NCBI GenBank assembly: GCA_035510575.1
Contig: DATKGV010000008.1
Coordinates: 68,618 to 132,617 of the forward strand
DNA length: 64,000 nucleotides
Reading direction: 5' to 3'
From: Minisyncoccota bacterium
GTDB lineage: Bacteria > Patescibacteriota > Minisyncoccia > Phycocordibacterales > UBA9973
The number at the start of each line of letters is the position of its first letter. Positions within the stretch are counted from its first letter, which is position 1. Both the position numbers and the translations under genes were made by a program. The notes beneath the pieces were generated by a model. That model made no database searches. It was not told the DNA's origin and saw only the letters and a list, made by a program, of their open reading frames with translations. Below are positions 1-64,000 of the stretch, one piece after another.

Positions 1-7
1 GAATAAT

Positions 8-1798
8 TTGACTAATGATATAGTTCAAAAAGAGACCAATATATTGAAAAATCCCGGCTACTCGGCTTATTACCCGTATGGCCGAAGTTTTTCCCTGCTG
101 GCGACGGAAGAGAGCGCAGTTCACGGCGTAAATCTATATGCTCAAAGTTTGACGAATAATCTTATCCTCGGATCAACGCCGAAAAGTTTCGCGACTGATT
201 TCTCGCAAGGCGGACTTAATAACTCATCATCAGGAATATACTCATCTTCATATGATTCAGATGGCGGCTGGGATGGATGGCTTGGTTTGACTATGAATCC
301 AGCCAACAATCCGCTCGGATTTACTTTGCTTGAAGGCGAAAACATAGCTAAGAAGCAATCGACTGCCGTTGCCATGACGAAAGAACAATTAGCCGAAGGC
401 AATGGCTATCTTCCTGATCAGAGATGCGTTAAATGGCAATTGGTAGATAAAGCCGGCAATCTTGAATACGATGATGATGGCTCGGACTCAACAACCACCA
501 GTGATCCTGGAGCAGGAAATGGCATATGCATACTCTATAAAACAGTCACTCCTGGAAGCGCTATAAGAGATAAGGTTGCCAAATATATTAATTCGCCCGA
601 AACACAGCTTGAACTGGGCCAAACCATGAATGACGCGCTGAACCTTTTGTTCACTAAACTCCTTAGTCAATTTGAAAATCAAGGTCTTGTAAGTCTTGGA
701 ACAACTGCCGTTAGCATGACTAATGGCGGTAGCACGCTTAATGGAACGAACATAAATAATAATGGCGGAGGATTTACCGGATCGTTTGATTTAACTAGAG
801 ATATACCGGCTTTGATTAAAACGCAGAATGACTATAAGACGGCGGCCAACAAATCATTGAAAGAAGTTCTGCCTTTTGTCGTGCCGGCAGTCGGCAAGCT
901 TGATTATTGCATTCCAGGACCTAACTCAAATTGGCAAAGCAATTCCAGTGATACTATGAATAATCTTAATGACTATTTAACCAACATAAGAACGCAGAGT
1001 GTGGATATACCAGCGTGGAAATTTAAACTTGAATGTCTATCTTTTGGCATAATCTCTTATCTTTCCTCATGTTCTGGGGATAACACTACTACTCGTACCG
1101 ATATTCTGACGCTACCGGATCCATCAACATACAAAAGCGCTTTTGACGGCTATCTAAGTTTTAACACAAATTTATGGAAGGAAGTAAAGGCAATATTCTA
1201 TGCTTACGTCACAAAGGGTGAAACTACTGACGGCCCTTTTATTTTCTTCATGGATAACGATAGTCCGCTTGGACCTTTCAAATCTTATGGCCAGATACCA
1301 GCAGGCGCGCCAATAATTAAGATTTCTCAAGTTCAGATTGACGGCAAAGTTACAGCTTGGACCGATTATATAAAAAATCTCAATACTGAATATAAAGCCA
1401 AGATTGATGCTTTATACGGGCCGAATAGCGTCATGCAGAGCGGATTTGATTCAAACTTAAATCCATCTTCAGATTATCTGCCTATGGCGCAAGCGGGCCT
1501 CAGTATAACAAAAGACCTCAAAGTAGACGCTGATAATATAACTTCCGAGACAAAAGATTATACTGACTCTGTTTCGCAAGCTACTTCAAACATATACAAG
1601 CTTCAAAAAATAGATGATCAAGTCCAGGCAATTCTTAAAATAGCGCGAGACAGGAGAGCTGCCAACAGAGCCAAGGCCGGAGAGGACCCATTCACGCAAT
1701 ATTGCCTTGATAATGAAGTAATAAATATTACCGGCAATGATTGCATAGATCCGGCAACAGGAAATACGATAGAGTGCATTCCCACAATTGCGCCTTAA
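8..1798 (+). CDS. large hypothetical protein, probably truncated at the 5' window edge; Gly/Ser/Asn-rich N-terminal part, no recognisable catalytic motif
   Basis: 596-aa ORF reaching the window start; AT-rich codon usage matches neighbouring genes; first member of the + strand cluster that ends in the VirB4-like genes. Confidence 0.4.
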   Translation: MTNDIVQKETNILKNPGYSAYYPYGRSFSLLATEESAVHGVNLYAQSLTNNLILGSTPKSFATDFSQGGLNNSSSGIYSSSYDSDGGWDGWLGLTMNPANNPLGFTLLEGENIAKKQSTAVAMTKEQLAEGNGYLPDQRCVKWQLVDKAGNLEYDDDGSDSTTTSDPGAGNGICILYKTVTPGSAIRDKVAKYINSPETQLELGQTMNDALNLLFTKLLSQFENQGLVSLGTTAVSMTNGGSTLNGTNINNNGGGFTGSFDLTRDIPALIKTQNDYKTAANKSLKEVLPFVVPAVGKLDYCIPGPNSNWQSNSSDTMNNLNDYLTNIRTQSVDIPAWKFKLECLSFGIISYLSSCSGDNTTTRTDILTLPDPSTYKSAFDGYLSFNTNLWKEVKAIFYAYVTKGETTDGPFIFFMDNDSPLGPFKSYGQIPAGAPIIKISQVQIDGKVTAWTDYIKNLNTEYKAKIDALYGPNSVMQSGFDSNLNPSSDYLPMAQAGLSITKDLKVDADNITSETKDYTDSVSQATSNIYKLQKIDDQVQAILKIARDRRAANRAKAGEDPFTQYCLDNEVINITGNDCIDPATGNTIECIPTIAP

Positions 1799-1808
1799 TT
1801 AAAAAATT

Positions 1809-3281
1809 ATGGAAAACAATCCTAAAAAAAGCAAAGCATTGATAATAACGATTATAGCGGTCATTCTGCTCGGAATAGCCGTGTATTTCCTGTTTAAAAA
1901 TAAAAACCAGATATTCGGCACAACAAGCTCACCAACAGGAATTGGCAAAGTTTTTGCGCCGTTGCTTGGCACATCAAAGCCGAAAAATCCAAATGTAATA
2001 GGCAATGGCGGAGCAACAAATGGCACAGGAGCAGGGACAGGAAATAATGGAGGGTTGATTACAGGAGGAACAGGTACAGGAGTAGGGACAGGAAATAATG
2101 GCGGGTTGATTACAGGGGGAACAGGATCAGGCCCCATTAATGTTGGTCCGGCAAATAATACCAGCGGCGGTTTTGGATCAAATGGAGAATACTCTCCAGC
2201 GCTTACGCCGATCCCAACGCCTAATAATAATTTAAATAACAATAATAATTCAAATCCAAATGCTCCTGTGGTTACATTCACTGCAAATCCATCGTCATTA
2301 TCTTCAACGGGAGGATCATCAGTTCTCACATGGACTGTAGCGAATATGCAGTATAGTCCTGCTTCATGCGTGGCAAGTGGCGGGAGTGGTTGGACCGGAA
2401 GTAAATATTTTGCCGGCACGCAGAAAATGTCAGTAACTTCAACAACCGACTATACGCTTACTTGCTCAAACTCATTTGGAAGCAATTCAGCGACAACAAC
2501 CATAACAGTTGGTTCAACCAATAATTTAAATCCAAATGCTCCTGTGGTTACATTTACTGCAAATCCATCGTCATTATCTTCAACGGGAGGATCATCAGTT
2601 CTCACATGGACTGTAGCGAATATGCAGTATAGTCCTGCTTCATGCGTGGCAAGTGGCGGGAGTGGTTGGACCGGAAGCAAGTATTATGGCGGCACGCAGA
2701 AAATGTCAGTAACTTCAACAACCGACTATACGCTTACTTGCTCAAACTCATTTGGAAGCAATTCAGCGACAACAACCATAACAGTTGGTGAAACCACGCC
2801 GCCAACAGAGATAACAGCTTCATGTCCTGATGATCCATTGTTATTTACGCGCACCGAGCACCAAAAGCTTGTTCTTTTATTAAAACAATTTTATCTTATC
2901 GCGCCGACGCTTAAAACGGATGATGATGTGACTGCCGTAAACAGCGATATGGACAAGAACAAAGCGATAATAGATCAAGCCACGGAATTTGAAAAAGAAT
3001 GTCAGGCAGAAAAAGGAAATCCTGATTATAAAACAGATCCTGATTACAATCCTAATTACACCGGTCCGACATCAATAAAATGCAATCCATATTATCAAGA
3101 GGGTACATGCGCAAATGACAATTTTGACGGAAGTTATCTTCCTAGTTCTCTCACTACTCCAAGTCCTACATCCGAGTGGTTCGCAGCGACATATATGGAT
3201 CCAACAAAAACTCAAACTTACGACAAAAGCGCAAAACCTGAAGATTACAGCAAATTTGAAAAAATGTTTTATATTTGGTAA
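1809..3281 (+). CDS. membrane-anchored Gly/Thr-rich protein with a tandemly duplicated Ig-like beta-sandwich module
   Basis: N-terminal hydrophobic helix (LIITIIAVILLGIAVYFLF); GTG/NNGG low-complexity linker; the ~92-aa module (NPNAPVVTFTANPSSLSSTGGSSVLTWTVANMQYSPASCVASGGSGWTGSKY..TDYTLTCSNSFGSNSATTTITVG) occurs twice. Confidence 0.5.
   Translation: MENNPKKSKALIITIIAVILLGIAVYFLFKNKNQIFGTTSSPTGIGKVFAPLLGTSKPKNPNVIGNGGATNGTGAGTGNNGGLITGGTGTGVGTGNNGGLITGGTGSGPINVGPANNTSGGFGSNGEYSPALTPIPTPNNNLNNNNNSNPNAPVVTFTANPSSLSSTGGSSVLTWTVANMQYSPASCVASGGSGWTGSKYFAGTQKMSVTSTTDYTLTCSNSFGSNSATTTITVGSTNNLNPNAPVVTFTANPSSLSSTGGSSVLTWTVANMQYSPASCVASGGSGWTGSKYYGGTQKMSVTSTTDYTLTCSNSFGSNSATTTITVGETTPPTEITASCPDDPLLFTRTEHQKLVLLLKQFYLIAPTLKTDDDVTAVNSDMDKNKAIIDQATEFEKECQAEKGNPDYKTDPDYNPNYTGPTSIKCNPYYQEGTCANDNFDGSYLPSSLTTPSPTSEWFAATYMDPTKTQTYDKSAKPEDYSKFEKMFYIW
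2252..2803 (+). repeat. near-identical tandem duplication (2 x ~276 bp) inside the CDS 1809..3281
   Basis: Copy 1 (~2252-2527) and copy 2 (~2528-2803) differ at only a handful of positions when read side by side; they encode the repeated Ig-like module. Confidence 0.8.
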
Positions 3282-5971
3282 TTATTATCGCCATGAAAAA
3301 AATTTTGCCTTACATTCTCATAATTTCAGTCATCGCAAATTTCTTTGCGCCTATTAGCGTGGGTATGGACAGCAATTACAGAGTGAATGTAAAGAGCAAT
3401 ACGGCCAGCGCGGCCGGGTTCGATGATACTCCAACCGGCTATAAAAATGCTTTTCCAAACACAAGTAGTGTTGTTTCTGCTGGCCGTATAGATGTAATAC
3501 CGCCTGATAATAAAACAGCCACAATGGTGGTTAATATTACTTTAAGCACCGGTGTTGCTTCAGGGGGAGATGCGTCAGACAATTGGAGTCATGCGCAATA
3601 CGAAGGAGAAGGCACAGGGGGTGTCACATTTTTTGCTGATAATGATTTTATCTTAGTTATAAAAGATAATAACAATCCAAATCTAACTGGCTGGCTTGAT
3701 GTTACCAACGCACTGTTAAACCTATCTAATACTGGCGGTATGAATTATTTGGGAAACATGACAGGGAAATCTGGGTGGCGAGGGGACAGTAAAATGCCAA
3801 TTTCTATTTCCAATGATGTTCTTGTTAAAGATATCTCGCCTATAGGAACTCCCGGATTATCGTCATTGCAAGCAGGAGGAAGTTATACTGTAACTTTGTA
3901 TTATAAAGGATGTTATGACAATGATGTGACAGATATACTAGACAGAATCTGCACTGGTGGAAAAGCCGGAGTAGATATTCTTCAAAAGGAGAGCACTCTT
4001 TCACCGGTAATAAATAGATATTTCAGCATAGCAAGCACTCCTCCTATTGTTATCCAAAAACAAGGCACTACCGGGGGAGCTATCAGTAAAGGGCAGGCAA
4101 CAATGGTGCCAGGAGCTGTAGATACTATGCCATATTGCTTCAAGGATCCTTTTGATCTCAGTCCTGCGGGCTGCGCGGCGCAGCTTTTGTATTATGTATT
4201 ATTTGTTCCGACATCATTCGTGTTCGCGCTGACTGGAAGATTTTTTGATTTTGTTTTCGCGTATTCCATAAGCGACTCTTCTTACAGATCGGCTTTCGTG
4301 GTACAAGGATGGGGTCTTGTGCGCGATTTCTGCAATATGTTCTTTATCTTTGTTCTGCTTTATATCGCCTTTGCCACAATCCTTAATCTTCAAGGATTCA
4401 AGACAAAAGAAATGATTATAAATGTGGTCATCATAGGCATACTGATCAATTTCAGCTTATTCGCCACGCAAGTTATTATCGACACTTCAAACATACTGGC
4501 AAGAGTTTTCTATAATTCAAACGCTATTACGATTACTCAAAACAGCACTGCTGGAACTGGACTCGGCACTGTTACCGCAGGTCCCAATGGAGAATTGCCG
4601 TTATCAGCCGCTTTAGTTAATAAAGTTAATCCTCAAAACTTAATTATCAATGCAAACCAAGTCGGTTATTTGCCGGACAAGGGAGGCGTGGGCAACAAAG
4701 ACAAGACAACCCTAGGAACAGGAACGTTTATTCTGGTCACATTGCTCGCTACTGCGGTAAACATAGTCGGCTTGATGGTATTTCTATCTGTCGGCTTGAT
4801 CTTCGTTGCTAGAGTTGTCGGGCTGTGGCTGGCTATGATATTTGTTCCTCTGGCATTCTTCTCCTATACAGTGCCAGCGATGCAAGGCCTTGATTACATC
4901 GGGTGGAAAAAATGGTGGCCTGAGACGCTGAAGCTGGCATTTTTGGCTCCAATCTTCATATTCTTCCTTTATTTGATACTTAAATTCCTTGATACCGGCC
5001 TTAGCTTGATAAACGCTCAAGGCCAAAGCGGTCTGGCATTCGTGGTTTCAATTATGTTGCCGTTCATATTTATTATGGTGCTCTTAATGAAAGCTAAAGA
5101 TGTTGCAAGGACGATGTCAGGAACTATGGGACAAGGGATTGTTGATGGTGTTAAAAAATATGGTGGTATGGCTGCTGGGGCAGGTCTTGGTGTAGCAGCT
5201 TTTGCTGGAAGACAAACTATTGGACGTCTAGCCACTAATGCAATGCAAAGTAATAAATTCATGGACTGGGCAGGAAAAAATAAAATTGGCGCTCGCGCAT
5301 TAAAGATGACAAGCGGTGTTGCTTCAGGTAGCTTTGATGCAAGGGGAGTAAAGATTGCTGGTAAAGATTTAAGTTCAACTGGTCTTGATGTAGGAAAAAG
5401 TGCAAAGGCTGGTGGTTTTGCTAAGATAAGAGAAGATAAAGTTAAAAAAGAAGAAGAGTTTGCAAAAAAACATCTTGATACAAGTGATTATGGAATGGCT
5501 GAATTAAGAAGTGGAAATATGTCAAAAGCAAAAGCTGATAGAGTTATTGAACAAATTAAAAAATCTAATAATGGTAAAGGGGAACTTCCTGTTGATAAAA
5601 ATGGTAAACCTATAAGTGAAGCGGCATTTAGAACTCAATTAGTAATGGGTGACGGGTTGGATGCAAAAACTGCTCAAACAGTAGCTGATCAAATGAGTTC
5701 TGCTAGAAGAAATGATAGAGCTGATCAATTTAAAAATAGCATATTTGCAACAAATAGAATAAAAGCAAATAAAATTAGAAAGAATCCGGAAAATCTGAAA
5801 GAAGCGCGTCAATTAGCTGCTACTGTTGCAGCCCTTGCTGCAGCGCAAAAAGCTACTGAAGGCGGACATAATAAACCGGAGGCACATAAAGAACCTGCTG
5901 TTCAAGCCGCACCAGCACCTGCTGCAACTCCAGCATCTGCTCCATCGGGTGGAGAGACGCATCATGCTTAA
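3275..5971 (+). CDS. polytopic membrane protein, VirB6/TrbL-like (Tn916 ORF15-like) conjugation/T4SS channel component with a Lys/Ala-rich C-terminal tail
   Basis: 898 aa; signal/TM at N-terminus, large extracytoplasmic domain, then >6 hydrophobic helices (e.g. FCNMFFIFVLLYIAFATI, IINVVIIGILINFSLFATQVIID, IVGLMVFLSVGLIFVARVVGLWLAMIFVPLAFF); located upstream of the PrgI-like and VirB4-like genes. Confidence 0.45.
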   Translation: MVIIIAMKKILPYILIISVIANFFAPISVGMDSNYRVNVKSNTASAAGFDDTPTGYKNAFPNTSSVVSAGRIDVIPPDNKTATMVVNITLSTGVASGGDASDNWSHAQYEGEGTGGVTFFADNDFILVIKDNNNPNLTGWLDVTNALLNLSNTGGMNYLGNMTGKSGWRGDSKMPISISNDVLVKDISPIGTPGLSSLQAGGSYTVTLYYKGCYDNDVTDILDRICTGGKAGVDILQKESTLSPVINRYFSIASTPPIVIQKQGTTGGAISKGQATMVPGAVDTMPYCFKDPFDLSPAGCAAQLLYYVLFVPTSFVFALTGRFFDFVFAYSISDSSYRSAFVVQGWGLVRDFCNMFFIFVLLYIAFATILNLQGFKTKEMIINVVIIGILINFSLFATQVIIDTSNILARVFYNSNAITITQNSTAGTGLGTVTAGPNGELPLSAALVNKVNPQNLIINANQVGYLPDKGGVGNKDKTTLGTGTFILVTLLATAVNIVGLMVFLSVGLIFVARVVGLWLAMIFVPLAFFSYTVPAMQGLDYIGWKKWWPETLKLAFLAPIFIFFLYLILKFLDTGLSLINAQGQSGLAFVVSIMLPFIFIMVLLMKAKDVARTMSGTMGQGIVDGVKKYGGMAAGAGLGVAAFAGRQTIGRLATNAMQSNKFMDWAGKNKIGARALKMTSGVASGSFDARGVKIAGKDLSSTGLDVGKSAKAGGFAKIREDKVKKEEEFAKKHLDTSDYGMAELRSGNMSKAKADRVIEQIKKSNNGKGELPVDKNGKPISEAAFRTQLVMGDGLDAKTAQTVADQMSSARRNDRADQFKNSIFATNRIKANKIRKNPENLKEARQLAATVAALAAAQKATEGGHNKPEAHKEPAVQAAPAPAATPASAPSGGETHHA

Positions 5972-5982
5972 AATATAATATA

Positions 5983-7089
5983 ATGGATACAGAAACAGAA
6001 AAAATAATAGAGGAACAGTTAAAATCTTTACCTGAAGAGATAGTTGCCTTTTTTGCTGATCCAAAAACAAATGAGCAAATTTTAGAGATAGGAAAAACAG
6101 CTCAACTTAATGCTGAACAATTGGATATTTTTCAAATGGAAACTTCTTTATTGATACTAGGATTAGTTTATCCAAATGATTTTAAAGATGAACTAAAAAG
6201 CAAATTAAATATAAAAGAAGAAATTCTAAATAAGATAATAAAAGATATATATATATTTATATCAGATGAAAAAATAGAAAAACTTAAAGAAATATATAAA
6301 GAAGACAAGGAACAATTAGAACTTGATCCAAGATTTTCTGATTTATCAATAAACATACAACTAGCGATTGCAAGTTCAGATTGGCAAAACAAACTTTATG
6401 AAATAGCGACAAAAAATAAGCTGACAGTCGATAAAATGGCGCTTTTGGAAGATATCACAGTCAAAGTAATGTCAGGCAAAATTCCGCCGGATAAATATGA
6501 GGGCGAATTGGCAAGCGCTTTGACCGGGCTAGACAAGGATGATTTGAAGGAAATAGTCGCGGAGGTAAATGAAAATATTATGAAAGTTATCCGCGCCTTT
6601 GAGCAGGAACAAACAAAAGAACCAGAGGAAGACGAAGTTCCTCTTCCTCCATACAAGAAAGCGCCAGTAGAGAATTTGTCATTTAAAAATGAGGAAAGCA
6701 TATATGCGACTTCCGGAATTCAAATGATAAATGAAACGCCATCAAAAGAAAATATTAATGAGAAAGAAAAAATGACAATGAATGAAGATAAGGTTTTGGC
6801 AAAGCAAGGGATCGGTATGATAGAAGAAAAACCAGAAATTGAAAAAGAGCACTTGCTTCCAAATACTGAAACGCAAAAAAGCGTTCTTGAAGGCATAGAA
6901 AATCCGCCCAGCGTCGCTTCAAGCATCATAGGGAATAAATTAAGCGGTCCGACTGCGAGCATGAATAAAGTCAGCGATTATTCTCTGCCTAAAATAAGCA
7001 AAAAAGATGACGAAGCTGGTAAAATACCGAAGCCGCCTGAGGGATATACTTCTAAACTGCATGATCCATATCACGAAGAAGTAATATAA
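5983..7089 (+). CDS. acidic cytoplasmic hypothetical protein
   Basis: 368-aa ORF, Glu/Lys-rich, no TM segments; inside the T4SS-like cluster. Confidence 0.4.
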   Translation: MDTETEKIIEEQLKSLPEEIVAFFADPKTNEQILEIGKTAQLNAEQLDIFQMETSLLILGLVYPNDFKDELKSKLNIKEEILNKIIKDIYIFISDEKIEKLKEIYKEDKEQLELDPRFSDLSINIQLAIASSDWQNKLYEIATKNKLTVDKMALLEDITVKVMSGKIPPDKYEGELASALTGLDKDDLKEIVAEVNENIMKVIRAFEQEQTKEPEEDEVPLPPYKKAPVENLSFKNEESIYATSGIQMINETPSKENINEKEKMTMNEDKVLAKQGIGMIEEKPEIEKEHLLPNTETQKSVLEGIENPPSVASSIIGNKLSGPTASMNKVSDYSLPKISKKDDEAGKIPKPPEGYTSKLHDPYHEEVI

Positions 7090-7097
7090 TGGAATTT

Positions 7098-7186
7098 CCT
7101 CCTCCCCTTAATAAGGGGAGGATTGAGGAGGGGTCTTTGTGTTTGACCCCCTCCCAGCCTCCCCCTTGTTAAGGGGGAGGGGAAGA
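7098..7186. repeat. GC-rich palindromic intergenic element (two hairpins: CCCCTTAATAAGGGG and CCCCCTTGTTAAGGGGG)
   Basis: A GC island in an AT-rich background. Its first half is the reverse complement of the second half of the element at 10155-10243 (cctcctccccttaataaggggaggattgaggagggg vs cccctcctcaatcctccccttattaaggggaagagg). Confidence 0.7.
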
Positions 7187-7211
7187 AATAAAAACATGTT
7201 ATACTATTTAT

Positions 7212-7625
7212 ATGCAATTCAAGGTTCCGCAATTTATCGACGTTGAAGACAAGCTGTTCGGCCCTTTTACTTTTCGCCAATTCGCTTATTTAGTCGGGGG
7301 CGCCGGCTTGATATACGTCATATACAGATTATTGCCGTTATGGATAGGAATTTTCTTTATTTTGCCTGTGGCTGGACTTTCGGCTTTGCTGACATTCTAC
7401 AAGATAAATAACAAGCCCTTCATTTATTATCTGCAAGCGGGAATTAATTACTATATTTCCAGCAAGCTGTATATATGGAAACAGCGCCTGGTAAAACACA
7501 ATGAAAAAACAGAAGAAGCCGTCTTGCCGCAGCCGATATCAGTCGTGCCGATGATATCAAAAAGCTCTTTGAAAGATCTTTCATGGAGCTTGGATGTCAA
7601 AGAGAAAGAAAGCGACAACACTTAA
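7212..7625 (+). CDS. PrgI/VirB3-like small two-TM T4SS protein (Tn916 ORF17 / TcpE-like)
   Basis: 137 aa; N-terminal VPQFIDVEDKLFGPFTFRQFAYL followed by two hydrophobic helices; immediately upstream of VirB4-like ORFs, the conserved PrgI-VirB4 gene order of Gram-positive-type T4SS. Confidence 0.45.
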   Translation: MQFKVPQFIDVEDKLFGPFTFRQFAYLVGGAGLIYVIYRLLPLWIGIFFILPVAGLSALLTFYKINNKPFIYYLQAGINYYISSKLYIWKQRLVKHNEKTEEAVLPQPISVVPMISKSSLKDLSWSLDVKEKESDNT

Positions 7626-7651
7626 TATAAGTAACATGTTATAATAAAAAG

Positions 7652-8305
7652 ATGGCAATCAACGCAAGAGCAGCTCAAGAATTCGTGCCAATCAAAGAAG
7701 TACGCAACGGGGTTATCATTCTAAAGGATGGCGGGCTTAGAGCCGTGCTGATAGCCTCATCTATCAACCTGTCTCTTAAGTCCTCAGACGAACAAGTAGC
7801 CATAATAAATCAATTTCAGTCATTCCTTAATGGGCTTGATTTTTCCGTGCAAATCGTCATTCAATCGCGCCGGCTTGATATCAGGCCCTATCTTATGACG
7901 CTTGAGGGACGGCTAAAAGAGCAGAAGGAGCAGCTGTTAAAAATACAAACAAGCGAGTATATAGAATTTATCCGTTCCTTCACCGATGAAGTTAATATAA
8001 TGACAAAAACATTTTTTGTAGTCGTGCCATACAGCTCGACAGCGATAAAGTCAAGCAGCAGCATGCTGGACAGCTTAATCGGCGGAAATACTCCCAAGAA
8101 ACAGGTAGAGGACACCAAGAAAGCCATTGATACTGCCGATTTCGAAGAAAAGCGCAGCCAGCTTGATCAGCGGGTAGGCGTCATAACTGCCGGTCTTGGC
8201 GGACTCGGCATAAGATCAAGCCAGCTTAATACGGAAGAAATAGTTGAACTTTTTTATAAGACATTCAATCCGGGAGATATTAGCCAAGGAATTAAATTAC
8301 AATAA
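7652..8305 (+). CDS. VirB4-family N-terminal domain encoded as a separate ORF (split VirB4, part 1)
   Basis: FVPIKEVRNGVIILKDGGLRAVLIASSINLSLKSSDEQVAIINQFQSFLNGLDFSVQIVIQS matches the conserved start of Tn916 ORF16/TraE-type VirB4 ATPases; stop TAA at 8303-8305, next ORF starts 2 nt later in another frame. Confidence 0.5.
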   Translation: MAINARAAQEFVPIKEVRNGVIILKDGGLRAVLIASSINLSLKSSDEQVAIINQFQSFLNGLDFSVQIVIQSRRLDIRPYLMTLEGRLKEQKEQLLKIQTSEYIEFIRSFTDEVNIMTKTFFVVVPYSSTAIKSSSSMLDSLIGGNTPKKQVEDTKKAIDTADFEEKRSQLDQRVGVITAGLGGLGIRSSQLNTEEIVELFYKTFNPGDISQGIKLQ

Positions 8306-8307
8306 AA

Positions 8308-10143
8308 ATGAGCATATTTTCATCAATATTAGGAAATAAGAATGATAAAGCAAGCGCCAAGCCCAAAAGCTTGGTGATGCCGGTGCTTCCTACGGAGATT
8401 TACAAAGCGGCGACGCTTGAACTTCAAGATATCATAGCGCCATCGGCTCTTCAAATAACTCCAAAGTCAATCAATCTGGGAGATAAGATAGCTCGCACTT
8501 TTTTCGTCATATCTTATCCCCGCTACCTGACCGATAATTGGTTCTCGCCGATTATCAATCTTGATAAGGTCTTTGATGTTTCCATATTTATTCATCCCAT
8601 CGACACTTCCGAGATACTGCGCTCATTCCAGAAAAAGGTGGCTGAAGTCCAAAGCCAGATTTCAATACGCGAGGGCAAGGGCCTTGTCCGCGACCCGATG
8701 CTGGACACCGCTTATCAAGATCTTGAAGGTTTGCGCGACAGTTTGATGCAAGCGCAAGAAAAAATGTTCGATGTGGGCCTTTATATTACAATCTATGCTG
8801 ATAATGACAATGAGCTGTTCAAAATCGAAAGCGAGATTAAGTCACTTTTGGAATCAAAACTAATATATATAAAGCCCGCTTTGTTCCAGCAGGATGAAGC
8901 GTTCAAGAGCATCATACCGACCGGCACTGATCTTCTTGGCATTCATCAGAAATTGAACACCGAGCCACTTTCAAGCTTGTTCCCATTCGTCTCTTTCGAC
9001 CTGACTTCGGACAAGGGAATCTTGTACGGCGTAAACCGCCATAATTCAAGCCTGATAATTTTCGATAGATTCTCTCTTCCTAATTATAATTCAATTATGT
9101 TCGCGACTTCCGGCGCCGGAAAATCTTATGCCACCAAGCTTGAAATAATACGCACGCTGATGTTTGATACCGAAGTTATCGTTATTGATCCGGAAAGGGA
9201 ATATGAATATCTTTCCGAAGCCGTCGGCGGCAGATATTTCAATATTGCTCTTTCTTCCGACCACCACATCAATCCTTTTGATCTGCCCATTCCGAGCTCC
9301 GATGAAACCGGCGCCGATGTCTTGCGCGCCAATACGATTAATCTCGTGGGATTGTTCCGCATAATGCTGGGCGGGCTCACGCCTGAAGAGGACTCCATAG
9401 TTGATCGCGCGATTACTGAAACATACGCGCTGAAAGATATTACAGCCGACTCGGACTTTGCAAATATTGAACCGCCTCTCTTATCGGATTTCGAAATGAT
9501 TCTGGCGGGAATGGATGGAAGCGGATCGCTTATACAGCGGCTAACCAAATACACTCACGGATCATGGGCGTCATTTTTGGATCAGCCCTCAAACGTTGAT
9601 ATCAACCGCAAATTCGTCGTCTTTTCGGTTCGCGACATGGAAGACGAATTAAAGCCGGTAGCCATGTATATAGTCACGCACTACATCTGGAATGCTGTCC
9701 GTAAAAATATCAAGAAGCGCCTGCTTGTGGTTGATGAGGCCTGGTGGATGATGAAATCCGAAGATACGGCGTCTTTCTTGTATTCCATCGCCAAGCGCGG
9801 GCGAAAATATTATTTGGGGCTTGCTACTATCACGCAAGACGTGGGCGACTTCATGAAAAGCCCATACGGAGTGCCGATAGTTACAAACTCGTCTATTCAG
9901 CTTCTTCTTAAGCAGTCGCCGTCAACGATAGATGTCCTTCAAAAAACATTCAATCTGACCGATGAGGAAAAATATCTGCTTTTGGAAGCCAATGTCGGCG
10001 AGGGAATATTCTTCGCCGGCCTCAAGCACGTGGCTGTCAAAGTGATATCTTCTTATACCGAGGACCAAATTATCACTTCGGATCCTTCGCAAATCCTGGC
10101 TATTAAGAAAGCAAAAGATGATTTGCTTTCGGCAAAGAGTTAG
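8308..10143 (+). CDS. VirB4/TraE/TrbE-family T4SS ATPase (split VirB4, part 2)
   Basis: Walker A FATSGAGKSYATKL; Walker B LLVVDEAWWMM (the DEAW signature of VirB4/CagE/TrbE); 611 aa. Confidence 0.7.
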   Translation: MSIFSSILGNKNDKASAKPKSLVMPVLPTEIYKAATLELQDIIAPSALQITPKSINLGDKIARTFFVISYPRYLTDNWFSPIINLDKVFDVSIFIHPIDTSEILRSFQKKVAEVQSQISIREGKGLVRDPMLDTAYQDLEGLRDSLMQAQEKMFDVGLYITIYADNDNELFKIESEIKSLLESKLIYIKPALFQQDEAFKSIIPTGTDLLGIHQKLNTEPLSSLFPFVSFDLTSDKGILYGVNRHNSSLIIFDRFSLPNYNSIMFATSGAGKSYATKLEIIRTLMFDTEVIVIDPEREYEYLSEAVGGRYFNIALSSDHHINPFDLPIPSSDETGADVLRANTINLVGLFRIMLGGLTPEEDSIVDRAITETYALKDITADSDFANIEPPLLSDFEMILAGMDGSGSLIQRLTKYTHGSWASFLDQPSNVDINRKFVVFSVRDMEDELKPVAMYIVTHYIWNAVRKNIKKRLLVVDEAWWMMKSEDTASFLYSIAKRGRKYYLGLATITQDVGDFMKSPYGVPIVTNSSIQLLLKQSPSTIDVLQKTFNLTDEEKYLLLEANVGEGIFFAGLKHVAVKVISSYTEDQIITSDPSQILAIKKAKDDLLSAKS

Positions 10144-10154
10144 GGTTGAATTTT

Positions 10155-10243
10155 CGCCCCCTGCTAAGGGGGAGATGCCAAGGGCAGAGGGGGTGCCTAC
10201 TAATTCACCCCTCCTCAATCCTCCCCTTATTAAGGGGAAGAGG
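10155..10243. repeat. GC-rich palindromic intergenic element, inverted copy of 7098-7186
   Basis: Hairpins CCCCCTGCTAAGGGGG and CCCCTTATTAAGGGG; the 3' half is the reverse complement of the 5' half of the 7098-7186 element. Confidence 0.7.
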
Positions 10244-10271
10244 AATTTTTTTAATTGTTTAGTAGCGCAAA

Positions 10272-11288
10272 ATGTCATATAATGTAATTGCGATGTCATT
10301 TAAAATAAAAGCATTATTCTGTTATATCATTGTTCTTGGCATGTTCTTGCTGCCAATGGTTTCTCGCGCTGTGCTTGAAATCGGATTGCAGGAAAGCGAT
10401 ATAAATGTAAGCACAGCTCCAGAAAATCCGGAGCCGTATCAAGATGTCAGCATCACTCTTAAAAGTTATTCAACTGATCTTGATAAAGCGATGATAGAAT
10501 GGAAGAGCGGGAAAAATGTGGTGCTGTCCGGCTATGGCAAGACAAGCTATTCATTTAAAGCTTCGGGACCGAACACTTCCACCGCTTTTAGTGTTACCAT
10601 AACGACTGCCGACGGATCTGATCAAATAACAATACCGGTAGTCATTACCCCGTCAGAAATTGAAATTCTATGGGAAGGATCTGATTCATATACTCCGCCT
10701 TTTTATCGTGGCAAAGCGTTCGTATCGCCGGATGGCCTTATTAAAGCCGTTGCAATACCGGATACTGGCATTATTTCCGATCAAGGAAATGTCACCTACA
10801 CTTGGCAAAATAACGGCAGCGCTGTTTTAGACGCATCGGGTTATAATAAAAACTCTTATGTGTTCCCAAATAGCGAGATCAATACATCTGAAAATGTGTC
10901 AGTCACGGCATCATCCGTAAACGGGCAATATAACGCCACCGGTTCCATTAAAATACCGATTATATCTCCCAAAATAATTTTCTATGAGAAATCGCCGACT
11001 GAAGGAATACTATATAATCGGGCTTTAGCCGATGAAGCATCTATGAGCGCAAACGAAAATGAAATGACCATAATAGCCGAGCCGTACTTCGCGGCGCTTA
11101 GGGGCAATGAAGATAAATTCACATATCAATGGCAGATTAACGGTGGGGATATAGACACTCCTGCCAATAAAACAGAATTGACCATCCAGCCGACTTCCCG
11201 CGGCGGATATGCCGATATAGGCCTTGATATGGAAAACTTGAACACGCTTTTCCAAAAAGTAAGCGGGCAATTAAGGTTGAATATGTAA
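10272..11288 (+). CDS. secreted hypothetical protein (signal peptide)
   Basis: N-terminal hydrophobic signal-like segment ALFCYIIVLGMFLLPMVSRA; Ser/Thr/Asn-rich beta-rich composition. Confidence 0.45.
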   Translation: MSYNVIAMSFKIKALFCYIIVLGMFLLPMVSRAVLEIGLQESDINVSTAPENPEPYQDVSITLKSYSTDLDKAMIEWKSGKNVVLSGYGKTSYSFKASGPNTSTAFSVTITTADGSDQITIPVVITPSEIEILWEGSDSYTPPFYRGKAFVSPDGLIKAVAIPDTGIISDQGNVTYTWQNNGSAVLDASGYNKNSYVFPNSEINTSENVSVTASSVNGQYNATGSIKIPIISPKIIFYEKSPTEGILYNRALADEASMSANENEMTIIAEPYFAALRGNEDKFTYQWQINGGDIDTPANKTELTIQPTSRGGYADIGLDMENLNTLFQKVSGQLRLNM

Positions 11289-11289
11289 T

Positions 11290-12531
11290 ATGAAAAAAAT
11301 AATTTTTTACATCTCAATATCTTTCATGGCAATAATTTTATTCGCGCCTTTTGCTACTAATGCTGCCGCAACTAATGCCAAGTTTTCCGGTCAAGTTGCA
11401 GGCATGACAACTGATGTTACCATTACTGCCAATGTTGCCGGTTCTGTCGGCAATATTACTTTAACTGCCAATAAAGTCACAGATGTTGAAGATTTAATTG
11501 CAAATTGGAATGATGATAATTCATCCAATGCTTTGACATTGACTGCGGGAGACGGGACTCAAATTCCCACGGCTAATATAGTCCTAACTGGAGGAAATAA
11601 TGCTAATAATGCGAATCCAGTTCCCGTCACTCCGATCAAACCAGGCGTAGCCAGCACTGTCTACAATCTTCTGGCTCCAATAGGCAATTTAGTTTGCATT
11701 GATACAAATACAGCCAATCCGGCAAAGGGCTGCGCGTCAGGCGGCATTGGGGATTATTTAAACATTATATTCAAGCTCGCTATCGGCTTATGCGCTGCTC
11801 TTGCCGTGGTTATGATAATCATAAATGCAGTCAAATACATGGGGCATGAATCGGTATTCGGCAAGACCGAGGCGATCGGAAATATATGGAATTGCGTGCT
11901 TGGCTTATTTATCGCCCTCGGCGCATATGCTCTCTTAAATACAATTAATCCGGATCTGCTGGGATCAAAAGGCGTAACAGTAAGCAATGTTACGATAAAT
12001 GTGGATCCAGACGCGCCTCAGCCAATACCTTCGGATGGCCAGCCGTATCCCGGCACAACTTATAAAAAAGGCGACGCTTTCCCATCGCCAGCAGTACCAG
12101 CTACTGATAACACATCGGATTTTTGGATAAGAAGCTATCTTAATGGATTGGGCATATCTGTTACTAAGGCAGCTTGCGTTAATGTCGGTGATTATGACTG
12201 TACAAGTTTATATAATCTTAATTATAAATATGTATATGCCCTAAAACAGGCCTGCTCGAATTGTGAACTGAATATTACGGGCGGCACTGAATTCTGGCGG
12301 CATGGATTAAACAGCGTGAAGAGTCACTATCCTGGCGGCTGGGTCGTCGACTTAGCAAAAACTTCGACTCTTACAGCATATGTTCATGGACTTACCAAAT
12401 TAAATCTTCCTAAATGGGGAAATGGCGGGGCAGATTGTTATTATGGTTCGGGATTGGGATTTGTGGAAGAGTTCGATCACTTCCATGCAATGAATAGCTT
12501 ATGCAATATAAACAACCAAGGTAGTATGTAA
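11290..12531 (+). CDS. secreted/membrane protein with a VirB2/TrbC-pilin-like double hydrophobic hairpin and an uncharacterised Cys-containing C-terminal domain
   Basis: Signal peptide MKKIIFYISISFMAIILFAPFATNA; two adjacent hydrophobic helices (AIGLCAALAVVMIIINAV ... IWNCVLGLFIALGAYALL) as in conjugative pilins; C-terminal 200 aa with several Cys and a DHFH motif. Confidence 0.4.
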   Translation: MKKIIFYISISFMAIILFAPFATNAAATNAKFSGQVAGMTTDVTITANVAGSVGNITLTANKVTDVEDLIANWNDDNSSNALTLTAGDGTQIPTANIVLTGGNNANNANPVPVTPIKPGVASTVYNLLAPIGNLVCIDTNTANPAKGCASGGIGDYLNIIFKLAIGLCAALAVVMIIINAVKYMGHESVFGKTEAIGNIWNCVLGLFIALGAYALLNTINPDLLGSKGVTVSNVTINVDPDAPQPIPSDGQPYPGTTYKKGDAFPSPAVPATDNTSDFWIRSYLNGLGISVTKAACVNVGDYDCTSLYNLNYKYVYALKQACSNCELNITGGTEFWRHGLNSVKSHYPGGWVVDLAKTSTLTAYVHGLTKLNLPKWGNGGADCYYGSGLGFVEEFDHFHAMNSLCNINNQGSM

Positions 12532-12548
12532 AAAGATATCATTAATTT

Positions 12549-13925
12549 ATGCCAAAGAAAACAATATTCATATTCATAGCAGTGTTTGTGCTCACAGGAG
12601 TGATAATGCTTATTATTTATTTCTTCATAGGCAGTTCAAAAACGACACCGAGTACGACAAACAACGCAACGACAAATTATCAGACATTTAATCCTTTCGG
12701 CAGCGGAACACAGACAGCGCCGGCAAATAATCAAAATACCCAATCTACTGAAACAACAGCAAATCAACCACAGCAACAGACAACACCGATTGTTTCCAAA
12801 TTCCATCAAATAACTAATTTTTCTGTCGCCGGAGCAACTTATTTTGAAGATACAAGACCGATACAAGTGACTCCTGCTACCGCTCCCACCACAACTGTTC
12901 CAACCACTCCAACAACAAATCAAACGCAGCCAGTTGCAAGCGCTCCAAATCCGACAAGTACTCAAACCAAAACAACAAAGATCGCTGTTCCAAAGTCAGT
13001 TCAGCCAAAATTTGAGACAGTTCCATCTATACGATATGTTGAACGGGTGACCGGGCATATTTATGAGATGTATTTGGATACGAAAGCAGTAAATCAGATT
13101 TCAAATTCAACAATACCAAGCATCTATGAAGCGATTTTTGACGGCAAGGCGCAAACTGTCATTTATAGATATCTAGGAACCGACAATCAAACTATAAGCA
13201 GTTTTATGGCAACTATGGGCGAAACAAAAGGCGAATTTCTGCCTGATAATATCACTGATATAAGCTTATCTCCCGACAAAAGCAAGTTCTTTTATTTGAC
13301 AGAAAATCAGAATGGCATAACAGGGACAACTAGGGCGTTTGCTGAAACTAAAAAGTATCAGGTCTTCAGCTCGCCGTTCACAGAATGGCTGTCGCAATGG
13401 GTCGGCAGTCAAAAAGTATTTTTGACGACAAAGGCCTCTTGGTCTGTTAATGGGGACTTATTCAGCTTAAATACCGCAAACGGATCTTTGACGAAAGTAT
13501 TCGGCGGTATAGCCGGTCTTACGACATTAGCCAATAAAGACGGTACGGTGGTTCTTTATAGCGCTTCGCTTTCTGATGGACCTAAGCTTGAACTCTTTAA
13601 TATAAGCAAGCATATTTCAAGCGATTTAAATATGTACGGCTTGCCTGAGAAGTGCGTATGGAGCAACGATAATATAAATATTTATTGCGGGGTGCCTAAA
13701 AATGTAGCGGGTAATGAGTATCCTGACTCTTGGTATCAGGGACTGATATCTTTTGACGATTATTTTGTTAAAATAAACACTGCAACATTTCAAGTGGAAA
13801 CAGTATCGGATGGAACCAACGCAGAACCTATAGATGCCACGCATTTATTCCTAGATAAAGGAGAGAATAATCTGTTTTTTATAAACAAAATTGATTCCAC
13901 ATTGTGGAGTCTTGATCTTAAGTAA
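12549..13925 (+). CDS. membrane-anchored protein with Thr/Pro/Gln-rich linker and C-terminal globular domain
   Basis: N-terminal TM (IFIFIAVFVLTGVIMLIIYFFIG), ~130-aa T/P/Q-rich low-complexity region, then ordinary-composition domain. Confidence 0.45.
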   Translation: MPKKTIFIFIAVFVLTGVIMLIIYFFIGSSKTTPSTTNNATTNYQTFNPFGSGTQTAPANNQNTQSTETTANQPQQQTTPIVSKFHQITNFSVAGATYFEDTRPIQVTPATAPTTTVPTTPTTNQTQPVASAPNPTSTQTKTTKIAVPKSVQPKFETVPSIRYVERVTGHIYEMYLDTKAVNQISNSTIPSIYEAIFDGKAQTVIYRYLGTDNQTISSFMATMGETKGEFLPDNITDISLSPDKSKFFYLTENQNGITGTTRAFAETKKYQVFSSPFTEWLSQWVGSQKVFLTTKASWSVNGDLFSLNTANGSLTKVFGGIAGLTTLANKDGTVVLYSASLSDGPKLELFNISKHISSDLNMYGLPEKCVWSNDNINIYCGVPKNVAGNEYPDSWYQGLISFDDYFVKINTATFQVETVSDGTNAEPIDATHLFLDKGENNLFFINKIDSTLWSLDLK

Positions 13926-13931
13926 TTTTTC

Positions 13932-14414
13932 TTAAATTTTATTCTCATTCACATATTTAATTATTATGCGGCGGTTTGAACCGGATCCTTCCGATTCTGT
14001 CTTAAGGTCTTTAGCTCCTTCCAAAAACATATGCACAATTCTGCGATCATAGGCCGGCATCGGGTCGATTTCAATATTGCTTTTGAAATATCTGGCGCGT
14101 TCAGCCATCATATGCGCTATATTCTTTAAATTATCAAAATGCTTTTTCTGATAGCCATTAATGTCAATAAAGATGTCCGTACTTTTTTCTTCACCTTCTA
14201 TTTTTTCAATAATCTTTTTAATTAGATGATTGAGGGACTTGAGTGTTTCACCATCGCGCCCTATCACAAGCCGAGAATCAGGAGTTTCTATGGTGCACCA
14301 CAGCATTCCATTTTCGTCAGTAAATTCGCACTTTGAAATAGAGCAATCTATGAGAGTGAATATGTCATTTATAATTTTTTTGATTTCATCTTGATTCATA
14401 AAAAGTTTTATCAC
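13932..14414 (-). CDS. jag: Jag (SpoIIIJ-associated) KH/R3H RNA-binding protein
   Basis: KH-like VIGRDGETLKSLNHLIKKI and R3H-like region (PMPAYDRRIVHMFLEG); conserved position downstream of yidC. Confidence 0.6.
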   Translation of the reverse strand: MIKLFMNQDEIKKIINDIFTLIDCSISKCEFTDENGMLWCTIETPDSRLVIGRDGETLKSLNHLIKKIIEKIEGEEKSTDIFIDINGYQKKHFDNLKNIAHMMAERARYFKSNIEIDPMPAYDRRIVHMFLEGAKDLKTESEGSGSNRRIIIKYVNENKI

Positions 14415-15163
14415 ATTGCTTGTTTTGCCATTTGTTTATTCAAGCTTTTTCTTATATACCATTCTTGAATAATAGTGAAGACGGTGCTTATAATCCAATA
14501 TAATGCAACAGCGGCCGAGATTTTATAGGCAATGAAGACGATAAAGAGGGGGAGTATGTATTTTACATTCATCTGCATGCTGTCAGAAAGCTGTTCCTGG
14601 AATGTTTTAGTTTCTTGCGGTTTTATTTCTTTTACGATTTCAACCTTCGGCTTAATTGGCGTCGCAAGATATCCTTGTATAAATTGCGCAACTCCGGCAA
14701 TAACAGCCAGAACTATGCTTTTGCTGTGCATTTCAATCAATCCTAAAAAATTGGTGTGAATATAAATAGGATAGTGCATGAAAGAGTATAGAGGCCCGGT
14801 ATCAAGAGACAATCCCTTATAAAAAACATAATATAAGGCAAAAATAACAGGCAGTTGAAGCAGGACCACCAAGCATCCGGAAAACGGATTGGTGCCGTAT
14901 TTCTTATATAATTCAAATGTTTTCTTGGCTTGCTCCTCTTTATTGGGAAAATCTTTCTTAATTTGCTTAATTTCAGGCTCTATGCGCTTCATCAGCACTT
15001 GGCTTTTTATGGACTTCTTTGTAAGAGGATAGAGTATGAATTTAACAACAATAGTCAATAGGATAATGGCAAAACCAACGTCGCCGAAGGTTATTGTATT
15101 AATTATAAATATAAGAGCATTGTAAATCGGCTGATAAAAGACCGTGTTCCATAATATATTCAT
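14411..15163 (-). CDS. yidC: membrane protein insertase YidC (short form)
   Basis: 250 aa, 5 TM helices, conserved segment YGTNPFSGCLVVLLQLPVIFALY; gene order rnpA-yidD-yidC-jag. Confidence 0.75.
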   Translation of the reverse strand: MNILWNTVFYQPIYNALIFIINTITFGDVGFAIILLTIVVKFILYPLTKKSIKSQVLMKRIEPEIKQIKKDFPNKEEQAKKTFELYKKYGTNPFSGCLVVLLQLPVIFALYYVFYKGLSLDTGPLYSFMHYPIYIHTNFLGLIEMHSKSIVLAVIAGVAQFIQGYLATPIKPKVEIVKEIKPQETKTFQEQLSDSMQMNVKYILPLFIVFIAYKISAAVALYWIISTVFTIIQEWYIRKSLNKQMAKQAM

Positions 15164-15193
15164 TGGTCTATTGTATCTTAAAAAAAATTAAAA

Positions 15194-15409
15194 TCAAATA
15201 AGGGGGTCATAACGGTTTTTTTGCCATGGATGACAGCGGCAAATTCTTACAAACCCGCGAGTAATGCCTCCAATAGCGCCATATTTCAATACGGCTTCTT
15301 TTGTATATTCAGAGCAAGTCGGCAAAAAAACACATGATGAATGCGCTTTAAGATTAATTTTTTGATAAGCATTAATAGTTGAAATAATAACTTTTTTTAT
15401 TGGATTCAT
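15194..15409 (-). CDS. yidD: membrane protein insertion efficiency factor YidD
   Basis: 71 aa with conserved Cys pattern (SSCVFLPTCSEYTKEA...RCHPW) typical of YidD/DUF37; lies between rnpA and yidC. Confidence 0.65.
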   Translation of the reverse strand: MNPIKKVIISTINAYQKINLKAHSSCVFLPTCSEYTKEAVLKYGAIGGITRGFVRICRCHPWQKNRYDPLI

Positions 15410-15720
15410 TTTAATTTTTTAAATAAATTTTCTATATCGCTTTTAATTTCTTGAAAGGACGCCTGCTTCCCGGATTTTTTATAAAAAAAGATGCCTGAAA
15501 TATTTTTAGATAAGTATGGAAACATGGCGCGATAGCCGATCCTGCGAAGCTTGTTCCTATCAACGGCTTTCTTCGCCACGCTCTTAGGCACCACAAAAGC
15601 GTATCGCGGCGCATTGCTATTGATATAGCGGAATATAAAAAACAGGCCAGAGAGAGATCCTCCAGTTTTTATAATCTTTTGGAATAACTCTTTTGTGACC
15701 CTCTTATTTTTCGGAAGCAT
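15406..15720 (-). CDS. rnpA: ribonuclease P protein component
   Basis: 104 aa basic protein with the RNRLKRR-like motif (RNKLRRIGYRAM); immediately downstream of rpmH. Confidence 0.65.
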   Translation of the reverse strand: MLPKNKRVTKELFQKIIKTGGSLSGLFFIFRYINSNAPRYAFVVPKSVAKKAVDRNKLRRIGYRAMFPYLSKNISGIFFYKKSGKQASFQEIKSDIENLFKKLK

Positions 15721-15729
15721 AAACAGATT

Positions 15730-15870
15730 TTATTTTTTAATGGAGACATTGGCGCGGCCTTTTCGGCGGCGGCGCGATATAACCTTTCTGCCTCCCGGAT
15801 TCTTTGAGCGAACTAAGAAACCATGGGTCTTAGCCCTTTTTCTTCTGTTTGGTTTATATGTTTGAGACAT
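15730..15870 (-). CDS. rpmH: 50S ribosomal protein L34
   Basis: Manual translation of the minus strand from ATG at 15868-15870 gives [46 protein letters not shown], a canonical L34; absent from the ORF track because it is under 60 aa; the 3' end is placed to within ±2 nt. Confidence 0.6.
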
Positions 15871-16012
15871 GTTAGGAATATATAACATAATCAAACATAA
15901 AGCAAATATGGGTAAATTTTTTAGTAAAGAATGCTAAAAAAATTTAATCCACACGTTATTAACATGTTAATCCAGATATTGCATTGCTACCTGATTTTAA
16001 AAAAGTAGTATA

Positions 16013-17374
16013 ATGACCGCTATGAATACAAATGAGCTTTGGACAAATTGCCTTTCAGAAATAGAATTAAATATTTCAAAGGCCAATTTTACAACTTGGT
16101 TTAAAAACACCTCCATAGTAAAAGAAGATAGCGGGACTGTTTATGTGGGCGTCCCCAATGAATTCGTCAAGGATTGGCTATACAACAAATTCCACAAGCT
16201 TATTTTAAAGACGCTTATTGAGCATAATAACGGGGTAAGAAGCATAGAATATATGATTTCCAAACATGAAGCTGGAAAACAAAATGAGGAAAATAAATCC
16301 ATGCCTGCCATTCAGAATATTAATAAAGAACTGCCTCTGAATGACTTATATATAAATAAAGATGACAATCTAAATCCTAAATATAATTTCAATTCTTTTA
16401 TCGTCGGGCCGTTTAATGAGCTGGCTTATGCCGTTGCCCAAGCCATCATCGCCAACCCAGGGCATAGTTATAATCCATTTTTTGTTTATGGCGGAACCGG
16501 CTTAGGCAAGACCCATGTGATCCAGGCGATAGGCAATACTATAAAAGTGAAATATCCTTTGAAAAAGATTTATTATGTTTCTTTAGAAAGATTTGCTATT
16601 GATTACATAAACTCCATTCAGAACAAGAACCCGAATTCATTCAAGGAGAAATATAGGAAATATGATGTTGTTATAATGGATGACATACAATTCATTTCAG
16701 GGAAAGACAAGACCCAGGAAGAATTATTTCATCTTTTCAATACTTTATATGAAAATAACAAGCAAATAATTTTTTCTTCAGACAAGCATCCTAATTTCAT
16801 TCAAGGACTTGAAGAACGTCTTCAGTCCCGTTTTGCTTCTGGGATGACAGTTCAAATAGTCGAGCCGGATTATGAATCGCGCATCGCCATAATAAAAGCA
16901 AAATTTGAATCTACCAACTGCATCGTGGAACCTGATGTCATTTCTTATTTGGCCGAATCATTAGATGGCAATATTCGCGAGCTTGAGGGCAGTTTAAATA
17001 CAATTATCTGCCAGTCGCAACTGAAAAATAAATCTCTCTCGCTTTCGGAAGTAAAAATATTGATAAAAAACAATATTAAGCCTAAAAAAACCGTTGCAAT
17101 AAAGGATATTGTGCGCATTATAGCTAATTATTATGGTATAGAAGAAGATGTTATTTATGAGCAAACCCGCCGCCGAGAAATTGTTAGAGCCAGGCAGGTG
17201 GCAATGTATATACTTCGCGAGGATTTCAATATATCATATCCGCTAATAGGGCAGAAAATGGGCGGCCGCGACCATACAACAGTGATTCATTCTCATTTGA
17301 AAATAAAAGAGGGCCTGAAGGTTGACCCATCATTATTGCAAGAAATAGAAAAAATAAGGATAATGTTCAAGTAA
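16013..17374 (+). CDS. dnaA: chromosomal replication initiator DnaA
   Basis: AAA+ Walker A GGTGLGKTHV, box VII/sensor motifs, C-terminal DNA-binding domain (RQVAMYILRED...IGQKMGGRDHTTVIHS). Confidence 0.9.
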   Translation: MTAMNTNELWTNCLSEIELNISKANFTTWFKNTSIVKEDSGTVYVGVPNEFVKDWLYNKFHKLILKTLIEHNNGVRSIEYMISKHEAGKQNEENKSMPAIQNINKELPLNDLYINKDDNLNPKYNFNSFIVGPFNELAYAVAQAIIANPGHSYNPFFVYGGTGLGKTHVIQAIGNTIKVKYPLKKIYYVSLERFAIDYINSIQNKNPNSFKEKYRKYDVVIMDDIQFISGKDKTQEELFHLFNTLYENNKQIIFSSDKHPNFIQGLEERLQSRFASGMTVQIVEPDYESRIAIIKAKFESTNCIVEPDVISYLAESLDGNIRELEGSLNTIICQSQLKNKSLSLSEVKILIKNNIKPKKTVAIKDIVRIIANYYGIEEDVIYEQTRRREIVRARQVAMYILREDFNISYPLIGQKMGGRDHTTVIHSHLKIKEGLKVDPSLLQEIEKIRIMFK

Positions 17375-17602
17375 ATTATTATATTAAAAAAAATAAAGAG
17401 TGTGGAAAAAGTGTGCCTGTAATATTTGAAAATGTGCATAACTTCAATGAAAATATTAAAATAATAATTACTTAATAATATATAAATGATTAAAAAATAT
17501 TAAAAAGCAAAAGTGTTTGAATTTTAAAAGATTAAAAAACAATCCACATATCCACATTGATCATATTAATAATAAAGTATTTAAATATAAATTAAAACAA
17601 AT
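17375..17602. promoter_or_regulatory. candidate oriC: AT-rich dnaA-dnaN intergenic region with DnaA boxes
   Basis: The 228-bp spacer is almost pure A/T. DnaA-box-like 9-mers are tgtggaaaa (17401-17409, reverse complement TTTTCCACA), aatccaca (17541-17548) and tatccaca (17549-17556); the last two are in tandem. Another box-like TTAATCCACA lies upstream of dnaA near 15947. Confidence 0.5.
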
Positions 17603-18700
17603 ATGAAAATAGAATGTTCAATAGAAAAAATTAAAAGTGCGCTAATTACAGTTGATAGAATTACTGGCAAAAATTTGACGCTCCCGGTTCTCGGATCGAT
17701 ACTTTGGGTTGCTGCCGGCAAGACGCTGAAATTAAGGGCTACTAATTTAAGCATTGGAATTGAGATGGAAATAGGAGCGAAAATTGAAAAAGATGGAGTT
17801 GCCGCTATTCGCGGAGATATAATTTCATCTCTGTTTTCTGTTCTTGGTGGTGATGGATCAGTTTCTTTTGAATTAATAAACGGCAATTTGCTGGTCAAAA
17901 CAAAAACAAACACTATTTTATTAAAAAGCATACCGCATGAGGACTTTCCGACGATACCGGTTATAGAAGGGGAAAATCTCATAATACCGGCTAGAAAATT
18001 TATCGAAGGGATGAAGTCCGTATATTATGGGGCTTCGGTTTCAGATATCAAGCCGGAAATCGGGAGCGTTTACATATACCCTGAAAACGATACTCTTGTT
18101 TTTGTTTCCACGGACTCGTTCCGCTTGGCGGAAAAAAAAGTTAGAATAAAGCAGAACTTGTCTTTTAATGGAATACTGATTCCATTGAGAAATGTTGTTG
18201 AAATAATAAAAGTATTTGACGGAATTGACGGCGATATAAATATAACTCTGCAAAAAAATCAGATATCGTTTAAAACAGCCAATATATATCTGACTTCAAG
18301 AGTTGTAGACGGAGTATTCCCTGACTATAAGCAGATTATTCCCAAGGGTTCCAGCACTGAAGCCGTTATTTTAAAGCAAGATCTGATTTCATCTTTGAAA
18401 ATCTCCAATATTTTCTCTGATAAATTCAATCAAATAACATTTAAAATCAATCCGCCGGAAAAGATTTTTGAAATAGAATCCCAAAATGCCGATGTGGGAG
18501 AAAACACAACTCTCATCAGCGGCGCTCTTTCGGGTGAAAGCGTGTCTGTTAATTTCAATTACAAATACATATTGGATTGCTTTCAATCAATAACTGCCGA
18601 CAGCATTAATTTGGAATTAAACGGCAATAATAAGCCGATGATTATCAGGCCAGTAGGAGATCAATCTTTCATGTATTTGGTGATGCCAATGAATAGATAA
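17603..18700 (+). CDS. dnaN: DNA polymerase III beta sliding clamp
   Basis: 365 aa, three-domain clamp pattern, directly downstream of dnaA. Confidence 0.85.
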   Translation: MKIECSIEKIKSALITVDRITGKNLTLPVLGSILWVAAGKTLKLRATNLSIGIEMEIGAKIEKDGVAAIRGDIISSLFSVLGGDGSVSFELINGNLLVKTKTNTILLKSIPHEDFPTIPVIEGENLIIPARKFIEGMKSVYYGASVSDIKPEIGSVYIYPENDTLVFVSTDSFRLAEKKVRIKQNLSFNGILIPLRNVVEIIKVFDGIDGDINITLQKNQISFKTANIYLTSRVVDGVFPDYKQIIPKGSSTEAVILKQDLISSLKISNIFSDKFNQITFKINPPEKIFEIESQNADVGENTTLISGALSGESVSVNFNYKYILDCFQSITADSINLELNGNNKPMIIRPVGDQSFMYLVMPMNR

Positions 18701-18703
18701 AAT

Positions 18704-18967
18704 ATGGATTATAACCACATCAACAATTTCTTAGAAAAGTTTAAAACGCTTGTTTTTAAAAATGAAGAAGCAAATAAAATAATAGCCGAAGCAATAGAAA
18801 AGTATACAAAATTTCCAATAGAAGCAAATAAAATAAAAATAAAAGGAACAACTATAAATATAAATAGCTCGCCAATATTTAAAAACGAAATTTTAATTCA
18901 CAAACAAAAAATTCTATCTGATCTAGCCAATCTTCTGCCAGACAAAAATTTTAAAGATATAAGATAA
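18704..18967 (+). CDS. small hypothetical protein downstream of dnaN
   Basis: 87-aa ORF with tight 3-nt spacing after dnaN; Lys/Ile/Asn-rich. Confidence 0.35.
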   Translation: MDYNHINNFLEKFKTLVFKNEEANKIIAEAIEKYTKFPIEANKIKIKGTTININSSPIFKNEILIHKQKILSDLANLLPDKNFKDIR

Positions 18968-18974
18968 ATTAAAA

Positions 18975-20690
18975 ATGAATTCAGAAACTAAAATCTGCCA
19001 AAATTGCAAAAACAACTTTATTATTGAGCCAGACGATTTTTCTTTTTATGAAAAAATAAAAGTCCCTCCGCCGACTTTTTGCCCGGAATGCAGAATGATT
19101 AGAAGAATGATATGGCGAAATATGAGAGCATTATATAGAAGAGAATGCGGATTATGCAAGAAATCCTTGATCAGTATGTATTCTGATAGCATTCCTGTTT
19201 ATTGCAATAATTGCTGGTATGGAGATAAATGGGATCCATTATCTTATGGAAAAAAATATGACTTCTCTAAGTCATTTTTTATTCAATTAAAAGAATTATT
19301 TAAAACTGTTCCAAGATTATATAGTTTTGCTTATGGTAATTTGATTAATTCCGATTTTATTAATTTTGGCACAGAGAATAAAAATGTCTATTTATCCTAT
19401 TCAGTAGTTGATTGTGAAGACGTTATGTATTCTGAAAATATTGATAATTCAAAGAATAGTTTTGATAATTTTAGTGTTACAAAAATAGATGGGTGTTCAT
19501 TTAATGTAGATTGTGAAGGAAATTACAATACTCATTATGCTATTCAATCTAATAATTGCATTGATTCTTATTTCGTTTTTGATTGCATGAATTGCCAGAA
19601 TTGCTGTTTAAGCTATAACTTGAGAAATCAGAAATATATATTTAGAAATAAAAAATTATCAAAAGAGGAATATGAAGGTGAAATCAAAAAACTTAAATTA
19701 GAAACATATTCTGAATTAGAAAAAACAAAAGAAGAATTTAATGATCTTATTAAGAAAAATGCCATACATCGGTATGCCTTAATTTTTGCTTCACAAAATG
19801 CAACAGGAGATTATATTCACCACTCAAAAAATATAAGAAATTCTTTTGATATTAGCAATAATTCAGAGAATGTAGTTTATAGTGTAAGAATACATGGTGG
19901 CAGAGATTATTATGATGTTCAAGGCGCCAACAAAGCCGAATTATGTTATGAATCAATAGCTCCAAGCTTAAATAGCTATAAAAATTTCTTTTGTTATCTG
20001 ACTAATTTTGGTTGCCGTGAATGCGAATACTCTTTTATTCTTAAGGGTTGTTCAAATTGTTTTGGTTGTTTGGGTCTTGCTAATGCTGAATTTTGTATTT
20101 TTAATAGGCAATATGCGAAGGAAGAATATTTTCCATTAATTGAAAAGATAAAACAACATATGACAAATATGCCATATATAGACGAAAAAGGAAGAACATA
20201 TAAATATGGTGAATTTTTTCCTTATGATATGTGTCCTTTTGGATATAATGAAACTAATGCCCATGACTTCTTTAATTTAAAAAAGGAAGAAGCGATTAAA
20301 ATGGGTTATATTTGGAAAGATCGTGAAAAAAGGGACTATAAAATAACAAAAAATTCATACGATTTACCAGATAATATTTTTGATATTTCTAAGGATATTC
20401 TAAATGAAGTTATTTCTTGTCCAAATAATGGCAATCAAGATTTTCAATGCTCTAGCGCCTATCGCATAATGCCGGATGAGCTCCAATTCTACCAACAAAA
20501 AAAATTACCACTTCCTAAATACTGTCCTAATTGTAGACATTACCAAAGATTAAAATATCACAACCCTTTTAAACTATGGTATCGCAAATGTATGAATAAG
20601 GGATGTACTAATGAATTTGAGACAAGCTATGCGCCAGACAGATCAGAAATTATCTATTGCGAGAAATGTTATCAACAGGAAGTGTATTAG
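18975..20690 (+). CDS. Cys-rich protein with N- and C-terminal zinc-ribbon-like modules
   Basis: 571 aa, >35 Cys; N-term CQNCKNNF...FYEKIKVPPPTFCPECR and C-term CPNNGNQDFQC...FYQQKKLPLPKYCPNCR are clearly paralogous CxxC...CPxCR modules; many internal CxxC pairs. Confidence 0.45.
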   Translation: MNSETKICQNCKNNFIIEPDDFSFYEKIKVPPPTFCPECRMIRRMIWRNMRALYRRECGLCKKSLISMYSDSIPVYCNNCWYGDKWDPLSYGKKYDFSKSFFIQLKELFKTVPRLYSFAYGNLINSDFINFGTENKNVYLSYSVVDCEDVMYSENIDNSKNSFDNFSVTKIDGCSFNVDCEGNYNTHYAIQSNNCIDSYFVFDCMNCQNCCLSYNLRNQKYIFRNKKLSKEEYEGEIKKLKLETYSELEKTKEEFNDLIKKNAIHRYALIFASQNATGDYIHHSKNIRNSFDISNNSENVVYSVRIHGGRDYYDVQGANKAELCYESIAPSLNSYKNFFCYLTNFGCRECEYSFILKGCSNCFGCLGLANAEFCIFNRQYAKEEYFPLIEKIKQHMTNMPYIDEKGRTYKYGEFFPYDMCPFGYNETNAHDFFNLKKEEAIKMGYIWKDREKRDYKITKNSYDLPDNIFDISKDILNEVISCPNNGNQDFQCSSAYRIMPDELQFYQQKKLPLPKYCPNCRHYQRLKYHNPFKLWYRKCMNKGCTNEFETSYAPDRSEIIYCEKCYQQEVY

Positions 20691-20702
20691 ATTAATTAAT
20701 AA

Positions 20703-20745
20703 AATGCTACAAACTCTGCCATGGCAGAGTTTGTAGCATTTTTAA
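20703..20745. terminator. bidirectional rho-independent terminator between convergent genes
   Basis: Perfect ~19-bp palindrome aatgctacaaactctgcca/tggcagagtttgtagcatt flanked by A-run upstream and T-run downstream. Confidence 0.6.
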
Positions 20746-20754
20746 GGATAGAGA

Positions 20755-23277
20755 TTAATTATTCTCCACTTGAAAAGGAATTGTATTTTCTCCGGTATTC
20801 CCTGTAATATCGGTTCCTATAACTTTTATCAGATTATTATCGGAAATATTGGCAACATCGCTTGGAACAAATGATACCGCGAATGGATATGATTTTAATG
20901 ACGTTAAGTAAGTATCATTTATAAACACATCTATTTTTTTAATGGGGCTTTGGCTTTTAGGATTGATAGTGATTGTTATATTCTGGTCTTTCTTGTATAC
21001 AGCATTATCTATGCCAGTTATTTCAAAACTTGGCTTTGAAGTAATCGTATGAATGTTGTCATAAGCGGTTGGTTTATCGTTCTCGGTAACTATTTTATAT
21101 TTTGATTTATTATTTTCCCACCAATTTTGGACCCCATATTCCCAGTTTGTAAATTGAGAATCGCTTGTCGGGTCAGCAGGGCGAGGCCCTAGTGGATTAT
21201 CTTTATTTATCCAATACAAAATGCTATGAACATTTGTTATAGATGTTTCTTTGCGAGTGCTAGCAGGCGTGTACTCCGTAGCCAATCCTCCTCCTACGCT
21301 GTCAGTGACAAAAGTGTCGCCTCCTTGCCAGAACCCGCGCAAAATTGCTGGTATTGATTGATCAATTGGATCCGGCTTGTCAAATGACTCTATCGGCAAA
21401 TTTGCGAGTGCCGCTGTCATGACATCATTCCAAATAGGACCGGCAAGCGCCGCGCCGCCTTTTTTCATCGGAGTATTATCGTTATTGCCGACCCAAACGC
21501 CGACTGCCACTGATGGCGTATATCCTATAGTCCAAGCGTCTCTGTTGTCGTTAGTCGTACCCGTTTTTACGGCAACTTCATGTCCAGGGATAACAAGCGC
21601 GGAATTTGCTCCGAATGTCGGCGTTCTGGCTTTATTGTCCGAAAGTATGTCATCTAATATTCTCGGGATATTCGGATCAAGAACTTGATAAGATTTATTT
21701 TGGTAGCTTTCAAGCACATTGCCAGAGCTGTCTTCCACCGAAAGAATTCCTTGATAAGGATTTCTTATTCCGTCATTTGCAAAGACGCTATAGACGGAAG
21801 TCATATCAAGCAAAGTTGTTTCTCCGCCGCCGATAACAAGCGATAATCCATAGCGGGTCGGATCGTTCAGCGTGCTAATGCCCAAATCATGAGCCATTTT
21901 TAGAGCATCAGGGACGCCGACTAGATACAAAAGTTTTACAGCTACTATATTGATTGATTGAGCAAGCGCATCTTTAAGAGCCATCGGACCGCGATAATTA
22001 TTATCATAATCATCCGGCATGTAGCAGTTGGCATTCTCGTGTCCCGGTAGCGGTTTGCCTGTCGGACTGCACGATGCGTTGAATTCCGTTTTCACGTCGA
22101 ATAATACGGTATCAGCGGTGTACCCTTTTTTAAACGCTTCGGCATATACTATGGGCTTAAACGACGAACCCGGCTGGCGGGATGCTGTTGCAACGTTGAA
22201 ATTGCCGTCAATCGTCTTGTCGAAATAATCGCGCGATCCGACCATTGAAAGTATCTGGCCGGTTTTAGGATCAATTACCACAACTGCGGCATTCTTGCCA
22301 TTCCAATTTTTTTCATTGTCTTTGGCGTGCAATAGGGCTGATGCTTCGGCTTTCTGTTCTAAACCATAATCCAGCGTTGTAATTACTTTTAGTCCGCCAT
22401 TATCAAGCATATCTTCGCCGTACTTGTCTTCCAAATATTGTTTTATGAAAAAAACAAAATGCGGAGCCGCTATATGCATCGGCTGAGCCGGAAGAAATGC
22501 GACTTTCTCGGCGACAGCATTATTATAATCATCCTTATTTATGAATTTCAAATCTAGCATTCTTTTCAATACCAAATTCTTGCGCTCATCCAGCTTGTCT
22601 TTATTTTTGCCGTATGGCGAATAGTACGTAGGCCCATTGGGAATGGCAGCCAGATATGCCGACTCAGCTAAAGTCAGATTATAAGGTTCTTTGCCGAAGA
22701 AGGCCTTTGACGCTTCTTCAATGCCGTAAATATTGCCGCCATACGGAGCTTCGTTCAAATAAAGAGCCAATATGTCTTCCTTGCTCATGACCTGCTCGAG
22801 CTTTATGGCCAGAATCCACTCTTTTATTTTTCTAGTTAAAGTGACATCTGCCGTCAATAGAGTATTTTTGATCAATTGCTGGGTTATTGTCGAACCGCCG
22901 GTTACTTTTTTGCCTGTGAGTTTCGCCCAAATAGTTCCGCGAATTATGGAAGTCAAGCGAATGCCATTGTGCTGGTAAAATTCAGAGTCCTCAATGGCAA
23001 CTGTGGCATTCTTTATATTAACCCCCATATCTTCATAGGGAATGACAGTTCTTTTGATTCCTTGATGGACGTCATAAAGCAAGATCGTGCCGGTGCGATC
23101 GTATATTTTGGTTGAACTTTCTATTTTGCGCTCGGTAAATGATTTGAAATCCGGAAGCTGGAGCGTGCTGATCCAGATGATAACAGCGCCTGTAAACAAC
23201 AGCCCCACCCCGATAATTCCAAAAATCCAATTTCTTATCAAATGCTTCTTAATCTTCATATATGTGTATAATAACAT
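20755..23277 (-). CDS. class A penicillin-binding protein (PBP1A family: glycosyltransferase + transpeptidase) with extra C-terminal domain
   Basis: N-terminal TM; GT51 motifs (IEDSEFYQHNGI, GGSTITQQL); transpeptidase SxxK (SSFKP), SxN and KTGTT motifs; 840 aa. Confidence 0.85.
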   Translation of the reverse strand: MLLYTYMKIKKHLIRNWIFGIIGVGLLFTGAVIIWISTLQLPDFKSFTERKIESSTKIYDRTGTILLYDVHQGIKRTVIPYEDMGVNIKNATVAIEDSEFYQHNGIRLTSIIRGTIWAKLTGKKVTGGSTITQQLIKNTLLTADVTLTRKIKEWILAIKLEQVMSKEDILALYLNEAPYGGNIYGIEEASKAFFGKEPYNLTLAESAYLAAIPNGPTYYSPYGKNKDKLDERKNLVLKRMLDLKFINKDDYNNAVAEKVAFLPAQPMHIAAPHFVFFIKQYLEDKYGEDMLDNGGLKVITTLDYGLEQKAEASALLHAKDNEKNWNGKNAAVVVIDPKTGQILSMVGSRDYFDKTIDGNFNVATASRQPGSSFKPIVYAEAFKKGYTADTVLFDVKTEFNASCSPTGKPLPGHENANCYMPDDYDNNYRGPMALKDALAQSINIVAVKLLYLVGVPDALKMAHDLGISTLNDPTRYGLSLVIGGGETTLLDMTSVYSVFANDGIRNPYQGILSVEDSSGNVLESYQNKSYQVLDPNIPRILDDILSDNKARTPTFGANSALVIPGHEVAVKTGTTNDNRDAWTIGYTPSVAVGVWVGNNDNTPMKKGGAALAGPIWNDVMTAALANLPIESFDKPDPIDQSIPAILRGFWQGGDTFVTDSVGGGLATEYTPASTRKETSITNVHSILYWINKDNPLGPRPADPTSDSQFTNWEYGVQNWWENNKSKYKIVTENDKPTAYDNIHTITSKPSFEITGIDNAVYKKDQNITITINPKSQSPIKKIDVFINDTYLTSLKSYPFAVSFVPSDVANISDNNLIKVIGTDITGNTGENTIPFQVENN

Positions 23278-23318
23278 ACTATATTCTATAAAAATGGCAA
23301 ATATGGTAAAGTATTAAA

Positions 23319-24512
23319 ATGGAAAAAGATAATCAAAATGAACTATTAACTCGCGGAGTTTCTGCTATTTATCCGTCAAAAGAATTTTTGGCTTCAAAAA
23401 TAGCCAAGGGCGAGAAGCTTGCCATATACCTAGGCATTGATCCGACTGGCCCGACGCTTCATCTCGGGCATGCTATTACTATTAAAAAATTGGCTGAATT
23501 TCAAAAAACCGGACACAAAGTCATATTACTAATGGGGGACTTCACTGCCATGATTGGTGATCCGGATAAGCTTTCTGTCCGAGTGCCGTTAACCCGCAAG
23601 CAAGTGCTTTCCAATCTTAAGAATTATAAAAAGCAAGCAAGCAAGCTTCTGTCTTTTACTGGCAAAAATCCTGCCAAAATTATGTTTAATTCCAAATGGC
23701 TTGGCAAAATGAATTTTGCCGAAGTTTTGAATTTAGCTTCAAAAATGACAGTCAGCCAGATGCTTGAGCGCGATATGTTCAAGAAACGAAAAGAGGAAGA
23801 CAAGTCAATTTTTATCCATGAATTCATGTATCCATTAATGCAAGGATACGACAGCGTTGCCATGAATATAGATGGCGAGATCGGCGGCAATGATCAGACA
23901 TTTAATATGCTTGTCGGCCGCGATCTTATGAAAGTTATGAGGAATAAAGAAAAATTTGTTCTAACCATGAAGCTTCTTGAAGACAATGGCGGCAAGAAAA
24001 TGGGCAAGACAGAAAATAACATGGTTTCTCTTTCTGATAATGAAGAGGAAATGTATGGCAAAATTATGAGCTGGAATGACAGCTTGATAATTTCCGGGTT
24101 TGAGCTTTGCACTAACGTACCAATGCTTGAAATAGAAAAAATTGCGACTCTGCTTGCCGAAGGCATAAATCCGCGCGATTTGAAAATGCGTTTAGCTCGA
24201 GAAATCACGGCTATTTATCATGGAGAGAAAAAGGCGAAAGCGGCTGAAGAAAAATTTATAAATACTTTCCAGAAAAATGAAATACCGAATGACATCGAGA
24301 ATATTAAAGTGAAAGGAAACACCTTGCTAGTCGACGCGCTTTTGTCGAAGAAAATAATCTCATCAAAAAGCGATTATCGCCGGCTGGTGGACGAGCGCGC
24401 CATAACCAATCTTAATACGAATCAAAAAGTTTCTTCTTATGCGGAAACCGCCAGCGGCGGAGTTTATCGCATCGGCAAAAAAAGATTCTGCAAAATTATT
24501 TTAGAAAATTAA
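23319..24512 (+). CDS. tyrS: tyrosine--tRNA ligase
   Basis: HIGH-type motif PTLHLGHA, KMSKS-type KMGKTE, C-terminal S4-like RNA-binding domain (LLVDALLSKKIISSKSDYRRLVDERAI). Confidence 0.75.
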   Translation: MEKDNQNELLTRGVSAIYPSKEFLASKIAKGEKLAIYLGIDPTGPTLHLGHAITIKKLAEFQKTGHKVILLMGDFTAMIGDPDKLSVRVPLTRKQVLSNLKNYKKQASKLLSFTGKNPAKIMFNSKWLGKMNFAEVLNLASKMTVSQMLERDMFKKRKEEDKSIFIHEFMYPLMQGYDSVAMNIDGEIGGNDQTFNMLVGRDLMKVMRNKEKFVLTMKLLEDNGGKKMGKTENNMVSLSDNEEEMYGKIMSWNDSLIISGFELCTNVPMLEIEKIATLLAEGINPRDLKMRLAREITAIYHGEKKAKAAEEKFINTFQKNEIPNDIENIKVKGNTLLVDALLSKKIISSKSDYRRLVDERAITNLNTNQKVSSYAETASGGVYRIGKKRFCKIILEN

Positions 24513-24675
24513 TATTCGTTCCCATTCAAATCGGCAAAATCCCCGGCTTCCTCTTCATCATCAACCAAGAGGTCGTCATCTAGCGGGCCATCGCCAAGAT
24601 CAGCGTCGATATCCAGATCATCATCTTCTTCATCTGGACTATTAATTTCTATTTCATCATCGCTATAGCTCATAT
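24510..24675 (-). CDS. possible small highly acidic protein (~54 aa)
   Basis: Manual translation of the minus strand gives MSYSDDEIEINSPDEEDDDLDIDADLGDGPLDDDLLVDDEEEAGDFADLNGNEY with a stop overlapping the tyrS stop; under 60 aa, so absent from the ORF track; no homology recognised. Confidence 0.25.
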
Positions 24676-24747
24676 ATTAAATATCGTTTTATCAAGCAAT
24701 AATTATAATGCACTATTTGTATCAAAATATTATTTTCTTTGCAATAC

Positions 24748-25236
24748 CTAAACACCTGTGGAAAACCTTTCACAGGCAAGACATGTTAATCCTATGGCTA
24801 TAGCATCTAATTCGTCATCCGAATTGATTGAATTGTCCACTTTTATCAGCTTTAGAACCATGCGAATTACCATATCTTTGGTGGCTTTGCCGTAGCCGGT
24901 TACAGCCACTTTTATCTGCGGCGGAGTATATTCAAATATCGAAAGGCCGTTGCGCGACGCGCTATATACGATAACTCCGCGCGCCTCGGCTACTCCCATA
25001 ACTGTTTTCTGATTAGTGGTGAAATATAATTTTTCTATGGCTAGCGCTTCTGGCTTGTATTTTTTTATAACTCTCTCAATTTCATTGCCGATAGCAGTCA
25101 ATCTTTCATGGAAAGGAATTTTAGCAGATGTTTTGAAACAACTCGAATAAACCAGAACGTCTTTTTGTTTCGGTGTTCTCTCTATGACAGCTATTCCGAT
25201 TCTTTCAAATCCCGGATCAATTGCTAGTATTTTCAT
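24748..25236 (-). CDS. ruvC: Holliday junction resolvase RuvC
   Basis: MKILAIDPGFERIGIAVIE N-terminus with catalytic Asp, RNase H-like fold length (162 aa), C-terminal LDAIAIGLT motif. Confidence 0.8.
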   Translation of the reverse strand: MKILAIDPGFERIGIAVIERTPKQKDVLVYSSCFKTSAKIPFHERLTAIGNEIERVIKKYKPEALAIEKLYFTTNQKTVMGVAEARGVIVYSASRNGLSIFEYTPPQIKVAVTGYGKATKDMVIRMVLKLIKVDNSINSDDELDAIAIGLTCLACERFSTGV

Positions 25237-25248
25237 AAATACAATTAT

Positions 25249-25294
25249 ATACTAATTTCACCCCTCAGTCCTTCGGACAGCTCCCCTTCGCAGG
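25249..25294. repeat. left terminal inverted repeat flanking DUF559 gene (contains hairpin gctcccct-tcgc-aggggagc)
   Basis: cacccctcagtc..cagctccccttcgcaggggagcaaaa is the reverse complement of 25667-25712 except for a short central substitution. Confidence 0.75.
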
Positions 25295-25304
25295 GGAGCA
25301 AAAC

Positions 25305-25649
25305 TCAAAACTCTGATTTAATTTTCATCAAAACACTCTCAATATTTTTATCAATTTCATTATTCCAAAATCTTAGAGTTTTTATTCCAAGAGATTTCAT
25401 ATAATTTTCTCTTTCAATATCATATTCTTTTGCTTCTAAGTGTTGAGAACCGTCTATTTCGATAACTAAATTTTTTTCTTTACAATAAAAATCTACAATA
25501 TATGGCCCAATACCTTGTTGTCGTCTAAATTTTATTACTAAATTTTCATTTTTTAAATAAAACCATAATTTGAATTCTTGTGGAGTTAAAGATTTTCTTA
25601 ATTCTTTTCTTCTATCTTTAAATTTTGATTTATTAAAAATCTCATACAT
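25305..25649 (-). CDS. DUF559-type endonuclease-domain protein (Vsr/restriction-endonuclease-like fold)
   Basis: 114 aa; IVDFYCKEKNLVIEIDGSQHLEAKEYDIERENYMKSLGIKTLRFWNNEI matches the DUF559 core (D...E.DG..H pattern); it sits between ruvC and ruvB, flanked by 45-bp inverted repeats. Confidence 0.55.
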   Translation of the reverse strand: MYEIFNKSKFKDRRKELRKSLTPQEFKLWFYLKNENLVIKFRRQQGIGPYIVDFYCKEKNLVIEIDGSQHLEAKEYDIERENYMKSLGIKTLRFWNNEIDKNIESVLMKIKSEF

Positions 25650-25666
25650 AATGATATTATATAATT

Positions 25667-25712
25667 TTTTGCTCCCCTGCGAAGGGGAGCTGTCATTTAT
25701 GACTGAGGGGTG
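25667..25712. repeat. right terminal inverted repeat flanking DUF559 gene
   Basis: ttttgctcccctgcgaaggggagctgtc...ctgaggggtg, reverse complement of 25249-25294. Confidence 0.75.
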
Positions 25713-25713
25713 T

Positions 25714-26706
25714 TTACTTTTCTACATAATCAAATCCTAAATGCTCGTAACCTTTTTTTGTGACTGTTCGTCCGCGAGTGGTGCGCTCAATTAATCCAAG
25801 CTGGATCAGATACGGCTCAATCACTTCTTCAATCGTCGCTTCCTCTTCAGAAGTTGCCGCAGCGACAGTTTTTAATCCGACTGGTCCGCCGCCAAATTTG
25901 CTGATGATTATTTCAAGAATCCGCCTGTCGGACGCAGATAATCCGAGTTCATCAACTTCAAGCAAAGCCAAAGCTTTTTTTACTGTCTCTTTAGATAAAG
26001 GAATTTTGTGGACTTGGGCGTAATCGCGGCAGCGTTTCAGAAAATAATTGGCAATTCGAGGAGTAAATCTGGCGCGCTTGGCTATTTCGTTCAAGGCTTC
26101 ATCATCTAATTTAACTCCAAGTATTTTTGCCGATCGCATCAGGATCTTTTTTATCTCGTCATGAGTATAGAATTCAAGCCGGAATGTTCCGCCGGAGAAT
26201 CGCGAACGAAGAGGGGATGATAACAGCGCAATTCTGGTGGTAGCAGCGATGAGAGTGAATGGCGGAAGTTCAAGCTGTATGGTGCGGGCTGAAGGTCCTT
26301 TGCCGATGATAATATCAAGCACACCGGATTCCATAGCGGGGTAGAGAACCTCTTCAATCATTTTATTCAAGCGATGAATTTCATCTATAAAGACGATATC
26401 GCCGGGCGCAAGATTAGTAAGAATCGAAGCCAGATCGCCGACTTTATCTATCGCCGGACCTGAAGTTATTTTAATCTGCCTGTTTGTCTCTTTAGCTATC
26501 AAATGAGCAAGCGTGGTCTTGCCCAAGCCCGGCGGCCCGTAAAAGAGTATGTGTTCGGCCGGATGGGATCGCTCTTCCGCCGCAGTCAGAAGTATTTTAA
26601 GATTTGCCTTAATATTTTCCTGGCCGATATATTCATCCCAGGCGGTTGGACGCAGCGTCTGGTCAAGGTATCTTTCGTCTTTTGTTGTTTGTTCAGTGCT
26701 TGACAT
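25714..26706 (-). CDS. ruvB: Holliday junction branch-migration ATPase RuvB
   Basis: LRPTAWDEYIGQ, Walker A GPPGLGKTTLA, Walker B VFIDEIHRL, C-terminal winged helix. Confidence 0.9.
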   Translation of the reverse strand: MSSTEQTTKDERYLDQTLRPTAWDEYIGQENIKANLKILLTAAEERSHPAEHILFYGPPGLGKTTLAHLIAKETNRQIKITSGPAIDKVGDLASILTNLAPGDIVFIDEIHRLNKMIEEVLYPAMESGVLDIIIGKGPSARTIQLELPPFTLIAATTRIALLSSPLRSRFSGGTFRLEFYTHDEIKKILMRSAKILGVKLDDEALNEIAKRARFTPRIANYFLKRCRDYAQVHKIPLSKETVKKALALLEVDELGLSASDRRILEIIISKFGGGPVGLKTVAAATSEEEATIEEVIEPYLIQLGLIERTTRGRTVTKKGYEHLGFDYVEK

Positions 26707-26969
26707 TATTTTTTAATTATGATATAGTTCCCAAAGAAATTGATACATCTTGATTATAGCATTTGCGCGAAGAGGACATAAATCTCTAAGCAATCGGCCC
26801 TGCGCTCTACATGCGTGCATAGGACGCCCTGGTTATATTTATATTTACTGGGACTATCCTGTAATCGTATTTTACTTTAAGAATGAATGTTCCTAAAGGA
26901 TTGTTTAGAGATTTATGTTTTTTTCTTTTTTATCTTTACAAGATGTACTTTTAGTTATATCATGTTGTT

Positions 26970-27653
26970 ATGAATAAAAAAAGTAAAATTTTAATAGTAA
27001 TTATTGTTTTATTAACTTTAATAATAGCAGTTTTATTATATTTCTTATTAAACGATAAGATTTCTAAAAACACCAATAAGAGCACCTCAAATAATGTTGT
27101 TACAGATTCAAATTTAACTGTTTTTAAGGCTAAGAATATGCCATTTCAATTTTCAGCTCCGAAAATTTGGAGTATATTTAATCCAGCAGATATTTCGTTA
27201 CCGACCGTTCTAAAACCCGAGTTAGATTTGAATAATAATTTAGAATTACATGATAATCATATTGAATCAGCCTTATTAATTATAAATAAAACCTATCTAC
27301 ATCCAATAATTGATGTGTCTGTTCATAAACTTTCTGAAAATGATTCTTTTAAAAAAGATATTTTTGGTAATGATTCATCTGATCTAGACAATGCTTGCTC
27401 ATCTTTAATAGGTGGTATGGCAGTTCATGGTTGGATTAAAGAGAAAAAGATTATTAATAATCTCACATATATTAGATGTGAAGATATAGAATTACCTGCT
27501 TATGATGATGTTCATTATATTATTACGGACAATAATTACATAGCGTTCTTTTTCTTTAGGTTTAAGGAACAAGGAAGAACATTAAAAGCAGTTGATGACT
27601 ATTCAGCATATTTACCCGATTTTGAAACAATGGTTCAATCAGTTAAATTCTAA
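26970..27653 (+). CDS. membrane-anchored hypothetical protein
   Basis: 227 aa, N-terminal TM (ILIVIIVLLTLIIAVLLYFLL), very AT-rich. Confidence 0.4.
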   Translation: MNKKSKILIVIIVLLTLIIAVLLYFLLNDKISKNTNKSTSNNVVTDSNLTVFKAKNMPFQFSAPKIWSIFNPADISLPTVLKPELDLNNNLELHDNHIESALLIINKTYLHPIIDVSVHKLSENDSFKKDIFGNDSSDLDNACSSLIGGMAVHGWIKEKKIINNLTYIRCEDIELPAYDDVHYIITDNNYIAFFFFRFKEQGRTLKAVDDYSAYLPDFETMVQSVKF

Positions 27654-27672
27654 TTAATTCTTTTTAAAAATA

Positions 27673-27700
27673 AAACTCCTACATTTGTAGGAGTTTTATT
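27673..27700. terminator. bidirectional terminator hairpin between convergent genes
   Basis: aaaactcctacaaatgtaggagtttt with flanking A/T runs. Confidence 0.5.
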
Positions 27701-27707
27701 TTATTTT

Positions 27708-29408
27708 CTATTCCTCGTACAAATCAACCACGCTGCCGACTTCTTCATAAGAAGTGATGCCTTTTAGGACTTTGGCAATCCCGTCTTCCCGCATATCAAG
27801 CGATCCTTGATGAGATGCGACTTCTTTTATTTCCCGCTCGCTCGGATTTTTAGGTATTATTTCCTGAATTTCAGCGTTGTTATGAATGGCTTCAAATATT
27901 CCTATTCGCCCTTTATAGCCGGTATAATTGCATTCCGCGCAGCCGACGGCTTCATATATTTTAAACGGTTCCGATATGCTTACGCCATAATTGTTGAAAT
28001 CTTTCTTATGAGCCAGAGCATTATCAATAACTTTTTTAATAACTTTAAGTTCTTCATCTTTGGCTATTTTTTCTTTTTTACAGCTGGCGCAAAGTTTGCG
28101 GACCAAGCGCTGGGCGATAGATAAAGATAATGCCGAAACCAGAATTTTCGGATTAACTTCAAGGTCAATCAAGCGGGGAATAACCCCGGCGGCATTATTG
28201 GTGTGCAGAGTAGAGAAGACCAAATGCCCGGTTAGAGCCGATTCAACGGCGATTTTTGCCGTTTCGCTGTCGCGAATTTCGCCAACCATGATCACATCCG
28301 GATCTTGGCGGAGCGATGAGCGCAAACCTTCAAGAAAAGTGTAACCCTTTTCAGTATCCACTTGCGTCTGGGTAATGCCCGGCAGGTGATATTCTATCGG
28401 GTCTTCAATGGTTATTATTTTTATTTCAGTCGAATAAATCTTCTGCAAAAAAGAATAAAGCGTCGTGGTCTTGCCGGAGCCGGTCGGACCGGTCAAGAGG
28501 ATCATGCCATTCGGTTTTCTTATTTCCTGCATGAATATGTCGTAGAGCTTCGATTCGATGCCCATATCCTCCAATTTTATTTGGATTGTTTTTGGATTGA
28601 GTATTCTCATGACGATTGATTCGCCATAAGCCCCCGGTATCAGCGAAACACGCAAGCTAATCTCGTCTTTATCCAGGAATATGCTGAAACGGCCGTCTTG
28701 AGCTATGGCTGAAGATGTTATTTTAAGTCCGGAAATAAGCTTGATTCTGGAATTTATAAGCTTATGGACTGTCGGGGATATATCCATGACTGTATGCAGA
28801 ACTCCGTCCAGGCGGAAGCGCAAGCGGACGACATCTTTCTCCGGTTCAAAATGAAGATCCGAAGCATTGATAGCGATGGCGCCGGCCAGCGCAATTTCCA
28901 GTATGTGCGAAGTGGTGTGCGACTTGTCTTTTTCTGTTTCGATTATGGCGTTTTTTATATCATCAATATTATTAATGCCCTTCATTATTTTTTTAAGAGT
29001 TTCGCCCGATACGTCAATGCTGCCGGCTCTTGATTCCGAAGCATATGAAATTTCTTTGTAGCGTTCCCACGCCTTGGAAAGGCTGGCAAGGGAAGCCATA
29101 TAGAAATGCGGTTTATAGCCGTGATCCTCGAAATATGATTTCAATCTTTCTATTTTTTCCGGCTGCGGAGATCTTATGGCGATATGTATGTCTTTGCCGA
29201 GCACTTTAAACGGAGCAACTTCTTCTTTAAGTGCTTCTGCCTCCGGAATTGCGCGCAGAGCGTCATTGTCAATAGGAATACCGGCCAGATTAATCGGCGG
29301 TACGCCATATTTGGGCTCAGCTAGCGCTTGAACCAAATCCTCTTCCTCTTGCTTCCGAAGATCGGCAAGACCTTTAATCTCTTTATCATCATCAAACGAA
29401 ATAGCCAT
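27708..29408 (-). CDS. GspE/PilB-family secretion/type IV pilus assembly ATPase
   Basis: Walker A GPTGSGKTT, Asp box, Walker B (IMVGEIRD), His box, and tetracysteine motif CASC...CAEC; 566 aa with N-terminal GSPII-like domain. Confidence 0.8.
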   Translation of the reverse strand: MAISFDDDKEIKGLADLRKQEEEDLVQALAEPKYGVPPINLAGIPIDNDALRAIPEAEALKEEVAPFKVLGKDIHIAIRSPQPEKIERLKSYFEDHGYKPHFYMASLASLSKAWERYKEISYASESRAGSIDVSGETLKKIMKGINNIDDIKNAIIETEKDKSHTTSHILEIALAGAIAINASDLHFEPEKDVVRLRFRLDGVLHTVMDISPTVHKLINSRIKLISGLKITSSAIAQDGRFSIFLDKDEISLRVSLIPGAYGESIVMRILNPKTIQIKLEDMGIESKLYDIFMQEIRKPNGMILLTGPTGSGKTTTLYSFLQKIYSTEIKIITIEDPIEYHLPGITQTQVDTEKGYTFLEGLRSSLRQDPDVIMVGEIRDSETAKIAVESALTGHLVFSTLHTNNAAGVIPRLIDLEVNPKILVSALSLSIAQRLVRKLCASCKKEKIAKDEELKVIKKVIDNALAHKKDFNNYGVSISEPFKIYEAVGCAECNYTGYKGRIGIFEAIHNNAEIQEIIPKNPSEREIKEVASHQGSLDMREDGIAKVLKGITSYEEVGSVVDLYEE

Positions 29409-29515
29409 ATCGCCTTATTATATCGTATAAAATAGGCAATAAACATACTTGACAATTATCATCGTATATGCTATCATAACAGGATTAAAAGTTTTAAATT
29501 CAAATTAATTATTAA

Positions 29516-31117
29516 ATGAAAAATTTTATGAAAAAAGCAATATATTCTTTATTAGTAGCCGCATTTGTGCTGGCTGGCAGCAGCGCTTCGGCTTTTACTT
29601 TTACTACACCGGTATATCCTATATCGTATGCGTCAACATATACGCCGGCATACACATACAGCTGTTATCTAAATCTTACAGCTAACGGCTCTTCATCCTC
29701 TATTTCCGTGTCATACGGTTCGCCAGTCGTATTATCTTGGAGCACAAGCGGCTGCAGTTCGGCCAGCGTCATAGGCCCGGGCGTTAATAGCGGCAACTTG
29801 AGCAATACGGTAACTATTTATCCTGCAAGTTCGTCCCAGTATGCGATCACGGCATATGATTATAATGGAACCCAGCAAACCCAATCTGTTTATGTTTCAG
29901 TAATTCAAAATCAATACAATGCGTACCCTTATACATATCCATATAATTGCTCTATTTCAAGCTTCAGCGCAAGCCAGACCTATGTTACCTCCGGCTACCC
30001 AGTTACTCTTTCTTGGAGCACCAGCAATTGCTATTCGGTGAGTATCTCAAACATCGGAAATGTTTCAACTTATGGCAGCAAGGTCGTTTATCCGGCATAC
30101 AACTCCGGCAATTATGTCCTAACCGCCTATGGATCAAACGGCGTCAGCCAGACGCAATCTGTTTATATAACAGTGCAGAACAATAATGTTCTCGCTTATA
30201 ATTATGCAAACACCAATGTTGTCACAACTGTTGCAACAAATATCTCAAAAACCTCCGCCCAATTAAATGGCCTTATTACAAATCCTAATTATTACAATAC
30301 TAATGTGTATTTCGAATATGGCACGACGGTTAATCTTGGATTAAGAACTGCTTCCATGCTGGCTAATGGCAATTCCTCATTCAGTGAGAATCTGACCGGC
30401 CTTGCTTCTGATACAATTTACTATTTCCGCGCGGTCTCTCAGGGCTCAAATGGAACATATTTCGGCACCATTGAAATCTTCCAAACTCCAGGCGTTGCAG
30501 TACCCGCCAAGCAAGTTGTAGTTCAAGGACCTACGGTTACAGGCGAGAAGTCCCCGATAATGCTCAAGATTGAAAACAAGTATGAATCAATAAGCGAAGG
30601 CGATACTGTTGATTACACCGTTTCTTATAAGAACATAGGCAAGACGACATTAGTTCATCCGATGCTTCAAGTTGTTGCGCCAAAAGGCATTACTCTGACA
30701 AACTCTTCAAGCGGCACATACTCAAGCGATACCAATACTCTTACCATTCCGCTTAATGATCTTGCCAATAATGCAAATGACGTGATATATGTGCAGGGAA
30801 AAGTCAGCGGCATACCATCCGGCACTTCGCAAGTTGTGACGACAGCGCTTCTTGTTTACACTAATGCAAATGGCGCTCAAGAAAATGCCATGGCTTATGC
30901 GCTCAACAAAATAAAAGACAATGCTTCCAGCAATACTTTGACCGCTTCGGCATTCGGCAGCGGAATCTTTCCCACAAGCTTAATCGGCTGGCTGATAATA
31001 ATTATCTGCATTATGGGAATTGTATTTATCGCCCGCAAAATTAGCGCTCAATCAAGAGCTAATGCTTATAATAATTCTCACACCCCATTGCCACCAAACA
31101 ATATTCCAACTCATTAA
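29516..31117 (+). CDS. secreted, C-terminally membrane-anchored surface protein with two Ig-like repeats
   Basis: Signal peptide (LLVAAFVLAGSSASA); two repeats (PVVLSWSTSGCSSASV...NGTQQTQSVYVSV / PVTLSWSTSNCYSVSI...NGVSQTQSVYITV) sharing the LxW..C...GxxxYxLTxxxxNG pattern with the 1809..3281 repeats; C-terminal TM LIGWLIIIICIMGIVFIARKI. Confidence 0.5.
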   Translation: MKNFMKKAIYSLLVAAFVLAGSSASAFTFTTPVYPISYASTYTPAYTYSCYLNLTANGSSSSISVSYGSPVVLSWSTSGCSSASVIGPGVNSGNLSNTVTIYPASSSQYAITAYDYNGTQQTQSVYVSVIQNQYNAYPYTYPYNCSISSFSASQTYVTSGYPVTLSWSTSNCYSVSISNIGNVSTYGSKVVYPAYNSGNYVLTAYGSNGVSQTQSVYITVQNNNVLAYNYANTNVVTTVATNISKTSAQLNGLITNPNYYNTNVYFEYGTTVNLGLRTASMLANGNSSFSENLTGLASDTIYYFRAVSQGSNGTYFGTIEIFQTPGVAVPAKQVVVQGPTVTGEKSPIMLKIENKYESISEGDTVDYTVSYKNIGKTTLVHPMLQVVAPKGITLTNSSSGTYSSDTNTLTIPLNDLANNANDVIYVQGKVSGIPSGTSQVVTTALLVYTNANGAQENAMAYALNKIKDNASSNTLTASAFGSGIFPTSLIGWLIIIICIMGIVFIARKISAQSRANAYNNSHTPLPPNNIPTH

Positions 31118-31124
31118 AAGTTAA

Positions 31125-31163
31125 AATAATCGCCCCGCGGGAGCTTCCGCGGGGCGATTTATG
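31125..31163 (+). terminator. rho-independent terminator
   Basis: atcgccccgcggg-agcttc-cgcggggcgat GC-rich hairpin followed by tttatg. Confidence 0.5.
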
Positions 31164-31176
31164 TTAATATATCCCC

Positions 31177-31617
31177 ATGAAGGCAATAATGACTTTAGAC
31201 AAATTAGATAAAATAGCAAAATCGCTTCTAGAAAAAGCTATTAAATCAAAATCAAAAACGGCAACCGTTATTGCTCTTCATGGCGAACTTGGCGCCGGCA
31301 AGACAACGCTTACTCAAGAAATTGCGCGACTGCTTGGCATAAAAGAAAATCTGATTTCGCCGACATTTGTGATAATGAAGAAATATGCAATCAGCAAAAA
31401 TAAAAACTTCAAATACTTGATTCATATAGACGCGTATAGATTAAATTCCGGAAAGGAATTATTAAATCTCGGCTGGCAGGAATTATTTGAAGATAAAGAT
31501 AATCTAATTATCGTAGAATGGCCAGAAAAAGTCCTAGAATGCCTAGTTGGTGATATTTGCAAAGTCAGTTTAAAACACAAAGACGACAAAACCAGAGAAC
31601 TTGAAATTCTGGTATAA
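31177..31617 (+). CDS. tsaE: tRNA threonylcarbamoyladenosine biosynthesis ATPase TsaE (YjeE)
   Basis: LHGELGAGKTTLTQEIARLLGI Walker A, SPTFVIMKKY, HIDAYRL motifs characteristic of TsaE. Confidence 0.65.
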   Translation: MKAIMTLDKLDKIAKSLLEKAIKSKSKTATVIALHGELGAGKTTLTQEIARLLGIKENLISPTFVIMKKYAISKNKNFKYLIHIDAYRLNSGKELLNLGWQELFEDKDNLIIVEWPEKVLECLVGDICKVSLKHKDDKTRELEILV

Positions 31618-31624
31618 TTAAATA

Positions 31625-34030
31625 ATGGCGAAAGATTCTAATACAAAAGAAAAGCTGGTACTGCTTGATACGCATGCGATTATTCATCGCGCGTATCATG
31701 CCTTGCCTGAATTTATGAATTCAAAAGGCGAACCGACTGGGGCACTGTACGGCTTGGCGACAATGCTATTTAAGATTATCAATGATTTGAAGCCCGATTA
31801 CATTGCGGCTTGTTTTGATTTGCCGAAAAAGACCTTCAGACATGAAGCATATAAGGATTACAAAGCTGGCCGGGCCAAAGCCGATGAAGCGCTGGTTGCC
31901 CAGCTTATCCGCTCGCGAGAATTTTTCAAGGCCCTATCCATCCCGATGTATGAATGCGAAGGATTTGAAGCCGACGATCTACTTGGCACAATTTCTGAAC
32001 AGGTAAAAAGTAATAAAAAACTTGATGTAATAATTGCTTCGGGCGATATGGATACGCTTCAACTTGTCGATGATGATCATGTACAAGTTTACACACTAAA
32101 GAAGGGAATCAATGACACTATTTTATATGATGAAAAAGCGGTAAAAGAAAGATTTAGTTTTGAGCCGAAATATCTTCCTGATTACAAAGGGCTTCGCGGC
32201 GACCCGTCTGACAATATTATCGGCGTCAAGGGAATAGGGGAAAAAACGGCGACAACGCTTATTTCCAGATATGGCACTATTGAAAAACTGTATGAAGAAA
32301 TCAAGAAGAATCCCAAAAAAGTAGAAGAGCTCGGAATAACCGACAGAATATTAAATCTTTTGAAAGAGAATGAAGATGAAGCGCTGTTTTCCAAGACCTT
32401 GGCGACTATTCGCCGCGATGCTCCGATTGAATTTGAGCTGCCCAAGGATAAATGGAAAGAGCAAGTTGAAACGGAAAAAGTCGCGCAATTTTTCCGTGAT
32501 ATGGAATTTAAGAGCTTGCAAGGGAGATTCTTGGATTTATTAGATAGTAAAAAAGTTTCTTCTCCCCTTATCAAGAAGGAGACGCAGAGGGGGTCTGAAG
32601 AATTATACTCTGATTCTGAAAAATTAAAAATCTCTGAAGCAAAAATAGCGCTTTGGCTTTTAGATTCTGAAAAAACTGATCCTAATCTTGATGATGTGAT
32701 TCATTATAAAAAAAGCAAGTCATTAGATGAAGCATTTGCAAAACTGGAATCTGATATTAAAAAAGAAAACCTGACTTATGTTTACAGGGAAATCGAAATA
32801 CCAATCATACCCATAATAGAAAAGATGGAAAAATGCGGAATTATGATCGATGTTGATTACTTGAAAAAGCTTTCCAAAGAATATCACGCCAATTTAACCA
32901 AAATAGAACATGATATCTGGAAGCAATCAGGAATGGAATTCAATATTAATTCCCCGAAACAGCTTGGAGAAGTTTTGTTTGATAAGCTCGGAATTTCTGT
33001 GAAGGGGATGAAGAAATCAGCAGGCGGCGCCCGTTCCACCCGTGAAAGCGAACTTGAAAAAATAAGCGATCTTCACCCGATAATCAAGGAAATTTTAAAA
33101 TATCGCGAATTGCAGAAATTGCTTTCCACCTATATAGACACGATACCGAACCAAGTTGCGAGCGATGGGCGCCTTCATGCGCATTTCATACAAACCGGCA
33201 CGACAACCGGACGCTTCGCTTCCAATAATCCGAATCTGCAGAATATTCCCATCAAAACGGAGCTTGGCAAAAACATTCGCAATGCTTTCATCGCCCAGCC
33301 CGGATATGTGCTCGCATCTTTTGATTATTCGCAGATAGAGCTTCGAGTAGCGGCGCTGATGTCGCAAGACCCTTACTTCATACAGGCCTTTAAAGACGGC
33401 AAAGATATTCATGCCGCAGTTGCCATGAAAGTTTTCGGCGTTAAAGAGAATGAAGTCACTCACGATATGAGGCGAAGAGCCAAGGTGATAAATTTCGGCA
33501 TTCTCTACGGCATGGGCATAAACGCGCTAAAGCAAAATCTCGGCGCGGATCGCAAGGAGGCGCAGATATTTTACGATAATTACTTCGCTCAATTTCCAAC
33601 GATTGCCAATTATCTTGAAAGCATTAAAAACTTCGCCAAAAAAAACGGCTATACCGAGACCCTTTTCGGGCGCAAAAGATATTTCCCGGGAATTCATTCA
33701 ACGCTTCCTTACATGCGCGCCATGGCTGAACGCATGGCAACCAATGCGCCTATCCAAGGCACAGCTACGGCCGATATCATAAAGATCGGCATGAAAAAAG
33801 CGGAAGATGATCTGGTGAAAGCGGGGATTATAAACGAAACGCGGCTTGTATTGCAAGTGCATGATGAGTTGGTTTATGAGATCAAGAAAGACAAAGTGGA
33901 GCAAGCCATGAAAATAATTGAAAGCGCCATGAAGAGCGCAATTCCAAGCGAATTTTTGGAAAACTTGGAACCGGTGCCTCTTTTGGTGTCATCCGGCTTC
34001 GGGCGGACTTGGGGCGATCTGAAGCAGTAG
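31625..34030 (+). CDS. polA: DNA polymerase I (5'-3' exonuclease + polymerase; reduced 3'-5' exo region)
   Basis: N-terminal FEN-like domain (LLDTHAIIHRAYHAL, GDPSDNIIGVKGIGEKTA), polymerase motif A (DYSQIELR), motif B (RRRAKVINFGILYGMG), motif C (QVHDELVYE); 801 aa. Confidence 0.85.
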   Translation: MAKDSNTKEKLVLLDTHAIIHRAYHALPEFMNSKGEPTGALYGLATMLFKIINDLKPDYIAACFDLPKKTFRHEAYKDYKAGRAKADEALVAQLIRSREFFKALSIPMYECEGFEADDLLGTISEQVKSNKKLDVIIASGDMDTLQLVDDDHVQVYTLKKGINDTILYDEKAVKERFSFEPKYLPDYKGLRGDPSDNIIGVKGIGEKTATTLISRYGTIEKLYEEIKKNPKKVEELGITDRILNLLKENEDEALFSKTLATIRRDAPIEFELPKDKWKEQVETEKVAQFFRDMEFKSLQGRFLDLLDSKKVSSPLIKKETQRGSEELYSDSEKLKISEAKIALWLLDSEKTDPNLDDVIHYKKSKSLDEAFAKLESDIKKENLTYVYREIEIPIIPIIEKMEKCGIMIDVDYLKKLSKEYHANLTKIEHDIWKQSGMEFNINSPKQLGEVLFDKLGISVKGMKKSAGGARSTRESELEKISDLHPIIKEILKYRELQKLLSTYIDTIPNQVASDGRLHAHFIQTGTTTGRFASNNPNLQNIPIKTELGKNIRNAFIAQPGYVLASFDYSQIELRVAALMSQDPYFIQAFKDGKDIHAAVAMKVFGVKENEVTHDMRRRAKVINFGILYGMGINALKQNLGADRKEAQIFYDNYFAQFPTIANYLESIKNFAKKNGYTETLFGRKRYFPGIHSTLPYMRAMAERMATNAPIQGTATADIIKIGMKKAEDDLVKAGIINETRLVLQVHDELVYEIKKDKVEQAMKIIESAMKSAIPSEFLENLEPVPLLVSSGFGRTWGDLKQ

Positions 34031-34062
34031 CGAAAATTTATTGCGAATGATAGGATTATCAT

Positions 34063-34560
34063 ATGGAAGAAGATATAAATACAAAGGTCAGCGATGATAA
34101 TGTCCGCCATGGCATGGTTCATTTCGTGCTCTCGCATTCATATGTTGTCTTTCTGATGGCAATCGTTTTAGGTGCCATTTTCAATATAATTTACAATTTT
34201 AATATTTTCTTGAATCCGATTTATCAATATATCGGCCTGATTATGATCATGCTCGGATCATTCTTGATATATTGGTCGCAATCGACGTCAAGATATATCA
34301 AAGAAAATACGGAACACGGTGTTATTTATAATTTTGAAGGCGGTCCGTATAAATACAGCCGCAACCCGACTCATATAGGCGTTGCCATAATGACGCTTGG
34401 CCTTGGACTGTTAGTTAATTCGCTGTTTATTATTATTTTTGTGATTGCCGCCTACATTGTGACCGGCCTTATTTTCTTGAAAGCGGAAGAAAAATTGCTT
34501 GAACAAAAATACGGGCAGAAGTATTTGGATTATAAGAATAAAGTCAAAATTTGGCTATGA
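34063..34560 (+). CDS. isoprenylcysteine carboxyl methyltransferase (ICMT/PEMT)-family membrane methyltransferase
   Basis: 4-5 TM helices and the family motif around YKYSRNPTHIGVAIMTLG (RxPxYxG) with C-terminal EE..L...G..Y..Y. Confidence 0.45.
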   Translation: MEEDINTKVSDDNVRHGMVHFVLSHSYVVFLMAIVLGAIFNIIYNFNIFLNPIYQYIGLIMIMLGSFLIYWSQSTSRYIKENTEHGVIYNFEGGPYKYSRNPTHIGVAIMTLGLGLLVNSLFIIIFVIAAYIVTGLIFLKAEEKLLEQKYGQKYLDYKNKVKIWL

Positions 34561-35189
34561 TTCATATTCTTTACGGCAATGATGTGAAAAGCAAAAATGC
34601 TTGCTTGAAAAAGCTTGCTGGTAAGAACGAGTCATTTTTTTTTACACCAACTAAAATATCGAAAGAAATGCTTTATGATTATGCCGGCAATATAAGCTTG
34701 TTCGGCGGATCGCCGATTGTAATTATTGAAGGGCTGATTTATCAAAGCGATATGGAGCTTTCGCCGAAAGATTTGAATATTTTGAAAAATTCGCCGGCAA
34801 CTTTTATTTTGATTGAAGATAAGCTGTTGGCTGCAGATATAAAAAAATATGACAAATATGCCGAGATAAAATCTTTCGAGCAAAAAGTTGCAAAGCAAAT
34901 TCCCAAAGTTAATATTTTCGATCTGGCCGATGCCTTCGGGCGCAAAGATAAGATAAAAGCATGGATGCTCTACAGGGAGAGCATTTTGGCCGGCATGGAG
35001 CCGGAATCCATTTCGGGAGTCCTGTTCTGGAAGATAAAGGCAATGATGCTGAATGGAACTAGGGTTTTTAGCGCAGACAGCTTGATGCGCAAATCAGGAG
35101 AATTAGTATCAATTTATCATGAAGCCCACATGGGGGAGTGCGATTTCGTCATCGGGCTTGAACAGTTCATTCTTTCGTCATTATCATAA
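34551..35189 (+). CDS. possible DNA polymerase III delta subunit-like protein (short)
   Basis: N-terminal IHILYGNDVKSKNACLKKL resembles the HolA N-terminus and a C-terminal helical region; only 212 aa, so the call is tentative; overlaps the upstream gene by 10 nt. Confidence 0.3.
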   Translation: MAMIHILYGNDVKSKNACLKKLAGKNESFFFTPTKISKEMLYDYAGNISLFGGSPIVIIEGLIYQSDMELSPKDLNILKNSPATFILIEDKLLAADIKKYDKYAEIKSFEQKVAKQIPKVNIFDLADAFGRKDKIKAWMLYRESILAGMEPESISGVLFWKIKAMMLNGTRVFSADSLMRKSGELVSIYHEAHMGECDFVIGLEQFILSSLS

Positions 35190-35208
35190 TAAATGATATA
35201 ATAGAGCC

Positions 35209-35454
35209 GTGGAACCTATTTTAAAGTCGGAAATATTTTTCTTCATAAGTTCAATTTTTGTCGCGATTTTAACAGTCGTTTTGATTTTTTTCGGATATTA
35301 TCTTATAAAAGCAATGAAAAATTTTTCCGAGATATCTGAAAAATTGAAAAATACTGTAAACAGCACTGAAAAAGAATTGCACGATATGAGCATGCATGTC
35401 AGAGAAAGCCCTATTTTCAATTTTATCTTCGGCAAGAGGAAAAATAAAAAATAA
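35209..35454 (+). CDS. small membrane protein
   Basis: 81 aa with one TM (IFFFISSIFVAILTVVLIFFGYYLI). Confidence 0.3.
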   Translation: MEPILKSEIFFFISSIFVAILTVVLIFFGYYLIKAMKNFSEISEKLKNTVNSTEKELHDMSMHVRESPIFNFIFGKRKNKK

Positions 35455-35504
35455 TTATTAAATTAATATGAAATGATGAAAAAATATGTCATTTCAATAA
35501 AAAT

Positions 35505-35897
35505 ATGAGTAATAAAAAAGGTATGAGCACAGATGCTATGATAGGCGCAGGAGCCACTATAGCGGGATTATCGGCAGCAGCATATTTGCTATTCGGCCCA
35601 AATGGAAAGAAGAACCGCAAGGCAATTCGAAGCTGGGCGGTAAAGATGAAAGGGGATATTATTGAAAAATTTGAAGAAACAAAGGAAATAACCGAACCGG
35701 CTTATCATAAGATTGTTGATGAAGTCAGGGATAAATATTCCCAGTTTCAGAATGTTGATAAAAATGAGCTTGAAGAGCTGGTCGCAGATATTCGCAAGCA
35801 TTGGAAGGCGATAGCCAAAGATGCCAAGCCAAAAAGCAAGAAGCCGAAAGCTAAAGCAAAATCAAAGAAAAAAGCAAAGTCCAAATCAAAAAAATAA
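35505..35897 (+). CDS. small protein with histone-H1-like Lys/Ala-rich C-terminal tail
   Basis: 130 aa; C-terminus KPKSKKPKAKAKSKKKAKSKSKK. Confidence 0.35.
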   Translation: MSNKKGMSTDAMIGAGATIAGLSAAAYLLFGPNGKKNRKAIRSWAVKMKGDIIEKFEETKEITEPAYHKIVDEVRDKYSQFQNVDKNELEELVADIRKHWKAIAKDAKPKSKKPKAKAKSKKKAKSKSKK

Positions 35898-36274
35898 TCT
35901 AAACAAAAAGAAAAGGCCTAAGAGCCAATCCTCAATCAAACTAAACTGATTAAGAAGAAACTCTTAGGCCTTTGACTTTTAATAAAGAACATTTTCGCAT
36001 CTGTTTAATTTAATGGCAATTAGAAGCGAAATCTTTTTCATATATAATCATTCCCGATTTATGTGCCCCTCTATCTTGGGTAGTAAGTGGATGAATTACA
36101 ATGAAAACAACTTGCTCGCATTATACAACAAAAACACTGCTTATCAAAATAAGGTGGGGATAACCCCCACACCTATATTTTAAAAAAGGACGGTAGAGTG
36201 CTCTCTCAATTAAAGATTAGAATTTCAAAAAGCCTGCAATAAAAATATAGGTGTGGGGGATAACTATAATTTTG

Positions 36275-36347
36275 TCCTCTCGGCAGGAATCGAACCTGCG
36301 ACCATCTCCTTAAAAGGGAGCTGCTCTACCGACTGAGCTACGAGAGG
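36275..36347 (-). tRNA. tRNA-Lys (anticodon TTT)
   Basis: The minus-strand sequence folds as a cloverleaf: 7-bp acceptor stem CCTCTCG/CGAGAGG, D-loop AGTCGGTA, anticodon loop CTTTTAA and T-arm GCAGG-TTCGATT-CCTGC; CCA is not encoded. Confidence 0.75.
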
Positions 36348-36357
36348 AATTAAATAT

Positions 36358-36882
36358 GTGATACACTCAAAAGTATCATATATTATGATAAAAATCAACA
36401 AAGTTCGCAATAAAACAAAAGCTATTTTGATACTCTTTGACATTCGTAGCGCCATTAATGTCGGGGCGATTTTTAGGACGGCAGATGCGGTTGGTATTGA
36501 GAAGATATATTTGGTTGGAACCACTCCAACTCCAATTGATCAATTTGGCAGGATTCAGAAAGATATAGCCAAAAGCGCTCTAGGTGCTGAGAATTTTGTT
36601 AAATGGGAATATAAAAAAAACTTATCAGTAATTATTACTAAATTAAAAAGGGAAGGTTACAAAATTATTGCCATTGAACAGAATAAGAAATCAATAGATT
36701 ATCGCAAAATTAAAATCCCTGCAAAAGTTGCATTTATGTTAGGGCCTGAAGTTGGGGGATTGAATGAGAAAATATTGGGCAAATGCGATTTAATAGCTGA
36801 AATACCGATGCACGGCAAGAAAGAATCTCTGAATGTATCGGTCGCTTGCGGAGTGGCGCTGTTTCGAATTTTAAGAAATTAA
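36358..36882 (+). CDS. SpoU/TrmH-family RNA 2'-O-methyltransferase
   Basis: SPOUT motifs: AIEQNKKSIDY, AFMLGPEVGGL, IPMHGKKESLNVSVACGVALF. Confidence 0.6.
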   Translation: MIHSKVSYIMIKINKVRNKTKAILILFDIRSAINVGAIFRTADAVGIEKIYLVGTTPTPIDQFGRIQKDIAKSALGAENFVKWEYKKNLSVIITKLKREGYKIIAIEQNKKSIDYRKIKIPAKVAFMLGPEVGGLNEKILGKCDLIAEIPMHGKKESLNVSVACGVALFRILRN

Positions 36883-37070
36883 TTACTGCTCTTTAATTGC
36901 CCGGACCGTAAACTTGGCCGGGAGCAGATGCGTCATTGAGAGATTTTATAAACGGCTTCTTTGCGCTGTCGTTCTTTGCTCCTCCCATAAAAACCCATAT
37001 TATGAAAATAGCTAGCAGAAAAAGCAGAACCTCAAGGCCGAAATGCATTTCCCCTTTATTGAAGCTGATA

Positions 37071-38123
37071 TTATCTTTTTTTCTTTTTACCATAAAATAA
37101 TTTCTGATGCCTGTTGCAGAAATGCGCGCTGCGGCCGTCAAGGACTTTCCTTATTATAACACCATCGCAACCTTTCTTTCCACAAGGGTCGCCTCGCTTG
37201 CCGTAGGCATTATGATGATTCTGAAATCTGCCTCTTTTTCCGTTAATATCCCTATAATCCGACATTGAATCGCCGCCGAAATCTATGCCTTTGCTTAAAA
37301 CTTCTTTCATTGATTTATAAAGCAGCTGCAATTGCTTTATCGGAATGCAAACAGATTTTGATTCAGGATGAATGCCAGCCATCCAAAGCATCTCGTCGGA
37401 ATATATGTTGCCAATGCCGGCTATAACTGATTGATTCATCAAGACGGTTTTTATATTGCCATTTGTTTTCGTACCTAATCTTTCTTTGAATTTTAGAAAT
37501 GTGAAATTTTTATCCAAAGGTTCCGGCCCGATATTTTTCAGATGAATGCTTTCACTGGCAGTATCGGTATTCATCAGCGTTACTTTGCCGAATTTGCGCG
37601 CATCGGAAAACACGAATTGCTTGCCGTTTGAAAGAGAGAAAACAACATGTATGAATCTGTTATATAGATCATGCAGCGCCGCGCGCTCGTCGGGACTGGG
37701 GGACCAAGACCCCACTCTTCGCCCTCCCCTTGGCAAGGGGAGCCTGCCCGAATGACTCGGTCGGGCGGGGGTTGGGGAGGGGTGAAAAACATATTTGCCG
37801 TAAATAATATGCCCAGTCATTTTCAGATGTATTAAGATTGTGTTTTTTCTCCCCCTGCCTGAGGGGGAGTGGCCAGAGGCCGAGGGGGTGGGAGAAAGAT
37901 TTATCAAAATATTCTTGGCCCGGCGTTCTACATTTAAAATTTTACTTCCAACAACTTCCTTCTTGAATTTTTTATAGAAGGCTTCATCCTTGATTGTATT
38001 TTTAAACTGTTTAATTTTCTGGTTCTTTTTAGCCAAATCAGTCCAAACATCAGCAATAGACAAGCCCGGCAGGACTTTTTGCAAGCCATTTACTGTTGTT
38101 GTAACTTCTGGCAATTCCGGCAT
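37071..38123 (-). CDS. fpg: formamidopyrimidine-DNA glycosylase (Fpg/MutM) carrying two in-frame GC-rich repeat insertions
   Basis: N-terminal PELPEVTT (catalytic Pro2/Glu3), H2TH region, C-terminal zinc finger CGKKGCDG...CNRHQ; 350 aa vs ~270-290 typical, the excess being Pro/Ser/Arg/Gly-rich segments encoded by 37688-37785 and 37849-37892. Confidence 0.7.
   Translation of the reverse strand: MPELPEVTTTVNGLQKVLPGLSIADVWTDLAKKNQKIKQFKNTIKDEAFYKKFKKEVVGSKILNVERRAKNILINLSPTPSASGHSPSGRGRKNTILIHLKMTGHIIYGKYVFHPSPTPARPSHSGRLPLPRGGRRVGSWSPSPDERAALHDLYNRFIHVVFSLSNGKQFVFSDARKFGKVTLMNTDTASESIHLKNIGPEPLDKNFTFLKFKERLGTKTNGNIKTVLMNQSVIAGIGNIYSDEMLWMAGIHPESKSVCIPIKQLQLLYKSMKEVLSKGIDFGGDSMSDYRDINGKRGRFQNHHNAYGKRGDPCGKKGCDGVIIRKVLDGRSAHFCNRHQKLFYGKKKKR
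37688..37785. repeat. GC-rich palindromic element inserted in-frame in fpg (insertion 2)
   Basis: ccctccccttggcaaggggag hairpin and gggcgggggttggggaggggtg; same CCCCT-N4-5-AGGGG family as 7098-7186, 10155-10243 and the DUF559 IRs; encodes HPSPTPARPSHSGRLPLPRGGRRVGSWSPSP. Confidence 0.65.
37849..37892. repeat. GC-rich palindromic element inserted in-frame in fpg (insertion 1)
   Basis: ctccccctgcctgagggggag hairpin plus ggccagaggccgagggggtgggag; encodes PTPSASGHSPSGRGRKN between conserved Fpg beta-strands. Confidence 0.65.
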
Positions 38124-38124
38124 A

Positions 38125-38709
38125 TTATCTTCTACTTAATATTTTTAATGCTTCTTTAATACGGGCGTTGGCTCCTTCTGCCTTGTCGGGGATTTGTTTG
38201 AAAGCGTCGCGGGCCTCGCTTTGCGAATAGCCGAGGGACTTGAGCGCTTCTATCACATCGCCTTCATCGCGAAGCGAATTTTGGTCGCCAGCTTTTCCTT
38301 TATACGATTGCAATTTGTCACGAAGCTCAAGAACTATCTTCTCGGCTGTTTTCTTGCCTATGCCCGAGACCTTATTCAAATAGCTCGTATCTCCGGTAGC
38401 AATAGCTTTCTTGAGCGTATTTAATGATGCCACACCTAAAATGGATAAGGCGGACTTTGGTCCAATGCCTGACACGTCAAGCAGAAGCTCAAAGAAAGAC
38501 ATTTCTTCAATTGAAGCAAAACCGTAAAGATCAAGAGAATTTTCCCGGACCGCCATATATGTCCAAAACGATGAATTATCTCCCAATCGGCAAGAATTTA
38601 TAGTGTCGGCTGTAGTGTAAATTTTATAGCCGACGCCTTTGACATCAACGATTAAGAATTTATCCGTTATATATACTATCGTCCCTTCTATTCGAGCAAT
38701 CATAATCAA
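38125..38709 (-). CDS. ruvA: Holliday junction DNA helicase subunit RuvA
   Basis: MIARIEGTIVYI..VDVKGVGYKIY OB-fold start, two HhH motifs (GIGPKSALSIL, GIGKKTAEKIV), C-terminal domain III. Confidence 0.8.
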   Translation of the reverse strand: MIMIARIEGTIVYITDKFLIVDVKGVGYKIYTTADTINSCRLGDNSSFWTYMAVRENSLDLYGFASIEEMSFFELLLDVSGIGPKSALSILGVASLNTLKKAIATGDTSYLNKVSGIGKKTAEKIVLELRDKLQSYKGKAGDQNSLRDEGDVIEALKSLGYSQSEARDAFKQIPDKAEGANARIKEALKILSRR

Positions 38710-38809
38710 ATAATAGCAAATATTGCAAATTCTAGCTATTTCTGGTAATATGCTTCTACCAATTCATAATTATTAATTCGTAATTAATCCGCCAGCCGGT
38801 GGAAAAGAT

Positions 38810-39064
38810 ATGCCAATTACAAAATCAGCTAAAAAAGCTCTGCGCGGATCGCTTGCCAAGAAAGCCGTTAATGACCGACGAAGCAAAATCGTCAAGGAAT
38901 CAATCAAGAATATTGAAAAGCTTATAAAAGAGAATAAAAAAGCCGAAGCCAAGAAGCTCCTTTCCATCGCCTATAGCGCCATAGACAAGGCGGCCAAGAC
39001 GGGAATTATCAAAGCCAACAATGCCTCGCGCAAAAAATCTCGCTTATCCAGGATAACCAAGTAA
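38810..39064 (+). CDS. rpsT: 30S ribosomal protein S20
   Basis: MPITKSAKKALRGSLAKKAVNDRRSK...A(I/L)DKAAKTGIIKANNASRKKSRL, canonical S20. Confidence 0.8.
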   Translation: MPITKSAKKALRGSLAKKAVNDRRSKIVKESIKNIEKLIKENKKAEAKKLLSIAYSAIDKAAKTGIIKANNASRKKSRLSRITK

Positions 39065-39084
39065 GTTTGTAGTATAATAAAGAA

Positions 39085-39351
39085 ATGAAAAATTTGCTTT
39101 TTTTCTATGGGCTTGAATGCGAATATTGCCGAGAAATGAATAAAATAATAGACCAGCTGATATCCGAAGGATATGACATTGAAAAGCTTGAGACATGGCA
39201 CAACAAAGACAATGAAGAAATGATGGTTAATCTTGATAAAGGCGACGATCCGTGCGGCGGAGTCCCTTTCCTGTTGAATCAAAAAACAGGAAAAACAATT
39301 TGCGGAAAGGTCTCATACAAGAAATTAAAAAAATGGGCGGAAGGCGAATGA
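39085..39351 (+). CDS. glutaredoxin/NrdH-like small thioredoxin-fold protein
   Basis: 88 aa, CEYC active-site CxxC near the N-terminus and a GGVPFL cis-Pro region. Confidence 0.5.
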   Translation: MKNLLFFYGLECEYCREMNKIIDQLISEGYDIEKLETWHNKDNEEMMVNLDKGDDPCGGVPFLLNQKTGKTICGKVSYKKLKKWAEGE

Positions 39352-39359
39352 ATAAATTA

Positions 39360-39408
39360 AAAAATCCCCGTCAACATCTGTGAAGTTGTGGCGGGGATTT
39401 TTTAATTT
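39360..39408. terminator. bidirectional terminator hairpin
   Basis: aaaaatccccg...cggggatttttt 10-bp GC stem flanked by A and T runs, between convergent genes. Confidence 0.5.
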
Positions 39409-39411
39409 GAA

Positions 39412-39705
39412 TTATTGTTTAGGAGTTGGTATTGTCCCTTGTGTCGTGTCTTTCAGTATATTTGGTCCGCCATTATAACCCCACATCATGCCTCTACCGC
39501 CGAAATTATTGTATCTGGCCATGGCTTTTAATTCTCCAAGCTGAGTGCCCAAGCAAAATGCGATAATAACAATAACAATCCAAATAATTTTCTTTATCAT
39601 GCGGCATTTCTTCCAACCGCAGCACCCATGATGCATGTCGCCATGATTGCAACCACATTTGCCGCAATCGCCGCCGTTGCAAACATTATTGTTTTCCATA
39701 TTCAT
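39412..39705 (-). CDS. small Cys/His-rich membrane protein (possible metal-binding)
   Basis: 97 aa: N-terminal CNGGDCGKCGCNHGDMHHGCCGWKKC cluster, one TM (IIWIVIVIIAFCLG), Gly-rich C-terminus. Confidence 0.35.
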   Translation of the reverse strand: MNMENNNVCNGGDCGKCGCNHGDMHHGCCGWKKCRMIKKIIWIVIVIIAFCLGTQLGELKAMARYNNFGGRGMMWGYNGGPNILKDTTQGTIPTPKQ

Positions 39706-39946
39706 ATCGTTTATATAATAATTTATTTAATAATAAAAAATTCGACTGCAAGGTCTATTATATCACACTTTATGATTCTCATCTGTCTCGGAATTTGAGC
39801 AATGAGACCGTGTAAGGACATTCTAGCATAATTATGATTTTTGGAATGAAGTCCCTCGGTCTGGGTCTTGTTTTTGTGAATGAGACAAATAAGACACTAT
39901 AATGATCTATTTTAATTTACCTAAAAAGGTTATAGAATGAGTCAAT

Positions 39947-42166
39947 ATGAACAATCAGGAAAAGGTAAATATTAATGCCAAGTCATCAGTTGAAAAGAAG
40001 GCTTTATCATCGGTTGAATTAGTAAAAAACCTTACTAATAAATACCCAGAAATGGAATGGCTTACTGGTAATGTTGATTCTACTCCAGAAGCAAGCATTT
40101 CAGGACAAGTTGAGGGTACTGTCGGCAAACAGATTTTTTCAAATCTTGATAAAAAGGATTTAATTGAGTTTGATAGAACTGCAGTTGGAATATTAACACT
40201 CTATTGGGCTGATAATGGAGATTATGATAGTTTCACCGCATGTCAAAAGGAACCGACAAAACTAACAAAAGAAAGTTTTAAGAAGCTTCAAGAATATTCA
40301 AAATCTATCTTACAAAATCAAGAAGATATTGAAGCTATGGAAACTTTTATGGTTATCAATGATCTTGGAAAGATTAAGGGTGTTGTAGAAAATATTACAG
40401 AGAAATCTGGTATAAAAGATATAGATCATGACAAGATGCTTCTCATTGGATTAGAAAAACATCCTGAAATTTCACCTAGTTTTCAAAAATTATCTTCTCA
40501 TCATAAAGAGCTTATATTAAATGGTTTGAAAACAAAATTTAACATCGGACAATTTATCAGAGGTGAAAGTATGCCTGCAAGCTTGGAAGGATTAAAAGAC
40601 GTAGATCAAGAGAGCTTGAGATTTTATCTTTTACATTCTCTGTATGACATGGCAGGTGCAGCTGGACAATTTGTCCAGAATGGATCAGTTGTAATGACTG
40701 AGCCGTTATATAAAGATTTTAGTTCAGCAGTTGATTTAGTTGAAAAACTTGGTCAAGGAAAGACAGCAGATGAAGCTTATAATTCATACCTTAATCAAAA
40801 AGCTGAAAATTTAGGTTTTAATCCTTTGTCTCCAGAAGATCGAGCGATGACAAGAATTTGCTGTATGCTTAGTATTTCCAATATAGAACAAGCACAAGAA
40901 GTTAAAAAAATATTTTCAGAACTACCTAAAAATACTCATGCCATACTTGAAGCTGATTTGAACAAAAAAGGCACTGATGATGGGCTAGCAACGCTTATAT
41001 ATTACGCTCCTTCTTTTCTATTAAATCTTCAAAAGAAATTTAATGATAATAAAGAACCAGACGCTTTTAAAAAAGCTCTTTCATTGGGATTAACTACTCT
41101 TGCTAGAGTATTTCAAGAAGCGAGAATTGCTAATAAAGGAAAGGAAGATAATGGTATTTATACTGTTATGGCATCTTCGCTTGCAAAAGTAGCCACTGAA
41201 AATCCAGATAAATTATCAAAACAAGAAATTAAGTTAAAAATTATCGGTAATGACGCAGAAGTTGAACTTATTGGTGTTCCAGAAATCAATAAAGATAAGT
41301 TCACTAAAATTGCTAATCTAACAGAAATTTCAGGCAAAAGAATTATTCCCATTGGAATTGGCGGTGGATCAGATTGCATACAAGCATCATTGCTTGCAGA
41401 GATGCTTAAAAAATCTGGCAAAGAATGTCCTTGTGTTGTTTCAATTCGCACAGAAAAGACTGAATCATTAAGTAACAATGGAAAAGTTGGGGACAAGAGA
41501 GTTATAGAAAACTATGGCGAAGAAATTAAGAAAGGTGTTTACCTTATCACACCAGAAACTACGGGCTCTGGCAGGTTCTTGGAAAATATACCAACGCATG
41601 ATGTTCCTGTATATTTAGTTATTGAACAAGAAAGTATCAATTTATCAGAACAAATAAATTTTGTATTAGAAAAAGTTGGTGGAATAGATACCATAGTTGC
41701 AGTTGATACTGGTGGCGATGCACTATATTCCTCCACTAATAAAAATGAAGCAGAAACAACTCCGAATCAAGATTTACGAAGTCTTAAAGCCATAAATGAT
41801 CTTTCTGGAGTTCAGAAAATAAGTTGTGAAATTGCTGTCGGGATAGATACCCCTGCAAATGGGGAAAGTATCTTACTTAGTGCAAATGCAAAATATTATG
41901 AACCAACAACGGAAGAGATAAAATTAATTTTAGAAAAATACAAAGAATGGCAAATGGACGGCTCAAATGATTCTAGATATGGCAAGACGCCTCTTGCTTG
42001 GCAGAAAGCATTACAAGATAAATTCGGTTTTCAAGAAGTTGATTTGCCTACAAAAGTAGTACTTGATAAAAATAATCCTTGGAAACCATTTATTCATACT
42101 CAGCCAAGCACTAAAGGTATGTTCTTCATGGATATTGAGAATCATTTAAGAAGTATAAATCATTAA
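39947..42166 (+). CDS. large hypothetical cytoplasmic protein (739 aa)
   Basis: No recognised family. Notable motifs are DIDHDKMLLIGLEKH...LLHSLYDMAG (HD-like?) and paired IGIGGGSD / VAVDTGGD segments in the C-terminal half. The gene is bounded by terminators. Confidence 0.45.
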   Translation: MNNQEKVNINAKSSVEKKALSSVELVKNLTNKYPEMEWLTGNVDSTPEASISGQVEGTVGKQIFSNLDKKDLIEFDRTAVGILTLYWADNGDYDSFTACQKEPTKLTKESFKKLQEYSKSILQNQEDIEAMETFMVINDLGKIKGVVENITEKSGIKDIDHDKMLLIGLEKHPEISPSFQKLSSHHKELILNGLKTKFNIGQFIRGESMPASLEGLKDVDQESLRFYLLHSLYDMAGAAGQFVQNGSVVMTEPLYKDFSSAVDLVEKLGQGKTADEAYNSYLNQKAENLGFNPLSPEDRAMTRICCMLSISNIEQAQEVKKIFSELPKNTHAILEADLNKKGTDDGLATLIYYAPSFLLNLQKKFNDNKEPDAFKKALSLGLTTLARVFQEARIANKGKEDNGIYTVMASSLAKVATENPDKLSKQEIKLKIIGNDAEVELIGVPEINKDKFTKIANLTEISGKRIIPIGIGGGSDCIQASLLAEMLKKSGKECPCVVSIRTEKTESLSNNGKVGDKRVIENYGEEIKKGVYLITPETTGSGRFLENIPTHDVPVYLVIEQESINLSEQINFVLEKVGGIDTIVAVDTGGDALYSSTNKNEAETTPNQDLRSLKAINDLSGVQKISCEIAVGIDTPANGESILLSANAKYYEPTTEEIKLILEKYKEWQMDGSNDSRYGKTPLAWQKALQDKFGFQEVDLPTKVVLDKNNPWKPFIHTQPSTKGMFFMDIENHLRSINH

Positions 42167-42229
42167 TTTTAAATAAATAAAAAACACACCAGTATAATAT
42201 AAACTGATGTGCTTGATTTGTTGTTCTCT

Positions 42230-42697
42230 TTAAATTACCTCAACCTTTAAATTCTCTACAACAAAGACCTCATCTTGGTTGTATACTCCTAATATTGGGA
42301 TAATCAAACTATGTTCTGTAACACCTGACTTAGGATCTTTATAGGTAAAAGAAATTTTTAAACTTTTTCCCACAAAATTGTTGATTTTCTTCAATCTAAA
42401 AACCCAATCTCCGTCAATTGCACTTGTTTCGTTAAATACCCACTTAATTGACCAGCCAGCTTGTGAATATTTTTTGATAATTTCACCTACTACTCTTTCA
42501 TCACAACCTGCTCCAGTAGTTTTATCTCCTATTTTGAAATAATGACTGTGAGGATAGGGTTCAGGTTTAACATCTAGTTTCTTACCTTCAAGGTAGTATT
42601 TCATGATATGATCGTCAATTTGCTTTTCGTAAAGAGCGATCATTTTCTTTTGGTCATCTGTGAAGATTTCCTCAATGCCTTCAGTGTTTATAGCCAT
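42230..42697 (-). CDS. hypothetical protein
   Basis: 155-aa ORF, no recognisable motif. Confidence 0.4.
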   Translation of the reverse strand: MAINTEGIEEIFTDDQKKMIALYEKQIDDHIMKYYLEGKKLDVKPEPYPHSHYFKIGDKTTGAGCDERVVGEIIKKYSQAGWSIKWVFNETSAIDGDWVFRLKKINNFVGKSLKISFTYKDPKSGVTEHSLIIPILGVYNQDEVFVVENLKVEVI

Positions 42698-42807
42698 GAT
42701 TTTATGTATTTAATTGTTTATATTCAAGTTTAATTAGAAAAGAGCTTCTATTAAGTAGTATGATAGCATATTTTACTTGACTTGTCAATGATTCTATGTT
42801 ATCTTAA

Positions 42808-43239
42808 ATGAAAATATTGTTCCACTTAAAATCTATAATTATGCAAGAAAAGTATTCCTATTTAGACTACAAAATCTGTCTTTCCCTGCTTAAGTCAATA
42901 AAACTTAAAAATGGAAGATTGCTGGAAATTCAAACCATTGAAGATGCTATGCCTATGGATATAAATCATATAGATGTACAGGGTATTAGTATTGAGGACA
43001 CATGGCTGATTCATGCAATAATTGATGACAAGAAGACTCAGACAATTTTTGAGTTTGGTATGATCAATAATGGTGAATGCTTTGTCAGTCGTCAAAAATA
43101 CGATGAGGATCATGATTTTTCAGAAGATATTACCGATTATGGCAATGCTGTCTGGAAATTTTGTGAAATAATCCATGATTACAGAAGAATAACTACGTTA
43201 ACAACTAGGTTAAATAACCTAATAAAAAGAAGAAAATAA
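42808..43239 (+). CDS. hypothetical protein
   Basis: 143-aa ORF, no recognisable motif. Confidence 0.35.
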   Translation: MKILFHLKSIIMQEKYSYLDYKICLSLLKSIKLKNGRLLEIQTIEDAMPMDINHIDVQGISIEDTWLIHAIIDDKKTQTIFEFGMINNGECFVSRQKYDEDHDFSEDITDYGNAVWKFCEIIHDYRRITTLTTRLNNLIKRRK

Positions 43240-43337
43240 TTTATAACCATTCATCGAGTATATCGGTGGGTGGTTATTTATTTTTTTAACTATTTAGAAT
43301 TTTATATGCTCTTCGTGTACAAGAACTTCGCACGACG

Positions 43338-43412
43338 TGGTGATCCCGGCAGGAATCGAACCTGCATCATAACTTCCGCAAAGTTACGTCCTATCCATTG
43401 AACGACGGGACC
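43338..43412 (-). tRNA. tRNA-Arg (anticodon GCG), CCA encoded
   Basis: The minus-strand sequence GGTCCCGTCGTTCAATGGATAGGACGTAACTTTGCGGAAGTTATGATGCAGGTTCGATTCCTGCCGGGATCACCA folds as a cloverleaf. It has a 7-bp acceptor stem, a GG-containing D-loop, anticodon stem TAACT/AGTTA with loop TTGCGGA, and T-arm GCAGG-TTCGATT-CCTGC. Confidence 0.65.
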
Positions 43413-43470
43413 AAATATCACCTTATAAATCTACACTATCAGATACATATTCGCAAGCAAATATAAAATA

Positions 43471-43500
43471 AAAAAAGCGCTTATTTAAGCGCTTTTTTTA
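43471..43500. terminator. bidirectional rho-independent terminator
   Basis: aaaaaagcgcttatttaagcgcttttttt. Confidence 0.55.
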
Positions 43501-43501
43501 T

Positions 43502-44041
43502 TTAAACTCCGAGCTTTTCCATCAATTGCATTGATTTAGATTCTTCCAACTCGGCATTCGGCACGAATTTCAAGAGCGATTCCCTGATCTGCCCGATTAA
43601 ATTGGCAGGAATGGGTATAGTATAAACCGGCAGGAAATATTTGCTTGTCTGTATCAATAATTTGGGATTCTTGCCGTCTTTTTTTATATCAAAACTTTTG
43701 ATGTTTTTCCATGAATATTTATCCCTGCCCATAGTGATGCCTTCAGTTTCAATAATGAAACTAATTTCTTGCGGATGGCGGATATTAAACATCGCCAAAC
43801 AGCATCCGGAAATGAATATAAACACAGCAAACAGATAATTGCGTATCCAAACAGCTAAAACGCACACAGCCAAAGTTATAAGCCCCATGGTCCAGAACCA
43901 ATCGGTGCTATGTTCTTTGTGGTCATACTCCGGCGCGGACCATTCTATTTTATTTATAGTTATTTCTTCCACTCTTATATTATAACGCTTTTCATTTTTT
44001 AAGGAAGAGCTCCCTGTCTTTTTTAAAAAAGAAAACGGCAA
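43502..44041 (-). CDS. membrane protein (two TM + PH-like cytoplasmic domain), hypothetical
   Basis: 179 aa with two adjacent hydrophobic helices (WFWTMGLITLAVCVLAVWI, LFAVFIFISGCCLAMF). Confidence 0.4.
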   Translation of the reverse strand: MPFSFLKKTGSSSLKNEKRYNIRVEEITINKIEWSAPEYDHKEHSTDWFWTMGLITLAVCVLAVWIRNYLFAVFIFISGCCLAMFNIRHPQEISFIIETEGITMGRDKYSWKNIKSFDIKKDGKNPKLLIQTSKYFLPVYTIPIPANLIGQIRESLLKFVPNAELEESKSMQLMEKLGV

Positions 44042-44630
44042 TCTTGAAAATGCTGTAAGTTATGAAGAAGGCGGCCAGGACATCTATCGAGTAGTGCAAA
44101 TGCGCCATTAAGACGACTATTCCGAACATAACAGACGTGGCGATGAAAAGATAGCGGAAAAACTTGTCTTCCCAAAATATCAAGGCCATCAGAAATGGCA
44201 GGCCGGTATGCCCCGAGAAAAACAAATCGCCGCCGAAAGTGAATTTGCTGATAAGATTATTGGGATCTATGAAACTATGGATAGGGAAAGGCCCGATATG
44301 CGTCAAGCTTATGAAAATAGACCTTATAATCACAAACAAAGCTATGCTTTTCACAGTGAAGGGAAGGCGCTGGGGATGATAAAAGCAAACCAAAGTTATG
44401 AATATGAAAAATATGACTGATCCGTAAACAAAAATGCCGTCAAGATCAAAGACCGGAATATTGCTCAAGATAATATCGGTCACGGAATTGCTCGCTCGCT
44501 CTGTCGCATACGACCCGGCATAAAAATTAATAATGGCGCTGACAATCAGAAAAGCGAAAGCAACAGACACGGAGACGACAAATCGCTTATCCGATATGCA
44601 AGACCCACATCTTTTTATCCAATTTCTCAT
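43992..44630 (-). CDS. PAP2-family (type 2 phosphatidic acid phosphatase) membrane phosphatase
   Basis: PAP2 motif 2 SGHTG (FFSGHTGLPF) and motif 3 HYSIDVLAAF; 5-6 TM helices. Confidence 0.55.
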   Translation of the reverse strand: MRNWIKRCGSCISDKRFVVSVSVAFAFLIVSAIINFYAGSYATERASNSVTDIILSNIPVFDLDGIFVYGSVIFFIFITLVCFYHPQRLPFTVKSIALFVIIRSIFISLTHIGPFPIHSFIDPNNLISKFTFGGDLFFSGHTGLPFLMALIFWEDKFFRYLFIATSVMFGIVVLMAHLHYSIDVLAAFFITYSIFKIAVFFFKKDRELFLKK

Positions 44631-45097
44631 GAAATATGTTTTCTAATTGATTTTACTAATTCCGACGAGCTTCTGACTTTACCACCTCTACCGACATTAT
44701 AAACTATTTCTATGCCGAGTTTTTTACACAGGTTAATATCTTTATATAAAGAAGATTTCGGATCTCTAGAATCTTTTTCATTTCTGTCTCCTCCATTTGC
44801 AAATATATCTGGATGAATCGCCTCTAAATATTTTCTAATACTCATATCCTTTGCATTTTTTTTATGACTGCTTAATACTACGCGATCAACTGCTCGAAAG
44901 GCCTCAAGGATTTCTTTGCGATCAGCTTCCGGCATAAAGACAAAACCTTTCTTAGCCATCAGCCAATTATCGTTGTTGAGAACCACCACGAGCTCATCGC
45001 CCAATTTTTTCGCTTCTTTGAACATCCGCACATGGCCAATATGAACGGGATCAAATCCGCCAGAGACCATCACTACTTTTTTCACTTTTTTACTCAT
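44627..45097 (-). CDS. cytidylyltransferase-family nucleotidyltransferase (HxGH class)
   Basis: VMVSGGFDPVHIGHVRMF (H/TxGH motif) as in RfaE-domain II/TagD/RibL enzymes; 156 aa; 4-nt ATGA overlap with downstream gene. Confidence 0.5.
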   Translation of the reverse strand: MSKKVKKVVMVSGGFDPVHIGHVRMFKEAKKLGDELVVVLNNDNWLMAKKGFVFMPEADRKEILEAFRAVDRVVLSSHKKNAKDMSIRKYLEAIHPDIFANGGDRNEKDSRDPKSSLYKDINLCKKLGIEIVYNVGRGGKVRSSSELVKSIRKHIS

Positions 45098-45740
45098 ATA
45101 ATATAAGCTTGATGACCTTTATTATATCACATTTTTTTTGCAGATATCACGCTCTTAACTTTTGAACTATTTTATTTGAATGCAAAAGACATCAGCACGA
45201 TAGTCAAAGCGTTCAAAATTACCAACGCAAACACAAATGCTGTTTTTGAAGGCATTGCATTAGGGTTTATTAAAATATAGATTGTGTAGATTATTGCAAC
45301 AATCGCGGCACCGAGAAAGTTTCCTTTTATCATAGTTTTATAATTAGATAAGTTAATAAGACATTTGACCTTTAAAGATTATATCATTTCCTAACTGGCG
45401 GTGTACTCGGGTATGGTACCCAGAGGGTCAACCCTTGTAAGGGTATTCTAGCATATTCTCACTGCTGAAATTCAGCTTTGTGGGTCGCGGTCATAATTTC
45501 CGCAATGAGACACATGAGACACTTTTTTGGCTATTCCGCCGAGACTGTCTCGAGTGTCTCATCGCCATTTGAGCCAGATTTTTCAAGGGCTTCCTGCTCA
45601 ACTTGCATCATCAAGATGCTACAGAGCCGATCCACGAAGAATTGGCCGTCTGGCGTTTGCAGTACATTCTCGGGGGTTTGGTTGGTGGGCTTTTCCATAT
45701 AAGCCCACCATACCAAATCTCAAGATTTTTGGCACGCTCT

Positions 45741-46157
45741 CCTAATACTAGGTTTCTCTTTTTTCTCTTTCTTTTGTGTGTTAAATATTTTAACTACTTT
45801 TGGTTAAAATATTTAACCAGTTTCGGTAAAAAGATTTAACCAGTTAATTTCCTTTACCAGTTTTTCCACAGGCAATCTAGGGATTGCCCTAATACTTTGT
45901 TTCTCTTTGTTTCCTTTCTTTTGTTAGTTCGTCCCGCGTACCGATATCGGTACGTCGGACGAACCGAAAGTGGTTCGTCTGCTGAACCAGTTCGTTTGGC
46001 GAACTACTTTATCCACAGGTTCACCTAATACTTAGTTTCCTTTGTTTCTCTTTCTTTTGTGTGTCTAAATTTTAGACTACTTTCGGTCTAGTATTTAGAC
46101 CGATTTCGGTCAAGATTTTAGACTGGTCTACTACCTAGACTACTTTATCCCCGGGCT
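45741..46157. promoter_or_regulatory. three tandem ~140-bp modules, each carrying four N5-spaced inverted-repeat sites of a different specificity (GTTAA-N5-TTAAC; GTTCG-N5-CGAAC; GTCTA-N5-TAGAC); candidate operator/centromere (parS-like) or iteron array
   Basis: Modules start at 45741, 45887 and 46024, each with a conserved pyrimidine-rich header cctaatact.gtttc.cttt..tt.c.ttcttttgt. Module 1 sites include ggttaaaatatttaacc, module 2 ggttcgtctgctgaacc and agttcgtttggcgaact, module 3 ggtctagtatttagacc and gtctaaattttagac. Sites sit ~21-25 bp apart and each module ends tactttatcc. Confidence 0.7.
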
Positions 46158-46200
46158 GTAAGCTATGGATTCAACAGTCTGATTTTCGTATAATGGACAC

Positions 46201-46566
46201 ATGACAAAAGTCATATACATCACCGATATCACGCTCCACTCGAAGGACTTTCGCGCAACGCCTAGTCTCGAAAAAGCAGAGCAGAGGAAATTTGCAGGAC
46301 TGCCGTCACCGCGCTTCTATTCTGGTGCGACTAAACTCGACGCGGTCGTCGAGGGCGTGAATCCAGACGGCACGTTCGAGTTCACGATCGACCTGCCCGT
46401 CGATCTCCGCGAAGGATTAGATCGCGGCGAAATCGAGATCCGCTCGCTTCGCGCGGGAGGCATTCCAATCTACCCCGGCAAAGATCTCATTGAAAAAATG
46501 GCACAGCTAAAAAAGAAGGAACGTCGAGAGCTGATCCACCGCAGTCGAAAGTGGCAAGCAAAATAA
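46201..46566 (+). CDS. hypothetical protein (first gene of element)
   Basis: 121-aa ORF in GC-balanced codon usage immediately after the operator array. Confidence 0.4.
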   Translation: MTKVIYITDITLHSKDFRATPSLEKAEQRKFAGLPSPRFYSGATKLDAVVEGVNPDGTFEFTIDLPVDLREGLDRGEIEIRSLRAGGIPIYPGKDLIEKMAQLKKKERRELIHRSRKWQAK

Positions 46567-46667
46567 ATCGTGGTATAGTATAAGCACAACTAAAGATTAC
46601 AGGTGGCGTACCGCACTTTGTGCCATGCCCGCTTCGTAGAGAAAGCCTAAGGAATTAATCTGTCGGA

Positions 46668-48011
46668 TTGATTTTTAAGTCTTCATCGCGAGGCGGGCTT
46701 TCTTATTTATTAGCGTTAATAGATAAGCAGATGCAAAAAACAACACTAGTGTGGCACACGGAGCAACGAAAAATCTCTGACCTCGTTCCAAGCTCCATCA
46801 ACCCTCGGACTATGAGTCCGAAGCAAATTGAAGACCTCAAGCAGAGTCTTCAAAAGTTCAATCTGGTCGAAATCCCCGTCATCGACACTAATAATAATTT
46901 AATCGCAGGACATCAGCGTCTGATGGTCATGAAGCTCCTCGGGCGTGGCGAGGAGGTTATTGACGTGCGCGTGCCGAGCCGGAAGCTATCCAAAAAAGAA
47001 TACGACGCGTACCTTCTTGCCTCGAACCGAATCCACGGCGACTGGGACTGGGCAAAACTCGCCGAGAACTTTGACCTCGAGCTTCTCCTTGAAAACGGAT
47101 TTGACGATAATGACCTCACCCACATCTGGGACGAGAATCTCACCGTTGAAGATGATGAATTTGATTTAGAAAAAGAACTCGAAAAAATCAAGACGCCGAA
47201 GACGAAATACGGCGACGCATACAAGCTCGGAAATCATTTCCTGTTCTGCGGCGACAGCGGGAATCTGGAGACGGTCAGACACACCGTGCACATCAAGAAC
47301 GTGGCGATGCTCTACTTCGACCCGCCGTACAACATCTCCCTCGACTACGACAAAGGCATCGGCGGCAAAAAACACTACGGTGGGAGTGTTAACGACAGCA
47401 AGCCGGACGATGAGTACAAGGAATTCCTGAAGGATATCATCACTAACGGCCTCCTGATTTCAAACATGGATACCCATGTTTTCGTCTGGTGCGACCAACG
47501 ATACATCGGACTCGTGCAGGAAATCTACGAGGAACTCGGCATCGACAGCAAGCGGGTGTGCCTGTGGATCAAGAACGGCGCGAATCCCACGCCAGGAGTC
47601 GCGTTCAACAAATGCTATGAGCCATGCGTGTACGGCGTGCGTGGCAAGCCGTACCTTTCCGACAAAGCACTCAACCTCACGGAGATTCTGAACAAGGAAA
47701 TCGGCAACGGTAACAAAGCCATCGACGACATGCTCGACATGTTGGATATCTGGCTCGTGAAGAGAGTCACAGGATCAGAGTATCAGCATCCAACGCAGAA
47801 GCCACCGAGCCTTCACGAGAAAGCATTGAGAAGATGCACCAAGCCTGGCGACATCGTTCTCGATCTCTTTGGCGGATCGGGATCAACGCTCATCGCGTGC
47901 GAACAATTGAATCGAAGATGCCACATGGTCGAAAAGGAACCAATATTCTGCGATGTCATCATCAACCGATATGAAAAACTCACCGGCACAAAAGCAATCA
48001 AGTTCAGTTAA
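46668..48011 (+). CDS. ParB-like nuclease domain fused to beta-class N6A/N4C DNA methyltransferase
   Basis: N-terminal ParB/Srx motif (NLIAGHQRLMVMKL); methyltransferase motif IV FDPPYN followed later by motif I (DLFGGSGSTLIACEQLNRRC), i.e. beta-class order. Confidence 0.7.
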   Translation: MIFKSSSRGGLSYLLALIDKQMQKTTLVWHTEQRKISDLVPSSINPRTMSPKQIEDLKQSLQKFNLVEIPVIDTNNNLIAGHQRLMVMKLLGRGEEVIDVRVPSRKLSKKEYDAYLLASNRIHGDWDWAKLAENFDLELLLENGFDDNDLTHIWDENLTVEDDEFDLEKELEKIKTPKTKYGDAYKLGNHFLFCGDSGNLETVRHTVHIKNVAMLYFDPPYNISLDYDKGIGGKKHYGGSVNDSKPDDEYKEFLKDIITNGLLISNMDTHVFVWCDQRYIGLVQEIYEELGIDSKRVCLWIKNGANPTPGVAFNKCYEPCVYGVRGKPYLSDKALNLTEILNKEIGNGNKAIDDMLDMLDIWLVKRVTGSEYQHPTQKPPSLHEKALRRCTKPGDIVLDLFGGSGSTLIACEQLNRRCHMVEKEPIFCDVIINRYEKLTGTKAIKFS

Positions 48012-48759
48012 GCAAGGTCAGGTCTGGCAGCTCGGCAGACACCGGCTGCTTGTCGGCGATGCGCTTGATTCCGAAGGCGTGAAGAAGCTTGTCGGCGCGG
48101 ACAAGATCAATTGCATCCTCACCGATGTGCCATACGGAATATCCTACACTGAGAGCAAAGAAAACTTTGCGAGCGTGAAGGTCAACAAGAAAATCCTGAA
48201 CGACAATATTTCGGATGAAACGCAGTATCAAAAATTCATGTCGGGGTGGATCAAGAATATCCTTCCGCACATGGCGAAGAAAAACAGCATCTACATCTTC
48301 AACTGCGACAAGATGCTGTTTGCGCTCAAGGCTTCGCTTGATGAATGCAAGATATATTTCTCTCAATTGCTGATTTGGGTGAAGAATCAAGCGGTCATCG
48401 GAAGAAAGGATTACCTGCCTCAGCACGAACTCATCGTCTTCGGATGGTTCGGCACGCATACGTTCAGAAGATCGAAAGACAAAAGCGTCCTCTTCTATCC
48501 TCGTCCCACAAAAAGCTCTCTCCACCCGACCATGAAGCCGATACCGCTTCTGCGGAATCTCATTCTCAACAGCACAAGCATCAACGACATCGTGTATGAC
48601 TGCTTCCTCGGTAGCGGTTCGACATTGATCGCGTGCGAGCAGACGCACCGCACCTGCCTCGGCGTCGAGCTTGATACCGAATACTGTCAGACCGTCATGG
48701 ATCGCTTCGAGAAGCTGATGAAAATCAAACCAAAATTATTGCATGAACAAAAACACTGA
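47953..48759 (+). CDS. beta-class DNA methyltransferase (paralog of the C-terminal half of the preceding gene)
   Basis: Motif IV variant ILTDVPYGISY, motif I DCFLGSGSTLIACEQTHRTC, C-terminal EKL(T/M)..K similarity to 46668..48011; overlaps it by 59 nt out of frame. Confidence 0.65.
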   Translation: MSSSTDMKNSPAQKQSSSVKQGQVWQLGRHRLLVGDALDSEGVKKLVGADKINCILTDVPYGISYTESKENFASVKVNKKILNDNISDETQYQKFMSGWIKNILPHMAKKNSIYIFNCDKMLFALKASLDECKIYFSQLLIWVKNQAVIGRKDYLPQHELIVFGWFGTHTFRRSKDKSVLFYPRPTKSSLHPTMKPIPLLRNLILNSTSINDIVYDCFLGSGSTLIACEQTHRTCLGVELDTEYCQTVMDRFEKLMKIKPKLLHEQKH

Positions 48760-49147
48760 AGAAAACAAGAATATGCTCTTGGAACAATTGCGGAAAACGC
48801 CGATCGTCCAGATCGCGTGCGAGAAGCTCGACATTTCCCGAGCCACTTTTTACCGGTGGAAATCCGAAGACGAGGAATTTGCTACGTTAGTTGATCAAGC
48901 AGTGAGTGAAGGACGATCACTCATTAATGATGTTGCAGAATCCCAGCTCATCGGCGCGGTCAAAGACCGGAACTTGGCGGCTATCATGTACTGGCTCAAG
49001 CACCACCATGGAGATTACAAGACCAAGGTGCAGATCGACGGCAGATTGGAAACGATACACGAGCTTTCAGTTGAGCAGAAGGCATTGGTCGAACAGGCAT
49101 TAAAGTTAGCAGGCATCACGCCCGAAGAAAACAATGAAGAATCCTAG
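48743..49147 (+). CDS. terminase small subunit-like HTH protein
   Basis: 134 aa with HTH LDISRATFYRWK and a conserved helical region (IMYWLKHHHGDYKTK), directly upstream of and overlapping the large terminase. Confidence 0.4.
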   Translation: MNKNTEENKNMLLEQLRKTPIVQIACEKLDISRATFYRWKSEDEEFATLVDQAVSEGRSLINDVAESQLIGAVKDRNLAAIMYWLKHHHGDYKTKVQIDGRLETIHELSVEQKALVEQALKLAGITPEENNEES

Positions 49148-50606
49148 CAGTGACATATTGGCGAGCATTGCCAAAGACCGCACCGTCAGGCAGAGCGTTA
49201 CCAGAGAAAGTCATCTTTTCTTTTTTCTCGTGTACTTTCCTCACTATGTGAAGTACGAGGTCGCGCCGTTCCAAGACGAGATATTCGACCTGACTCAAGA
49301 CACTTCAAAGAAATTGGTCTGCATTGTCGCGTTCCGCGGCTCGGCAAAGTCCACGATCGTCACCTTTTCATACACGCTCTGGGCGATCCTCGGGAAGCAA
49401 AACAAGAAATATGTCCTCATCGTCTGCCAGACGAAAGCGCAGGCAAAACAGCATATGATGAACATCCGCTATGAACTGGAAACGAACGATCTCCTCAAGA
49501 GCGACTTGGGACCGTTCCGAGAAGAAAACGATACAGAGTGGGCATCGTCGTCGTTGGTATTTGAGAATGTCGGAGCGAGAATCACGATCGCCTCGCTTGA
49601 GCAAAGCATCCGCGGATTCAAGCACAACCAGTACCGCCCCGATCTCATTATCCTTGACGACATTGAAGACCTGAACTCGACCAAGACGCTCGACAGCAGA
49701 AACAAGACGTTTGACTGGTTCTCTCGGGAAGTTGTTCCGCTCGGAGACATTGATACCAGAATCATATTAGTAGGAAATCTACTCCACGAGGACTCGCTCA
49801 TGATGAAATTGAAAACGAAGATTGAGAAAAGAGAAATGGATGGAGTGTTTAAGTGGTATCCGCTTCTCGATGACGAGGGCAGGTGCCTGTGGCCCGGCAA
49901 GTTTGACAGGCCTGAGAAAATCGAGGCACTGAGACGAAGCGTGGCGAATGAACTGGCGTGGCAGCAGGAATATTTATTGCATATAATTTCGGATTCGACC
50001 CGCGTGATATTCCCCGAGTGGATCCAATACTATGACAATCTGCCGGAAGGAATCGAGCATGATTCGCGGGGCGTGTTCATTGGAGTGGACTTGGCGATCT
50101 CGCAAAAAGAAACGGCTGACTATACCGCAGTCGTCACCGGAGTGCTGCACCAGATCGACCGAGAATTGAAAATGTACATCCTGCCGAATCCGATCAACAA
50201 GCGGATGCCGTATCCGGAAACAGTTAATACGATACGGATGATTGCAAAGAATCTGCCGTACAACATGGAGCCATTGGTGGTGATCGAATCGAACGGCTTT
50301 CAAGAAATTTATGCCGATCAGTTGGCGGGGTCGGGAGTGTTGGTCGAAGGCGTAAAAAATACGACTGACAAGCGGTCGCGCCTTGCCATGACTTCGCATT
50401 ACATACAGACAGGCGTGATCCAATTTCCGAGAAATGGAGCAGACGAGCTTATCAACCAGCTGACGGGATTCGGGATCGAGGGGCATGACGATCTTGCCGA
50501 TGCGTTCGCGATGGCGGTGATACGGTCGCTTGATGTCTTGCAGGACAACAGGGATTTTGACGCGTGGCTAAAATTTGTGGAGGAGAATGGGGGACCTTGG
50601 ATTTGA
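49134..50606 (+). CDS. phage terminase large subunit (ATPase + RNase H-like nuclease)
   Basis: N-terminal P-loop-like FRGSAKSTIV, Walker B LIILDDIEDL, C-terminal nuclease Asp cluster (FIGVDLAISQ...DYTAVVTG...ESNGFQ...HDDLADAFAMAV). Confidence 0.65.
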   Translation: MKNPSSDILASIAKDRTVRQSVTRESHLFFFLVYFPHYVKYEVAPFQDEIFDLTQDTSKKLVCIVAFRGSAKSTIVTFSYTLWAILGKQNKKYVLIVCQTKAQAKQHMMNIRYELETNDLLKSDLGPFREENDTEWASSSLVFENVGARITIASLEQSIRGFKHNQYRPDLIILDDIEDLNSTKTLDSRNKTFDWFSREVVPLGDIDTRIILVGNLLHEDSLMMKLKTKIEKREMDGVFKWYPLLDDEGRCLWPGKFDRPEKIEALRRSVANELAWQQEYLLHIISDSTRVIFPEWIQYYDNLPEGIEHDSRGVFIGVDLAISQKETADYTAVVTGVLHQIDRELKMYILPNPINKRMPYPETVNTIRMIAKNLPYNMEPLVVIESNGFQEIYADQLAGSGVLVEGVKNTTDKRSRLAMTSHYIQTGVIQFPRNGADELINQLTGFGIEGHDDLADAFAMAVIRSLDVLQDNRDFDAWLKFVEENGGPWI

Positions 50607-50611
50607 GCTAC

Positions 50612-53302
50612 TTACGCTTTTGAGAACAGTCGCACAATTTCTTCGAAATTCTTCGCTTTATTTTCTTCCCATTCCTCTTGTTTGATATACAGAGCTTCGT
50701 AGATCATTTTACTTTGCCTGTCATTCACATCCTTACACCACTTTTGCAAACGCTCAAACTTTATTTTGTCGTCCTCATCTTCTCTGCCTTTGGTCTCAAT
50801 GATGAAAACGGTCTTATCATTTTTTTTCACAAAGAAGTCAGGATAGTACGTGGCAATAAAGCCCTCGGAATTTTTATATTCAATTCGCAGAGCATTTGCT
50901 TCTTTGTTTTGGAAGTTTTTTGCATAAGAAATTATATCGTCGCACCGCTCAAGGAAATCGGCAAAAGTGAGCTCGAAATTACTATCGCCAACGATGCGAT
51001 TGAATACGGATTTTTTCGGGATCAAAAAAGATTTGTCATTTACAACGAATGGTCGCGCTTCACTTATCTTAATGTAGTTCTTTATTTCCGTATCACCACC
51101 ATCTTTTACTGTAAGCTCATTGATGGCTTTCTTGAACTCGTCCTTGATCAGCTTAATGTATTCGACTTCGGAGAGGTTCCGTAAGAGATTAAGATCGGAT
51201 AAATTGACAGCTCCCTCAAACATATAATTCTCCACGAAATCACGCACTTTACCGAATAAGATGTCGTAGCATCCGAAAAGTCGGAGCTCTCGCATTATCG
51301 CTTGGGCGAAGAAGCCTATGACGCTTTGATAGTTTGGCTCAATATCGCCAGTGAGAACAGTCGTATGGTGCGTCTTCTCATCTACAACGTCTTTAAACAC
51401 AATTTCGCGCTTCTCTTCCTCGGAAAATATTTTTATTTTTACTCGCTTACTACCAAACATTGAAACGTTAAGCTCTGATAGATTTTTATACTCTCTCTGT
51501 ATACGCGGACTCATGACAGGGATTTCAATATCGAGCTTTTCAATATCTTTTTTTGGGTTGTCCTTGTCCACTTCCACCACCATCGGCGTAATCGGCTTGG
51601 ATCCGCTACCCATCAGTCGCTTTTCAAGAAGTACACCCTCGCCTTTAATTGATTCAACAAAATCCATAAAGGCGGGAGTGCCGATGACACTTACATACTC
51701 ATCAACATCGTCTCTTCCGAAAAACATTCGTCGCAAGCCACGACCAAGCGTCTGTTCTGGCAATATCTTTGAGTCAGAGGCATATGGGCGAAGTCCCACG
51801 ATAGTTGTGACATTTTTCACATCCCATCCTTCTTTGAGCATCATCACAGAAATAATAACTTTGAATGGACTTTCCCAACTGTCGATGTCATTTGCTTGTT
51901 TTCGCAGGATTTCAAGTTCTTCCTTATTTTTTCCAGAGATGGTTTCAGAAATCTCACCACTTTTATTAGTATGAATTGTGAGGACTCCACCTTTTAGATC
52001 AGCGAAGCTCGTCTCAAGATATTGCGCTACTTCATCGCAGTTCTGAGTATCATCAGTCATTATGAACAATATAGATTTCTTACCTACAGGTTTGAGCGTC
52101 TCGTACGACTTCTTCCATTCTTCCACTCCAAGATTTATATAATCCCTGTATTTCTCACTGAACAGTGTGCTCTGGTTCGGCTTGAGTTTGCCACGGCTCG
52201 CTTCGTCCGGGACGACGGGATTTTTGACTATTCTCTGGTGTATTGCCTCAACAAGTGGATAGTCAGAAATCGTCTGTACGAAAATTGAGCCGTCCGTCTT
52301 CTTCGGTGTTGCAGTTACATCGAGTTGGAGCGACAACCCAGTACCTTTTTGTTTGAGGCGGTTGTCTATGTCTTGGATTGATTTGAACCAAGCGAGCTTC
52401 TCGTCGTGGATATGGTGTGCTTCGTCGTTAATGACGATCAACTCGTCTATATCTCGCACAATCATTCCCAAATCAACGGTAGAGTCATTCGTTTTCGTGA
52501 CAGGCTTTTCACCAAGGAAATACTGGGAAGCATCCTCGTCTTCTAGGGTTGCCTCTTTTGTGTCGCCTTCAAACACGCGATGGATATTTGTGAGGAATAT
52601 ATTACCTGTGTCTGAAATACCTCGCAGTGCATCTTGGAGGTGAAGTGTTACTTGAAAATCATCATGCCAGTTCTGTCCTCGATATCCATTATCAGGAAGT
52701 ACAGGATCTTCAAAAAATATGTTCAATCCTTCAAAATCTTTTTTTATTCGTTCAAAAACGATAACATTCGGAGTTATTAAAAGAAAGTTTTTTGCCAGCT
52801 TGGAGTCAGTTTCATAAAGTTTGTGAAAATACGCCCACGCGACGATCAAGCTCATAACTTTTGTCTTACCTGCCCCTGTCGCCATTTTTATCACGAAACG
52901 GAGCCAGTCCTCTGTGAACATTTGTGGAGAGAGTACGCCAGTCGAGTTGTATCTGATGAGATCGTATTTATCCTTTACTTGGGCAACCTCATAAAGCCAG
53001 ACAACTGTCTCCAGCGCTTCGCGCTGGGCGAAGTAGTATCGGAAATTATACGTAGTTCCATCTTTGTCAGCTAAAATATGTTCTTCTTTGAACCACCAGT
53101 TAAGCAATGCTATTGAAGTATCACTTGCTCCCTTGTAATTCTGGTCTCGCCACTCTTTTACTTTCTTTCGTAATTCCGCAACAAGAGGTGGAAGAAGTTT
53201 CTCATATCCTCGCTCGCGCAGATCCTCGGCAGCAGGAAACCACCGGATGCTCGGGTCGAGTATTTCAAATGGGTCTTTGGGAAAATCTTTATGTAGTGCC
53301 AT
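50612..53302 (-). CDS. res: Type III restriction endonuclease Res subunit (SF2 helicase + PD-ExK nuclease)
   Basis: Walker A TGAGKTKVMS, DEAH box VINDEAHH, helicase motif VI, C-terminal PD..ExK (YYPDFFV...IIETKG); lies immediately downstream of the mod gene on the same strand. Confidence 0.7.
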   Translation of the reverse strand: MALHKDFPKDPFEILDPSIRWFPAAEDLRERGYEKLLPPLVAELRKKVKEWRDQNYKGASDTSIALLNWWFKEEHILADKDGTTYNFRYYFAQREALETVVWLYEVAQVKDKYDLIRYNSTGVLSPQMFTEDWLRFVIKMATGAGKTKVMSLIVAWAYFHKLYETDSKLAKNFLLITPNVIVFERIKKDFEGLNIFFEDPVLPDNGYRGQNWHDDFQVTLHLQDALRGISDTGNIFLTNIHRVFEGDTKEATLEDEDASQYFLGEKPVTKTNDSTVDLGMIVRDIDELIVINDEAHHIHDEKLAWFKSIQDIDNRLKQKGTGLSLQLDVTATPKKTDGSIFVQTISDYPLVEAIHQRIVKNPVVPDEASRGKLKPNQSTLFSEKYRDYINLGVEEWKKSYETLKPVGKKSILFIMTDDTQNCDEVAQYLETSFADLKGGVLTIHTNKSGEISETISGKNKEELEILRKQANDIDSWESPFKVIISVMMLKEGWDVKNVTTIVGLRPYASDSKILPEQTLGRGLRRMFFGRDDVDEYVSVIGTPAFMDFVESIKGEGVLLEKRLMGSGSKPITPMVVEVDKDNPKKDIEKLDIEIPVMSPRIQREYKNLSELNVSMFGSKRVKIKIFSEEEKREIVFKDVVDEKTHHTTVLTGDIEPNYQSVIGFFAQAIMRELRLFGCYDILFGKVRDFVENYMFEGAVNLSDLNLLRNLSEVEYIKLIKDEFKKAINELTVKDGGDTEIKNYIKISEARPFVVNDKSFLIPKKSVFNRIVGDSNFELTFADFLERCDDIISYAKNFQNKEANALRIEYKNSEGFIATYYPDFFVKKNDKTVFIIETKGREDEDDKIKFERLQKWCKDVNDRQSKMIYEALYIKQEEWEENKAKNFEEIVRLFSKA

Positions 53303-53303
53303 A

Positions 53304-55562
53304 TTAAATTTTCACCTCGATTACTCGAGTGGTATCGTTACCAAAAATGTCTACGACCTTTACTGCAATGGTGTACGCTCCTTTTGGCATTTCTTTTTTT
53401 GCAGAAATGAGTTCAAGGTTCCTGTTCTTCTTAGTGCGAAAACTCTGCCATTCGTTATCAAAAATATAGTCTCCCGTCCATTCTTCTTTTTCTTCGCTGT
53501 CTTCTGTGAACTTTACGATTTCCTTTCGGCTTGTGAAATCAAAATCAACCGCCCAATAGTCAATCCAGTCACTCCACTTTTTTGTAAGCTGTTCAGGAGG
53601 ATTCACCATTCCATTCTTGTCGGTCGTGACTTTCCAAATCTGCCCTTTATCTACAACAATTTTAGTTTTACCTTTAGATCCGTTGATTTCCTCGATGACT
53701 GTATCGAGCTCGTCTTGTGAGTAGAAAACTGAGAAATCAGAAAGTTCGAGAGCAAGTTCTTTGATGCTTCCTTTGCCTGTTACAATAGGTTTGACCTCAA
53801 TGAAAGCAACATCGTAGAACTTGATTTGACCTTTTTCGACGGCGCGTTTGTCGAACACCTCGCGCGGGATGATTTTGAAAGATATATCCACGCCTTGTTC
53901 TTTGTACTCTTGAAAATCTATACCCATCTCGTAGTCGAAACCGAGTACATCCACTTTTGTAATCTGCTTTGATTTGCACTCTTTCACGATATCTTTTATG
54001 AGCTTATGTGAGACTGGATAATTTATAGGACCAACAGCAACGAGACGATCTCGCTTCTTACCGACAATATTCACGAACGATTCGACAGGCTCGGCTTTGT
54101 AAGCGGCGATGATGAGGCGAACAAACTCTTTTTCTTTTCGCTCTGCCTGTTTTGCTTTTTCTTCTGCTCGCAGATTATCGTTTATAGCAATATAGTTTTC
54201 ACGCTCGTATCTGCCAACGTTCAAAATTTCGAATGCTCGGAAATTCTTGCCCTCTTTTTTGAGTTCACGCTGTACTCCAATCATTCGCTTGCGAGAAGTA
54301 TGGACACCGAACTTGCCCAAATCGGATCCAATCCATTTTCTGCCGGACTTTTCTGCAACAGCCATTGTTGTACCCGAACCACAGAAAAAATCAGCGACAA
54401 GATTTCCTTCATCCGAAGACGCTTTGATCAAACGCTCTATGAGACTTTCGGGTTTCTGGGTTGGGTAATCAAGATTTTCTTTACTTATTGCTTGAATGTT
54501 GCTCGTAGTTTTATCTACAAATAAACTCTGTGCGGGAGTACCCTTGTTATCTTCTAAGTAATACTTGTAATGAATTGACTTATTTTTTGTAATAACAATT
54601 AAGTTATTTTTTATTGCTTCGTTTATTCTGTCTTGAGACCATCTCCAATGGTTTCCCTTGGGTGGAGCAATCAATTCACCATTGAAATATCTTGCCTCTC
54701 CAGATCCAGAAGCTGTCAGGGTGACCAATCTGTATTTTCTGCCGTCTCCGTCATCCAACTTGAAAAATGTATTTATGTAGTTTTCATCGGCTGGAGTATA
54801 TTGAGTATTAAAAATATAATTATCTGATTTGGTGTAGAACAAAATTGTGTCGTGTATATTTGCATACTTCGTATCAACATGCCCGTGCGGATTGCTTCTT
54901 TGCCAAATAATTTCATTCCTAAAATTATCTTTCCCAAAAATCTCATCCAAGACCAAACGCATATAACTATTTACTCTCCAATCACAATGCACATAAATAC
55001 TTCCGTCATCTGCGAGTAAGTCGCGCATCAATTTCAATCGCTCATAAATCATTGCGACAAAACTATCCGCACCCTTTCCCCAAGTATCACGATATGCGAT
55101 TTCTTCAATCACTGAAGGTTTTTTAGTAAACTGCTCCTCACCAATTTCTATATCCATCGAAAAATCCGCACCGACATCAAACGGAGGGTCTATGTAAATC
55201 AATTTAAGTCCGCCCTGTGCTTCAATTTCTTTTCGAAGCGGTCCGTTTTTGAGTGACGAAAGAATCAGTTTGTTATCGCCCCAGATGAGCTTGTTCGTCC
55301 AGCCCGTAACCTGTCTGCCAGTAGTATCAAAAAGTGAATCTTGCGCTCCGATCTTGCCTTCACTTCGAGGCTCATCGATTTGCTCGATTGCCTGAAACGG
55401 GAGGACAACATTTGTCACTTCGTTCGTTTTTCCATTCCAAAGAAGCTCGACCTCGCGGTCGTCTTTGAATAGTAAAAAACGATACTTGTCAGGGAGAGGT
55501 TTTCCTGCTTCCAAGTATTTTATTACATCTCTTTTTTCGTTATCTGAAAGATTTGATGACAT
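53304..55562 (-). CDS. mod: Type III R-M Mod subunit (N6-adenine DNA methyltransferase, beta class)
   Basis: Motif IV IYIDPPFDVGADF then motif I FFCGSGTTMAVAEKSGRKWIGSDL; 752 aa; 1-nt spacing to res. Confidence 0.7.
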   Translation of the reverse strand: MSSNLSDNEKRDVIKYLEAGKPLPDKYRFLLFKDDREVELLWNGKTNEVTNVVLPFQAIEQIDEPRSEGKIGAQDSLFDTTGRQVTGWTNKLIWGDNKLILSSLKNGPLRKEIEAQGGLKLIYIDPPFDVGADFSMDIEIGEEQFTKKPSVIEEIAYRDTWGKGADSFVAMIYERLKLMRDLLADDGSIYVHCDWRVNSYMRLVLDEIFGKDNFRNEIIWQRSNPHGHVDTKYANIHDTILFYTKSDNYIFNTQYTPADENYINTFFKLDDGDGRKYRLVTLTASGSGEARYFNGELIAPPKGNHWRWSQDRINEAIKNNLIVITKNKSIHYKYYLEDNKGTPAQSLFVDKTTSNIQAISKENLDYPTQKPESLIERLIKASSDEGNLVADFFCGSGTTMAVAEKSGRKWIGSDLGKFGVHTSRKRMIGVQRELKKEGKNFRAFEILNVGRYERENYIAINDNLRAEEKAKQAERKEKEFVRLIIAAYKAEPVESFVNIVGKKRDRLVAVGPINYPVSHKLIKDIVKECKSKQITKVDVLGFDYEMGIDFQEYKEQGVDISFKIIPREVFDKRAVEKGQIKFYDVAFIEVKPIVTGKGSIKELALELSDFSVFYSQDELDTVIEEINGSKGKTKIVVDKGQIWKVTTDKNGMVNPPEQLTKKWSDWIDYWAVDFDFTSRKEIVKFTEDSEEKEEWTGDYIFDNEWQSFRTKKNRNLELISAKKEMPKGAYTIAVKVVDIFGNDTTRVIEVKI

Positions 55563-56019
55563 AGGGGTACAGTTCTATGTCTCAGCTGTCTTATTTTTTT
55601 GTATAGAAACGGCAAAAAGGGACAGCCGAGCCTGTACCCCATAGCGGTGCTACCCCGAAAGGTTCCTGTTATGGAACTCGGACTGCCCCTCTTTGCCAAT
55701 AACAGGTAAGAGAAAACAGTCCTTTCGGGGACGAAGCACAATTATAAAAAACACTATGGGGTACTTTTGAAATATAACATAAAAACCCCCTTAAATGAAG
55801 CTTTATTTAAGGGGTTACCAACAGGCAGATTTAAGTGATATTTAGAGGAAAAGTATCACTTTTATGTGCCCCGCGCGATAGCAGATCAAAAAATCATAGA
55901 CATTGACACAAAACACAAAAATTGTACATTAAGCTCGGTCAACCCCCCGAATATTGAAGTTCCGACTCCTGCTCGGAGCTTCTTTTTCGGAATTATTAAA
56001 TAAGAAGAAATAGAAGCAT

Positions 56020-56895
56020 ATGACAAAACACAAGTTCACATTTGCAGAATTACCAATAGGTCAGGTCGCCCGAGATCCGAATCAACCGAGAAAAGACTTC
56101 GGAGCCGAAGGCGAGAAAAACAAGTTAAAATTATCAATCAAGAACTACGGAATCGAGGAGCCGATTAAAGTAAGCGAAATATCAGACAAGCGCTTTATTA
56201 TTATTGACGGACATCGTCGCTTCATATGTGCCCAGAAGCTTGGCATGAAGACGGTGCCTTGTCGCATCTATCCCAAGATGACGGACGGCGAGTTCGAGAC
56301 GAGACGTTACGAAATGCAAAACAATCGTCGTGCATGGAATCCGCTTGAACGCTCTGAAGCATTGGAGCGAATCAAGTACTCGTATGGGTTCAAGAACAAC
56401 CACGAGCTTGCCGATTACCTTGGCATGAGCAGATCATCTGTACAACTCGCAATGCAAATGAGAAAGCAGAGAATATCGAACTTAACAATGATGGAGAGAT
56501 ATAATGTACCGAAAAGCGTCCGTATGTCGATGCTCAACATCTTCAAGAAGCTCCGTAAGATCAAGAAACTTGAAGTCGATGACATCATCGAAGTCATATT
56601 CGAGAAGATCGACAAGAAAGTGATTACAAAATCGCTCGACATCCGCAAGATTGGCAAAGCGTTCATGCAAGCGACGATTAATGAGGATGAGCTGTACCAG
56701 TTTTTGACGAAGCCCGATATGACAGCGAATGAGCTCGAACAGCGTACGCGCCAGACAGGATTCGCGCTCATGTGTGGAGATCTCATCAAGAAGATTACTC
56801 AGAAAAAAGAGAATGGAACATCGTATACCAAGAACGAAAAAGCCTCTCTCGTTCAACTCCAAGCCCTTATCAGGAAAACTATAAAAGTCGCATAA
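56020..56895 (+). CDS. ParB-like N-terminal domain protein
   Basis: ParB/Srx core FIIIDGHRRFICAQKLG with upstream EPIKVS segment; 291 aa. Confidence 0.6.
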   Translation: MTKHKFTFAELPIGQVARDPNQPRKDFGAEGEKNKLKLSIKNYGIEEPIKVSEISDKRFIIIDGHRRFICAQKLGMKTVPCRIYPKMTDGEFETRRYEMQNNRRAWNPLERSEALERIKYSYGFKNNHELADYLGMSRSSVQLAMQMRKQRISNLTMMERYNVPKSVRMSMLNIFKKLRKIKKLEVDDIIEVIFEKIDKKVITKSLDIRKIGKAFMQATINEDELYQFLTKPDMTANELEQRTRQTGFALMCGDLIKKITQKKENGTSYTKNEKASLVQLQALIRKTIKVA

Positions 56896-56899
56896 TACT

Positions 56900-58288
56900 A
56901 TGGCAATATCTGTACCCACAAACAAAAAAGCCGTAGCGTATTATCGTCATTCTGCAAAAGATAAACAAGAAAATTCAGTTGCCATCCAACAAGGACATAC
57001 TCAAGCATTTGCCGCAACTCACAAAATAGAGATTATTCACGAAGAAGCAGATGAGGGTGAAAGCGGACTATCGGCCGATCGACCCGGATATCAGCGATTA
57101 TTCGATGAATGGATAACAAACCCCCTCGCCCCCGCCTTTGACTACGTCTTCGTATACGATGTCTCCCGTTGGGGACGATTTCAGGACCAAGACGAGGCGG
57201 CGCATTATGAATATCTTTGTAAGCAGCACGGTAAGAAAGTTGTTTACGTTTCGCAGGGCTTTCCTAAAGAAGATGAACAACTCATCTCCACACTTCAAAC
57301 ATCAATCGGTCGATACATGGCCGCCGAGTACTCGCGCCAGTTAAGCGGTAAAGTCTGGCACGGATGCGTCAAAGTTTCAGAGCAAGGATTTTCTGCCGGA
57401 GGACAGCCTCCATATGGGATGAGCCGATTACTTCTTGGCGAAGACAAGAAGCCAGTAAAGAAACTCAAACGAGGTCAATGGAAATCCATATCAAACGAGC
57501 GCGTCACATTCGCCCCTGCCGACGACGGAACAGCGGAGATAGTCAAAGACATGTATTCAATGCTCGTCGAGAAATGGGAATCGCCCCAGTCGATCGCCGA
57601 CATATTGAACGAGCGAGGCATTCCGACAGTGCAGGGTAAGAAATGGAAATCAAGCGGGGTGCTCAATATCCTCACTAACGAGGTATATACAGGAACCCGA
57701 ATTTACAACAAGACTTGGGGTCGATTGAAGCAAAAACATCGTGCTAATCCACGAAGCGAGTGGGTTATTCAGCCAAATGCGTTTGAAGGAATCATATCGT
57801 CTGAAATATTCAACGCCGCGCAAGACCGTCTGTACTGGCTCATGCCAAGCAAATGGCAAAAGGGCGCATACACGGTGCGAAAAGCGCGGCGTGGACTGCA
57901 AGCCGAAATCACGACCTTGCTCATGAGCAAAGGAATGGAAATCGACGACGCGGACATGGCGGTACGGAAATTGCCCATGGCGATCGGCGCACGGTTCACC
58001 GTCGAGGGTGTAGCCAACTGGTGCTTCACAGTGAAAGAATATATGAAGAATTATGACTACATCATCGGCGTAAGCGTCGCAACAGATCGGCATGATCCTG
58101 TTGATAGGTTCTTCTGGATTCCCATCAGCACATTTGACGGCACGGACTATGTGGTATTCTCGGAGAAAGATGACTGCTATCACACTTCGAGTATTCCGAG
58201 TGGCGAGGTTCAGAAAAGGATTCTGTCCTTGTTGCCTGATCTTAAATTATTTAGCGATTTACCTATAATAATTCCGCCAACAGAATAA
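56900..58288 (+). CDS. large serine recombinase (resolvase N-terminal catalytic domain + recombinase domain)
   Basis: N-terminal KAVAYYRHSAKDKQ (catalytic Ser context), ...VFVYDVSRWGR, recombinase domain (PYGMSRLLLGEDKKP); 462 aa. Confidence 0.7.
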   Translation: MAISVPTNKKAVAYYRHSAKDKQENSVAIQQGHTQAFAATHKIEIIHEEADEGESGLSADRPGYQRLFDEWITNPLAPAFDYVFVYDVSRWGRFQDQDEAAHYEYLCKQHGKKVVYVSQGFPKEDEQLISTLQTSIGRYMAAEYSRQLSGKVWHGCVKVSEQGFSAGGQPPYGMSRLLLGEDKKPVKKLKRGQWKSISNERVTFAPADDGTAEIVKDMYSMLVEKWESPQSIADILNERGIPTVQGKKWKSSGVLNILTNEVYTGTRIYNKTWGRLKQKHRANPRSEWVIQPNAFEGIISSEIFNAAQDRLYWLMPSKWQKGAYTVRKARRGLQAEITTLLMSKGMEIDDADMAVRKLPMAIGARFTVEGVANWCFTVKEYMKNYDYIIGVSVATDRHDPVDRFFWIPISTFDGTDYVVFSEKDDCYHTSSIPSGEVQKRILSLLPDLKLFSDLPIIIPPTE

Positions 58289-58344
58289 AAAGAATTAGAA
58301 TTATTGACTGGACTTATTTACGATCTTGCGTCATCTAATAGAGT

Positions 58345-58668
58345 GTGGACGACATAGAAGCGGTCATTAAGACCAGCCAGCATTTCAAATATGAGGACGA
58401 AGAATCAGATGTAAAATACGCCTTCAATCGTATTTCTGATTTGCCGGAATCTAAATCTAAGTTGAAACGAGCGATTAAAGATCGGATTCGTTTACTTTGC
58501 GCGTCGTATATCTCGCTCGCGTCATTCATTCCTGACGAGGATGCTGAATATTTGATCGGCTTGCACGGCGAGCAGAAGAAAAAACGATCAATCAAAATAA
58601 TGATGCGGATGATGAAAGAGATGGATAAGCTTGAAAAAGAAATCCGTAATTTTGATCCGTTTTCTTAA
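58345..58668 (+). CDS. hypothetical protein
   Basis: 107-aa ORF between recombinase and DGR target. Confidence 0.3.
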   Translation: MDDIEAVIKTSQHFKYEDEESDVKYAFNRISDLPESKSKLKRAIKDRIRLLCASYISLASFIPDEDAEYLIGLHGEQKKKRSIKIMMRMMKEMDKLEKEIRNFDPFS

Positions 58669-58765
58669 TTATAAAAAATTGCGCGAACTCGCTTCGCGAG
58701 TAAATGCCAAAGGGTCAAAGAATCCAAGAGCCAAAGAATCAGAAAAATACAAAGAGGCAATAGGT

Positions 58766-60607
58766 CTAAGATTCAGACTTGCGGAGACGGAAAGCGAACT
58801 CACTGTCCGGATGCCACTCGAGGCCGGGCGTCGCCCAATAGTTGTCCAGCCACAAACCGTCACCGTCGCGCACGAGGCGGAAGACGAACGGGTAGCCGCC
58901 AGAGTCAGCGATTTGTTTCATTCCAATACGCACCCATTCATTTAGAGGTTGATTCCTGTATTTAAGGCGATAGTTAGGGCCAGTATCAGGAGGACACAAT
59001 TCCAAGCCGAGCGTTTGTGCGCGTTCGTAAATTTGGTCAGTGGTAGCACTTGTTTTGAAACCAAGGTCAGCAACAGTAAGGCGGATAAGTGTTGCTTCTT
59101 CACGCTTTTTACCTGGAATGAAGTCACGATTCTTCATCATAGATTTTGCGTAGTCGGAAATATTGATGTGGGCTGCTTCCATTTCAGCAATCAATTGTTC
59201 GGCCGTCTTTCCACCTATCTCGACATTTTCTCTGCGAATTTTCTTGTCTGGGAACGAGGTGTATACATGCTCAAGACCTTCTGGCAATCTTTGGAAGATG
59301 CCTGGCTCAAGCTGTCCAACATACGCCTTTGTATCTTTTGTTATCTGGCTTGGAACGTGAGCAATTTCTTCCTTAGTACATGCAAAAATAACAAGCATGT
59401 CTTCCTCTGTATTTCTGCCAGCGCGAAGCTCGGCAATACGCGGATCGGTTTGGTATCCGAAACCTTCGATGGACGAGTTAATTTCATAGAGAAATACAAG
59501 ATCATCTTTGGTAAATGGTTCTTCTTGTTCGCGCTTTTGATCAAGAGCAGTCAGTATTTTCATGTCTCCACTTTTCTTTCGGTACGCATCTGCTTCGGTT
59601 CCGAAATCTTGGAGTTTTTCATCAAGTGCTTCCTGCATGATTGGTTCTACGCCTTGGTGCGGAAGAATACCACGCACTTCGCCAATTCTATTGTCACCCT
59701 CCATACGGATCGCAAGACGAGGTTGGGTTGGTTCGCCGTTTGAATCATTCGTGTAATAAACATAAAAGTCGCCATTCTCTATTTGTGTTTCTGCTGTCGA
59801 TTTACCGGCAGTACACCAACCAGTTCCTTTTCCTTCGAGTGATTCAAAAAGTTGCTCGGCGTCACCGCTTTGTCCCTGTTGGTATTTTTTCCATTCACCT
59901 TTGACCTCCTCACGGTTCTCCATTGAGGCAGCAAGAGATTTTGAGATGAGTTCAGCGTATAAGCTCGGAAACTTTTGAGAAAAAGCTTCGCGCACCTCTG
60001 GTTCTTTGAGATTTTTGTTATCTTCTTTTACTTTGAAATATATGTCGGCAATTTGCGCGAGTGGTTCGCGATAGATATCGGGATATGGTGCAACAGTACT
60101 ATCGGTACGCTTTTTGAACTCGCCACGCTCTTTGTCGAATTGGGAAAGTTTGGTGATATTTTTCCAAACAAAGTATTTGAACCATGCAGGATACATGGCA
60201 TCGTCTGAAGTAAGGTACTCCATCCACGCATTAAGCGATGCTCGCTGGTCTTCGATGGCAACATCCATCATTTGTTCACGGACATTGTCAGGGATTTCCT
60301 CTACTGCTTGTCCACGCTCGCGAGCGATGCGCTTTTGCAGTTCAAAATATGATTCAGGAAAATTCTCCTTTTTTATAATGAATGCGTCATATATTTTGTC
60401 GCGAAACATTTCGAGATTGCGTTCACGTTTCTTTTCATCAGGATTGAGAAAAACATTCTCCAAACGATCCATATAGGCTTCGATACGCTCGGAAGGATCA
60501 TTCGGCATTTTTTCGCCAGTCTGTCGCTCTTCTCGCACAACGGCTCGATTTACCTCGGGAGAAGTTTGAAGTTCCGGGCTTTTCATGTGGAGCGGGTGCT
60601 TTTCCAT
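58766..60607 (-). CDS. DGR target protein: 613-aa cytoplasmic protein with C-terminal variable region (CLec-like ...GLWLDNYWATPGLEWHPDSEFAFRLR)
   Basis: The last ~42 codons, immediately before the stop, form the VR matching the TR at 60902-61029; no signal peptide or TM; the N-terminal ~570 aa have no recognised domain. Confidence 0.7.
   Translation of the reverse strand: MEKHPLHMKSPELQTSPEVNRAVVREERQTGEKMPNDPSERIEAYMDRLENVFLNPDEKKRERNLEMFRDKIYDAFIIKKENFPESYFELQKRIARERGQAVEEIPDNVREQMMDVAIEDQRASLNAWMEYLTSDDAMYPAWFKYFVWKNITKLSQFDKERGEFKKRTDSTVAPYPDIYREPLAQIADIYFKVKEDNKNLKEPEVREAFSQKFPSLYAELISKSLAASMENREEVKGEWKKYQQGQSGDAEQLFESLEGKGTGWCTAGKSTAETQIENGDFYVYYTNDSNGEPTQPRLAIRMEGDNRIGEVRGILPHQGVEPIMQEALDEKLQDFGTEADAYRKKSGDMKILTALDQKREQEEPFTKDDLVFLYEINSSIEGFGYQTDPRIAELRAGRNTEEDMLVIFACTKEEIAHVPSQITKDTKAYVGQLEPGIFQRLPEGLEHVYTSFPDKKIRRENVEIGGKTAEQLIAEMEAAHINISDYAKSMMKNRDFIPGKKREEATLIRLTVADLGFKTSATTDQIYERAQTLGLELCPPDTGPNYRLKYRNQPLNEWVRIGMKQIADSGGYPFVFRLVRDGDGLWLDNYWATPGLEWHPDSEFAFRLRKSES
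58782..58909 (-). repeat. DGR variable repeat (VR)
   Basis: Its reverse complement aligns over 128 nt with TR (60902-61029). There are 21 mismatches, all at TR adenine positions (e.g. TR aac/VR ttc, aac/cgc, gaa/gtg, aat/tat, aaa/acg), and the flanks are identical. Confidence 0.8.
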
Positions 60608-60895
60608 ATATGGTTCGCATTATAGCATAAATTACTGCGAAATAAAGAGGTTTTTGGTATACTATTTTCAGATTGGTTTCATTGAACGGCTACGGTTTTT
60701 CAAGACCAATTTACTTCGTGTAGATTGAGAGCGCGAACGGTTATGGCTTTTCGCGGAGGATGTACATAGAGGTCTTTAAAAAGAAAAAACTTGGTGCGAC
60801 GCGCTGGTTGATTTTCGATCACGCATAACAATACAGCACGGCTTCTGGCACATTTATGTGCGCCTAAGTCGGCGGTGACATGGATGGCGTGCCGC

Positions 60896-61029
60896 ACAAA
60901 CGCTGACTCTGACGGCAACCCGAACGTCTTCAACCTCGAACGCAACGATGACGGTTTGTGGCTGAACAACAATTGGGCGAAACCCGACAACGAGTGGAAT
61001 CCGGACAATAAGTTCGCTTTCCGTCTCCG
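60896..61029 (+). repeat. DGR template repeat (TR)
   Basis: Adenine-rich (many AAC/AAT codons) copy of VR, lying between the target gene and avd/RT; it is followed at 61044-61075 by the hairpin ccgcgac...gtcgcgg and a T-run. Confidence 0.8.
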
Positions 61030-61057
61030 AAACTATTTTCTTTTCCGCGACCTCATG

Positions 61058-61465
61058 TTACATGTCGCGGTTTTTCTTTTCAGGGTTGGCAAGATTCTTC
61101 TTCCAGCCACCAAACATCTTGCCGACTTCTTCGAGTTTCAATGCCACGTTCTCGCAGTGAGCGTTTGAAATAAGCTTGCCCTCCCATGCAACAGAGACAA
61201 GAAACTTTAGTGTGTCCAACACCAAAATGCATTCAGTAATTTTTTCCTCTTTCTTCTCTTTTTCGATAAAATATGCGATGTATGACAATTCAAGCAGATC
61301 GAGAAACTTGTTCTCAATCCGTGAGCCGATTGTATAGCGTGCGCCTTTAGCAATATGCGGAACAATATTAACCCAAATCAAATACCCCTCTTTGATCTTG
61401 TTGAGGATCGAAGCGTTGTTGGTGTGCGAAAGTCGGGGGGGGGGGAGATTTGTCGCTCGGTTCAT
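61058..61465 (-). CDS. avd: Avd-like accessory variability determinant (four-helix-bundle protein); 5' end uncertain
   Basis: IVPHIAKGARYTIGSRIENKFLDLLELSYIAYF...ITECILVLDTLKFLVSVAWEGKLISNAHCENVALKLEEVGKMFGGWKKN matches the helix and length pattern of Bordetella phage bAvd; the annotated N-terminal 10 aa cross a C11 homopolymer. Confidence 0.6.
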   Translation of the reverse strand: MNRATNLPPPRLSHTNNASILNKIKEGYLIWVNIVPHIAKGARYTIGSRIENKFLDLLELSYIAYFIEKEKKEEKITECILVLDTLKFLVSVAWEGKLISNAHCENVALKLEEVGKMFGGWKKNLANPEKKNRDM

Positions 61466-62449
61466 ATCTACAATAATATCATTTCTGTGGAAAACTTACT
61501 CGTCGCATGGCGAGAATTCCTTCATGGAAAACGGAGCCGTAAAGACGTTGCCCAATTTTCAGTTCATCTGACCGATAATATACTTGCCCTCCATCGCGAA
61601 CTCGTCGATAAGACCTACCATCACGGTCTGTACAAAGCTTTTCGTATCAACGATCCCAAACCGCGTGATATTCATAAGGCGAGTGTTCGCGATCGGTTAC
61701 TTCACCATGCTATTTATAGGATTTTGTATCCCTACTTTGATCCTAAGTTTATTTTTGATTCGTATTCATGTCGGCGTGGTAAAGGCACGCACCGCGCGCT
61801 TGATAGATTTCGAGACTATGCCCGCAAAGTTTCTAAAAATCATACTCAGACAGTGTGGGTCTTGAAATGCGATATCAGAAAGTTTTTTGCAAACATTGAT
61901 CACACAATTTTAGAAGATATTTTGAAGCGTCGCATGGGAGACGAAGATGTCATTCAACTTTTTCGAGAAATTGTTGGCAGTTTTAATACCAAAGACAAGG
62001 ATGGTGTAGGATTACCTCTCGGTAATCTCACTAGCCAGCTTTTGGTAAATATTTATATGAACGAGTTTGATCATTTTCTCAAACGAGATTTGAAAGTTGA
62101 ATATTGCGTTAGGTACGCGGACGATTTTGTTATTCTGCACACAGACAAAAAATATTTAGAAAACGTCTTGCCAAAAATATCTGCATTTTTAGAAACAAGA
62201 CTCAAGCTATCCCTTCATCCTGATAAGGTGTTTATAAAAACATTCGCCTCGGGCGTAGACTTTCTTGGTTGGGTACATTTTCCACATCATCGTGTGCCGA
62301 GGACATCCACGAAAAAGAGAATGTTCAGAAATTTAAATCAAAACTCAAAAAAGGAATCACTAAGTTCCTACGCAGGGCTTCTGAGTCATGGCGATACACA
62401 TGAATTACGAGAGACAATATTTAAGAAGTATTCTGATAAGAAAATCTGA
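61355..62449 (+). CDS. DGR reverse transcriptase; 5' end uncertain (probably begins after the G11 tract, near 61455)
   Basis: RT motifs: ENLLVAWREFLHGKR (start of DGR RT core), motif 4 GLPLGNLTSQLLVNIY with the DGR-specific SQ, motif 5 VRYADDFVIL (YADD), ~330-aa core size. Confidence 0.8.
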   Translation: MRNNINPNQIPLFDLVEDRSVVGVRKSGGGEICRSVHIYNNIISVENLLVAWREFLHGKRSRKDVAQFSVHLTDNILALHRELVDKTYHHGLYKAFRINDPKPRDIHKASVRDRLLHHAIYRILYPYFDPKFIFDSYSCRRGKGTHRALDRFRDYARKVSKNHTQTVWVLKCDIRKFFANIDHTILEDILKRRMGDEDVIQLFREIVGSFNTKDKDGVGLPLGNLTSQLLVNIYMNEFDHFLKRDLKVEYCVRYADDFVILHTDKKYLENVLPKISAFLETRLKLSLHPDKVFIKTFASGVDFLGWVHFPHHRVPRTSTKKRMFRNLNQNSKKESLSSYAGLLSHGDTHELRETIFKKYSDKKI

Positions 62450-62523
62450 CCTTTTAGTTACCAACACCTACCACTCGGGACGCTCTGGACTCCTAGGGCG
62501 AGTTGCGTCATTCCTTGTAGTGT

Positions 62524-63867
62524 ATGAACCATACACAAACACAAGCGCCATTAGGGACTACGGCCAAAGTAGTAGTCCCCACAAAGGTAAAATACTGCCT
62601 TTACGCAAGAAAAAGTACGGAAAGTGAGGAACGCCAAGTGCTGTCCATAGACAGCCAGATCAAAGAGATGCTCCAATTGGCGGAGCGCGAGGGTCTTGAG
62701 ATCGTGACCATGAAGCGCGAGAGTCACAGCGCGAAAGAGACCGGCCAGCGTCCAGTCTTCAACGAGATCGTGGATGAAATCAAACAGGGCAAGTTTAACG
62801 GCATCCTGACATGGGCACCGGATCGAATCAGCAGAAACGCGGGCGACCTCGGGAAGATCGTCGACCTGATGGATGCCGGAAAACTGCATCAGATACGCAC
62901 CTTCGGGCAGACGTTCGGTAACAATCCGAACGAGAAATTCCTACTGATGATTCTCGGCTCGCAGGCGAAACTCGAAAACGACAACCGAGGCATCAACGTG
63001 AAGCGCGGACTGCGGACAAGAGTGGAGATGGGATTGTGGCCAGGCATGGCACCGCTTGGGTACCTGAATCAGAAGATGCTCGATCGTAAATGCCAGATTG
63101 CAATAGATCCTGACCGCGCGCCGATCGTCCGGAAAATGTTCGAGAAAGTAGCCCACGAGGGATGGAGCGGACGAAAGGTGTACAACTGGCTTCGGTTCGA
63201 CCTGAACTTCCATACGAGAGGACACAAGCCACTAACGCTCTCCGGTGTGTATCGAATATTCAATATGCCAATTTACTACGGGCCATTCGAGTACCCGAGA
63301 GACAGCGGCAACTGGTACGACGGAAAACATGAGCCGATCATCACCAAGGAATTATATGAGAAAGCGCAGGAACAGCTGAAGCGAGATAAGATCGTCAGAG
63401 AGAATCGGGAGTTCGCTTTTACAAAATTATTTACCTGCGGCATGTGCGGCTCGGGAATCACGGCGCAGGAGAAATATAAGGAGCTGAAAGACACGACGAC
63501 CGCCAAGTACGTCTACTACTCCTGCTCGAAAGCGAGAGATCGTAATTGCAAGAACAAGTACATCCGCGAGGAAGAACTGATCGAGGAACTTTTCAAAGTC
63601 ATTGACAAAGTGAGCATCAACGAACTGGGAATGCGAATGAAGCTCGAGGAAGAAATCAAGCGATTCAATCGGCTACAGCGACTTGCAACCAAAGGCACGC
63701 CGAAATATTCAATCAACGAGGACGATGTGAATACAAGAGAGTATGCAAAATACGTCCTGCGCGAGGGCACGCCGCTTGAGAAGCGCGAGCTGATGGGACA
63801 TCTGCGAAGCAGACTGGTGCTCAAGGACAAGAGAATTACGCTCCTTCAGGAAAGAGAGGAAAAATAA
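62524..63867 (+). CDS. large serine recombinase with C-terminal zinc-ribbon
   Basis: N-terminal YCLYARKSTESEERQVLSIDSQ catalytic region, ...GILTWAPDRISRN, recombinase domain, CGMCGSGI...YYSCSKARDRNC zinc ribbon, coiled-coil tail. Confidence 0.7.
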   Translation: MNHTQTQAPLGTTAKVVVPTKVKYCLYARKSTESEERQVLSIDSQIKEMLQLAEREGLEIVTMKRESHSAKETGQRPVFNEIVDEIKQGKFNGILTWAPDRISRNAGDLGKIVDLMDAGKLHQIRTFGQTFGNNPNEKFLLMILGSQAKLENDNRGINVKRGLRTRVEMGLWPGMAPLGYLNQKMLDRKCQIAIDPDRAPIVRKMFEKVAHEGWSGRKVYNWLRFDLNFHTRGHKPLTLSGVYRIFNMPIYYGPFEYPRDSGNWYDGKHEPIITKELYEKAQEQLKRDKIVRENREFAFTKLFTCGMCGSGITAQEKYKELKDTTTAKYVYYSCSKARDRNCKNKYIREEELIEELFKVIDKVSINELGMRMKLEEEIKRFNRLQRLATKGTPKYSINEDDVNTREYAKYVLREGTPLEKRELMGHLRSRLVLKDKRITLLQEREEK

Positions 63868-63877
63868 ATCGTTGAGG

Positions 63878-64000
63878 TTATGATCTCTTTTTCTTCACAG
63901 AAACCTTCTTGGCTTTCGTAGTAGATTTCTTCTTCGCTGTCTTTCTTGAGGAAGTCTTTTTCTTCGGATTCTTTTGAGCTGGAGTAAAGCAGTCGAGAAC
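63878..64000 (-). CDS. 3' end of a minus-strand gene entering from beyond the window (Lys-rich C-terminal tail)
   Basis: Reverse-complement translation gives ...KKKTSSRKTAKKKSTTKAKKVSVKKKRS* with a stop at 63878-63880; the rest of the gene lies outside the window. Confidence 0.3.
   Translation of the reverse strand, partial: VLDCFTPAQKNPKKKTSSRKTAKKKSTTKAKKVSVKKKRS

Follow-up and report, generated by a model that had tools for sequence, protein, structure and literature searches.

A DUF559 nuclease gene between inverted triplex-type repeats is inserted at the ruvB-ruvC junction of a Candidatus Paceibacterota bacterium, and the gene and repeat pairing recurs as far as E. coli

What is a small, AT-rich endonuclease gene doing between ruvB and ruvC, enclosed by a pair of almost perfect inverted repeats? 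The locus lies in a 64-kb stretch of DNA (the window) from a genome of Candidatus Paceibacterota (Paceibacteria), and its genes are read from the minus strand. As an earlier note had described, an open reading frame of 114 amino acids belonging to the DUF559 family (PF04480, E 3e-35; 25305-25649) is found between ruvB (25714-26706; RuvB_N E 4e-70) and ruvC (24748-25236; RuvC E 2e-38, directly downstream of the insert). It is bounded by two inverted arms of 46 nt each, placed upstream (25667-25712, "L" orientation) and downstream (25259-25304, "R" orientation) in the sense of the gene. The DUF559 gene has a GC content of 22% (GC3 12%), versus 40-45% in the neighbouring genes. We read this cassette, with moderate confidence, as an accessory insertion composed of a YcjD-family (DUF559) gene, its own promoter and an inverted pair of triplex-type motifs. 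The interpretation in the earlier note, which saw in it a selfish cassette dropped into a conserved operon, is partly supported.

That the cassette was inserted into the operon is confirmed by empty junctions. Comparison with relatives in which the ruvB stop and the ruvC start are 1-14 nt apart delimits an inserted segment of 476 bp (25238-25713, minus strand), in such a way that the insert proposed previously at 25249-25712 stands, with limits slightly wider than thought. In blastn alignments against L099, L109, L096, L098, L121 and L149, homology ends with the base that follows the ruvB TAA and restarts 1 nt before the ruvC ATG; the insert thus starts 1 nt past the ruvB stop codon, the boundaries of the indel are the outer boxes of the arms, and the outer tail of the insert (AAATTAGTATATAATTGTATTT, 25237-25258, minus strand) is missing from the empty-site relatives. 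The ruvB-ruvC gap was of 40 nt or less in 36 of 69 relatives, including the nearest RuvC neighbours of the window, all of them empty at this point, and DUF559 was present there in 3 of the 69. An occupied and an empty locus (L017 and L128) are 95.5% identical in the nucleotide sequence of ruvB and ruvC. The 476-bp unit is, therefore, an insertion at an otherwise tight junction. A target-site duplication, also proposed as a check, was not found in any convincing form at the junctions of the window, L017/L128 and L020/L021, where at most 2-3 shared A residues flank the insert. Population polymorphism within the strain was considered and discarded, as every contig with identical RuvC or RuvB (around 10) carries the cassette, and in the same orientation, so that current activity is not visible; some of these contigs break at the arms.

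The encoded protein matches PF04480 over model positions 3-106 of 109 with 120.8 bits (cut-off 20.6), and the only Pfam families detected in its 114 residues were DUF559 and MTES_1575. It also matches NCBIfam PRK09767 (YcjD) over its full length (E 1e-27, under the equivalog cut-off) and is 48% identical to YcjD from E. coli. Residues D53, E64, D66 and H70 do not vary among 23 diverse sequences, including copies of the domain that lie in frame within other proteins, and dN/dS of the gene is 0.10-0.20; judged from these features, the protein appears to be a functional nuclease under purifying selection. The nearest structures are 3HRL (NGO0050 from N. gonorrhoeae, of the same family over its full length; E 3e-20 with the single sequence, 2e-33 with the profile) and the catalytic domain of I-Bth0305I (PDB 3R3P; E 1.4e-4 in a profile hmmsearch, and rank 2 in Foldseek with probability 1.0 and TM-score 0.57-0.65). 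The Vsr/restriction-endonuclease fold proposed in the earlier note agrees with this result, the closest characterised structural relative being a homing endonuclease; Vsr itself (1CW0) did not match the sequence profile at E values up to 10. To our knowledge, no function has been assigned to DUF559/YcjD, a widespread nuclease family, nor to NGO0050. Membership in a defence system was rejected because no PADLOC anti-phage system was matched, with only weak matches to nuclease domains (DpdF, E 7e-7) and no partner genes, and carriage by phages was rejected because a homolog was found in only 3 of 50,697 phage records.

No inverted repeat as long as the one formed by the two arms exists elsewhere in the window at spans of up to 1.5 kb. 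Along the minus strand, the upstream arm consists of the complement of a G-box, CACCCCTCAG (25703-25712), a mini-hairpin, GTCATAAATGAC (25692-25703), a main hairpin, GCTCCCCT-TCGC-AGGGGAGC (25671-25690), and an A-tract (25667-25670). The downstream arm shows the reverse arrangement, with TTTT followed by the main hairpin GCTCCCCT-GCGA-AGGGGAGC (25280-25299), the mini-hairpin GTCCGAAGGAC (25268-25278) and the G-box CTGAGGGGTG (25259-25268). Two perfectly complementary blocks, of 28 and 12 nt, connect the arms, which are identical apart from 5-6 nt at the top of the mini-hairpin (CTTCG vs ATAAAT), where the fourth stem pair is compensated. The 20-nt hairpin GCTCCCCT-N4-AGGGGAGC occurs in the window at these two arms only (0 expected). 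The looser motif CCCCT-N4-AGGGG gave 12 matches, versus 0.5 expected, at five loci of the window, which supports that a genome-wide palindromic family exists and that the arms belong to it, as proposed earlier; at least 8 modules are distributed over five loci of the window, with doublets at 7100-7180 and 10158-10238.

Knowledge of the BoxC/PIT/TM repeats of E. coli goes back to the 1990s; such repeats were later detected in more than 260 genomes and have been tied to genomic instability; Hoyne and Maher reportedly described BoxC and PIT as intrastrand-triplex repeats in 2000, and the loops allowed by Hoyne et al. are said to be of 0-10 nt. We know of no enzyme or spreading mechanism for these repeats. 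By their anatomy, the arms of the cassette match this family. They share with it the composition of three blocks (pyrimidine arm, purine arm and a G-rich third arm in mirror repeat), which are G/C-rich amid AT-rich DNA, as well as dispersal in multiple copies, often as close inverted pairs, and a link to local rearrangement; some of the arms at the related loci L032, L035 and L166 contain the E. coli consensus core GGAGAGGGTTAGGG, exactly or nearly so. In both arms of the cassette, the purine arm (AGGGGAG) and the third strand (GAGGGGT) form a mirror repeat with seven compatible triads, and at least 6 triads were found in 57% of 210 modules, versus 13% of shuffled sequences. Unlike in the known repeats, the stem is here CTCCCCT, not CCCTCNCCC, and loop 2 is enlarged by a perfect but variable mini-hairpin, 9-17 nt long. 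In the window arms this loop is of 13-14 nt, outside the loop lengths of the family, and short-form relatives with TTA-type loops are present at other loci. Of 99 long-form motifs, 81 have in loop 2 a perfect mini-hairpin with a stem of 4 bp or more (10.6% of shuffles), with 78 distinct sequences, so that structure is kept where sequence varies. Such mini-hairpins put the motifs beyond the search published with ITxF, restricted to loops of 1-6 nt (PMC4666352). In the same work, Holder et al. obtained no stable triplex in vivo, TM_ECO elements were described as always intergenic, and it is stated that TMs never had a gene related to mobility beside them (PMC4666352).

The motifs described here behave otherwise in two respects. 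They are also found in frame within genes (Fpg in the window; PrmA, HsdR and DNA methyltransferases in related loci) and, as the most important difference, they bracket a nuclease gene. They occur in addition singly, as doublets and around NUDIX or HAD-like cargo, in such a way that the arms cannot be taken as terminal repeats that belong exclusively to a minimal transposon, and are rather independent BoxC/PIT/TM-type modules. The cassette resembles MITEs and TIR transposons in its inverted repeats around a small unit and in its presence/absence polymorphism, and differs from them in the absence of target-site duplication, in the lack of a transposase of any known family and in that its "TIRs" are self-contained. 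The two doublets of the window lack the gene, gene-free L-20 nt-R doublets are found in L017 and L115, L017 being arranged as [L][R]...[R][R], and five inverted pairs exist in E. coli; by analogy, such doublets would reproduce the non-autonomous/autonomous pattern of REPINs and RAYTs.

The association between gene and repeat was analysed across 80 loci with DUF559, drawn from at least 10 phyla, using as a comparison the other non-ORF DNA of the same loci. Y/R hairpins reached 4.07 per kb within 160 nt of DUF559, versus 0.40 per kb elsewhere (Poisson P 2e-66), with at least one motif near the gene in 59 loci and none nearby in 21. When both flanks had an oriented motif (23 cases), 20 pairs were inverted and 3 direct. 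DUF559 and its motifs were also detected in frame inside PrmA (L027), HsdR (L082) and DNA methyltransferase genes, as copies that lack their own start codon. In E. coli, where the TM_ECO element is dispersed with a median of 18 copies per genome, TM_ECO #9 lies 168 nt downstream of ycjD, with the strand and orientation of the downstream arm of the window, and this region also has a degenerate BoxC-like sequence. No matching motif was found upstream of ycjD, unlike in the window, and only 1 of the 18 TM loci adjoins ycjD. The pairing of gene and repeat thus recurs from candidate-phyla bacteria to E. coli. Our literature search yielded no paper linking DUF559, PF04480, COG2852, ycjD or Vsr-like nucleases to flanking repeats. 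In a published survey, "DUF559 domain-containing protein" is enriched (odds ratio 14) among predicted targets of programmed inversion, a result left undiscussed there that fits the presence of flanking inverted repeats.

Could the cassette be simply a stable resident gene, with its hairpins acting as terminators, RNA stabilisers or RNase III stems that free the DUF559 message from the ruvB-ruvC transcript? Conservation of the gene at this position with the same flanks, which the earlier note had taken as the sign of such a resident, was seen in part, as the same junction and arm type are shared with L017, L021, L115, L120 and L154. In addition, the arms would pair as RNA into a duplex of around 37 bp enclosing the ORF, and the L arm overlaps a candidate sigma-70-like promoter, detected by a consensus scan (25656-25683, minus strand; 10/12 consensus matches), with its -35 (TTCGCA) in the loop of the main hairpin, a 16-nt spacer and a -10 (TATAAT) ending 6 nt ahead of the ATG, in a leaderless-like arrangement; the layout hairpin-AAAAA-TATAAT-ATG is also present in L018 and L020. 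With this putative promoter inside the upstream arm, the transcript of the gene itself would, however, lack that arm. A second TATAAT, promoter-like by its sequence, lies 7 nt ahead of the ruvC ATG (25244-25249) and comes from the outer tail of the insert, within a GAGGGGTG-(N)-TATAAT-N6-7-ATG junction common to the window, L016, L017, L019, L115 and L120. Intrinsic termination was rejected because the mRNA strand has A-runs or mixed sequence, and no U-run, after both hairpins, the sole terminator-like match of the scan being antisense. A terminator role is also impossible for the motif copies in frame inside Fpg, PrmA and HsdR, and PIT elements showed neither promoter nor terminator activity in E. 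coli. Neither the arms nor the cassette matched an Rfam family at gathering or E-value thresholds, and the same holds for a conserved element located upstream of ruvB. The presence/absence data already disfavour residence, as the whole unit is missing from most relatives, the nearest included, and we regard it as very improbable.

The distribution around ruvB leaves more room for two other explanations, each of which we consider unlikely. Exact-sequence relatives of the DUF559 gene always adjoin ruvB, upstream or downstream, and close homologs (at least 65% identity) occupy the pilB|ruvB or ruvB|ruvC gap in different species. This pattern is not that of a promiscuous lineage, and multi-copy or multi-context spread of exact proteins was rejected, as P0080 and P0004, each on at least 24 contigs, have a single context. 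Such fidelity to one neighbourhood is equally compatible with vertical residence, classical homing and repeat-mediated spread. A free-standing homing endonuclease would cut a conserved site in or near ruvB and be copied by double-strand-break repair with co-conversion of the flanks, the triplex motifs being an incidental decoration of an unstable spot. This is consistent with the position beside ruvB across species, with the patchy distribution of occupied relatives, scattered on the RuvC tree, with the nearly flat identity of DUF559 (65-84%) versus that of RuvC (55-84%; for the window and L016, 80% in DUF559 and 61% in RuvC), and with I-Bth0305I as the nearest characterised fold. Strict co-divergence with the host was not retained, because the correlation between DUF559 and RuvB identities (r = 0.84) hangs on one outlier, the remaining identities being flat, so that neither a vertical nor a horizontal history is proven. 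The homing explanation leaves without account the same type of motif, mostly as inverted pairs, beside DUF559 in unrelated phyla and contexts, including E. coli. The RuvC tree, moreover, has no visible signal of co-conversion. Vsr-like homing endonucleases (I-Bth0305I; Dassa 2009, PMC2677866; Taylor 2011, PMC3239194) have a homologous catalytic domain and are likewise small, selfish-looking genes in or between conserved genes of DNA metabolism, whereas the DUF559 protein, of 114 aa in all, lacks their extra N-terminal DNA-binding domain, and its cassette is flanked by dispersed repeats. The locus shows no intron, intein or fractured gene: ruvB and ruvC are intact, with no Rfam intron and no intein motifs.

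The other explanation, to which we give as little weight as to homing, makes the motifs primary, as recombinogenic non-B-DNA hotspots that capture small genes, DUF559 being a frequent passenger or a repair nuclease beneficial to the host. In its favour, the same pair of L and R arms encloses different cargo at ruvB|ruvC (DUF559; NUDIX; NUDIX plus DUF559; reversed DUF559 plus a HAD-like gene), multiplication of the motifs does not depend on the gene, as L017 illustrates, and unrelated low-GC genes without motifs also occupy this junction, in such a way that part of the pattern corresponds to a permissive, general hotspot. A passive passenger should not produce, however, a 10-fold enrichment in at least 10 phyla or a conserved inverted geometry; among motif-bounded ruvB|ruvC inserts chosen without regard to DUF559, most contain it; and the purifying selection and the startless in-frame copies point to a tight unit of gene and motif.

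We rather favour, with about even chances of being right, a partnership like that of REPINs and RAYTs that uses a PD-(D/E)XK nuclease. As in REPIN-RAYT systems ("REPtrons"; PMC3116915, PMC3337134, PMC5581495), the nuclease gene sits in one context, with a neighbourhood conserved among relatives; inverted copies of a dispersed palindromic repeat of the genome flank it; doublets elsewhere resemble non-autonomous derivatives; and each subfamily of the nuclease is paired with a repeat variant of its own. Unlike in those systems, the enzyme is Vsr-like, not an HUH/Y1 (IS200/IS605-like) transposase, the repeats are of triplex type, with boxes CACCCCTC/GAGGGGTG and no GTAG/CGTC tag, the distribution is patchy among close relatives, and gene and repeats can be integrated in frame into host proteins. 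This last property recalls the Rickettsia palindromic elements (RPEs), short palindromes in frame in housekeeping ORFs that are translated as an extra peptide. RPEs are unrelated in sequence and carry no protein gene, whereas here a whole nuclease domain lies between the repeats.

Building on the insertion, the anatomy of the arms, the constraint on the nuclease and the cross-phylum association with its mostly inverted geometry, all directly observed, we infer that the motif is the target of the nuclease, whose activity on it would drive the spread. The enzyme would recognise the motif, be it in duplex form, extruded as a hairpin or folded as a single strand, and would cut or nick it; the breaks would be repaired by recombination between motif copies, and this repair would copy motifs, doublets and the DNA between two inverted motifs, nuclease gene included, to new or vacant motif-bearing sites. 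The mini-hairpins in loop 2 could be the scars of cleavage and repair of a hairpin intermediate at the cut site of the enzyme. Homing and the repeat partnership are not mutually exclusive.

The DUF559 nuclease may be the missing enzyme behind an orphan family of BoxC-type repeats. More tentatively, and with somewhat less than even confidence, DUF559/YcjD proteins could be the cognate enzymes of BoxC/PIT/TM repeats throughout Bacteria, a second symbiosis of the REPIN-RAYT kind, mechanistically distinct and based on a Vsr-like nuclease, in which doublets would be the non-autonomous form, a doublet plus the nuclease the autonomous form, and the unit could even lodge in frame within essential proteins. 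The pairing of DUF559 with BoxC/PIT/TM repeats gives each of them a testable role. If true, it would provide a non-HUH counterpart to REPIN-RAYT systems and would explain a part of the peptide insertions seen in bacterial proteins, in candidate phyla and beyond, such as those in Fpg, PrmA, HsdR and methyltransferases. For annotation, it would mean that, where a small AT-rich DUF559 gene is surrounded by G/C-rich hairpins of three blocks, these are to be read as marks of an accessory insertion, not as terminators.

In the window, an ORF of 114 aa (25305-25649, minus strand) matching Pfam PF04480 (DUF559, E 3e-35) lies between ruvB (25714-26706, minus strand; Pfam RuvB_N, RuvB_C and AAA_lid_4) and ruvC (24748-25236, minus strand; Pfam RuvC), flanked by two inverted arms of 46 nt each (25259-25304 and 25667-25712). 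The arms share perfect complementary blocks of 28 and 12 nt, and differ solely at the tip of a small internal hairpin (CTTCG vs ATAAAT), with the fourth stem pair compensated; they are the longest inverted repeat (within 1.5 kb) anywhere in the window. Their 20-nt core hairpin has no further copy in the window (0 expected), and the looser CCCCT-N4-AGGGG motif shows a 20-fold excess, with four additional loci marked. The gene has a G+C content of 22% (GC3 12%), compared to 40-45% in the neighbour genes. These data agree with an earlier note which, from the sequence alone, had described a DUF559 ORF with near-perfect inverted repeats of a CCCCT-N4-AGGGG family in the ruvB/ruvC interval. A promoter-like site emerges from the upstream arm (the hairpin loop provides TTCGCA, and a TATAAT 16 nt further on ends 6 nt before the ATG), and a second TATAAT, from the outer tail of the insert, is located 7 nt ahead of the ruvC ATG.

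The proposal that this gene was inserted between ruvC and ruvB was borne out in a sample of 80 metagenomic RuvC relatives (63-86% identity), among which the synteny pilB-ruvB-ruvC-tyrS-PBP is kept. Both genes were present in 69 of them; in 36 of these the gap is of 40 nt or less, typically TAA-N-ATG, in such a way that ruvC directly abuts ruvB, and just 3 of the 69 carry DUF559 between the two genes. Occupied junctions are scattered in the RuvC tree, the nearest neighbours of the window (L096, L098, L121 and L149) being all empty, and an occupied and an empty locus (L017 and L128, respectively) are 95.5% identical at the nucleotide level over ruvB plus ruvC. Alignment to empty sites defines an insert of 476 bp (25238-25713), from one base past the ruvB stop codon to one base short of the ruvC ATG; at another site (L020 vs L021) the indel likewise spans outer box to outer box. 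The target-site duplication that had also been considered is not visible at the window, L017/L128 or L020/L021 junctions, with at most 2-3 A residues. A discrete cassette, made up of gene, motifs and promoter-like sites, has entered a conserved junction.

Outward from the gene, each arm consists of a T-run, a main hairpin (GCTCCCCT-GCGA-AGGGGAGC), a T, a mini-hairpin and a G-rich box (CTGAGGGGTG). Intrinsic terminators were rejected, because on the mRNA strand neither hairpin is followed by a U-run. Between the purine arm and the G-box there is mirror symmetry (AGGGGAG vs GAGGGGT, 7 compatible triads), and such a mirrored third arm defines the BoxC/PIT/"TM" family of intrastrand-triplex repeats, which is known from E. 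coli and over 260 further genomes (Holder et al. 2015, PMC4666352). The arms are members of this family, and the core of the E. coli consensus, GGAGAGGGTTAGGG, appears exact or near-exact in some arms of related loci (L032, L035, L166). The local peculiarity with respect to the family is that loop 2 is formed by a perfect mini-hairpin. A perfect loop 2 stem of at least 4 bp was found in 81 of 99 long-form modules, compared to 10.6% of shuffles, and as it occurs in 78 different sequences, it is the structure that is conserved, the sequence being free.

The association between gene and repeats was studied in 80 DUF559 loci from species-representative genomes, spanning Patescibacteria, Melainabacteria, Bacteroidota, Balneolaceae, Ignavibacteria, Firmicutes, Spirochaetes, Deferribacteres, Atribacteria, Cyanobacteria, Proteobacteria and others. 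Inverted repeats of the triplex-motif type bracket many of the stand-alone genes, and one locus (L022) has the arm of the window (CACCCCTCAGTC...GACAGCTCCCCTTCGCAGGGGAGC) but with different, compensated mini-hairpins. At distances of up to 160 nt from the gene, motif hairpins reach a density of 4.07 per kb; elsewhere in the same loci, it is 0.40 per kb for non-ORF DNA and 0.08 per kb for ORFs (Poisson P 2e-66 for the enrichment beside the gene), and 59 of the 80 loci have one or more. Where oriented motifs occur on both sides, inverted pairs outnumber direct ones by 20 to 3; G-boxes point toward the gene in 15, and 5 show the arrangement of the window. The RuvC-selected loci, picked independently of DUF559, hold just 22 motif hairpins in 353 kb, around half of them in DUF559-containing gaps. 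The nuclease goes together with the motif in different bacterial phyla, and the geometry is mostly inverted. DUF559 genes are also consistently 8-13 G+C points under their flanks irrespective of host composition, for which self-target avoidance or easier melting between G/C-rich arms are possibilities.

In many loci, the DUF559 domain and the motifs are in frame within larger ORFs, the domain having no start codon of its own; its first residue is W and not M, so that its expression relies on the host ORF being translated. Hosts include a DNA methyltransferase of around 1000 aa (N6_N4; L046-L049, L052, L063 and L078, at two different positions in orthologues), PrmA (L027), HsdR (L082), an HsdM-HsdS fusion (L065), type IIG enzymes (L056, L085) and an M14 peptidase (L039), the domain lying at around 4001-4340 in most of these loci; it is additionally found at the N-termini of PurN, AroK and KsgA. 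Motif segments are translated in these copies (e.g., SPSMKGWQAKPDGVV and TPLQEGN). In the window itself, the N-terminal Pfam domain of Fpg/MutM (37071-38123, minus strand), of 117 positions, is stretched over 181 residues by two in-frame triplex-motif modules (37690-37890), translated as around 17 and 39 extra residues (SPTPSASGHSPSGRGRK; HPSPTPARPSHSGRLPLPRGGRRVGSWSPSPDERAALHD). Two gene-less inverted doublets of triplex motifs (7100-7180 and 10158-10238; downstream-type arm, spacer, upstream-type arm, G-boxes facing each other) lie between co-directional genes immediately 5' of a TATAAT/ATG, similar to TM_ECO in E. coli, where five pairs are inverted.

The nuclease has a 100% identical counterpart in a Candidatus Paceibacterota MAG and matches the NCBIfam YcjD model along its full length. 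Among 23 diverse members, in-frame copies included, there is no variation at residues D53, E64, D66, H70, R43, Q44 and W29, and dN/dS against close homologs is 0.10-0.20, showing that the nuclease is under selective constraint. Its nearest solved structure is NGO0050 (3HRL; E 3e-20 with the single sequence, 2e-33 with a profile), followed by the homing endonuclease I-Bth0305I (3R3P, catalytic domain; profile E 1.4e-4); Vsr was out of reach of these searches against solved structures. Foldseek with an AlphaFold model (pLDDT 74) gave the same ranking, 3HRL on top and 3R3P next with probability 1.0. PADLOC did not find defence-system membership, and homologs are nearly missing from phages (3 of 50,697 records).

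Close DUF559 homologs adjoin ruvB in every case, either in the ruvB|ruvC gap (window, L017, L021, L115, L120, L154, L146) or in the pilB|ruvB gap (L016, L018, L020, L025 and the P0080 and P0004 contexts). Cargo between the same arms varies, from DUF559 alone to NUDIX alone (L101, L102), NUDIX plus DUF559 (L120) or a reversed DUF559 plus a HAD-like gene (L115), and arms also occur as empty doublets, in which 20 nt separate an upstream-type from a downstream-type arm, and as stacked copies. DUF559 identities are rather flat (65-84%, versus 55-84% for RuvC), which is suggestive of exchange, short of proof. That the L115 gene (1917-2255) is turned around at ruvB|ruvC, within arms of the same types, is consistent with inversion through recombination between inverted motifs; DUF559 proteins are enriched among predicted programmed-inversion targets in a published survey (PMC9881135). 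Several independent metagenome assemblies (same-strain contigs L003, L008, L014 and L015) break off precisely inside the arms or where these end, so such cassettes may be under-assembled in short-read MAGs.

The ruvB|ruvC junction is a general permissive hotspot, as other relatives carry there unrelated low-GC genes without these arms (Fic, NYN, SDR, lipoprotein, Cys-rich protein, YebC). Three (L123, L134, L148) hold a small four-helix-bundle gene, which we take to be 23S-rRNA-IVS-protein-like, flanked by its own AAAGTTTATAAAG-type repeats, another repeat-bracketed mini-cassette. A palindromic element of a different kind, of around 110 nt (AAAATAGTTCTATCAGAGGGG...CCCTCTGAGAGAA.CTATTTT), occupies the gap in L104, L114, L118, L129, L131 and L161 and the pilB-ruvB spacer of L017 (2530-2650); it is absent from the window and has no Rfam match. 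A perfect 42-bp palindrome (AAAATGCTACAAACTCTGCCA|TGGCAGAGTTTGTAGCATTTT) between convergent genes of the window (20701-20742) may be another dispersed family, since its 32-bp core recurs in a relative just 5' of ruvC (L100, 585-616). Between pilB and ruvB, all relatives keep an element of around 150 nt closed by a 20-bp stem (CATAAATCTCTAAGCAATC.../...GATTGTTTAGAGATTTATG), found at 26760-26930 in the window (between ruvB and orf227), at 2674-2856 in L017, at 1751-1933 in L099 and in around 45 other loci; its consensus fold is far stronger on the plus strand of the window (-41.9 vs -22.3 kcal/mol), and it is probably an unannotated small RNA, with no Rfam match. Between this element and pilB, a spot gene-free in relatives, the window has a 227-aa ORF (26970-27653, plus strand; N-terminal membrane anchor, 26.5% G+C, no family match) that looks like a second low-GC insertion.

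E. coli K-12 served as an independent test. Here ycjD is the gene annotated as DUF559 within the stretch analysed, and TM_ECO #9 of the published list (1,351,239-1,351,204) lies 168 nt past its stop, on the same strand and oriented as the downstream arm of the window. The element is dispersed (its median copy number is 18 per E. coli genome), and we roughly estimate the chance of such adjacency at around 0.2% (18 TM loci in 4.6 Mb). The last ~38 nt of ycjD (GAGACGGTGCTGGAGAATATTC...) are repeated around 90 nt downstream (L176, 2860-2990), and its C-terminal residues (..RRSPSP) are encoded by BoxC-like sequence; together, these suggest that a motif was inserted into the 3' end of ycjD, displacing the original end. 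Holder et al. stated that mobility-related genes were never found near TMs and mentioned neither an endonuclease nor ycjD (PMC4666352). Literature searches found no paper linking the DUF559 family to flanking repeats. The arms are an already known orphan repeat family, and its partnership with the DUF559 gene appears to be unreported.

How gene and repeats are related can be read in several ways. That DUF559 is a resident gene with regulatory hairpins is very improbable, given the empty sites in relatives and the motifs inside ORFs. A homing endonuclease of the classical, free-standing type, tied to ruvB, where all the close homologs lie, is unlikely; equally doubtful is that the motifs, also present as gene-less doublets, are recombination hotspots with DUF559 as a passenger or repair enzyme.

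We propose instead, with about an even chance of being right, that the DUF559 nuclease would act on the triplex motif, and that repair of the resulting breaks between motif copies would spread motifs, doublets and the nuclease gene. Such a partnership would resemble that of REPIN and RAYT (PMC3116915, PMC5581495), the enzyme being here a PD-(D/E)XK nuclease. The observation itself is real and the earlier reading of a selfish cassette was largely right; the system would be one of a repeat plus its cognate nuclease.

Follow-up and report, generated by a model that had tools for sequence, protein, structure and literature searches.

In-frame GC-rich palindromic repeats in the fpg gene of a Patescibacteria genome belong to a cross-phylum family associated with DUF559 genes

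Introduction

Palindromic repeats lying in frame within coding genes are of an already known kind, represented by the Rickettsia palindromic elements (RPEs) and by intragenic REPs. The RPEs measure ~100-150 bp and, in those parts of PMC10969869 and PMC3733652 that relay Ogata et al. 2000, are reported from Rickettsia alone. The repeats described here, in the fpg gene of a Patescibacteria genome and elsewhere in a stretch of 64,000 nucleotides (the window), resemble RPEs in being short, palindromic, and present both between genes and in frame within housekeeping genes that are unrelated to one another, in a reduced genome rich in AT. As with RPEs, the open reading frame is kept, the fold can accommodate the additional residues and the element itself contains no transposase. 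They differ from RPEs in the size of the units (40-45 bp, with composites up to ~95 bp), in being strongly GC-rich in a genome of 40% GC, in a fixed layout of one box and two hairpins, in spanning many phyla, in clustering around DUF559 genes and in their host, which belongs to the Patescibacteria judging by the names of the orthologs. We consequently say that the fpg repeats work like RPEs, and do not file them as members, since size, GC content and the host description set them apart.

The REP/REPIN-RAYT system (REPtron) consists of 20-40 bp palindromes, often arranged as inverted doublets (Di Nocera et al. 2013, PMC3733652). It shares with the present repeats a nuclease gene flanked by inverted units and the combination of many repeats with few nuclease genes, and intragenic REPs (PMC3733652) parallel the copies found here in fpg, PolA and Lhr. 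However, the window units are devoid of the GTAG/CGTC tag: neither GTAG/CTAC nor CGTC/GACG was consistently present within 10 nt of six window copies, no such tag was found in the flanks of 141 unit copies, and the conserved tag is CACCCC(C)TC. The unit has two additional parts, a conserved 5' box and a further hairpin, and the flanked gene encodes a Vsr-like PD-(D/E)xK protein, DUF559 (PF04480), and not a HUH/Y1 RAYT.

Several MITEs are known to be fused in frame to ORFs of their host (review PMC10969869). Gene-less doublets of the present family resemble prokaryotic MITEs, in that they look like an internally deleted form of a longer gene-carrying element with inverted arms (locus L090). No target-site duplications were seen, the parent encodes no recognised transposase, and single units, not just doublets, are found inserted. 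Finally, Vsr-fold homing endonucleases of the I-Bth0305I type, selfish genes which invade specific sites of conserved genes, have been grouped with Vsr and DUF559, and this clan contains a group I intron homing endonuclease (PMC3424549). Homing-like features of the present system are the occupancy of one fpg codon in distant orthologs and a DUF559 element lying in frame inside ispE (locus L109). In contrast, enzymes of the I-Bth0305I type sit in spliced introns or inteins, whereas there is no sign of splicing here, and the 42-nt fpg insert has neither a nuclease gene nor a co-conversion tract.

Results and Discussion

Two in-frame inserts in an intact fpg gene

The fpg gene of the window (Table 1) keeps the intact frame that the initial annotation had recognised: the ORF is open and its product matches Pfam H2TH (E=1.9e-25) and Fapy_DNA_glyco, the N-terminal domain (E=4.2e-21), the 117 positions of the latter profile being stretched across residues 1-181. 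The predicted model has a pLDDT of 86.4 and, compared by Foldseek with MutM 1r2y, gives a TM of 0.87 (on the target). Residues P2, E3, K70, M102, R176 and F178 are all intact, as is the zinc site C314/C319/C336/H339. Judged by a dN/dS of 0.07, the gene is under strong purifying selection.

Table 1. Positions of the repeat units and associated genes in the window.
Feature	Position	Strand or reference	Description
Intergenic doublet	7098-7187		hairpin - GAGGGGT box - spacer - ACCCCCTC box - hairpin
Intergenic doublet	10152-10245		layout as doublet 7098-7187; flanked by ORFs 8308-10143 and 10272-11288
Repeat unit, left arm of DUF559 element	25259-25299	plus	fold z -4.4
DUF559 (Vsr-like PD-(D/E)xK endonuclease) gene	25305-25649	minus	114 aa, between ruvC and ruvB
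Repeat unit, inverted copy, right arm of DUF559 element	25670-25712	minus	fold z -5.4
fpg/mutM CDS	37071-38123	minus	350 aa, intact, functional-looking; ORF and Pfam
Insert 2	37692-37784	minus	composite GC-rich tract, 31 aa, residues 114-144
Insert 2, extra GGGG..CCCC hairpin	37698-37713	plus-strand coordinates	resembles doublet centre
Insert 2, terminal hairpin	37724-37742	plus-strand coordinates	CTCCCCTTGGCAAGGGGAG
Insert 2, long middle hairpin	37746-37766	plus-strand coordinates	
Insert 2, box	37777-37784	plus-strand coordinates	CACCCCTC
Insert 1	37849-37892	minus	one complete repeat unit, in frame, PTPSASGHSPSGRG, residues 78-91
Insert 1, terminal hairpin	37869-37849	coding strand	CTCCCCCT-CAGGC-AGGGGGAG
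Insert 1, middle hairpin	37881-37871	coding strand	GGCC-TCT-GGCC
Insert 1, box	37890-37882	coding strand	CACCCCCTC

Two GC islands lie in the gene, at 37662-37788 and 37842-37902, with 65-73% GC compared with 40% for the window. A codon alignment showed both insertions to be clean and in frame. Against 120 orthologs, insert 1 is a net addition of 14 aa and insert 2 of 20 aa (residues 115-134); the two GC-rich in-frame inserts of the initial annotation are thus present, but its sizes of ~17 and ~35 residues were wrong, and conserved sequence resumes at W140 and not, as it had stated, at HDLYNRF. As DNA, insert 1 folds at -12 kcal/mol (z -2.25 vs shuffles) and insert 2, with three hairpins, at -22 kcal/mol (z -2.5). 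In the predicted model insert 1 is a low-pLDDT coil with strands 71-76 and 94-99 on either side, and insert 2, with a pLDDT below 50-60, lies between strands 111-114 and 139-142. Ortholog alignment and model therefore agree with the earlier placement of the inserts between beta-strands: both occupy turns between adjacent strands as low-confidence coil, and they are apparently disordered surface loops. A peptide spanning an fpg insert reads, for example, NILINLSPTPSASGHSPSGR.

Inserts at site 1 measure 39, 42, 45 or 51 nt and net inserts at site 2 measure 33 nt (L002) or 60 nt (window), all of them stop-free multiples of 3, in a tally that is biased because frameshifting copies are invisible among full-length database proteins. 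Comparison of occupied and empty alleles revealed no target-site duplication at the fpg sites, and no conserved target motif for unit insertion was seen.

The mobile GC clusters and 'byp' elements of yeast mitochondria are GC-rich palindromic mini-elements that invade coding regions of an AT-rich genome. They belong to a eukaryotic organelle, and the ribosome passes over 'byp' elements, which can therefore be out of frame. As the fpg inserts are also strong hairpins within a coding region, RNA-level excision or a programmed translational bypass, of the 'byp' or T4 gene 60 kind, might leave them untranslated. We hold this to be highly improbable, considering that all inserts seen are stop-free multiples of 3, that eroded remnants stay ordinary AT-rich codons and that the take-off site is without a following stop codon. 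Unlike 'byp' elements, the fpg inserts are always in frame and open, and we infer that they are translated and not removed.

The window is probably metagenome-assembled and repeats can mis-assemble, so that an error of assembly or binning that wrongly joined GC-rich repeats to an AT-rich gene has to be considered. However, seven contigs, assembled independently in different projects, have the same unit at the identical codon, the frame is preserved, selection is intact and the family also occurs in genomes of cultured isolates. Since insert 1 is found in independent assemblies from JGI, ENA, Logan and NCBI, an artefact is unlikely, and we put its chance at next to nil.

A structured repeat family within and beyond the window

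The two fpg tracts have a layout identical to that of the intergenic copies, namely a CACCCC(C)TC box, a covarying middle hairpin and a terminal hairpin of the form CTCCCC(C)T-loop-AGGGG(G)AG. The core CCCCT-N3-8-AGGGG is found eight times in the window, at 7104, 7162, 10158, 10223, 25283, 25674, 37726 and 37852, compared with 0.10 expected from shuffles; two of the eight hairpins are within fpg and six are outside genes. Folded as single strands, the tracts beat shuffles with z values from -2.3 to -5.4. The first intergenic doublet, flanked by co-directional ORFs (5983-7089 and 7212-7625), adopts a three-helix fold of -28.9 kcal/mol (z -4.9), and the second (fold z -3.3) contains in its left unit the nearest relative of insert 1 in the window. 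These sites match those at which the initial annotation had located the hairpin family (7098, 10155 and 25249/25667), except that the pair at 25.2/25.7 kb is not merely intergenic and consists of inverted units flanking a DUF559 gene. Rfam at the gathering threshold, run on the window and six loci, returned no family, just tRNAs and one group I intron, and a permissive Rfam scan over two doublets gave merely sub-threshold miRNA-hairpin noise.

Scanning for the unit pattern in one genome per species yielded at least 119 loci in many phyla, cultured isolates included. The middle hairpin is the part of the unit that the search pattern did not impose, yet 78% of copies, vs 13% of shuffles, can pair there over 4 bp or more of Watson-Crick stem, with many compensatory variants among the stems. 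RNA-specific UNCG tetraloops were considered for this hairpin and rejected, the best register being C-(TNC)-G triloops in near-perfect palindromes. In other genomes, units of the family lie in frame, in both orientations, in at least nine further conserved proteins, among them IMPDH, a radical-SAM enzyme, LeuRS, LepA, an R3H protein, Lhr helicase, CdsA and PolA. A 'long RuvA' at L209 proved to be just an upstream extension of the ORF call and not an insert. Viruses were discarded as a vector for the units, with just three matches among 2.9 million viral contigs. Two protein searches added nothing: HMMER with the 34-aa insert 2 peptide, a short and biased query that makes the result uninformative, gave 0 hits at E <= 0.001, and a word-index search with five concatenated frame translations of the fpg-type unit gave no candidates, low-complexity words probably being unindexed.

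The RPE-like behaviour proposed in the initial annotation is thus upheld by the shared unit architecture, the orthologs that mostly lack the tracts, the at least nine other in-frame host proteins and the placement in loops. The parallel with RPEs, which it regarded as notable for this lineage, holds too, but is special neither to the lineage nor to fpg, as the family is cross-phylum.

With a probability of roughly 80%, we read the fpg tracts as copies of a selfish DNA repeat, short, structured and palindromic, that are simply translated and tolerated. The family extends beyond fpg, beyond this genome and beyond the phylum. On this reading, units with lengths divisible by three would have entered the N-terminal domain of Fpg at two beta-hairpin turns; being GC-rich and stop-free in the frame used, they would simply be translated, giving Pro/Ser/Gly/Arg-rich disordered loops. 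Such loops, at the end of the beta-sandwich distant from the DNA-contacting K70 and M102, would be tolerated by Fpg while purifying selection continues. The family exists as single units and inverted doublets between genes, as units in frame in housekeeping genes and, in its full-length form, as two inverted units around a gene for a DUF559 (Vsr-like) endonuclease.

Distribution and conservation of insert 1

In most of the 120 orthologs, sites 1 and 2 are short turns (NLSNKK and VFNKKENK), which the alignment indicates to be the ancestral state. Among orthologs free of inserts, the closest is P0003, with tight turns at both sites. Insert 1 is carried by ~10 of the 120 orthologs and missing from ~100; insert 2 has a shorter version in one ortholog, and the L002 tract, at the same site, is without the middle hairpin. 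Codon, orientation and frame are the same in all carriers of insert 1, and so are the middle hairpin and the loop. Among seven carriers, the nucleotide identity is 93% within the insert vs 68% in the flanks, and at third codon positions 88% vs 46%. Window and L207 are identical over 42/42 nt, and synonymous sites in the fpg flanks are saturated (pS 0.78-0.87).

The peptide PTPSASGHSPSGRG is almost invariant in the ~10 orthologs, in line with GC-rich tracts that are lineage-specific Fpg loops kept for a function at the protein level and similar to intergenic hairpins by coincidence. It is very doubtful that this is the case: synonymous positions are conserved too, the full three-part architecture is common to intergenic copies and unrelated genes, P0003 makes do with tight turns, and the loops are predicted to be disordered and occur in decayed versions that are tolerated. 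For the initial annotation, orthologs carrying the same segments as conserved sequence would have refuted its reading. Such orthologs literally exist (~10/120 for insert 1, one with a shorter insert 2), but given the patchy distribution and the nucleotide-level conservation, third positions included, they do not rescue the view of a conserved protein segment.

On simple distance trees (NJ), insert 1 requires at least five changes of state, with a median of seven, on every bootstrap tree, and its carriers fall in at least five separate parts of the tree. P0001, P0023, P0039 and P0043 have decayed, AT-drifted remnants that read as ordinary AT-rich codons. In the clade of the window, P0001 and P0003 (dS ~1.1-1.3), site 1 is intact, eroded or absent, and in the P0023 clade the insert is eroded or absent, never otherwise. 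Read on these trees, the distribution shows repeated gain and/or loss at one fpg codon, and together with the identities it points to either repeated acquisition at the same site or maintenance at the nucleotide level. We lean slightly towards the first, that is, the near-identical insert 1 of distant orthologs would result from repeated same-site acquisition or homing and not from one ancient insertion.

A single insertion into an ancestral Patescibacteria fpg, inherited vertically, kept in some lineages by nucleotide-level constraint (as a protein-binding or structure-forming DNA/RNA element) and elsewhere lost precisely or decayed at least five times, appears somewhat unlikely. It agrees with the identical codon, orientation, frame, middle hairpin and loop of every carrier, with the compensatory change GGCT/AGCC in the middle stem of L206, with the remnants listed above, which show that decay and loss occur, and with L206 and L207, in which the fpg copy is the sole family hairpin in 8-21 kb and so persists where the family is sparse. 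Moreover, the fpg copies of different genomes share middle hairpin and loop, unlike the other window copies, which argues against independent draws from the pool of each genome and makes vertical inheritance with constraint possible. The fpg codons immediately beside insert 1 show no raised identity, that is, no co-conversion tract, so that classical homing with co-conversion is not evident. Nevertheless, 88% identity at third positions and in the loops, next to saturated flanks, exceeds what maintenance of a hairpin needs, and at least five independent precise losses are required. The window/P0001/P0003 clade already ranges from intact to absent and the P0023 clade is eroded or empty; erosion and absence within clades mean that insert 1 does not persist over such distances without active maintenance.

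Association with DUF559 genes

The product of the gene between the two inverted arms matches PF04480 with E=3.1e-35 and 120.8 bits (cut-off 20.6) over profile positions 3-106 of 109. In 80 independently sampled loci, family hairpins reach 2.64/kb at up to 150 nt from a DUF559 gene vs 0.04/kb farther away, a ~65-fold enrichment, and in 42 of the 80 one or more hairpins lie that close to the gene. Both orientations of the arms around DUF559 were observed. At L090, a full element with DUF559 (4780-5254) and a gene-less doublet (5877-6016) lie 600 nt apart and share their arms, the left one being identical across ~66 nt. Between window and L128 the DUF559 proteins are 80% identical, compared with 61-63% for neighbouring genes. 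DUF559 is not known to act as a transposase. The literature searched held no paper connecting DUF559 with repeats, and both this association and the cross-phylum repeat family appear to be undescribed.

By analogy with REP and RAYT, the DUF559 nuclease may mobilise or maintain the units, a proposal that we make tentatively. A wider one, possible and more doubtful, is that DUF559 is the dedicated partner of cross-phylum, structured, GC-rich palindromic repeats, in a second system with a mechanism different from that of REP/RAYT. Units of 42 nt would be copied exactly to one codon shared by distant genomes, in conserved genes such as fpg, in a homing-like manner without intron or intein, and essential proteins of streamlined bacteria would thereby acquire translated 'repeat loops'.

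The association could also have the opposite direction, the repeats being the target of the nuclease gene. The units would then be host-useful or neutral REP-like structures (such as RNA-stability or protein-binding hairpins) spread by another route, and DUF559 a selfish homing-type gene that inserts into or beside them. Several observations are compatible with such an invader: the L090 gene fills the spacer of a doublet also found empty, arms surround DUF559 in either orientation, the clan includes a homing endonuclease (PMC3424549), the DUF559 identity exceeds that of the neighbours, and most units are distant from any DUF559 gene, none being present within ~4 kb of 115 of the 119 unit loci among the matches listed. 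We nevertheless judge it unlikely, for a host-useful hairpin leaves the in-frame copies, in both orientations, in at least nine housekeeping genes unexplained, and a non-systematic look beside the units turned up no other candidate mobilising gene.

Implications

In-frame palindromic repeats have so far been mostly a Rickettsia curiosity, accompanied by scattered intragenic REPs. The same behaviour is now seen in Patescibacteria, which have tiny genomes with scant intergenic space, and in several other phyla. In metagenome-assembled genomes, the units inflate gene calls and protein alignments and distort them: spurious segments rich in Pro/Ser/Gly/Arg arise, as do N-terminal extensions and ORF fusions, and annotation would improve if the unit motif were recognised. 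The near-identical insert at the same codon of divergent fpg genes offers a system in which to study what targets or maintains an element of 42 nt. Additionally, DUF559 is a very large, uncharacterised family of Vsr-like nucleases, and its statistical link with the repeats provides this domain, which thousands of genomes encode, with a function that can be tested.

Two in-frame inserts in an intact fpg gene

The usual length of Fpg is about 309 aa in the 120 orthologs compared, which are of Patescibacteria/Nomurabacteria type wherever the source was named, while the protein of the window has 350 aa. As the gene order rpsT-ruvA-fpg-SpoU methylase is kept across the orthologous loci, the compared genes are true orthologs. 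The window protein matches the Pfam H2TH (E=1.9e-25) and Fpg N-terminal (E=4.2e-21) domains, the 117 positions of the latter profile being spread across residues 1-181. The GC content of the window is 40%, and two islands of 65-73% GC lie within fpg (37662-37788 and 37842-37902); the ORF and these islands confirm the intact frame with two GC-rich segments described in the initial annotation. In most of the 120 orthologs the corresponding sites are tight turns, RRAKNILINL-SNKK-TILIHL at site 1 and YGKYVFNKKENKW at site 2. Against this alignment, the net gain is 14 residues for insert 1 (PTPSASGHSPSGRG, Fpg residues 78-91) and 20 residues for insert 2, inside a 31-residue GC-rich tract (residues 114-144). 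The presence of two inserts was correctly recognized in that annotation; its sizes of about 17 and 35 residues are to be revised to these values, and its right-hand boundary of insert 2 was somewhat off.

The dN/dS of fpg is 0.07 against its two closest orthologs, compared to 0.065 between those two, and the protein retains residues P2, E3, K70, M102, R176 and F178 as well as the C-C-C-H zinc site. This agreement and the conserved key residues indicate, at the level of sequence, that the gene is not decaying. The zinc finger at the C-terminus (window 37071-37180) is C-X4-C-X16-C-X2-H throughout the ortholog group, with the four ligands invariant in 50 sequences; the classical Fpg finger is the four-cysteine form.

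In an AlphaFold model of the window Fpg (50 orthologs as input, mean pLDDT 86.4), both inserts appear as low-confidence coil, insert 1 joining strands 71-76 and 94-99 and insert 2 joining strands 111-114 and 139-142. The ortholog alignment and loop mapping suggested with the first reading of the sequence were thus carried out, and the predicted model puts the inserts between strands. The core of the model aligns structurally with MutM-DNA complexes (TM-score 0.87, normalised to the target). K70 and M102, the counterparts of E. coli K56 and M73, are 6-8 residues away from insert 1. Since the antiparallel hairpin puts these two residues at its opposite end, insert 1 should, in the predicted fold, point away from the DNA.

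Architecture and spread of the repeat unit

The motif CCCCT-N3-8-AGGGG occurs 8 times in the window, compared to 0.10 expected from dinucleotide-preserving shuffles, and these sites fall where the initial annotation had listed its hairpins. The window copies, when compared, share a unit of three parts: the box CACCCC(C)TC, a short middle hairpin whose sequence varies, and the terminal hairpin CTCCCC(C)T-loop-AGGGG(G)AG. When folded as single-stranded DNA, every unit forms exactly the middle and the terminal hairpin, and in the intergenic doublets, formed by two inverted units, the two boxes pair into a third, central helix; the folding z-scores of units and doublets range from -2.3 to -5.4. 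No Rfam family matches the unit.

A scan for complete units in a single genome of each species, with five-C boxes required and the middle segment and loop left free, yielded at least 119 loci. Among the matches listed are Patescibacteria, Bacteroidota, Planctomycetota, Abditibacteriota, Alphaproteobacteria, Nitrospirota, Clostridia and others, including cultured Oceanicaulis, Rhodanobacter and Marinicauda isolates. The middle stems are not imposed by the scan, as its pattern left this segment free: 78% of the middle segments of at least 12 nt contain a Watson-Crick stem of at least 4 bp, compared to 13% of shuffles (shuffle maximum 26%). Among the stem variants, many are compensatory, and a formal pair count agrees with pairing in a sample biased toward chosen hairpin-forming copies. 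Middle hairpins are variably present among otherwise identical units (loci L090 and L002 from other genomes), as if they were separable modules.

In other genomes, units are found in frame, in either orientation, inside a range of genes, which bears out the behaviour proposed from the fpg sequence by analogy with Rickettsia palindromic elements (RPEs). These reading frames indicate that RPE-like in-frame insertion is general and not peculiar to fpg. PolA is another replication/repair gene besides fpg. The Moranbacteria locus L019 (GW2011_GWF2_35_54) carries several in-frame units in its radical-SAM gene, and a group I intron (L019:6222-6424, Rfam RF00028, 69 bits) amid a tRNA gene cluster.

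Features of the window and in-frame units in genes of other genomes
Feature	Position	Strand	Remarks
fpg (formamidopyrimidine-DNA glycosylase)	37071-38123	minus	350-aa ORF
Insert 1 in fpg	37849-37892
Insert 2 in fpg	37692-37784
Intergenic doublet	7098-7187
Intergenic doublet	10152-10245
Unit, left arm of DUF559 element	25259-25299		inverted relative to 25670-25712
DUF559 gene	25305-25649
Unit, right arm of DUF559 element	25670-25712		inverted relative to 25259-25299
In-frame unit in IMP dehydrogenase			Saccharibacteria
In-frame unit in ELP3-like radical-SAM protein			Moranbacteria
In-frame unit in LeuRS			Patescibacteria
In-frame units in LepA and R3H protein			Nomurabacteria
In-frame unit in Lhr helicase			Ignavibacteriales
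In-frame unit in CdsA			Bacteroidaceae
In-frame unit in DNA polymerase I	L003:15752-15768		inside PolA ORF 14335-16779; genome of fpg ortholog P0004
In-frame unit in another fpg			L105

The stretch 46000-64000 of the window (tRNA-Arg at 43338-43412) is a higher-GC (42-49%) mobile/defence island with three N6/N4 DNA methylases, a type III restriction-type helicase, a ParB-like protein, two large serine recombinases and a reverse transcriptase (61355-62449). Just past the start of the reverse-transcriptase ORF is an 11-G run (in 61405-61463), which may be a homopolymer liable to slippage or a hotspot of sequencing errors. No family unit was found in this island. Similar recombinase/methylase cargo lies near fpg in the loci L003, L206 and L207. 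An exact 41-nt duplicate (2358-2398 and 2634-2674, 276 nt apart) is ordinary, being a tandem repeat of a ~92-aa protein domain (…SSTGGSSVLTWTVANMQYSPASCVASGGSGWTGSK…) in a probable surface protein.

History of the two insertion sites

Insert 1 has an unexpected history. The full insert is present in about 10 of 121 Fpg proteins, at exactly the same codon and in the same orientation and frame, and shorter, AT-drifted versions such as NLYPKPDKSGRAR in 7 more. Orthologs with the same segment had been named as the observation that would speak against insertion; they exist for insert 1, and most orthologs nevertheless keep the tight turn. On 100 bootstrap neighbour-joining (distance) trees with insert columns masked, the full insert needs at least 5 changes (median 7), and any insert at this site at least 10. 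Across seven carriers, the DNA of insert 1 is 93% identical (third codon positions 88%), compared to 68% for its flanks, whose third positions are saturated at 46%. For the window against other carriers, pS is 0.78-0.87, and the window shares 42 of 42 insert bases with L207 at about 65% overall protein identity. The high identity is confined to the unit, the adjoining codons being no closer than the remaining gene.

The middle hairpin and loop common to the carriers, and a compensatory stem change in the insert of L206, speak for a single ancient insertion that would have been preserved by strong constraint on the nucleotide sequence and lost many times. Within the small clade of the window, however, the site is intact in the window, eroded in ortholog P0001 and cleanly absent in P0003; as this erosion and loss span much shorter distances than those between carriers, we consider the ancient insertion less likely and prefer repeated precise acquisition or copying at one site, with a probability of about 0.55. 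Independent draws from the unit pool of each genome are improbable, because the other copies of the window have different middle hairpins and loops.

Only one ortholog, L002, shares insert 2, in a shorter form without the middle hairpin. Another fpg clade (L207:7021-8046 and L208:694-1671) has a different small GC-rich palindrome in this loop, CCTGCC...GGCGGG, encoding the peptide KPARRQGG / KPARPPKQSGAGG. This palindrome is similar to the middle hairpin within insert 2 of the window.

Association with DUF559 genes

In the window, an ORF of 114 aa between ruvC and ruvB is flanked by inverted units and consists of a full-length DUF559 domain (PF04480, E=3e-35). Around 80 DUF559 genes drawn independently from metagenomes, family hairpins amount to 2.64 per kb within 150 nt (61 in 23 kb), compared to 0.04 per kb beyond (6 in 148 kb); at least one lies within 150 nt of 42 of the 80 genes, and on both sides of 12. 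Conversely, an HMM built from the sampled genes detects DUF559 in 4 of the 119 unit loci listed, with family units within ~300 nt of the gene in all 4. Repeats are many and nuclease genes few, as for REP and RAYT. DUF559 adjoins ruvB and/or ruvC at window 24748-26706 and in 3 of the 80 sampled loci (L128, L153 and L187), one of which is a gut contig of 59% GC. When the window is compared with L128, identity is 80% for DUF559 and 61-63% for the flanking RuvC and RuvB.

L090 contains a full element laid out hairpin-box-DUF559-box-hairpin and, ~600 nt away, a doublet that has these arms but no gene. Over ~66 nt the two left arms are identical, and homology extends until just before the DUF559 start codon. 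In a Bacteroidales MAG (JAFSKP010000047.1, L109:2560-4326), a single uninterrupted 589-aa ORF encodes the IspE GHMP-kinase N domain, three unit-encoded segments, a full DUF559 domain (aa 288-393), more units and the GHMP-kinase C domain. Judged from this ORF, the essential gene ispE appears to contain a complete DUF559 element in frame.

Relation to known repeat systems

The phenomenon is of a known kind, since palindromic repeats placed in frame are already documented for the RPEs of Rickettsia (PMC10969869). The units of 40-45 bp are shorter than RPEs (~100-150 bp), and the family is further set apart by its own sequence and layout, in which the GTAG and CGTC tags of REP type are absent. Other differences are its very wide taxonomic spread and its association with a Vsr-like DUF559 gene in place of a RAYT. 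The family works like RPE and REP/RAYT and is a member of neither.

A survey of PD-(D/E)xK proteins classes DUF559 with Vsr and a group I intron homing endonuclease (PMC3424549), and for a DUF559 protein of Caulobacter a role as Vsr-like repair nuclease was proposed (PMC12907096); a link between DUF559 and repeats was not found in the searchable literature. DUF559 may be either the mobiliser of the repeat units or an invader of them.

What the first reader, a model, noticed from the sequence alone, without database searches (positions are those of the whole stretch)
45400..64000. Phage/plasmid-like element with terminase, ParB proteins, Type III R-M, DGR and two serine recombinases in a compositionally foreign block
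Every gene from 46201 onward uses GC-balanced codons, unlike the AT-rich chromosome to the left. The element encodes a small- and large-terminase pair, no visible structural genes within the window, two ParB-domain proteins, three methyltransferases, a complete Type III mod-res pair, two large serine recombinases and a DGR. This mixture suggests a prophage or phage-plasmid of a CPR-like host, or a satellite element. The continuation beyond 64 kb is needed to tell which.
Basis: inference. Interest (0 to 1): 0.6.

Follow-up and report, generated by a model that had tools for sequence, protein, structure and literature searches.

The report
Capsid-less terminase island in Patescibacteria
A 22.7-kb mobile island sits beside a tRNA-Ser gene in a Paceibacteria (CPR) genome; it carries a phage DNA-packaging motor and defence genes but no capsid, tail, lysis or replication genes, and it belongs to a large family of such islands that I could not find described.

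Summary
The host is a Patescibacteria chromosome. The foreign composition holds only for the core genes; the Type III R-M and the DGR RT and target look host-like.

I extended the window with two overlapping, 100%-identical metagenome contigs. With these, the element is fully delimited at 45,402 to about 68,065 (22,664 bp). It is flanked by an 11-bp direct repeat, TGTACTCGGGT, and ends about 50 nt from the 3' end of tRNA-Ser(UGA).

It encodes no portal, capsid, tail, lysis or replication gene, and no ParA. So it is neither a complete prophage nor a phage-plasmid.

About 150 related loci, nearly all from Patescibacteria, share one architecture: (LexA-like repressor) <-> small regulator, ParB-MTase, TerS, TerL, cargo, large serine recombinase, cargo, tRNA. 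The cargo is mostly R-M systems, DGRs, defence genes and metal resistance. No virion genes are conserved in these loci.

The best reading is an actively mobile, site-specific island that uses its own conserved terminase to package itself into a helper phage's capsids, like a satellite. Mobility and gene content are shown; capsid piracy is inferred. I found no published description.

The parts
45402..45412 (+). attL core TGTACTCGGGT. It is the left copy of an 11-bp direct repeat; the right copy lies at about 68,055-68,065, outside the window.
   Evidence: It is the longest common substring of the two junction zones; only 1 of 300 shuffles reached 11 nt. The same 10-mer sits at the left ends of relatives L177 and L025 and at the tRNA-proximal right ends of L155 and L066.
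45389..45530 (.). Conserved left terminal block of the element, the presumed P' arm of the attachment site.
   Evidence: 45398-45488 is 79% identical to the left end of L177, an element whose recombinase falls in the same 90%-identity cluster as LSR2. Homology starts at GCGGTGTACTCGGG and the flanks to the left are unrelated. Four independent contigs end at 45528-45534, where the variable cargo slot begins.
45531..45716 (-). 61-aa ORF in the left cargo slot, function unknown.
   Evidence: GC3 is 0.60, like the core genes. No Pfam hit. A variant element, L105, carries a different gene at this position.
45728..46150 (+). Three tandem units of about 140 bp upstream of the packaging operon. Each has a conserved pyrimidine-rich head followed by 3-4 palindromes of 15 bp (GTnnnn-N3-nnnnAC) at spacing 23-23-17. 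The palindrome sequence differs by unit: TTAAA, TTCGT and TCTAA. It probably serves as an operator or recognition region; its function is unknown.
   Evidence: The head motif occurs 3 times, against 0 expected. It is absent from the other 95 loci fetched at the time. There is no Rfam match.
46201..46566 (+). u121, a conserved 121-aa protein and first gene of the packaging operon. Function unknown.
   Evidence: It occupies the same position in 36 related loci. It has no Pfam, PHROG or PADLOC hit. The AF2 model has pLDDT 75 and no PDB fold match.
46668..48011 (+). ParB_N-domain + N6/N4 DNA methyltransferase fusion. The start codon is uncertain; other gene callers start at 46731 or 46812.
   Evidence: Pfam N6_N4_Mtase 8.9e-28; phrog_498 1.5e-93; phrog_620 ParB-like 4e-24. 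Present in 82 related loci, always upstream of TerS.
47953..48759 (+). Second N6/N4 DNA methyltransferase.
   Evidence: Pfam 1.7e-30; phrog_498 5.4e-74.
48743..49147 (+). Small terminase subunit (HTH type).
   Evidence: Five TerS PHROGs, best 1.3e-10; HTH_Tnp_1_2 2.4e-7. Present in 81 related loci.
49134..50606 (+). Large terminase subunit.
   Evidence: phrog_38 1.9e-80. Walker A (RGSAKST), Walker B (DLIILDDIED) and the nuclease acidic residues are at least 95% conserved in 84 homologues. The nearest cultured phages are Mannheimia phage 3927AP2 and Pseudomonas phages JBD30/MP42, at 26-28% identity.
50612..55562 (-). Type III restriction-modification cargo: Mod at 55562-53304, Res at 53302-50612.
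   Evidence: ResIII 2e-15; REase_III 2.5e-19; MTase_III 3.6e-114. GC3 is host-like. Homologous R-M systems recur as cargo in relatives L120/L159, L127/L168, L158 and L167, at 59-84% identity.
56020..58288 (+). ParB_N-HTH protein (56020-56895) plus LSR1 (56900-58288). This gene pair probably represents a second, nested integrative module.
   Evidence: Pfam hits. The same pair (39% and 48% identity) lies directly beside a tRNA-Ser in IMG/VR contig L110/L156, outside the TerL element there. It is absent from the 80 genome relatives.
58766..60607 (-). DGR target gene (613 aa, no signal peptide), with the variable repeat at 58779-58913.
60898..61032 (+). DGR template repeat, in inverted orientation relative to VR.
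   Evidence: The 135-nt repeat is 84% identical to VR, and all differences fall at TR adenines.
61058..61465 (-). DGR accessory protein Avd. It contains a G12 homopolymer at 61435-61446.
   Evidence: bAvd 4.9e-12. Homopolymer seen.
61487..62449 (+). DGR reverse transcriptase, divergent from avd.
   Evidence: RVT_1 8.8e-24; phrog_1423 5.5e-110. The start is as called in L001.
62524..63867 (+). LSR2, the family-typical large serine recombinase and the presumed integrase of the element.
   Evidence: Resolvase + Recombinase + Zn_ribbon_recom. The catalytic motif YARKST is conserved in 61 homologues. Present in 66 of 80 genome relatives. The closest relatives are followed by tRNA-Ser(tga).
63878..64000 (-). 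3' end of a 1361-aa cargo gene that runs to about 67,963 outside the window. It has a NACHT-like P-loop NTPase, DUF8371 and a C-terminal PD-(D/E)xK-like motif. It is a candidate defence protein.
   Evidence: PF28130; NACHT 6e-5, below the curated cut-off. No PADLOC hit.

Best explanation
**Shown.** The finding is one complete, site-specifically integrated mobile island of 22,664 bp. It runs from window 45,402 to about 68,065 in a composite built from identical overlapping contigs. It is bounded by an 11-bp direct repeat and lies about 50 nt downstream of the 3' end of tRNA-Ser(UGA) in a Paceibacteria chromosome.

It belongs to a large family found almost only in Patescibacteria. The fixed backbone of that family is:
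- a conserved left terminal block;
- a left cargo slot;
- often a LexA/S24-type repressor, divergent from the operon;
- a small regulator (u121 or a winged-helix alternative);
- the ParB_N-methyltransferase;
- TerS and TerL;
- a middle cargo slot;
- a large serine recombinase;
- a right cargo slot;
- a tRNA gene.

The backbone contains no portal, capsid, tail, lysis or replication genes.

In this copy the slots carry:
- a Type III R-M system;
- a nested ParB-HTH + LSR module;
- a complete DGR that diversifies the C-terminus of a cytoplasmic 613-aa protein;
- a 1361-aa STAND-like NTPase/nuclease.

**Inferred.**
- LSR2 integrates and excises the island at the tRNA-Ser-proximal site.
- On induction the island's own TerS recognises island DNA. 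In most relatives induction would be by cleavage of the LexA-like repressor. In this copy the control is unknown; the triplicated operator array may be involved.
- The island's own TerL, which is under strong purifying selection, then pumps that DNA into procapsids supplied by an unidentified helper phage. The island would therefore spread as a phage satellite.
- Its cargo protects the host, and the island itself, against other phages.
For: **Boundaries**
- The 11-bp direct repeat lies at 45402 and about 68055; 1 of 300 shuffles matched it.
- tRNA-Ser(tga) and then host genes (a YqgF/RuvX-like gene) follow the right repeat.
- The left-block homology with L177 starts exactly at the repeat.
- The same core motif occurs at the ends of other relatives.

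**Family and architecture**
- 187 TerL relatives were found in GTDB species genomes. The 80 best are almost all Patescibacteria. A further 70 loci came from IMG/VR.
- Only six gene families are conserved: ParB-MTase in 82 loci, TerL in 87, TerS in 81, LSR in 66, the S24 repressor in 41 and u121 in 36. The next largest family occurs in 14 loci and is an R-M Mod.

**Fully delimited relatives**
- At tRNA-Gln, L056 (4132-17767), L042 and L077 are 13.6-15.1 kb. They have conserved end blocks and swapped cargo.

**Activity**
- Two copies occur in one MAG.
- Tandem arrays occur in L051 and in the left flank of L056.
- A cargo-slot variant is 99.9% identical in the core (L105).

**Cargo**
- Cargo is R-M systems, DGRs, Sie-like proteins, nucleases, SMODS and TIR proteins. 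No head or tail PHROG appears among the listed families for the middle slot. The left-flank scan lists one weak 'tail protein' match (2 of 94 proteins, 2e-08) and an endolysin match.

**Terminase integrity**
- The catalytic motifs are at least 95% conserved in 84 TerL sequences at about 50% overall identity.
- The operon is tightly overlapping.
Against: - No helper phage is identified. Every relative recovered with TerL at 42% identity or more is another island, not a phage with a portal. The nearest cultured phage TerL is only 26-28% identical.
- The backbone has no replication module, unlike PICI, P4 and PLE satellites. How a concatemeric substrate for a headful-type terminase would arise is therefore unexplained.
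- No circular (attP) junction was found in IMG/VR, and no empty attB was recovered.
- This copy lacks the LexA-like repressor; no homologue occurs in 69 kb.
- The right 4.9 kb comes from contigs of other samples. They are identical across the overlaps, but this is not the window's own contig.
- Flanks beyond +/-10 kb were not inspected in most relatives.
Confidence: 0.5

Rival explanations
1. It is a domesticated or decaying prophage remnant. A once-complete temperate phage lost its virion genes. The leftover packaging module and integrase persist as a scaffold for defence cargo, and the element is no longer packaged.
For: There are no structural, lysis or replication genes. Composition is mosaic, with host-like cargo. 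Relatives are called 'viral' in IMG/VR probably only because of TerL.
Against: The same minimal gene set with the same order and ends recurs in about 150 loci across many CPR classes. TerS and TerL are intact and their catalytic motifs are at least 95% conserved. Multiple copies, tandem arrays and near-identical copies with swapped cargo indicate ongoing mobility. Independent decay would not converge on one architecture.
Confidence: 0.17
2. It is an integrative defence and resistance island whose terminase module is itself an anti-phage or interference device. It would cut or mis-package the DNA of an infecting phage, or compete for its procapsids. The island would spread by other routes, such as natural transformation or the T4SS-like system common in CPR.
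For: All three cargo slots are loaded with defence genes. The backbone has no replication genes. The host window encodes T4SS components, PrgI and a VirB4/TraG-like ATPase.
Against: There is no relaxase or oriT-type gene. No precedent was found for a TerS-TerL pair acting purely as defence. An island-specific TerS plus an integrase is the classic signature of packaging-mediated transfer.
Confidence: 0.15
3. It is a split prophage or GTA-like system. The capsid and tail genes exist elsewhere in the host chromosome and are co-regulated with this packaging island.
For: Only +/-10 kb around each relative and 69 kb around this copy were seen. Split GTA clusters are known in other bacteria (my own knowledge).
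Against: No head or tail family is conserved in any flank. The left 45 kb here consists of housekeeping and T4SS genes. The island is mobile and multi-copy with its own integrase, which does not fit a fixed chromosomal GTA.
Confidence: 0.08
4. It is a phage-plasmid or a complete temperate phage.
For: It has a terminase pair, two ParB-domain proteins and recombinases.
Against: It is integrated between direct repeats beside a tRNA. It has no ParA, no Rep and no virion genes in the complete element. The ParB domains are a methyltransferase N-terminus and a partner of LSR1.
Confidence: 0.03
5. It is an assembly or binning chimera joining a CPR chromosome to unrelated phage DNA.
For: There is a composition step at about 45.4 kb, and many short contigs break near 45.53 kb.
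Against: Two independent assemblies span the junction at 100% identity. The right junction returns to a tRNA and host genes. The contig breaks coincide with the edge of a variable cargo slot.
Confidence: 0.01

Closest known systems
Phage-inducible chromosomal islands (PICIs/SaPIs)
   Same: They are integrated islands of about 10-20 kb with an integrase at one end, a repressor divergent from an operon, their own small terminase to redirect packaging, accessory cargo and no virion genes.
   Different: PICIs use tyrosine integrases and encode a primase/replication origin. They carry TerS (or Rpp) but not TerL. This island has both terminase subunits, a large serine recombinase, no replication module and a LexA/S24-type rather than an Stl-type repressor. 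Its hosts are CPR bacteria.
Capsid-forming PICIs (cf-PICIs)
   Same: They are satellites that encode their own TerS and TerL.
   Different: By my own knowledge of the published descriptions, cf-PICIs also encode a capsid, portal, protease and head-tail connectors. None of these is present here.
Vibrio cholerae PLEs
   Same: They are satellite-like islands integrated by a large serine recombinase (abstract of PMC6002521, listed; paper not read).
   Different: By my own knowledge, PLEs have RepA-driven replication and no terminase. The sequences are unrelated.
Packaging module of Mu-like / D3112-like transposable phages
   Same: Their TerL proteins are the nearest cultured relatives (phrog_38).
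   Different: Identity is only 26-28%. Those phages follow TerL with portal and head genes and move by transposition, not by a serine recombinase.
P2/P4-type defence hotspots and defence islands on mobile elements
   Same: Conserved backbone genes flank slots in which R-M and other defence systems are swapped between otherwise near-identical elements.
   Different: The backbone and the host phylum differ. Here there are three slots, and DGRs and metal-resistance operons are also cargo.
Cellular DGRs of Patescibacteria (DGR clade 2 of Roux et al. 2021, PMC8144416)
   Same: It has RT + Avd + TR/VR with adenine-specific mutagenesis of a C-terminal variable region in a CPR genome.
   Different: Here the DGR is cargo of a mobile terminase island. 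TR is inverted relative to VR, and avd is divergent from RT. I did not test which RT clade it belongs to.

Membership tests
Complete tailed prophage (Caudoviricetes) | Large terminase | tested here: met
   phrog_38 1.9e-80, with intact motifs.
Complete tailed prophage (Caudoviricetes) | Portal, HK97-fold major capsid protein, tail genes and lysis genes | tested here: not met
   All 16 genes of the delimited 22.7-kb element are accounted for or lack structural hits. No such family is conserved in about 150 related loci. The left-flank PHROG scan lists only a weak 'tail protein' match (2 of 94, 2e-08) and an endolysin match. Four small or unknown ORFs cannot be excluded by sequence alone.
Phage-plasmid | Extrachromosomal replicon with a replication initiator and a ParA/ParB partition pair | tested here: not met
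   It is integrated between 11-bp direct repeats beside tRNA-Ser. No ParA or Rep appears in any HMM scan.
PICI/SaPI-type phage satellite | Site-specific integrase and flanking att repeats | tested here: met
   LSR2 plus the 11-bp direct repeat. The recombinase is of the serine, not the tyrosine, type.
PICI/SaPI-type phage satellite | Own packaging-specificity gene (TerS or equivalent) and absence of virion genes | tested here: met
   TerS at 48743-49147, and additionally TerL. No virion genes are present.
PICI/SaPI-type phage satellite | Own primase/replication initiator and origin | tested here: not met
   No primase, helicase-primase or Rep domain occurs in the element or in the family backbone.
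PICI/SaPI-type phage satellite | Induction by, and packaging into capsids of, a helper phage | not testable with these tools
   This needs VLP sequencing or culture. No candidate helper was found.
cf-PICI | Own capsid, portal and connector genes together with TerS/TerL | tested here: not met
   It has TerS and TerL only.
Diversity-generating retroelement | DGR-type RT, Avd, and a TR/VR pair whose differences fall at TR adenines, with VR at the 3' end of a target ORF | tested here: met
Type III restriction-modification system | Adjacent co-oriented mod and res genes with a Type III MTase and a ResIII helicase-nuclease | tested here: met
   The recognition site and activity were not tested.
Large-serine-recombinase integrative element | Resolvase catalytic domain with the nucleophile serine, a recombinase domain and a zinc ribbon | tested here: met
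   LSR2 has all three domains and YARKST is conserved. It is related to SPbeta SprA/YokA. LSR1 has two domains and the motif YYRHS.
Patescibacterial TerL-LSR island family (defined here) | Ordered backbone of ParB_N-MTase > TerS > TerL > ... > LSR2-type recombinase, a conserved left block, and a tRNA at the right end | tested here: met
   The LexA-like repressor, present in 41 relatives, is absent here.

The most novel reading that the evidence does not exclude
This would be the founding example of a new class of phage satellite specific to the Candidate Phyla Radiation. These islands keep a complete terminase (TerS + TerL + an associated ParB-methyltransferase), a serine integrase and usually an SOS-type repressor. 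They have shed capsid, tail, lysis and even replication genes. They would parasitise still-unknown CPR phages, adding a further layer of parasitism, since many Patescibacteria are inferred to be episymbionts of other cells. They would also serve as vehicles that move R-M systems, DGRs, STAND proteins and metal resistance among ultra-small bacteria. The triplicated, specificity-swapped operator array in this copy could let one island respond to, or be recognised by, several different partners.
Probability: 0.35. Interest if true: 0.8.

Novelty: new variant of a known kind. Interest (0 to 1): 0.66.

Why it matters
CPR/Patescibacteria form a large share of bacterial diversity, yet their phages and mobile elements are poorly known. 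A family present in at least 187 species-level genomes shows how these reduced genomes exchange defence and resistance genes. It has a fixed packaging-plus-integrase backbone and three swap-in cargo slots.

If the terminase is used to hijack helper capsids, the family extends the satellite concept in two ways. It would be a TerS+TerL satellite with no capsid genes and no replication module. It would also give a handle, through TerL-portal matching, for finding the missing CPR helper phages.

There are two practical consequences:
- These islands are being scored as 'viral contigs' in IMG/VR because of TerL alone. That inflates CPR virus counts and host-virus links.
- LSR2, with its defined 11-bp core next to tRNA-Ser, is a candidate integrase tool for organisms that currently lack genetic tools.

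Tried and rejected
1. **LSR2 as the terminal gene.** Pairwise homology among relatives stops at the recombinase stop codon. I rejected this when conserved right-end blocks, tRNA genes and a third cargo slot were found beyond it.
2. **Left junction at 45,528-45,534.** Contig ends suggested this. They are better read as the edge of the variable left cargo slot. The true end is at 45,402, shown by the direct repeat and the L177 homology.
3. **Resemblance of 45,386-45,440 to the left block of the tRNA-Gln group.** It is not significant against shuffles.
4. **tRNA-Ser fragment at the left end, after LSR1 or after TerL.** None was found.
5. **First metagenome scan with 45,500-45,528.** No hits.
6. 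**attP junction scan of IMG/VR.** No hits.
7. **Terminal repeats (circular contigs) among the related short contigs.** None.
9. **DUF8371/STAND protein.** No PADLOC hit and only sub-threshold NACHT.
10. **Rfam scan of 43-64 kb.** It found only the host tRNA-Arg.
11. **Repeat array.** It is not present in any relative.
12. **Source contig.** The window's own 137-kb source contig could not be reached through the look-up tools.
13. **Literature.** Eight searches and three papers read gave no description of such islands. The library is incomplete, so prior description cannot be excluded.

Full report

Yes.
- a conserved unknown protein, u121 (46201-46566);
- a ParB_N + N6/N4 methyltransferase fusion (46668-48011);
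- a second methyltransferase (47953-48759);
- TerS (48743-49147);
- TerL (49134-50606; Pfam only weak, but phrog_38 at 1.9e-80);
- a co-oriented Type III Mod/Res pair on the minus strand (55562-50612);
- a ParB_N + CI-type HTH protein (56020-56895), abutting a large serine recombinase, LSR1 (56900-58288);
- a DGR;
- a second large serine recombinase, LSR2 (62524-63867).

The DGR is complete:
- The RT is at 61487-62449 and Avd at 61058-61465 (minus strand).
- A 135-nt template repeat lies at 60898-61032.
- Its variable copy lies at 58779-58913, at the 3' end of a 613-aa minus-strand ORF.
- All of the roughly 21-23 differences fall at TR adenines.

The left 45 kb is a bona fide chromosome with dnaA, dnaN, yidC, ruvABC, polA, PBP1, tyrS and T4SS components. 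Public records that carry these exact proteins name the organism Candidatus Paceibacterota.

The compositional claim is only partly right. Backbone genes have GC3 of 0.59-0.65, against a host mean of 0.38. The R-M genes and the DGR RT and target are host-like at 0.37-0.44. The block is a mosaic.

It is not a chimera. Contigs from two other runs cross the left junction at 100% identity.

**2. What the relatives show**

TerL has 187 relatives in one-genome-per-species GTDB contigs. The 80 best, at 50-60% identity, are nearly all Patescibacteria: Paceibacteria, Saccharibacteria, Gracilibacteria, Moranbacteria, Nomurabacteria and others. A few sit in MAGs labelled otherwise, probably through mis-binning.

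I called ORFs in all loci and clustered them. Only six families are conserved:
- ParB-MTase, in 82 loci;
- TerL, in 87 loci;
- TerS, in 81 loci;
- an LSR2-type recombinase, in 66 loci;
- a 215-aa minus-strand protein, in 41 loci, which is a LexA/S24-type repressor (Peptidase_S24 2.3e-27);
- u121, in 36 loci.

The next largest family occurs in 14 loci and is an R-M methylase. No portal, capsid or tail family is conserved within +/-10 kb.

PHROG scans covered 83 proteins found between TerL and the recombinase and 94 large proteins from the left flanks. They returned helicases, methylases, nucleases, RT/Avd, Sie-like proteins, NUDIX, integrases and similar. The only virion-related entries listed were a weak 'tail protein' match (2 proteins, 2e-08) and an endolysin match, both in the left flanks.

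Seventy further IMG/VR loci repeat the same architecture. Some have two tandem TerL paralogues.

TerL is clearly functional. Walker A, Walker B and the nuclease carboxylates are at least 95% conserved across 84 sequences that are only about 50% identical overall. Its nearest cultured relatives are the TerL proteins of Mannheimia phage 3927AP2 and Pseudomonas phages JBD30, MP42 and JBD69, at 26-28% identity. From my own knowledge, these are Mu-like or D3112-like phages.

**3. Defining the ends**

I first took the recombinase to be the terminal gene, because pairwise homology between close relatives stops within about 30 nt of its stop codon. That was wrong.

In a set of six elements at 72-94% nucleotide identity, the structure is as follows:
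- a conserved left block of about 300 bp;
- a left cargo slot holding SMODS+effector, TIR+caspase-like or other genes;
- the repressor and the packaging operon;
- the recombinase;
- a right cargo slot holding different R-M systems;
- a conserved right block that ends at the 3' end of tRNA-Gln.

This gives complete elements of 13.6-15.1 kb with no virion or replication genes. Tandem arrays occur: L051, and the left flank of L056, which is the right end of another copy.

The closest relatives of this window's LSR2 (about 70-76% identity) are followed by tRNA-Ser(tga) on the minus strand.

**4. Completing this copy**

The window stops inside a minus-strand gene. I extended it with two contigs:
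- L001 (JGI) is identical to the window over 61445-64000. Its first 83 nt are a poly-C artefact at a G12 tract.
- L181 was found with my last metagenome scan. It overlaps L001 by 1081 identical bases.

Together they extend the sequence to about 68.9 kb.

The extra gene encodes 1361 aa (63878 to about 67963). It has the following features:
- an N-terminal NACHT-like P-loop (GEPGIGKT; the Pfam NACHT hit is below threshold);
- DUF8371;
- a C-terminal PD-(D/E)xK-like motif;
- a lysine-rich tail;
- no PADLOC hit.

Then come the motif TGTACTCGGGT at about 68055, tRNA-Ser(tga) on the minus strand at about 68116-68201, and host genes including a YqgF/RuvX-like ORF.

The same 11-mer lies at 45402-45412. 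It is the longest shared string of the two junction zones; 1 of 300 shuffles matched it.

Several observations agree with this left end:
- Homology to L177, an element whose recombinase falls in the same 90%-identity cluster as LSR2, begins exactly there, at GCGGTGTACTCGGG. The DNA to the left is unrelated.
- The motif recurs at the left ends of L177 and L025 and at the tRNA-proximal right ends of L155 and L066.

The element is therefore 22,664 bp, from 45402 to about 68065.

Many short contigs end at 45,528-45,534. One variant, L105, is 99.9% identical from 45,799 rightwards but has a different gene to the left. Both fit a variable left cargo slot between the conserved left block and the operator region.

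**5. Other anatomy**

- The ParB_N-HTH + LSR1 pair recurs at 39% and 48% identity in an IMG/VR contig. There it lies directly beside a tRNA-Ser and outside the TerL element. I read it as a small second integrative module nested in the middle cargo slot here.
- Homologues of this Type III R-M system (59-84% identity) occur as cargo in several relatives, either before or after the recombinase.
- This copy lacks the LexA-like repressor. Instead it has three tandem units of about 140 bp upstream of the operon (45728-46150).
- Each unit has a conserved pyrimidine-rich head and 3-4 palindromes of 15 bp at identical spacing (23, 23, 17 nt). The palindrome sequence differs in each unit.
- The array is unique to this element and matches no Rfam family. 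Its function is unknown. Operator arrays or TerS/ParB recognition sites are the obvious candidates.

**6. Mechanism**

Shown:
- It is a repeat-bounded, tRNA-adjacent island of a large conserved family.
- The recombinases and terminase are intact.
- Cargo is exchanged between near-identical backbones.
- Multiple and tandem copies exist.
- Virion and replication genes are absent.

Inferred:
- LSR2 mediates integration and excision.
- The island's TerS/TerL package island DNA into capsids of an unidentified helper phage, as in a satellite.
- In most relatives, SOS-type cleavage of the S24 repressor provides the trigger.

Weak points:
- No helper is known.
- There is no replication module to make concatemers.
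- No attP or empty-attB sequence was recovered.

Rivals are listed with probabilities in the rival-explanations section: a domesticated remnant, a terminase module acting as an interference or defence device with transfer by other routes, or a split or GTA-like system. Phage-plasmid and complete prophage are excluded for this copy by its gene content and integration.

**7. Comparison and novelty**

The island works most like a PICI/SaPI-type satellite. It fails two membership criteria: it has no primase or origin, and its integrase is serine rather than tyrosine. It also exceeds that type by carrying TerL.

It is not a cf-PICI, because it has no capsid genes. It is unrelated to PLEs apart from the integrase class.

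Eight literature searches and three papers read gave no description of TerS+TerL, capsid-less, LSR-integrated islands in Patescibacteria. The library is incomplete, so I rate it as a new variant of a known kind rather than categorically new.

Noticed in passing
window 45728-46150: There are three tandem units of about 140 bp. Each has a conserved head (CCTAATACTnnGTTTCyyTTT...CTTTTGT) followed by 3-4 palindromes of 15 bp at spacing 23-23-17. The palindrome differs by unit: GTTAAA-N3-TTTAAC, GTTCGT-N3-ACGAAC and GTCTAA-N3-TTAGAC. The architecture is the same but the specificity is swapped. The array is unique to this element and unexplained.
   Followed up: partly
window 61435-61446: A G12 homopolymer lies inside the 5' end of avd, giving a Pro run on the minus strand. 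An independent contig (L001) breaks into a poly-C artefact exactly here. It could be a slipped-strand switch for Avd and DGR activity, or simply a tract that is hard to sequence.
   Followed up: no
window 60898-62449: The DGR layout is unusual. avd and RT are divergent, with start codons about 21 nt apart. TR lies downstream of avd but on the RT strand, so it is inverted relative to VR and its target. Relatives share the Avd< RT> arrangement.
   Followed up: partly
window 58764-58778: The palindrome GTCTAAGATTCAGAC overlaps the stop codon of the DGR target, directly 3' of VR. It differs by one base from the unit-C operator palindrome. It may be the VR-flanking hairpin seen in other DGRs, or it may be coincidence.
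   Followed up: no
window 46189-46203: A perfect TATAAT lies 6 nt upstream of the ATG of u121, with no Shine-Dalgarno sequence. This suggests a leaderless transcript for the packaging operon.
   Followed up: no
L105:1-260 versus window 45799: A variant of the same island from another sample (WOOD18-1) is 99.9% identical from 45799 rightwards. To the left it carries the start of a secreted beta-helix-like protein gene instead of orf61 and the first palindrome. This is a live example of cargo-slot exchange.
   Followed up: partly
L113, L115, L117, L119, L121, L130, L146 (IMG/VR): A subgroup of the family carries two tandem TerL paralogues, each about 47-50% identical to the query, between TerS and the recombinase.
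   Followed up: no
L177:11396-21332, and right flanks of L015, L018, L026, L061, L063, L076 and L084: The slot to the right of the recombinase often carries arsenic or heavy-metal resistance genes: ArsR/ArsD/ArsA, a P-type ATPase, DsbA and a multicopper oxidase. The family therefore spreads resistance as well as defence genes.
   Followed up: partly
L019, L021/L037, L023, L025, L029, L067, L079 (record titles): The module also occurs in MAGs labelled Gammaproteobacteria, Bdellovibrionales or Methanoregula. This most likely reflects mis-binned CPR contigs. Transfer to or from the hosts of CPR episymbionts was not excluded.
   Followed up: no
IMG/VR loci L003-L007 and L111-L175: Dozens of contigs of 4-20 kb from this island family are catalogued as viral genomes, apparently on the strength of TerL alone. 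None shows virion genes.
   Followed up: partly
window 1809-5971: Large ORFs of 490 and 898 aa with no Pfam hit lie upstream of the PrgI/VirB4-like T4SS genes. Their lengths coincide with those of TerL and Res but they are unrelated (no cross-hit).
   Followed up: no
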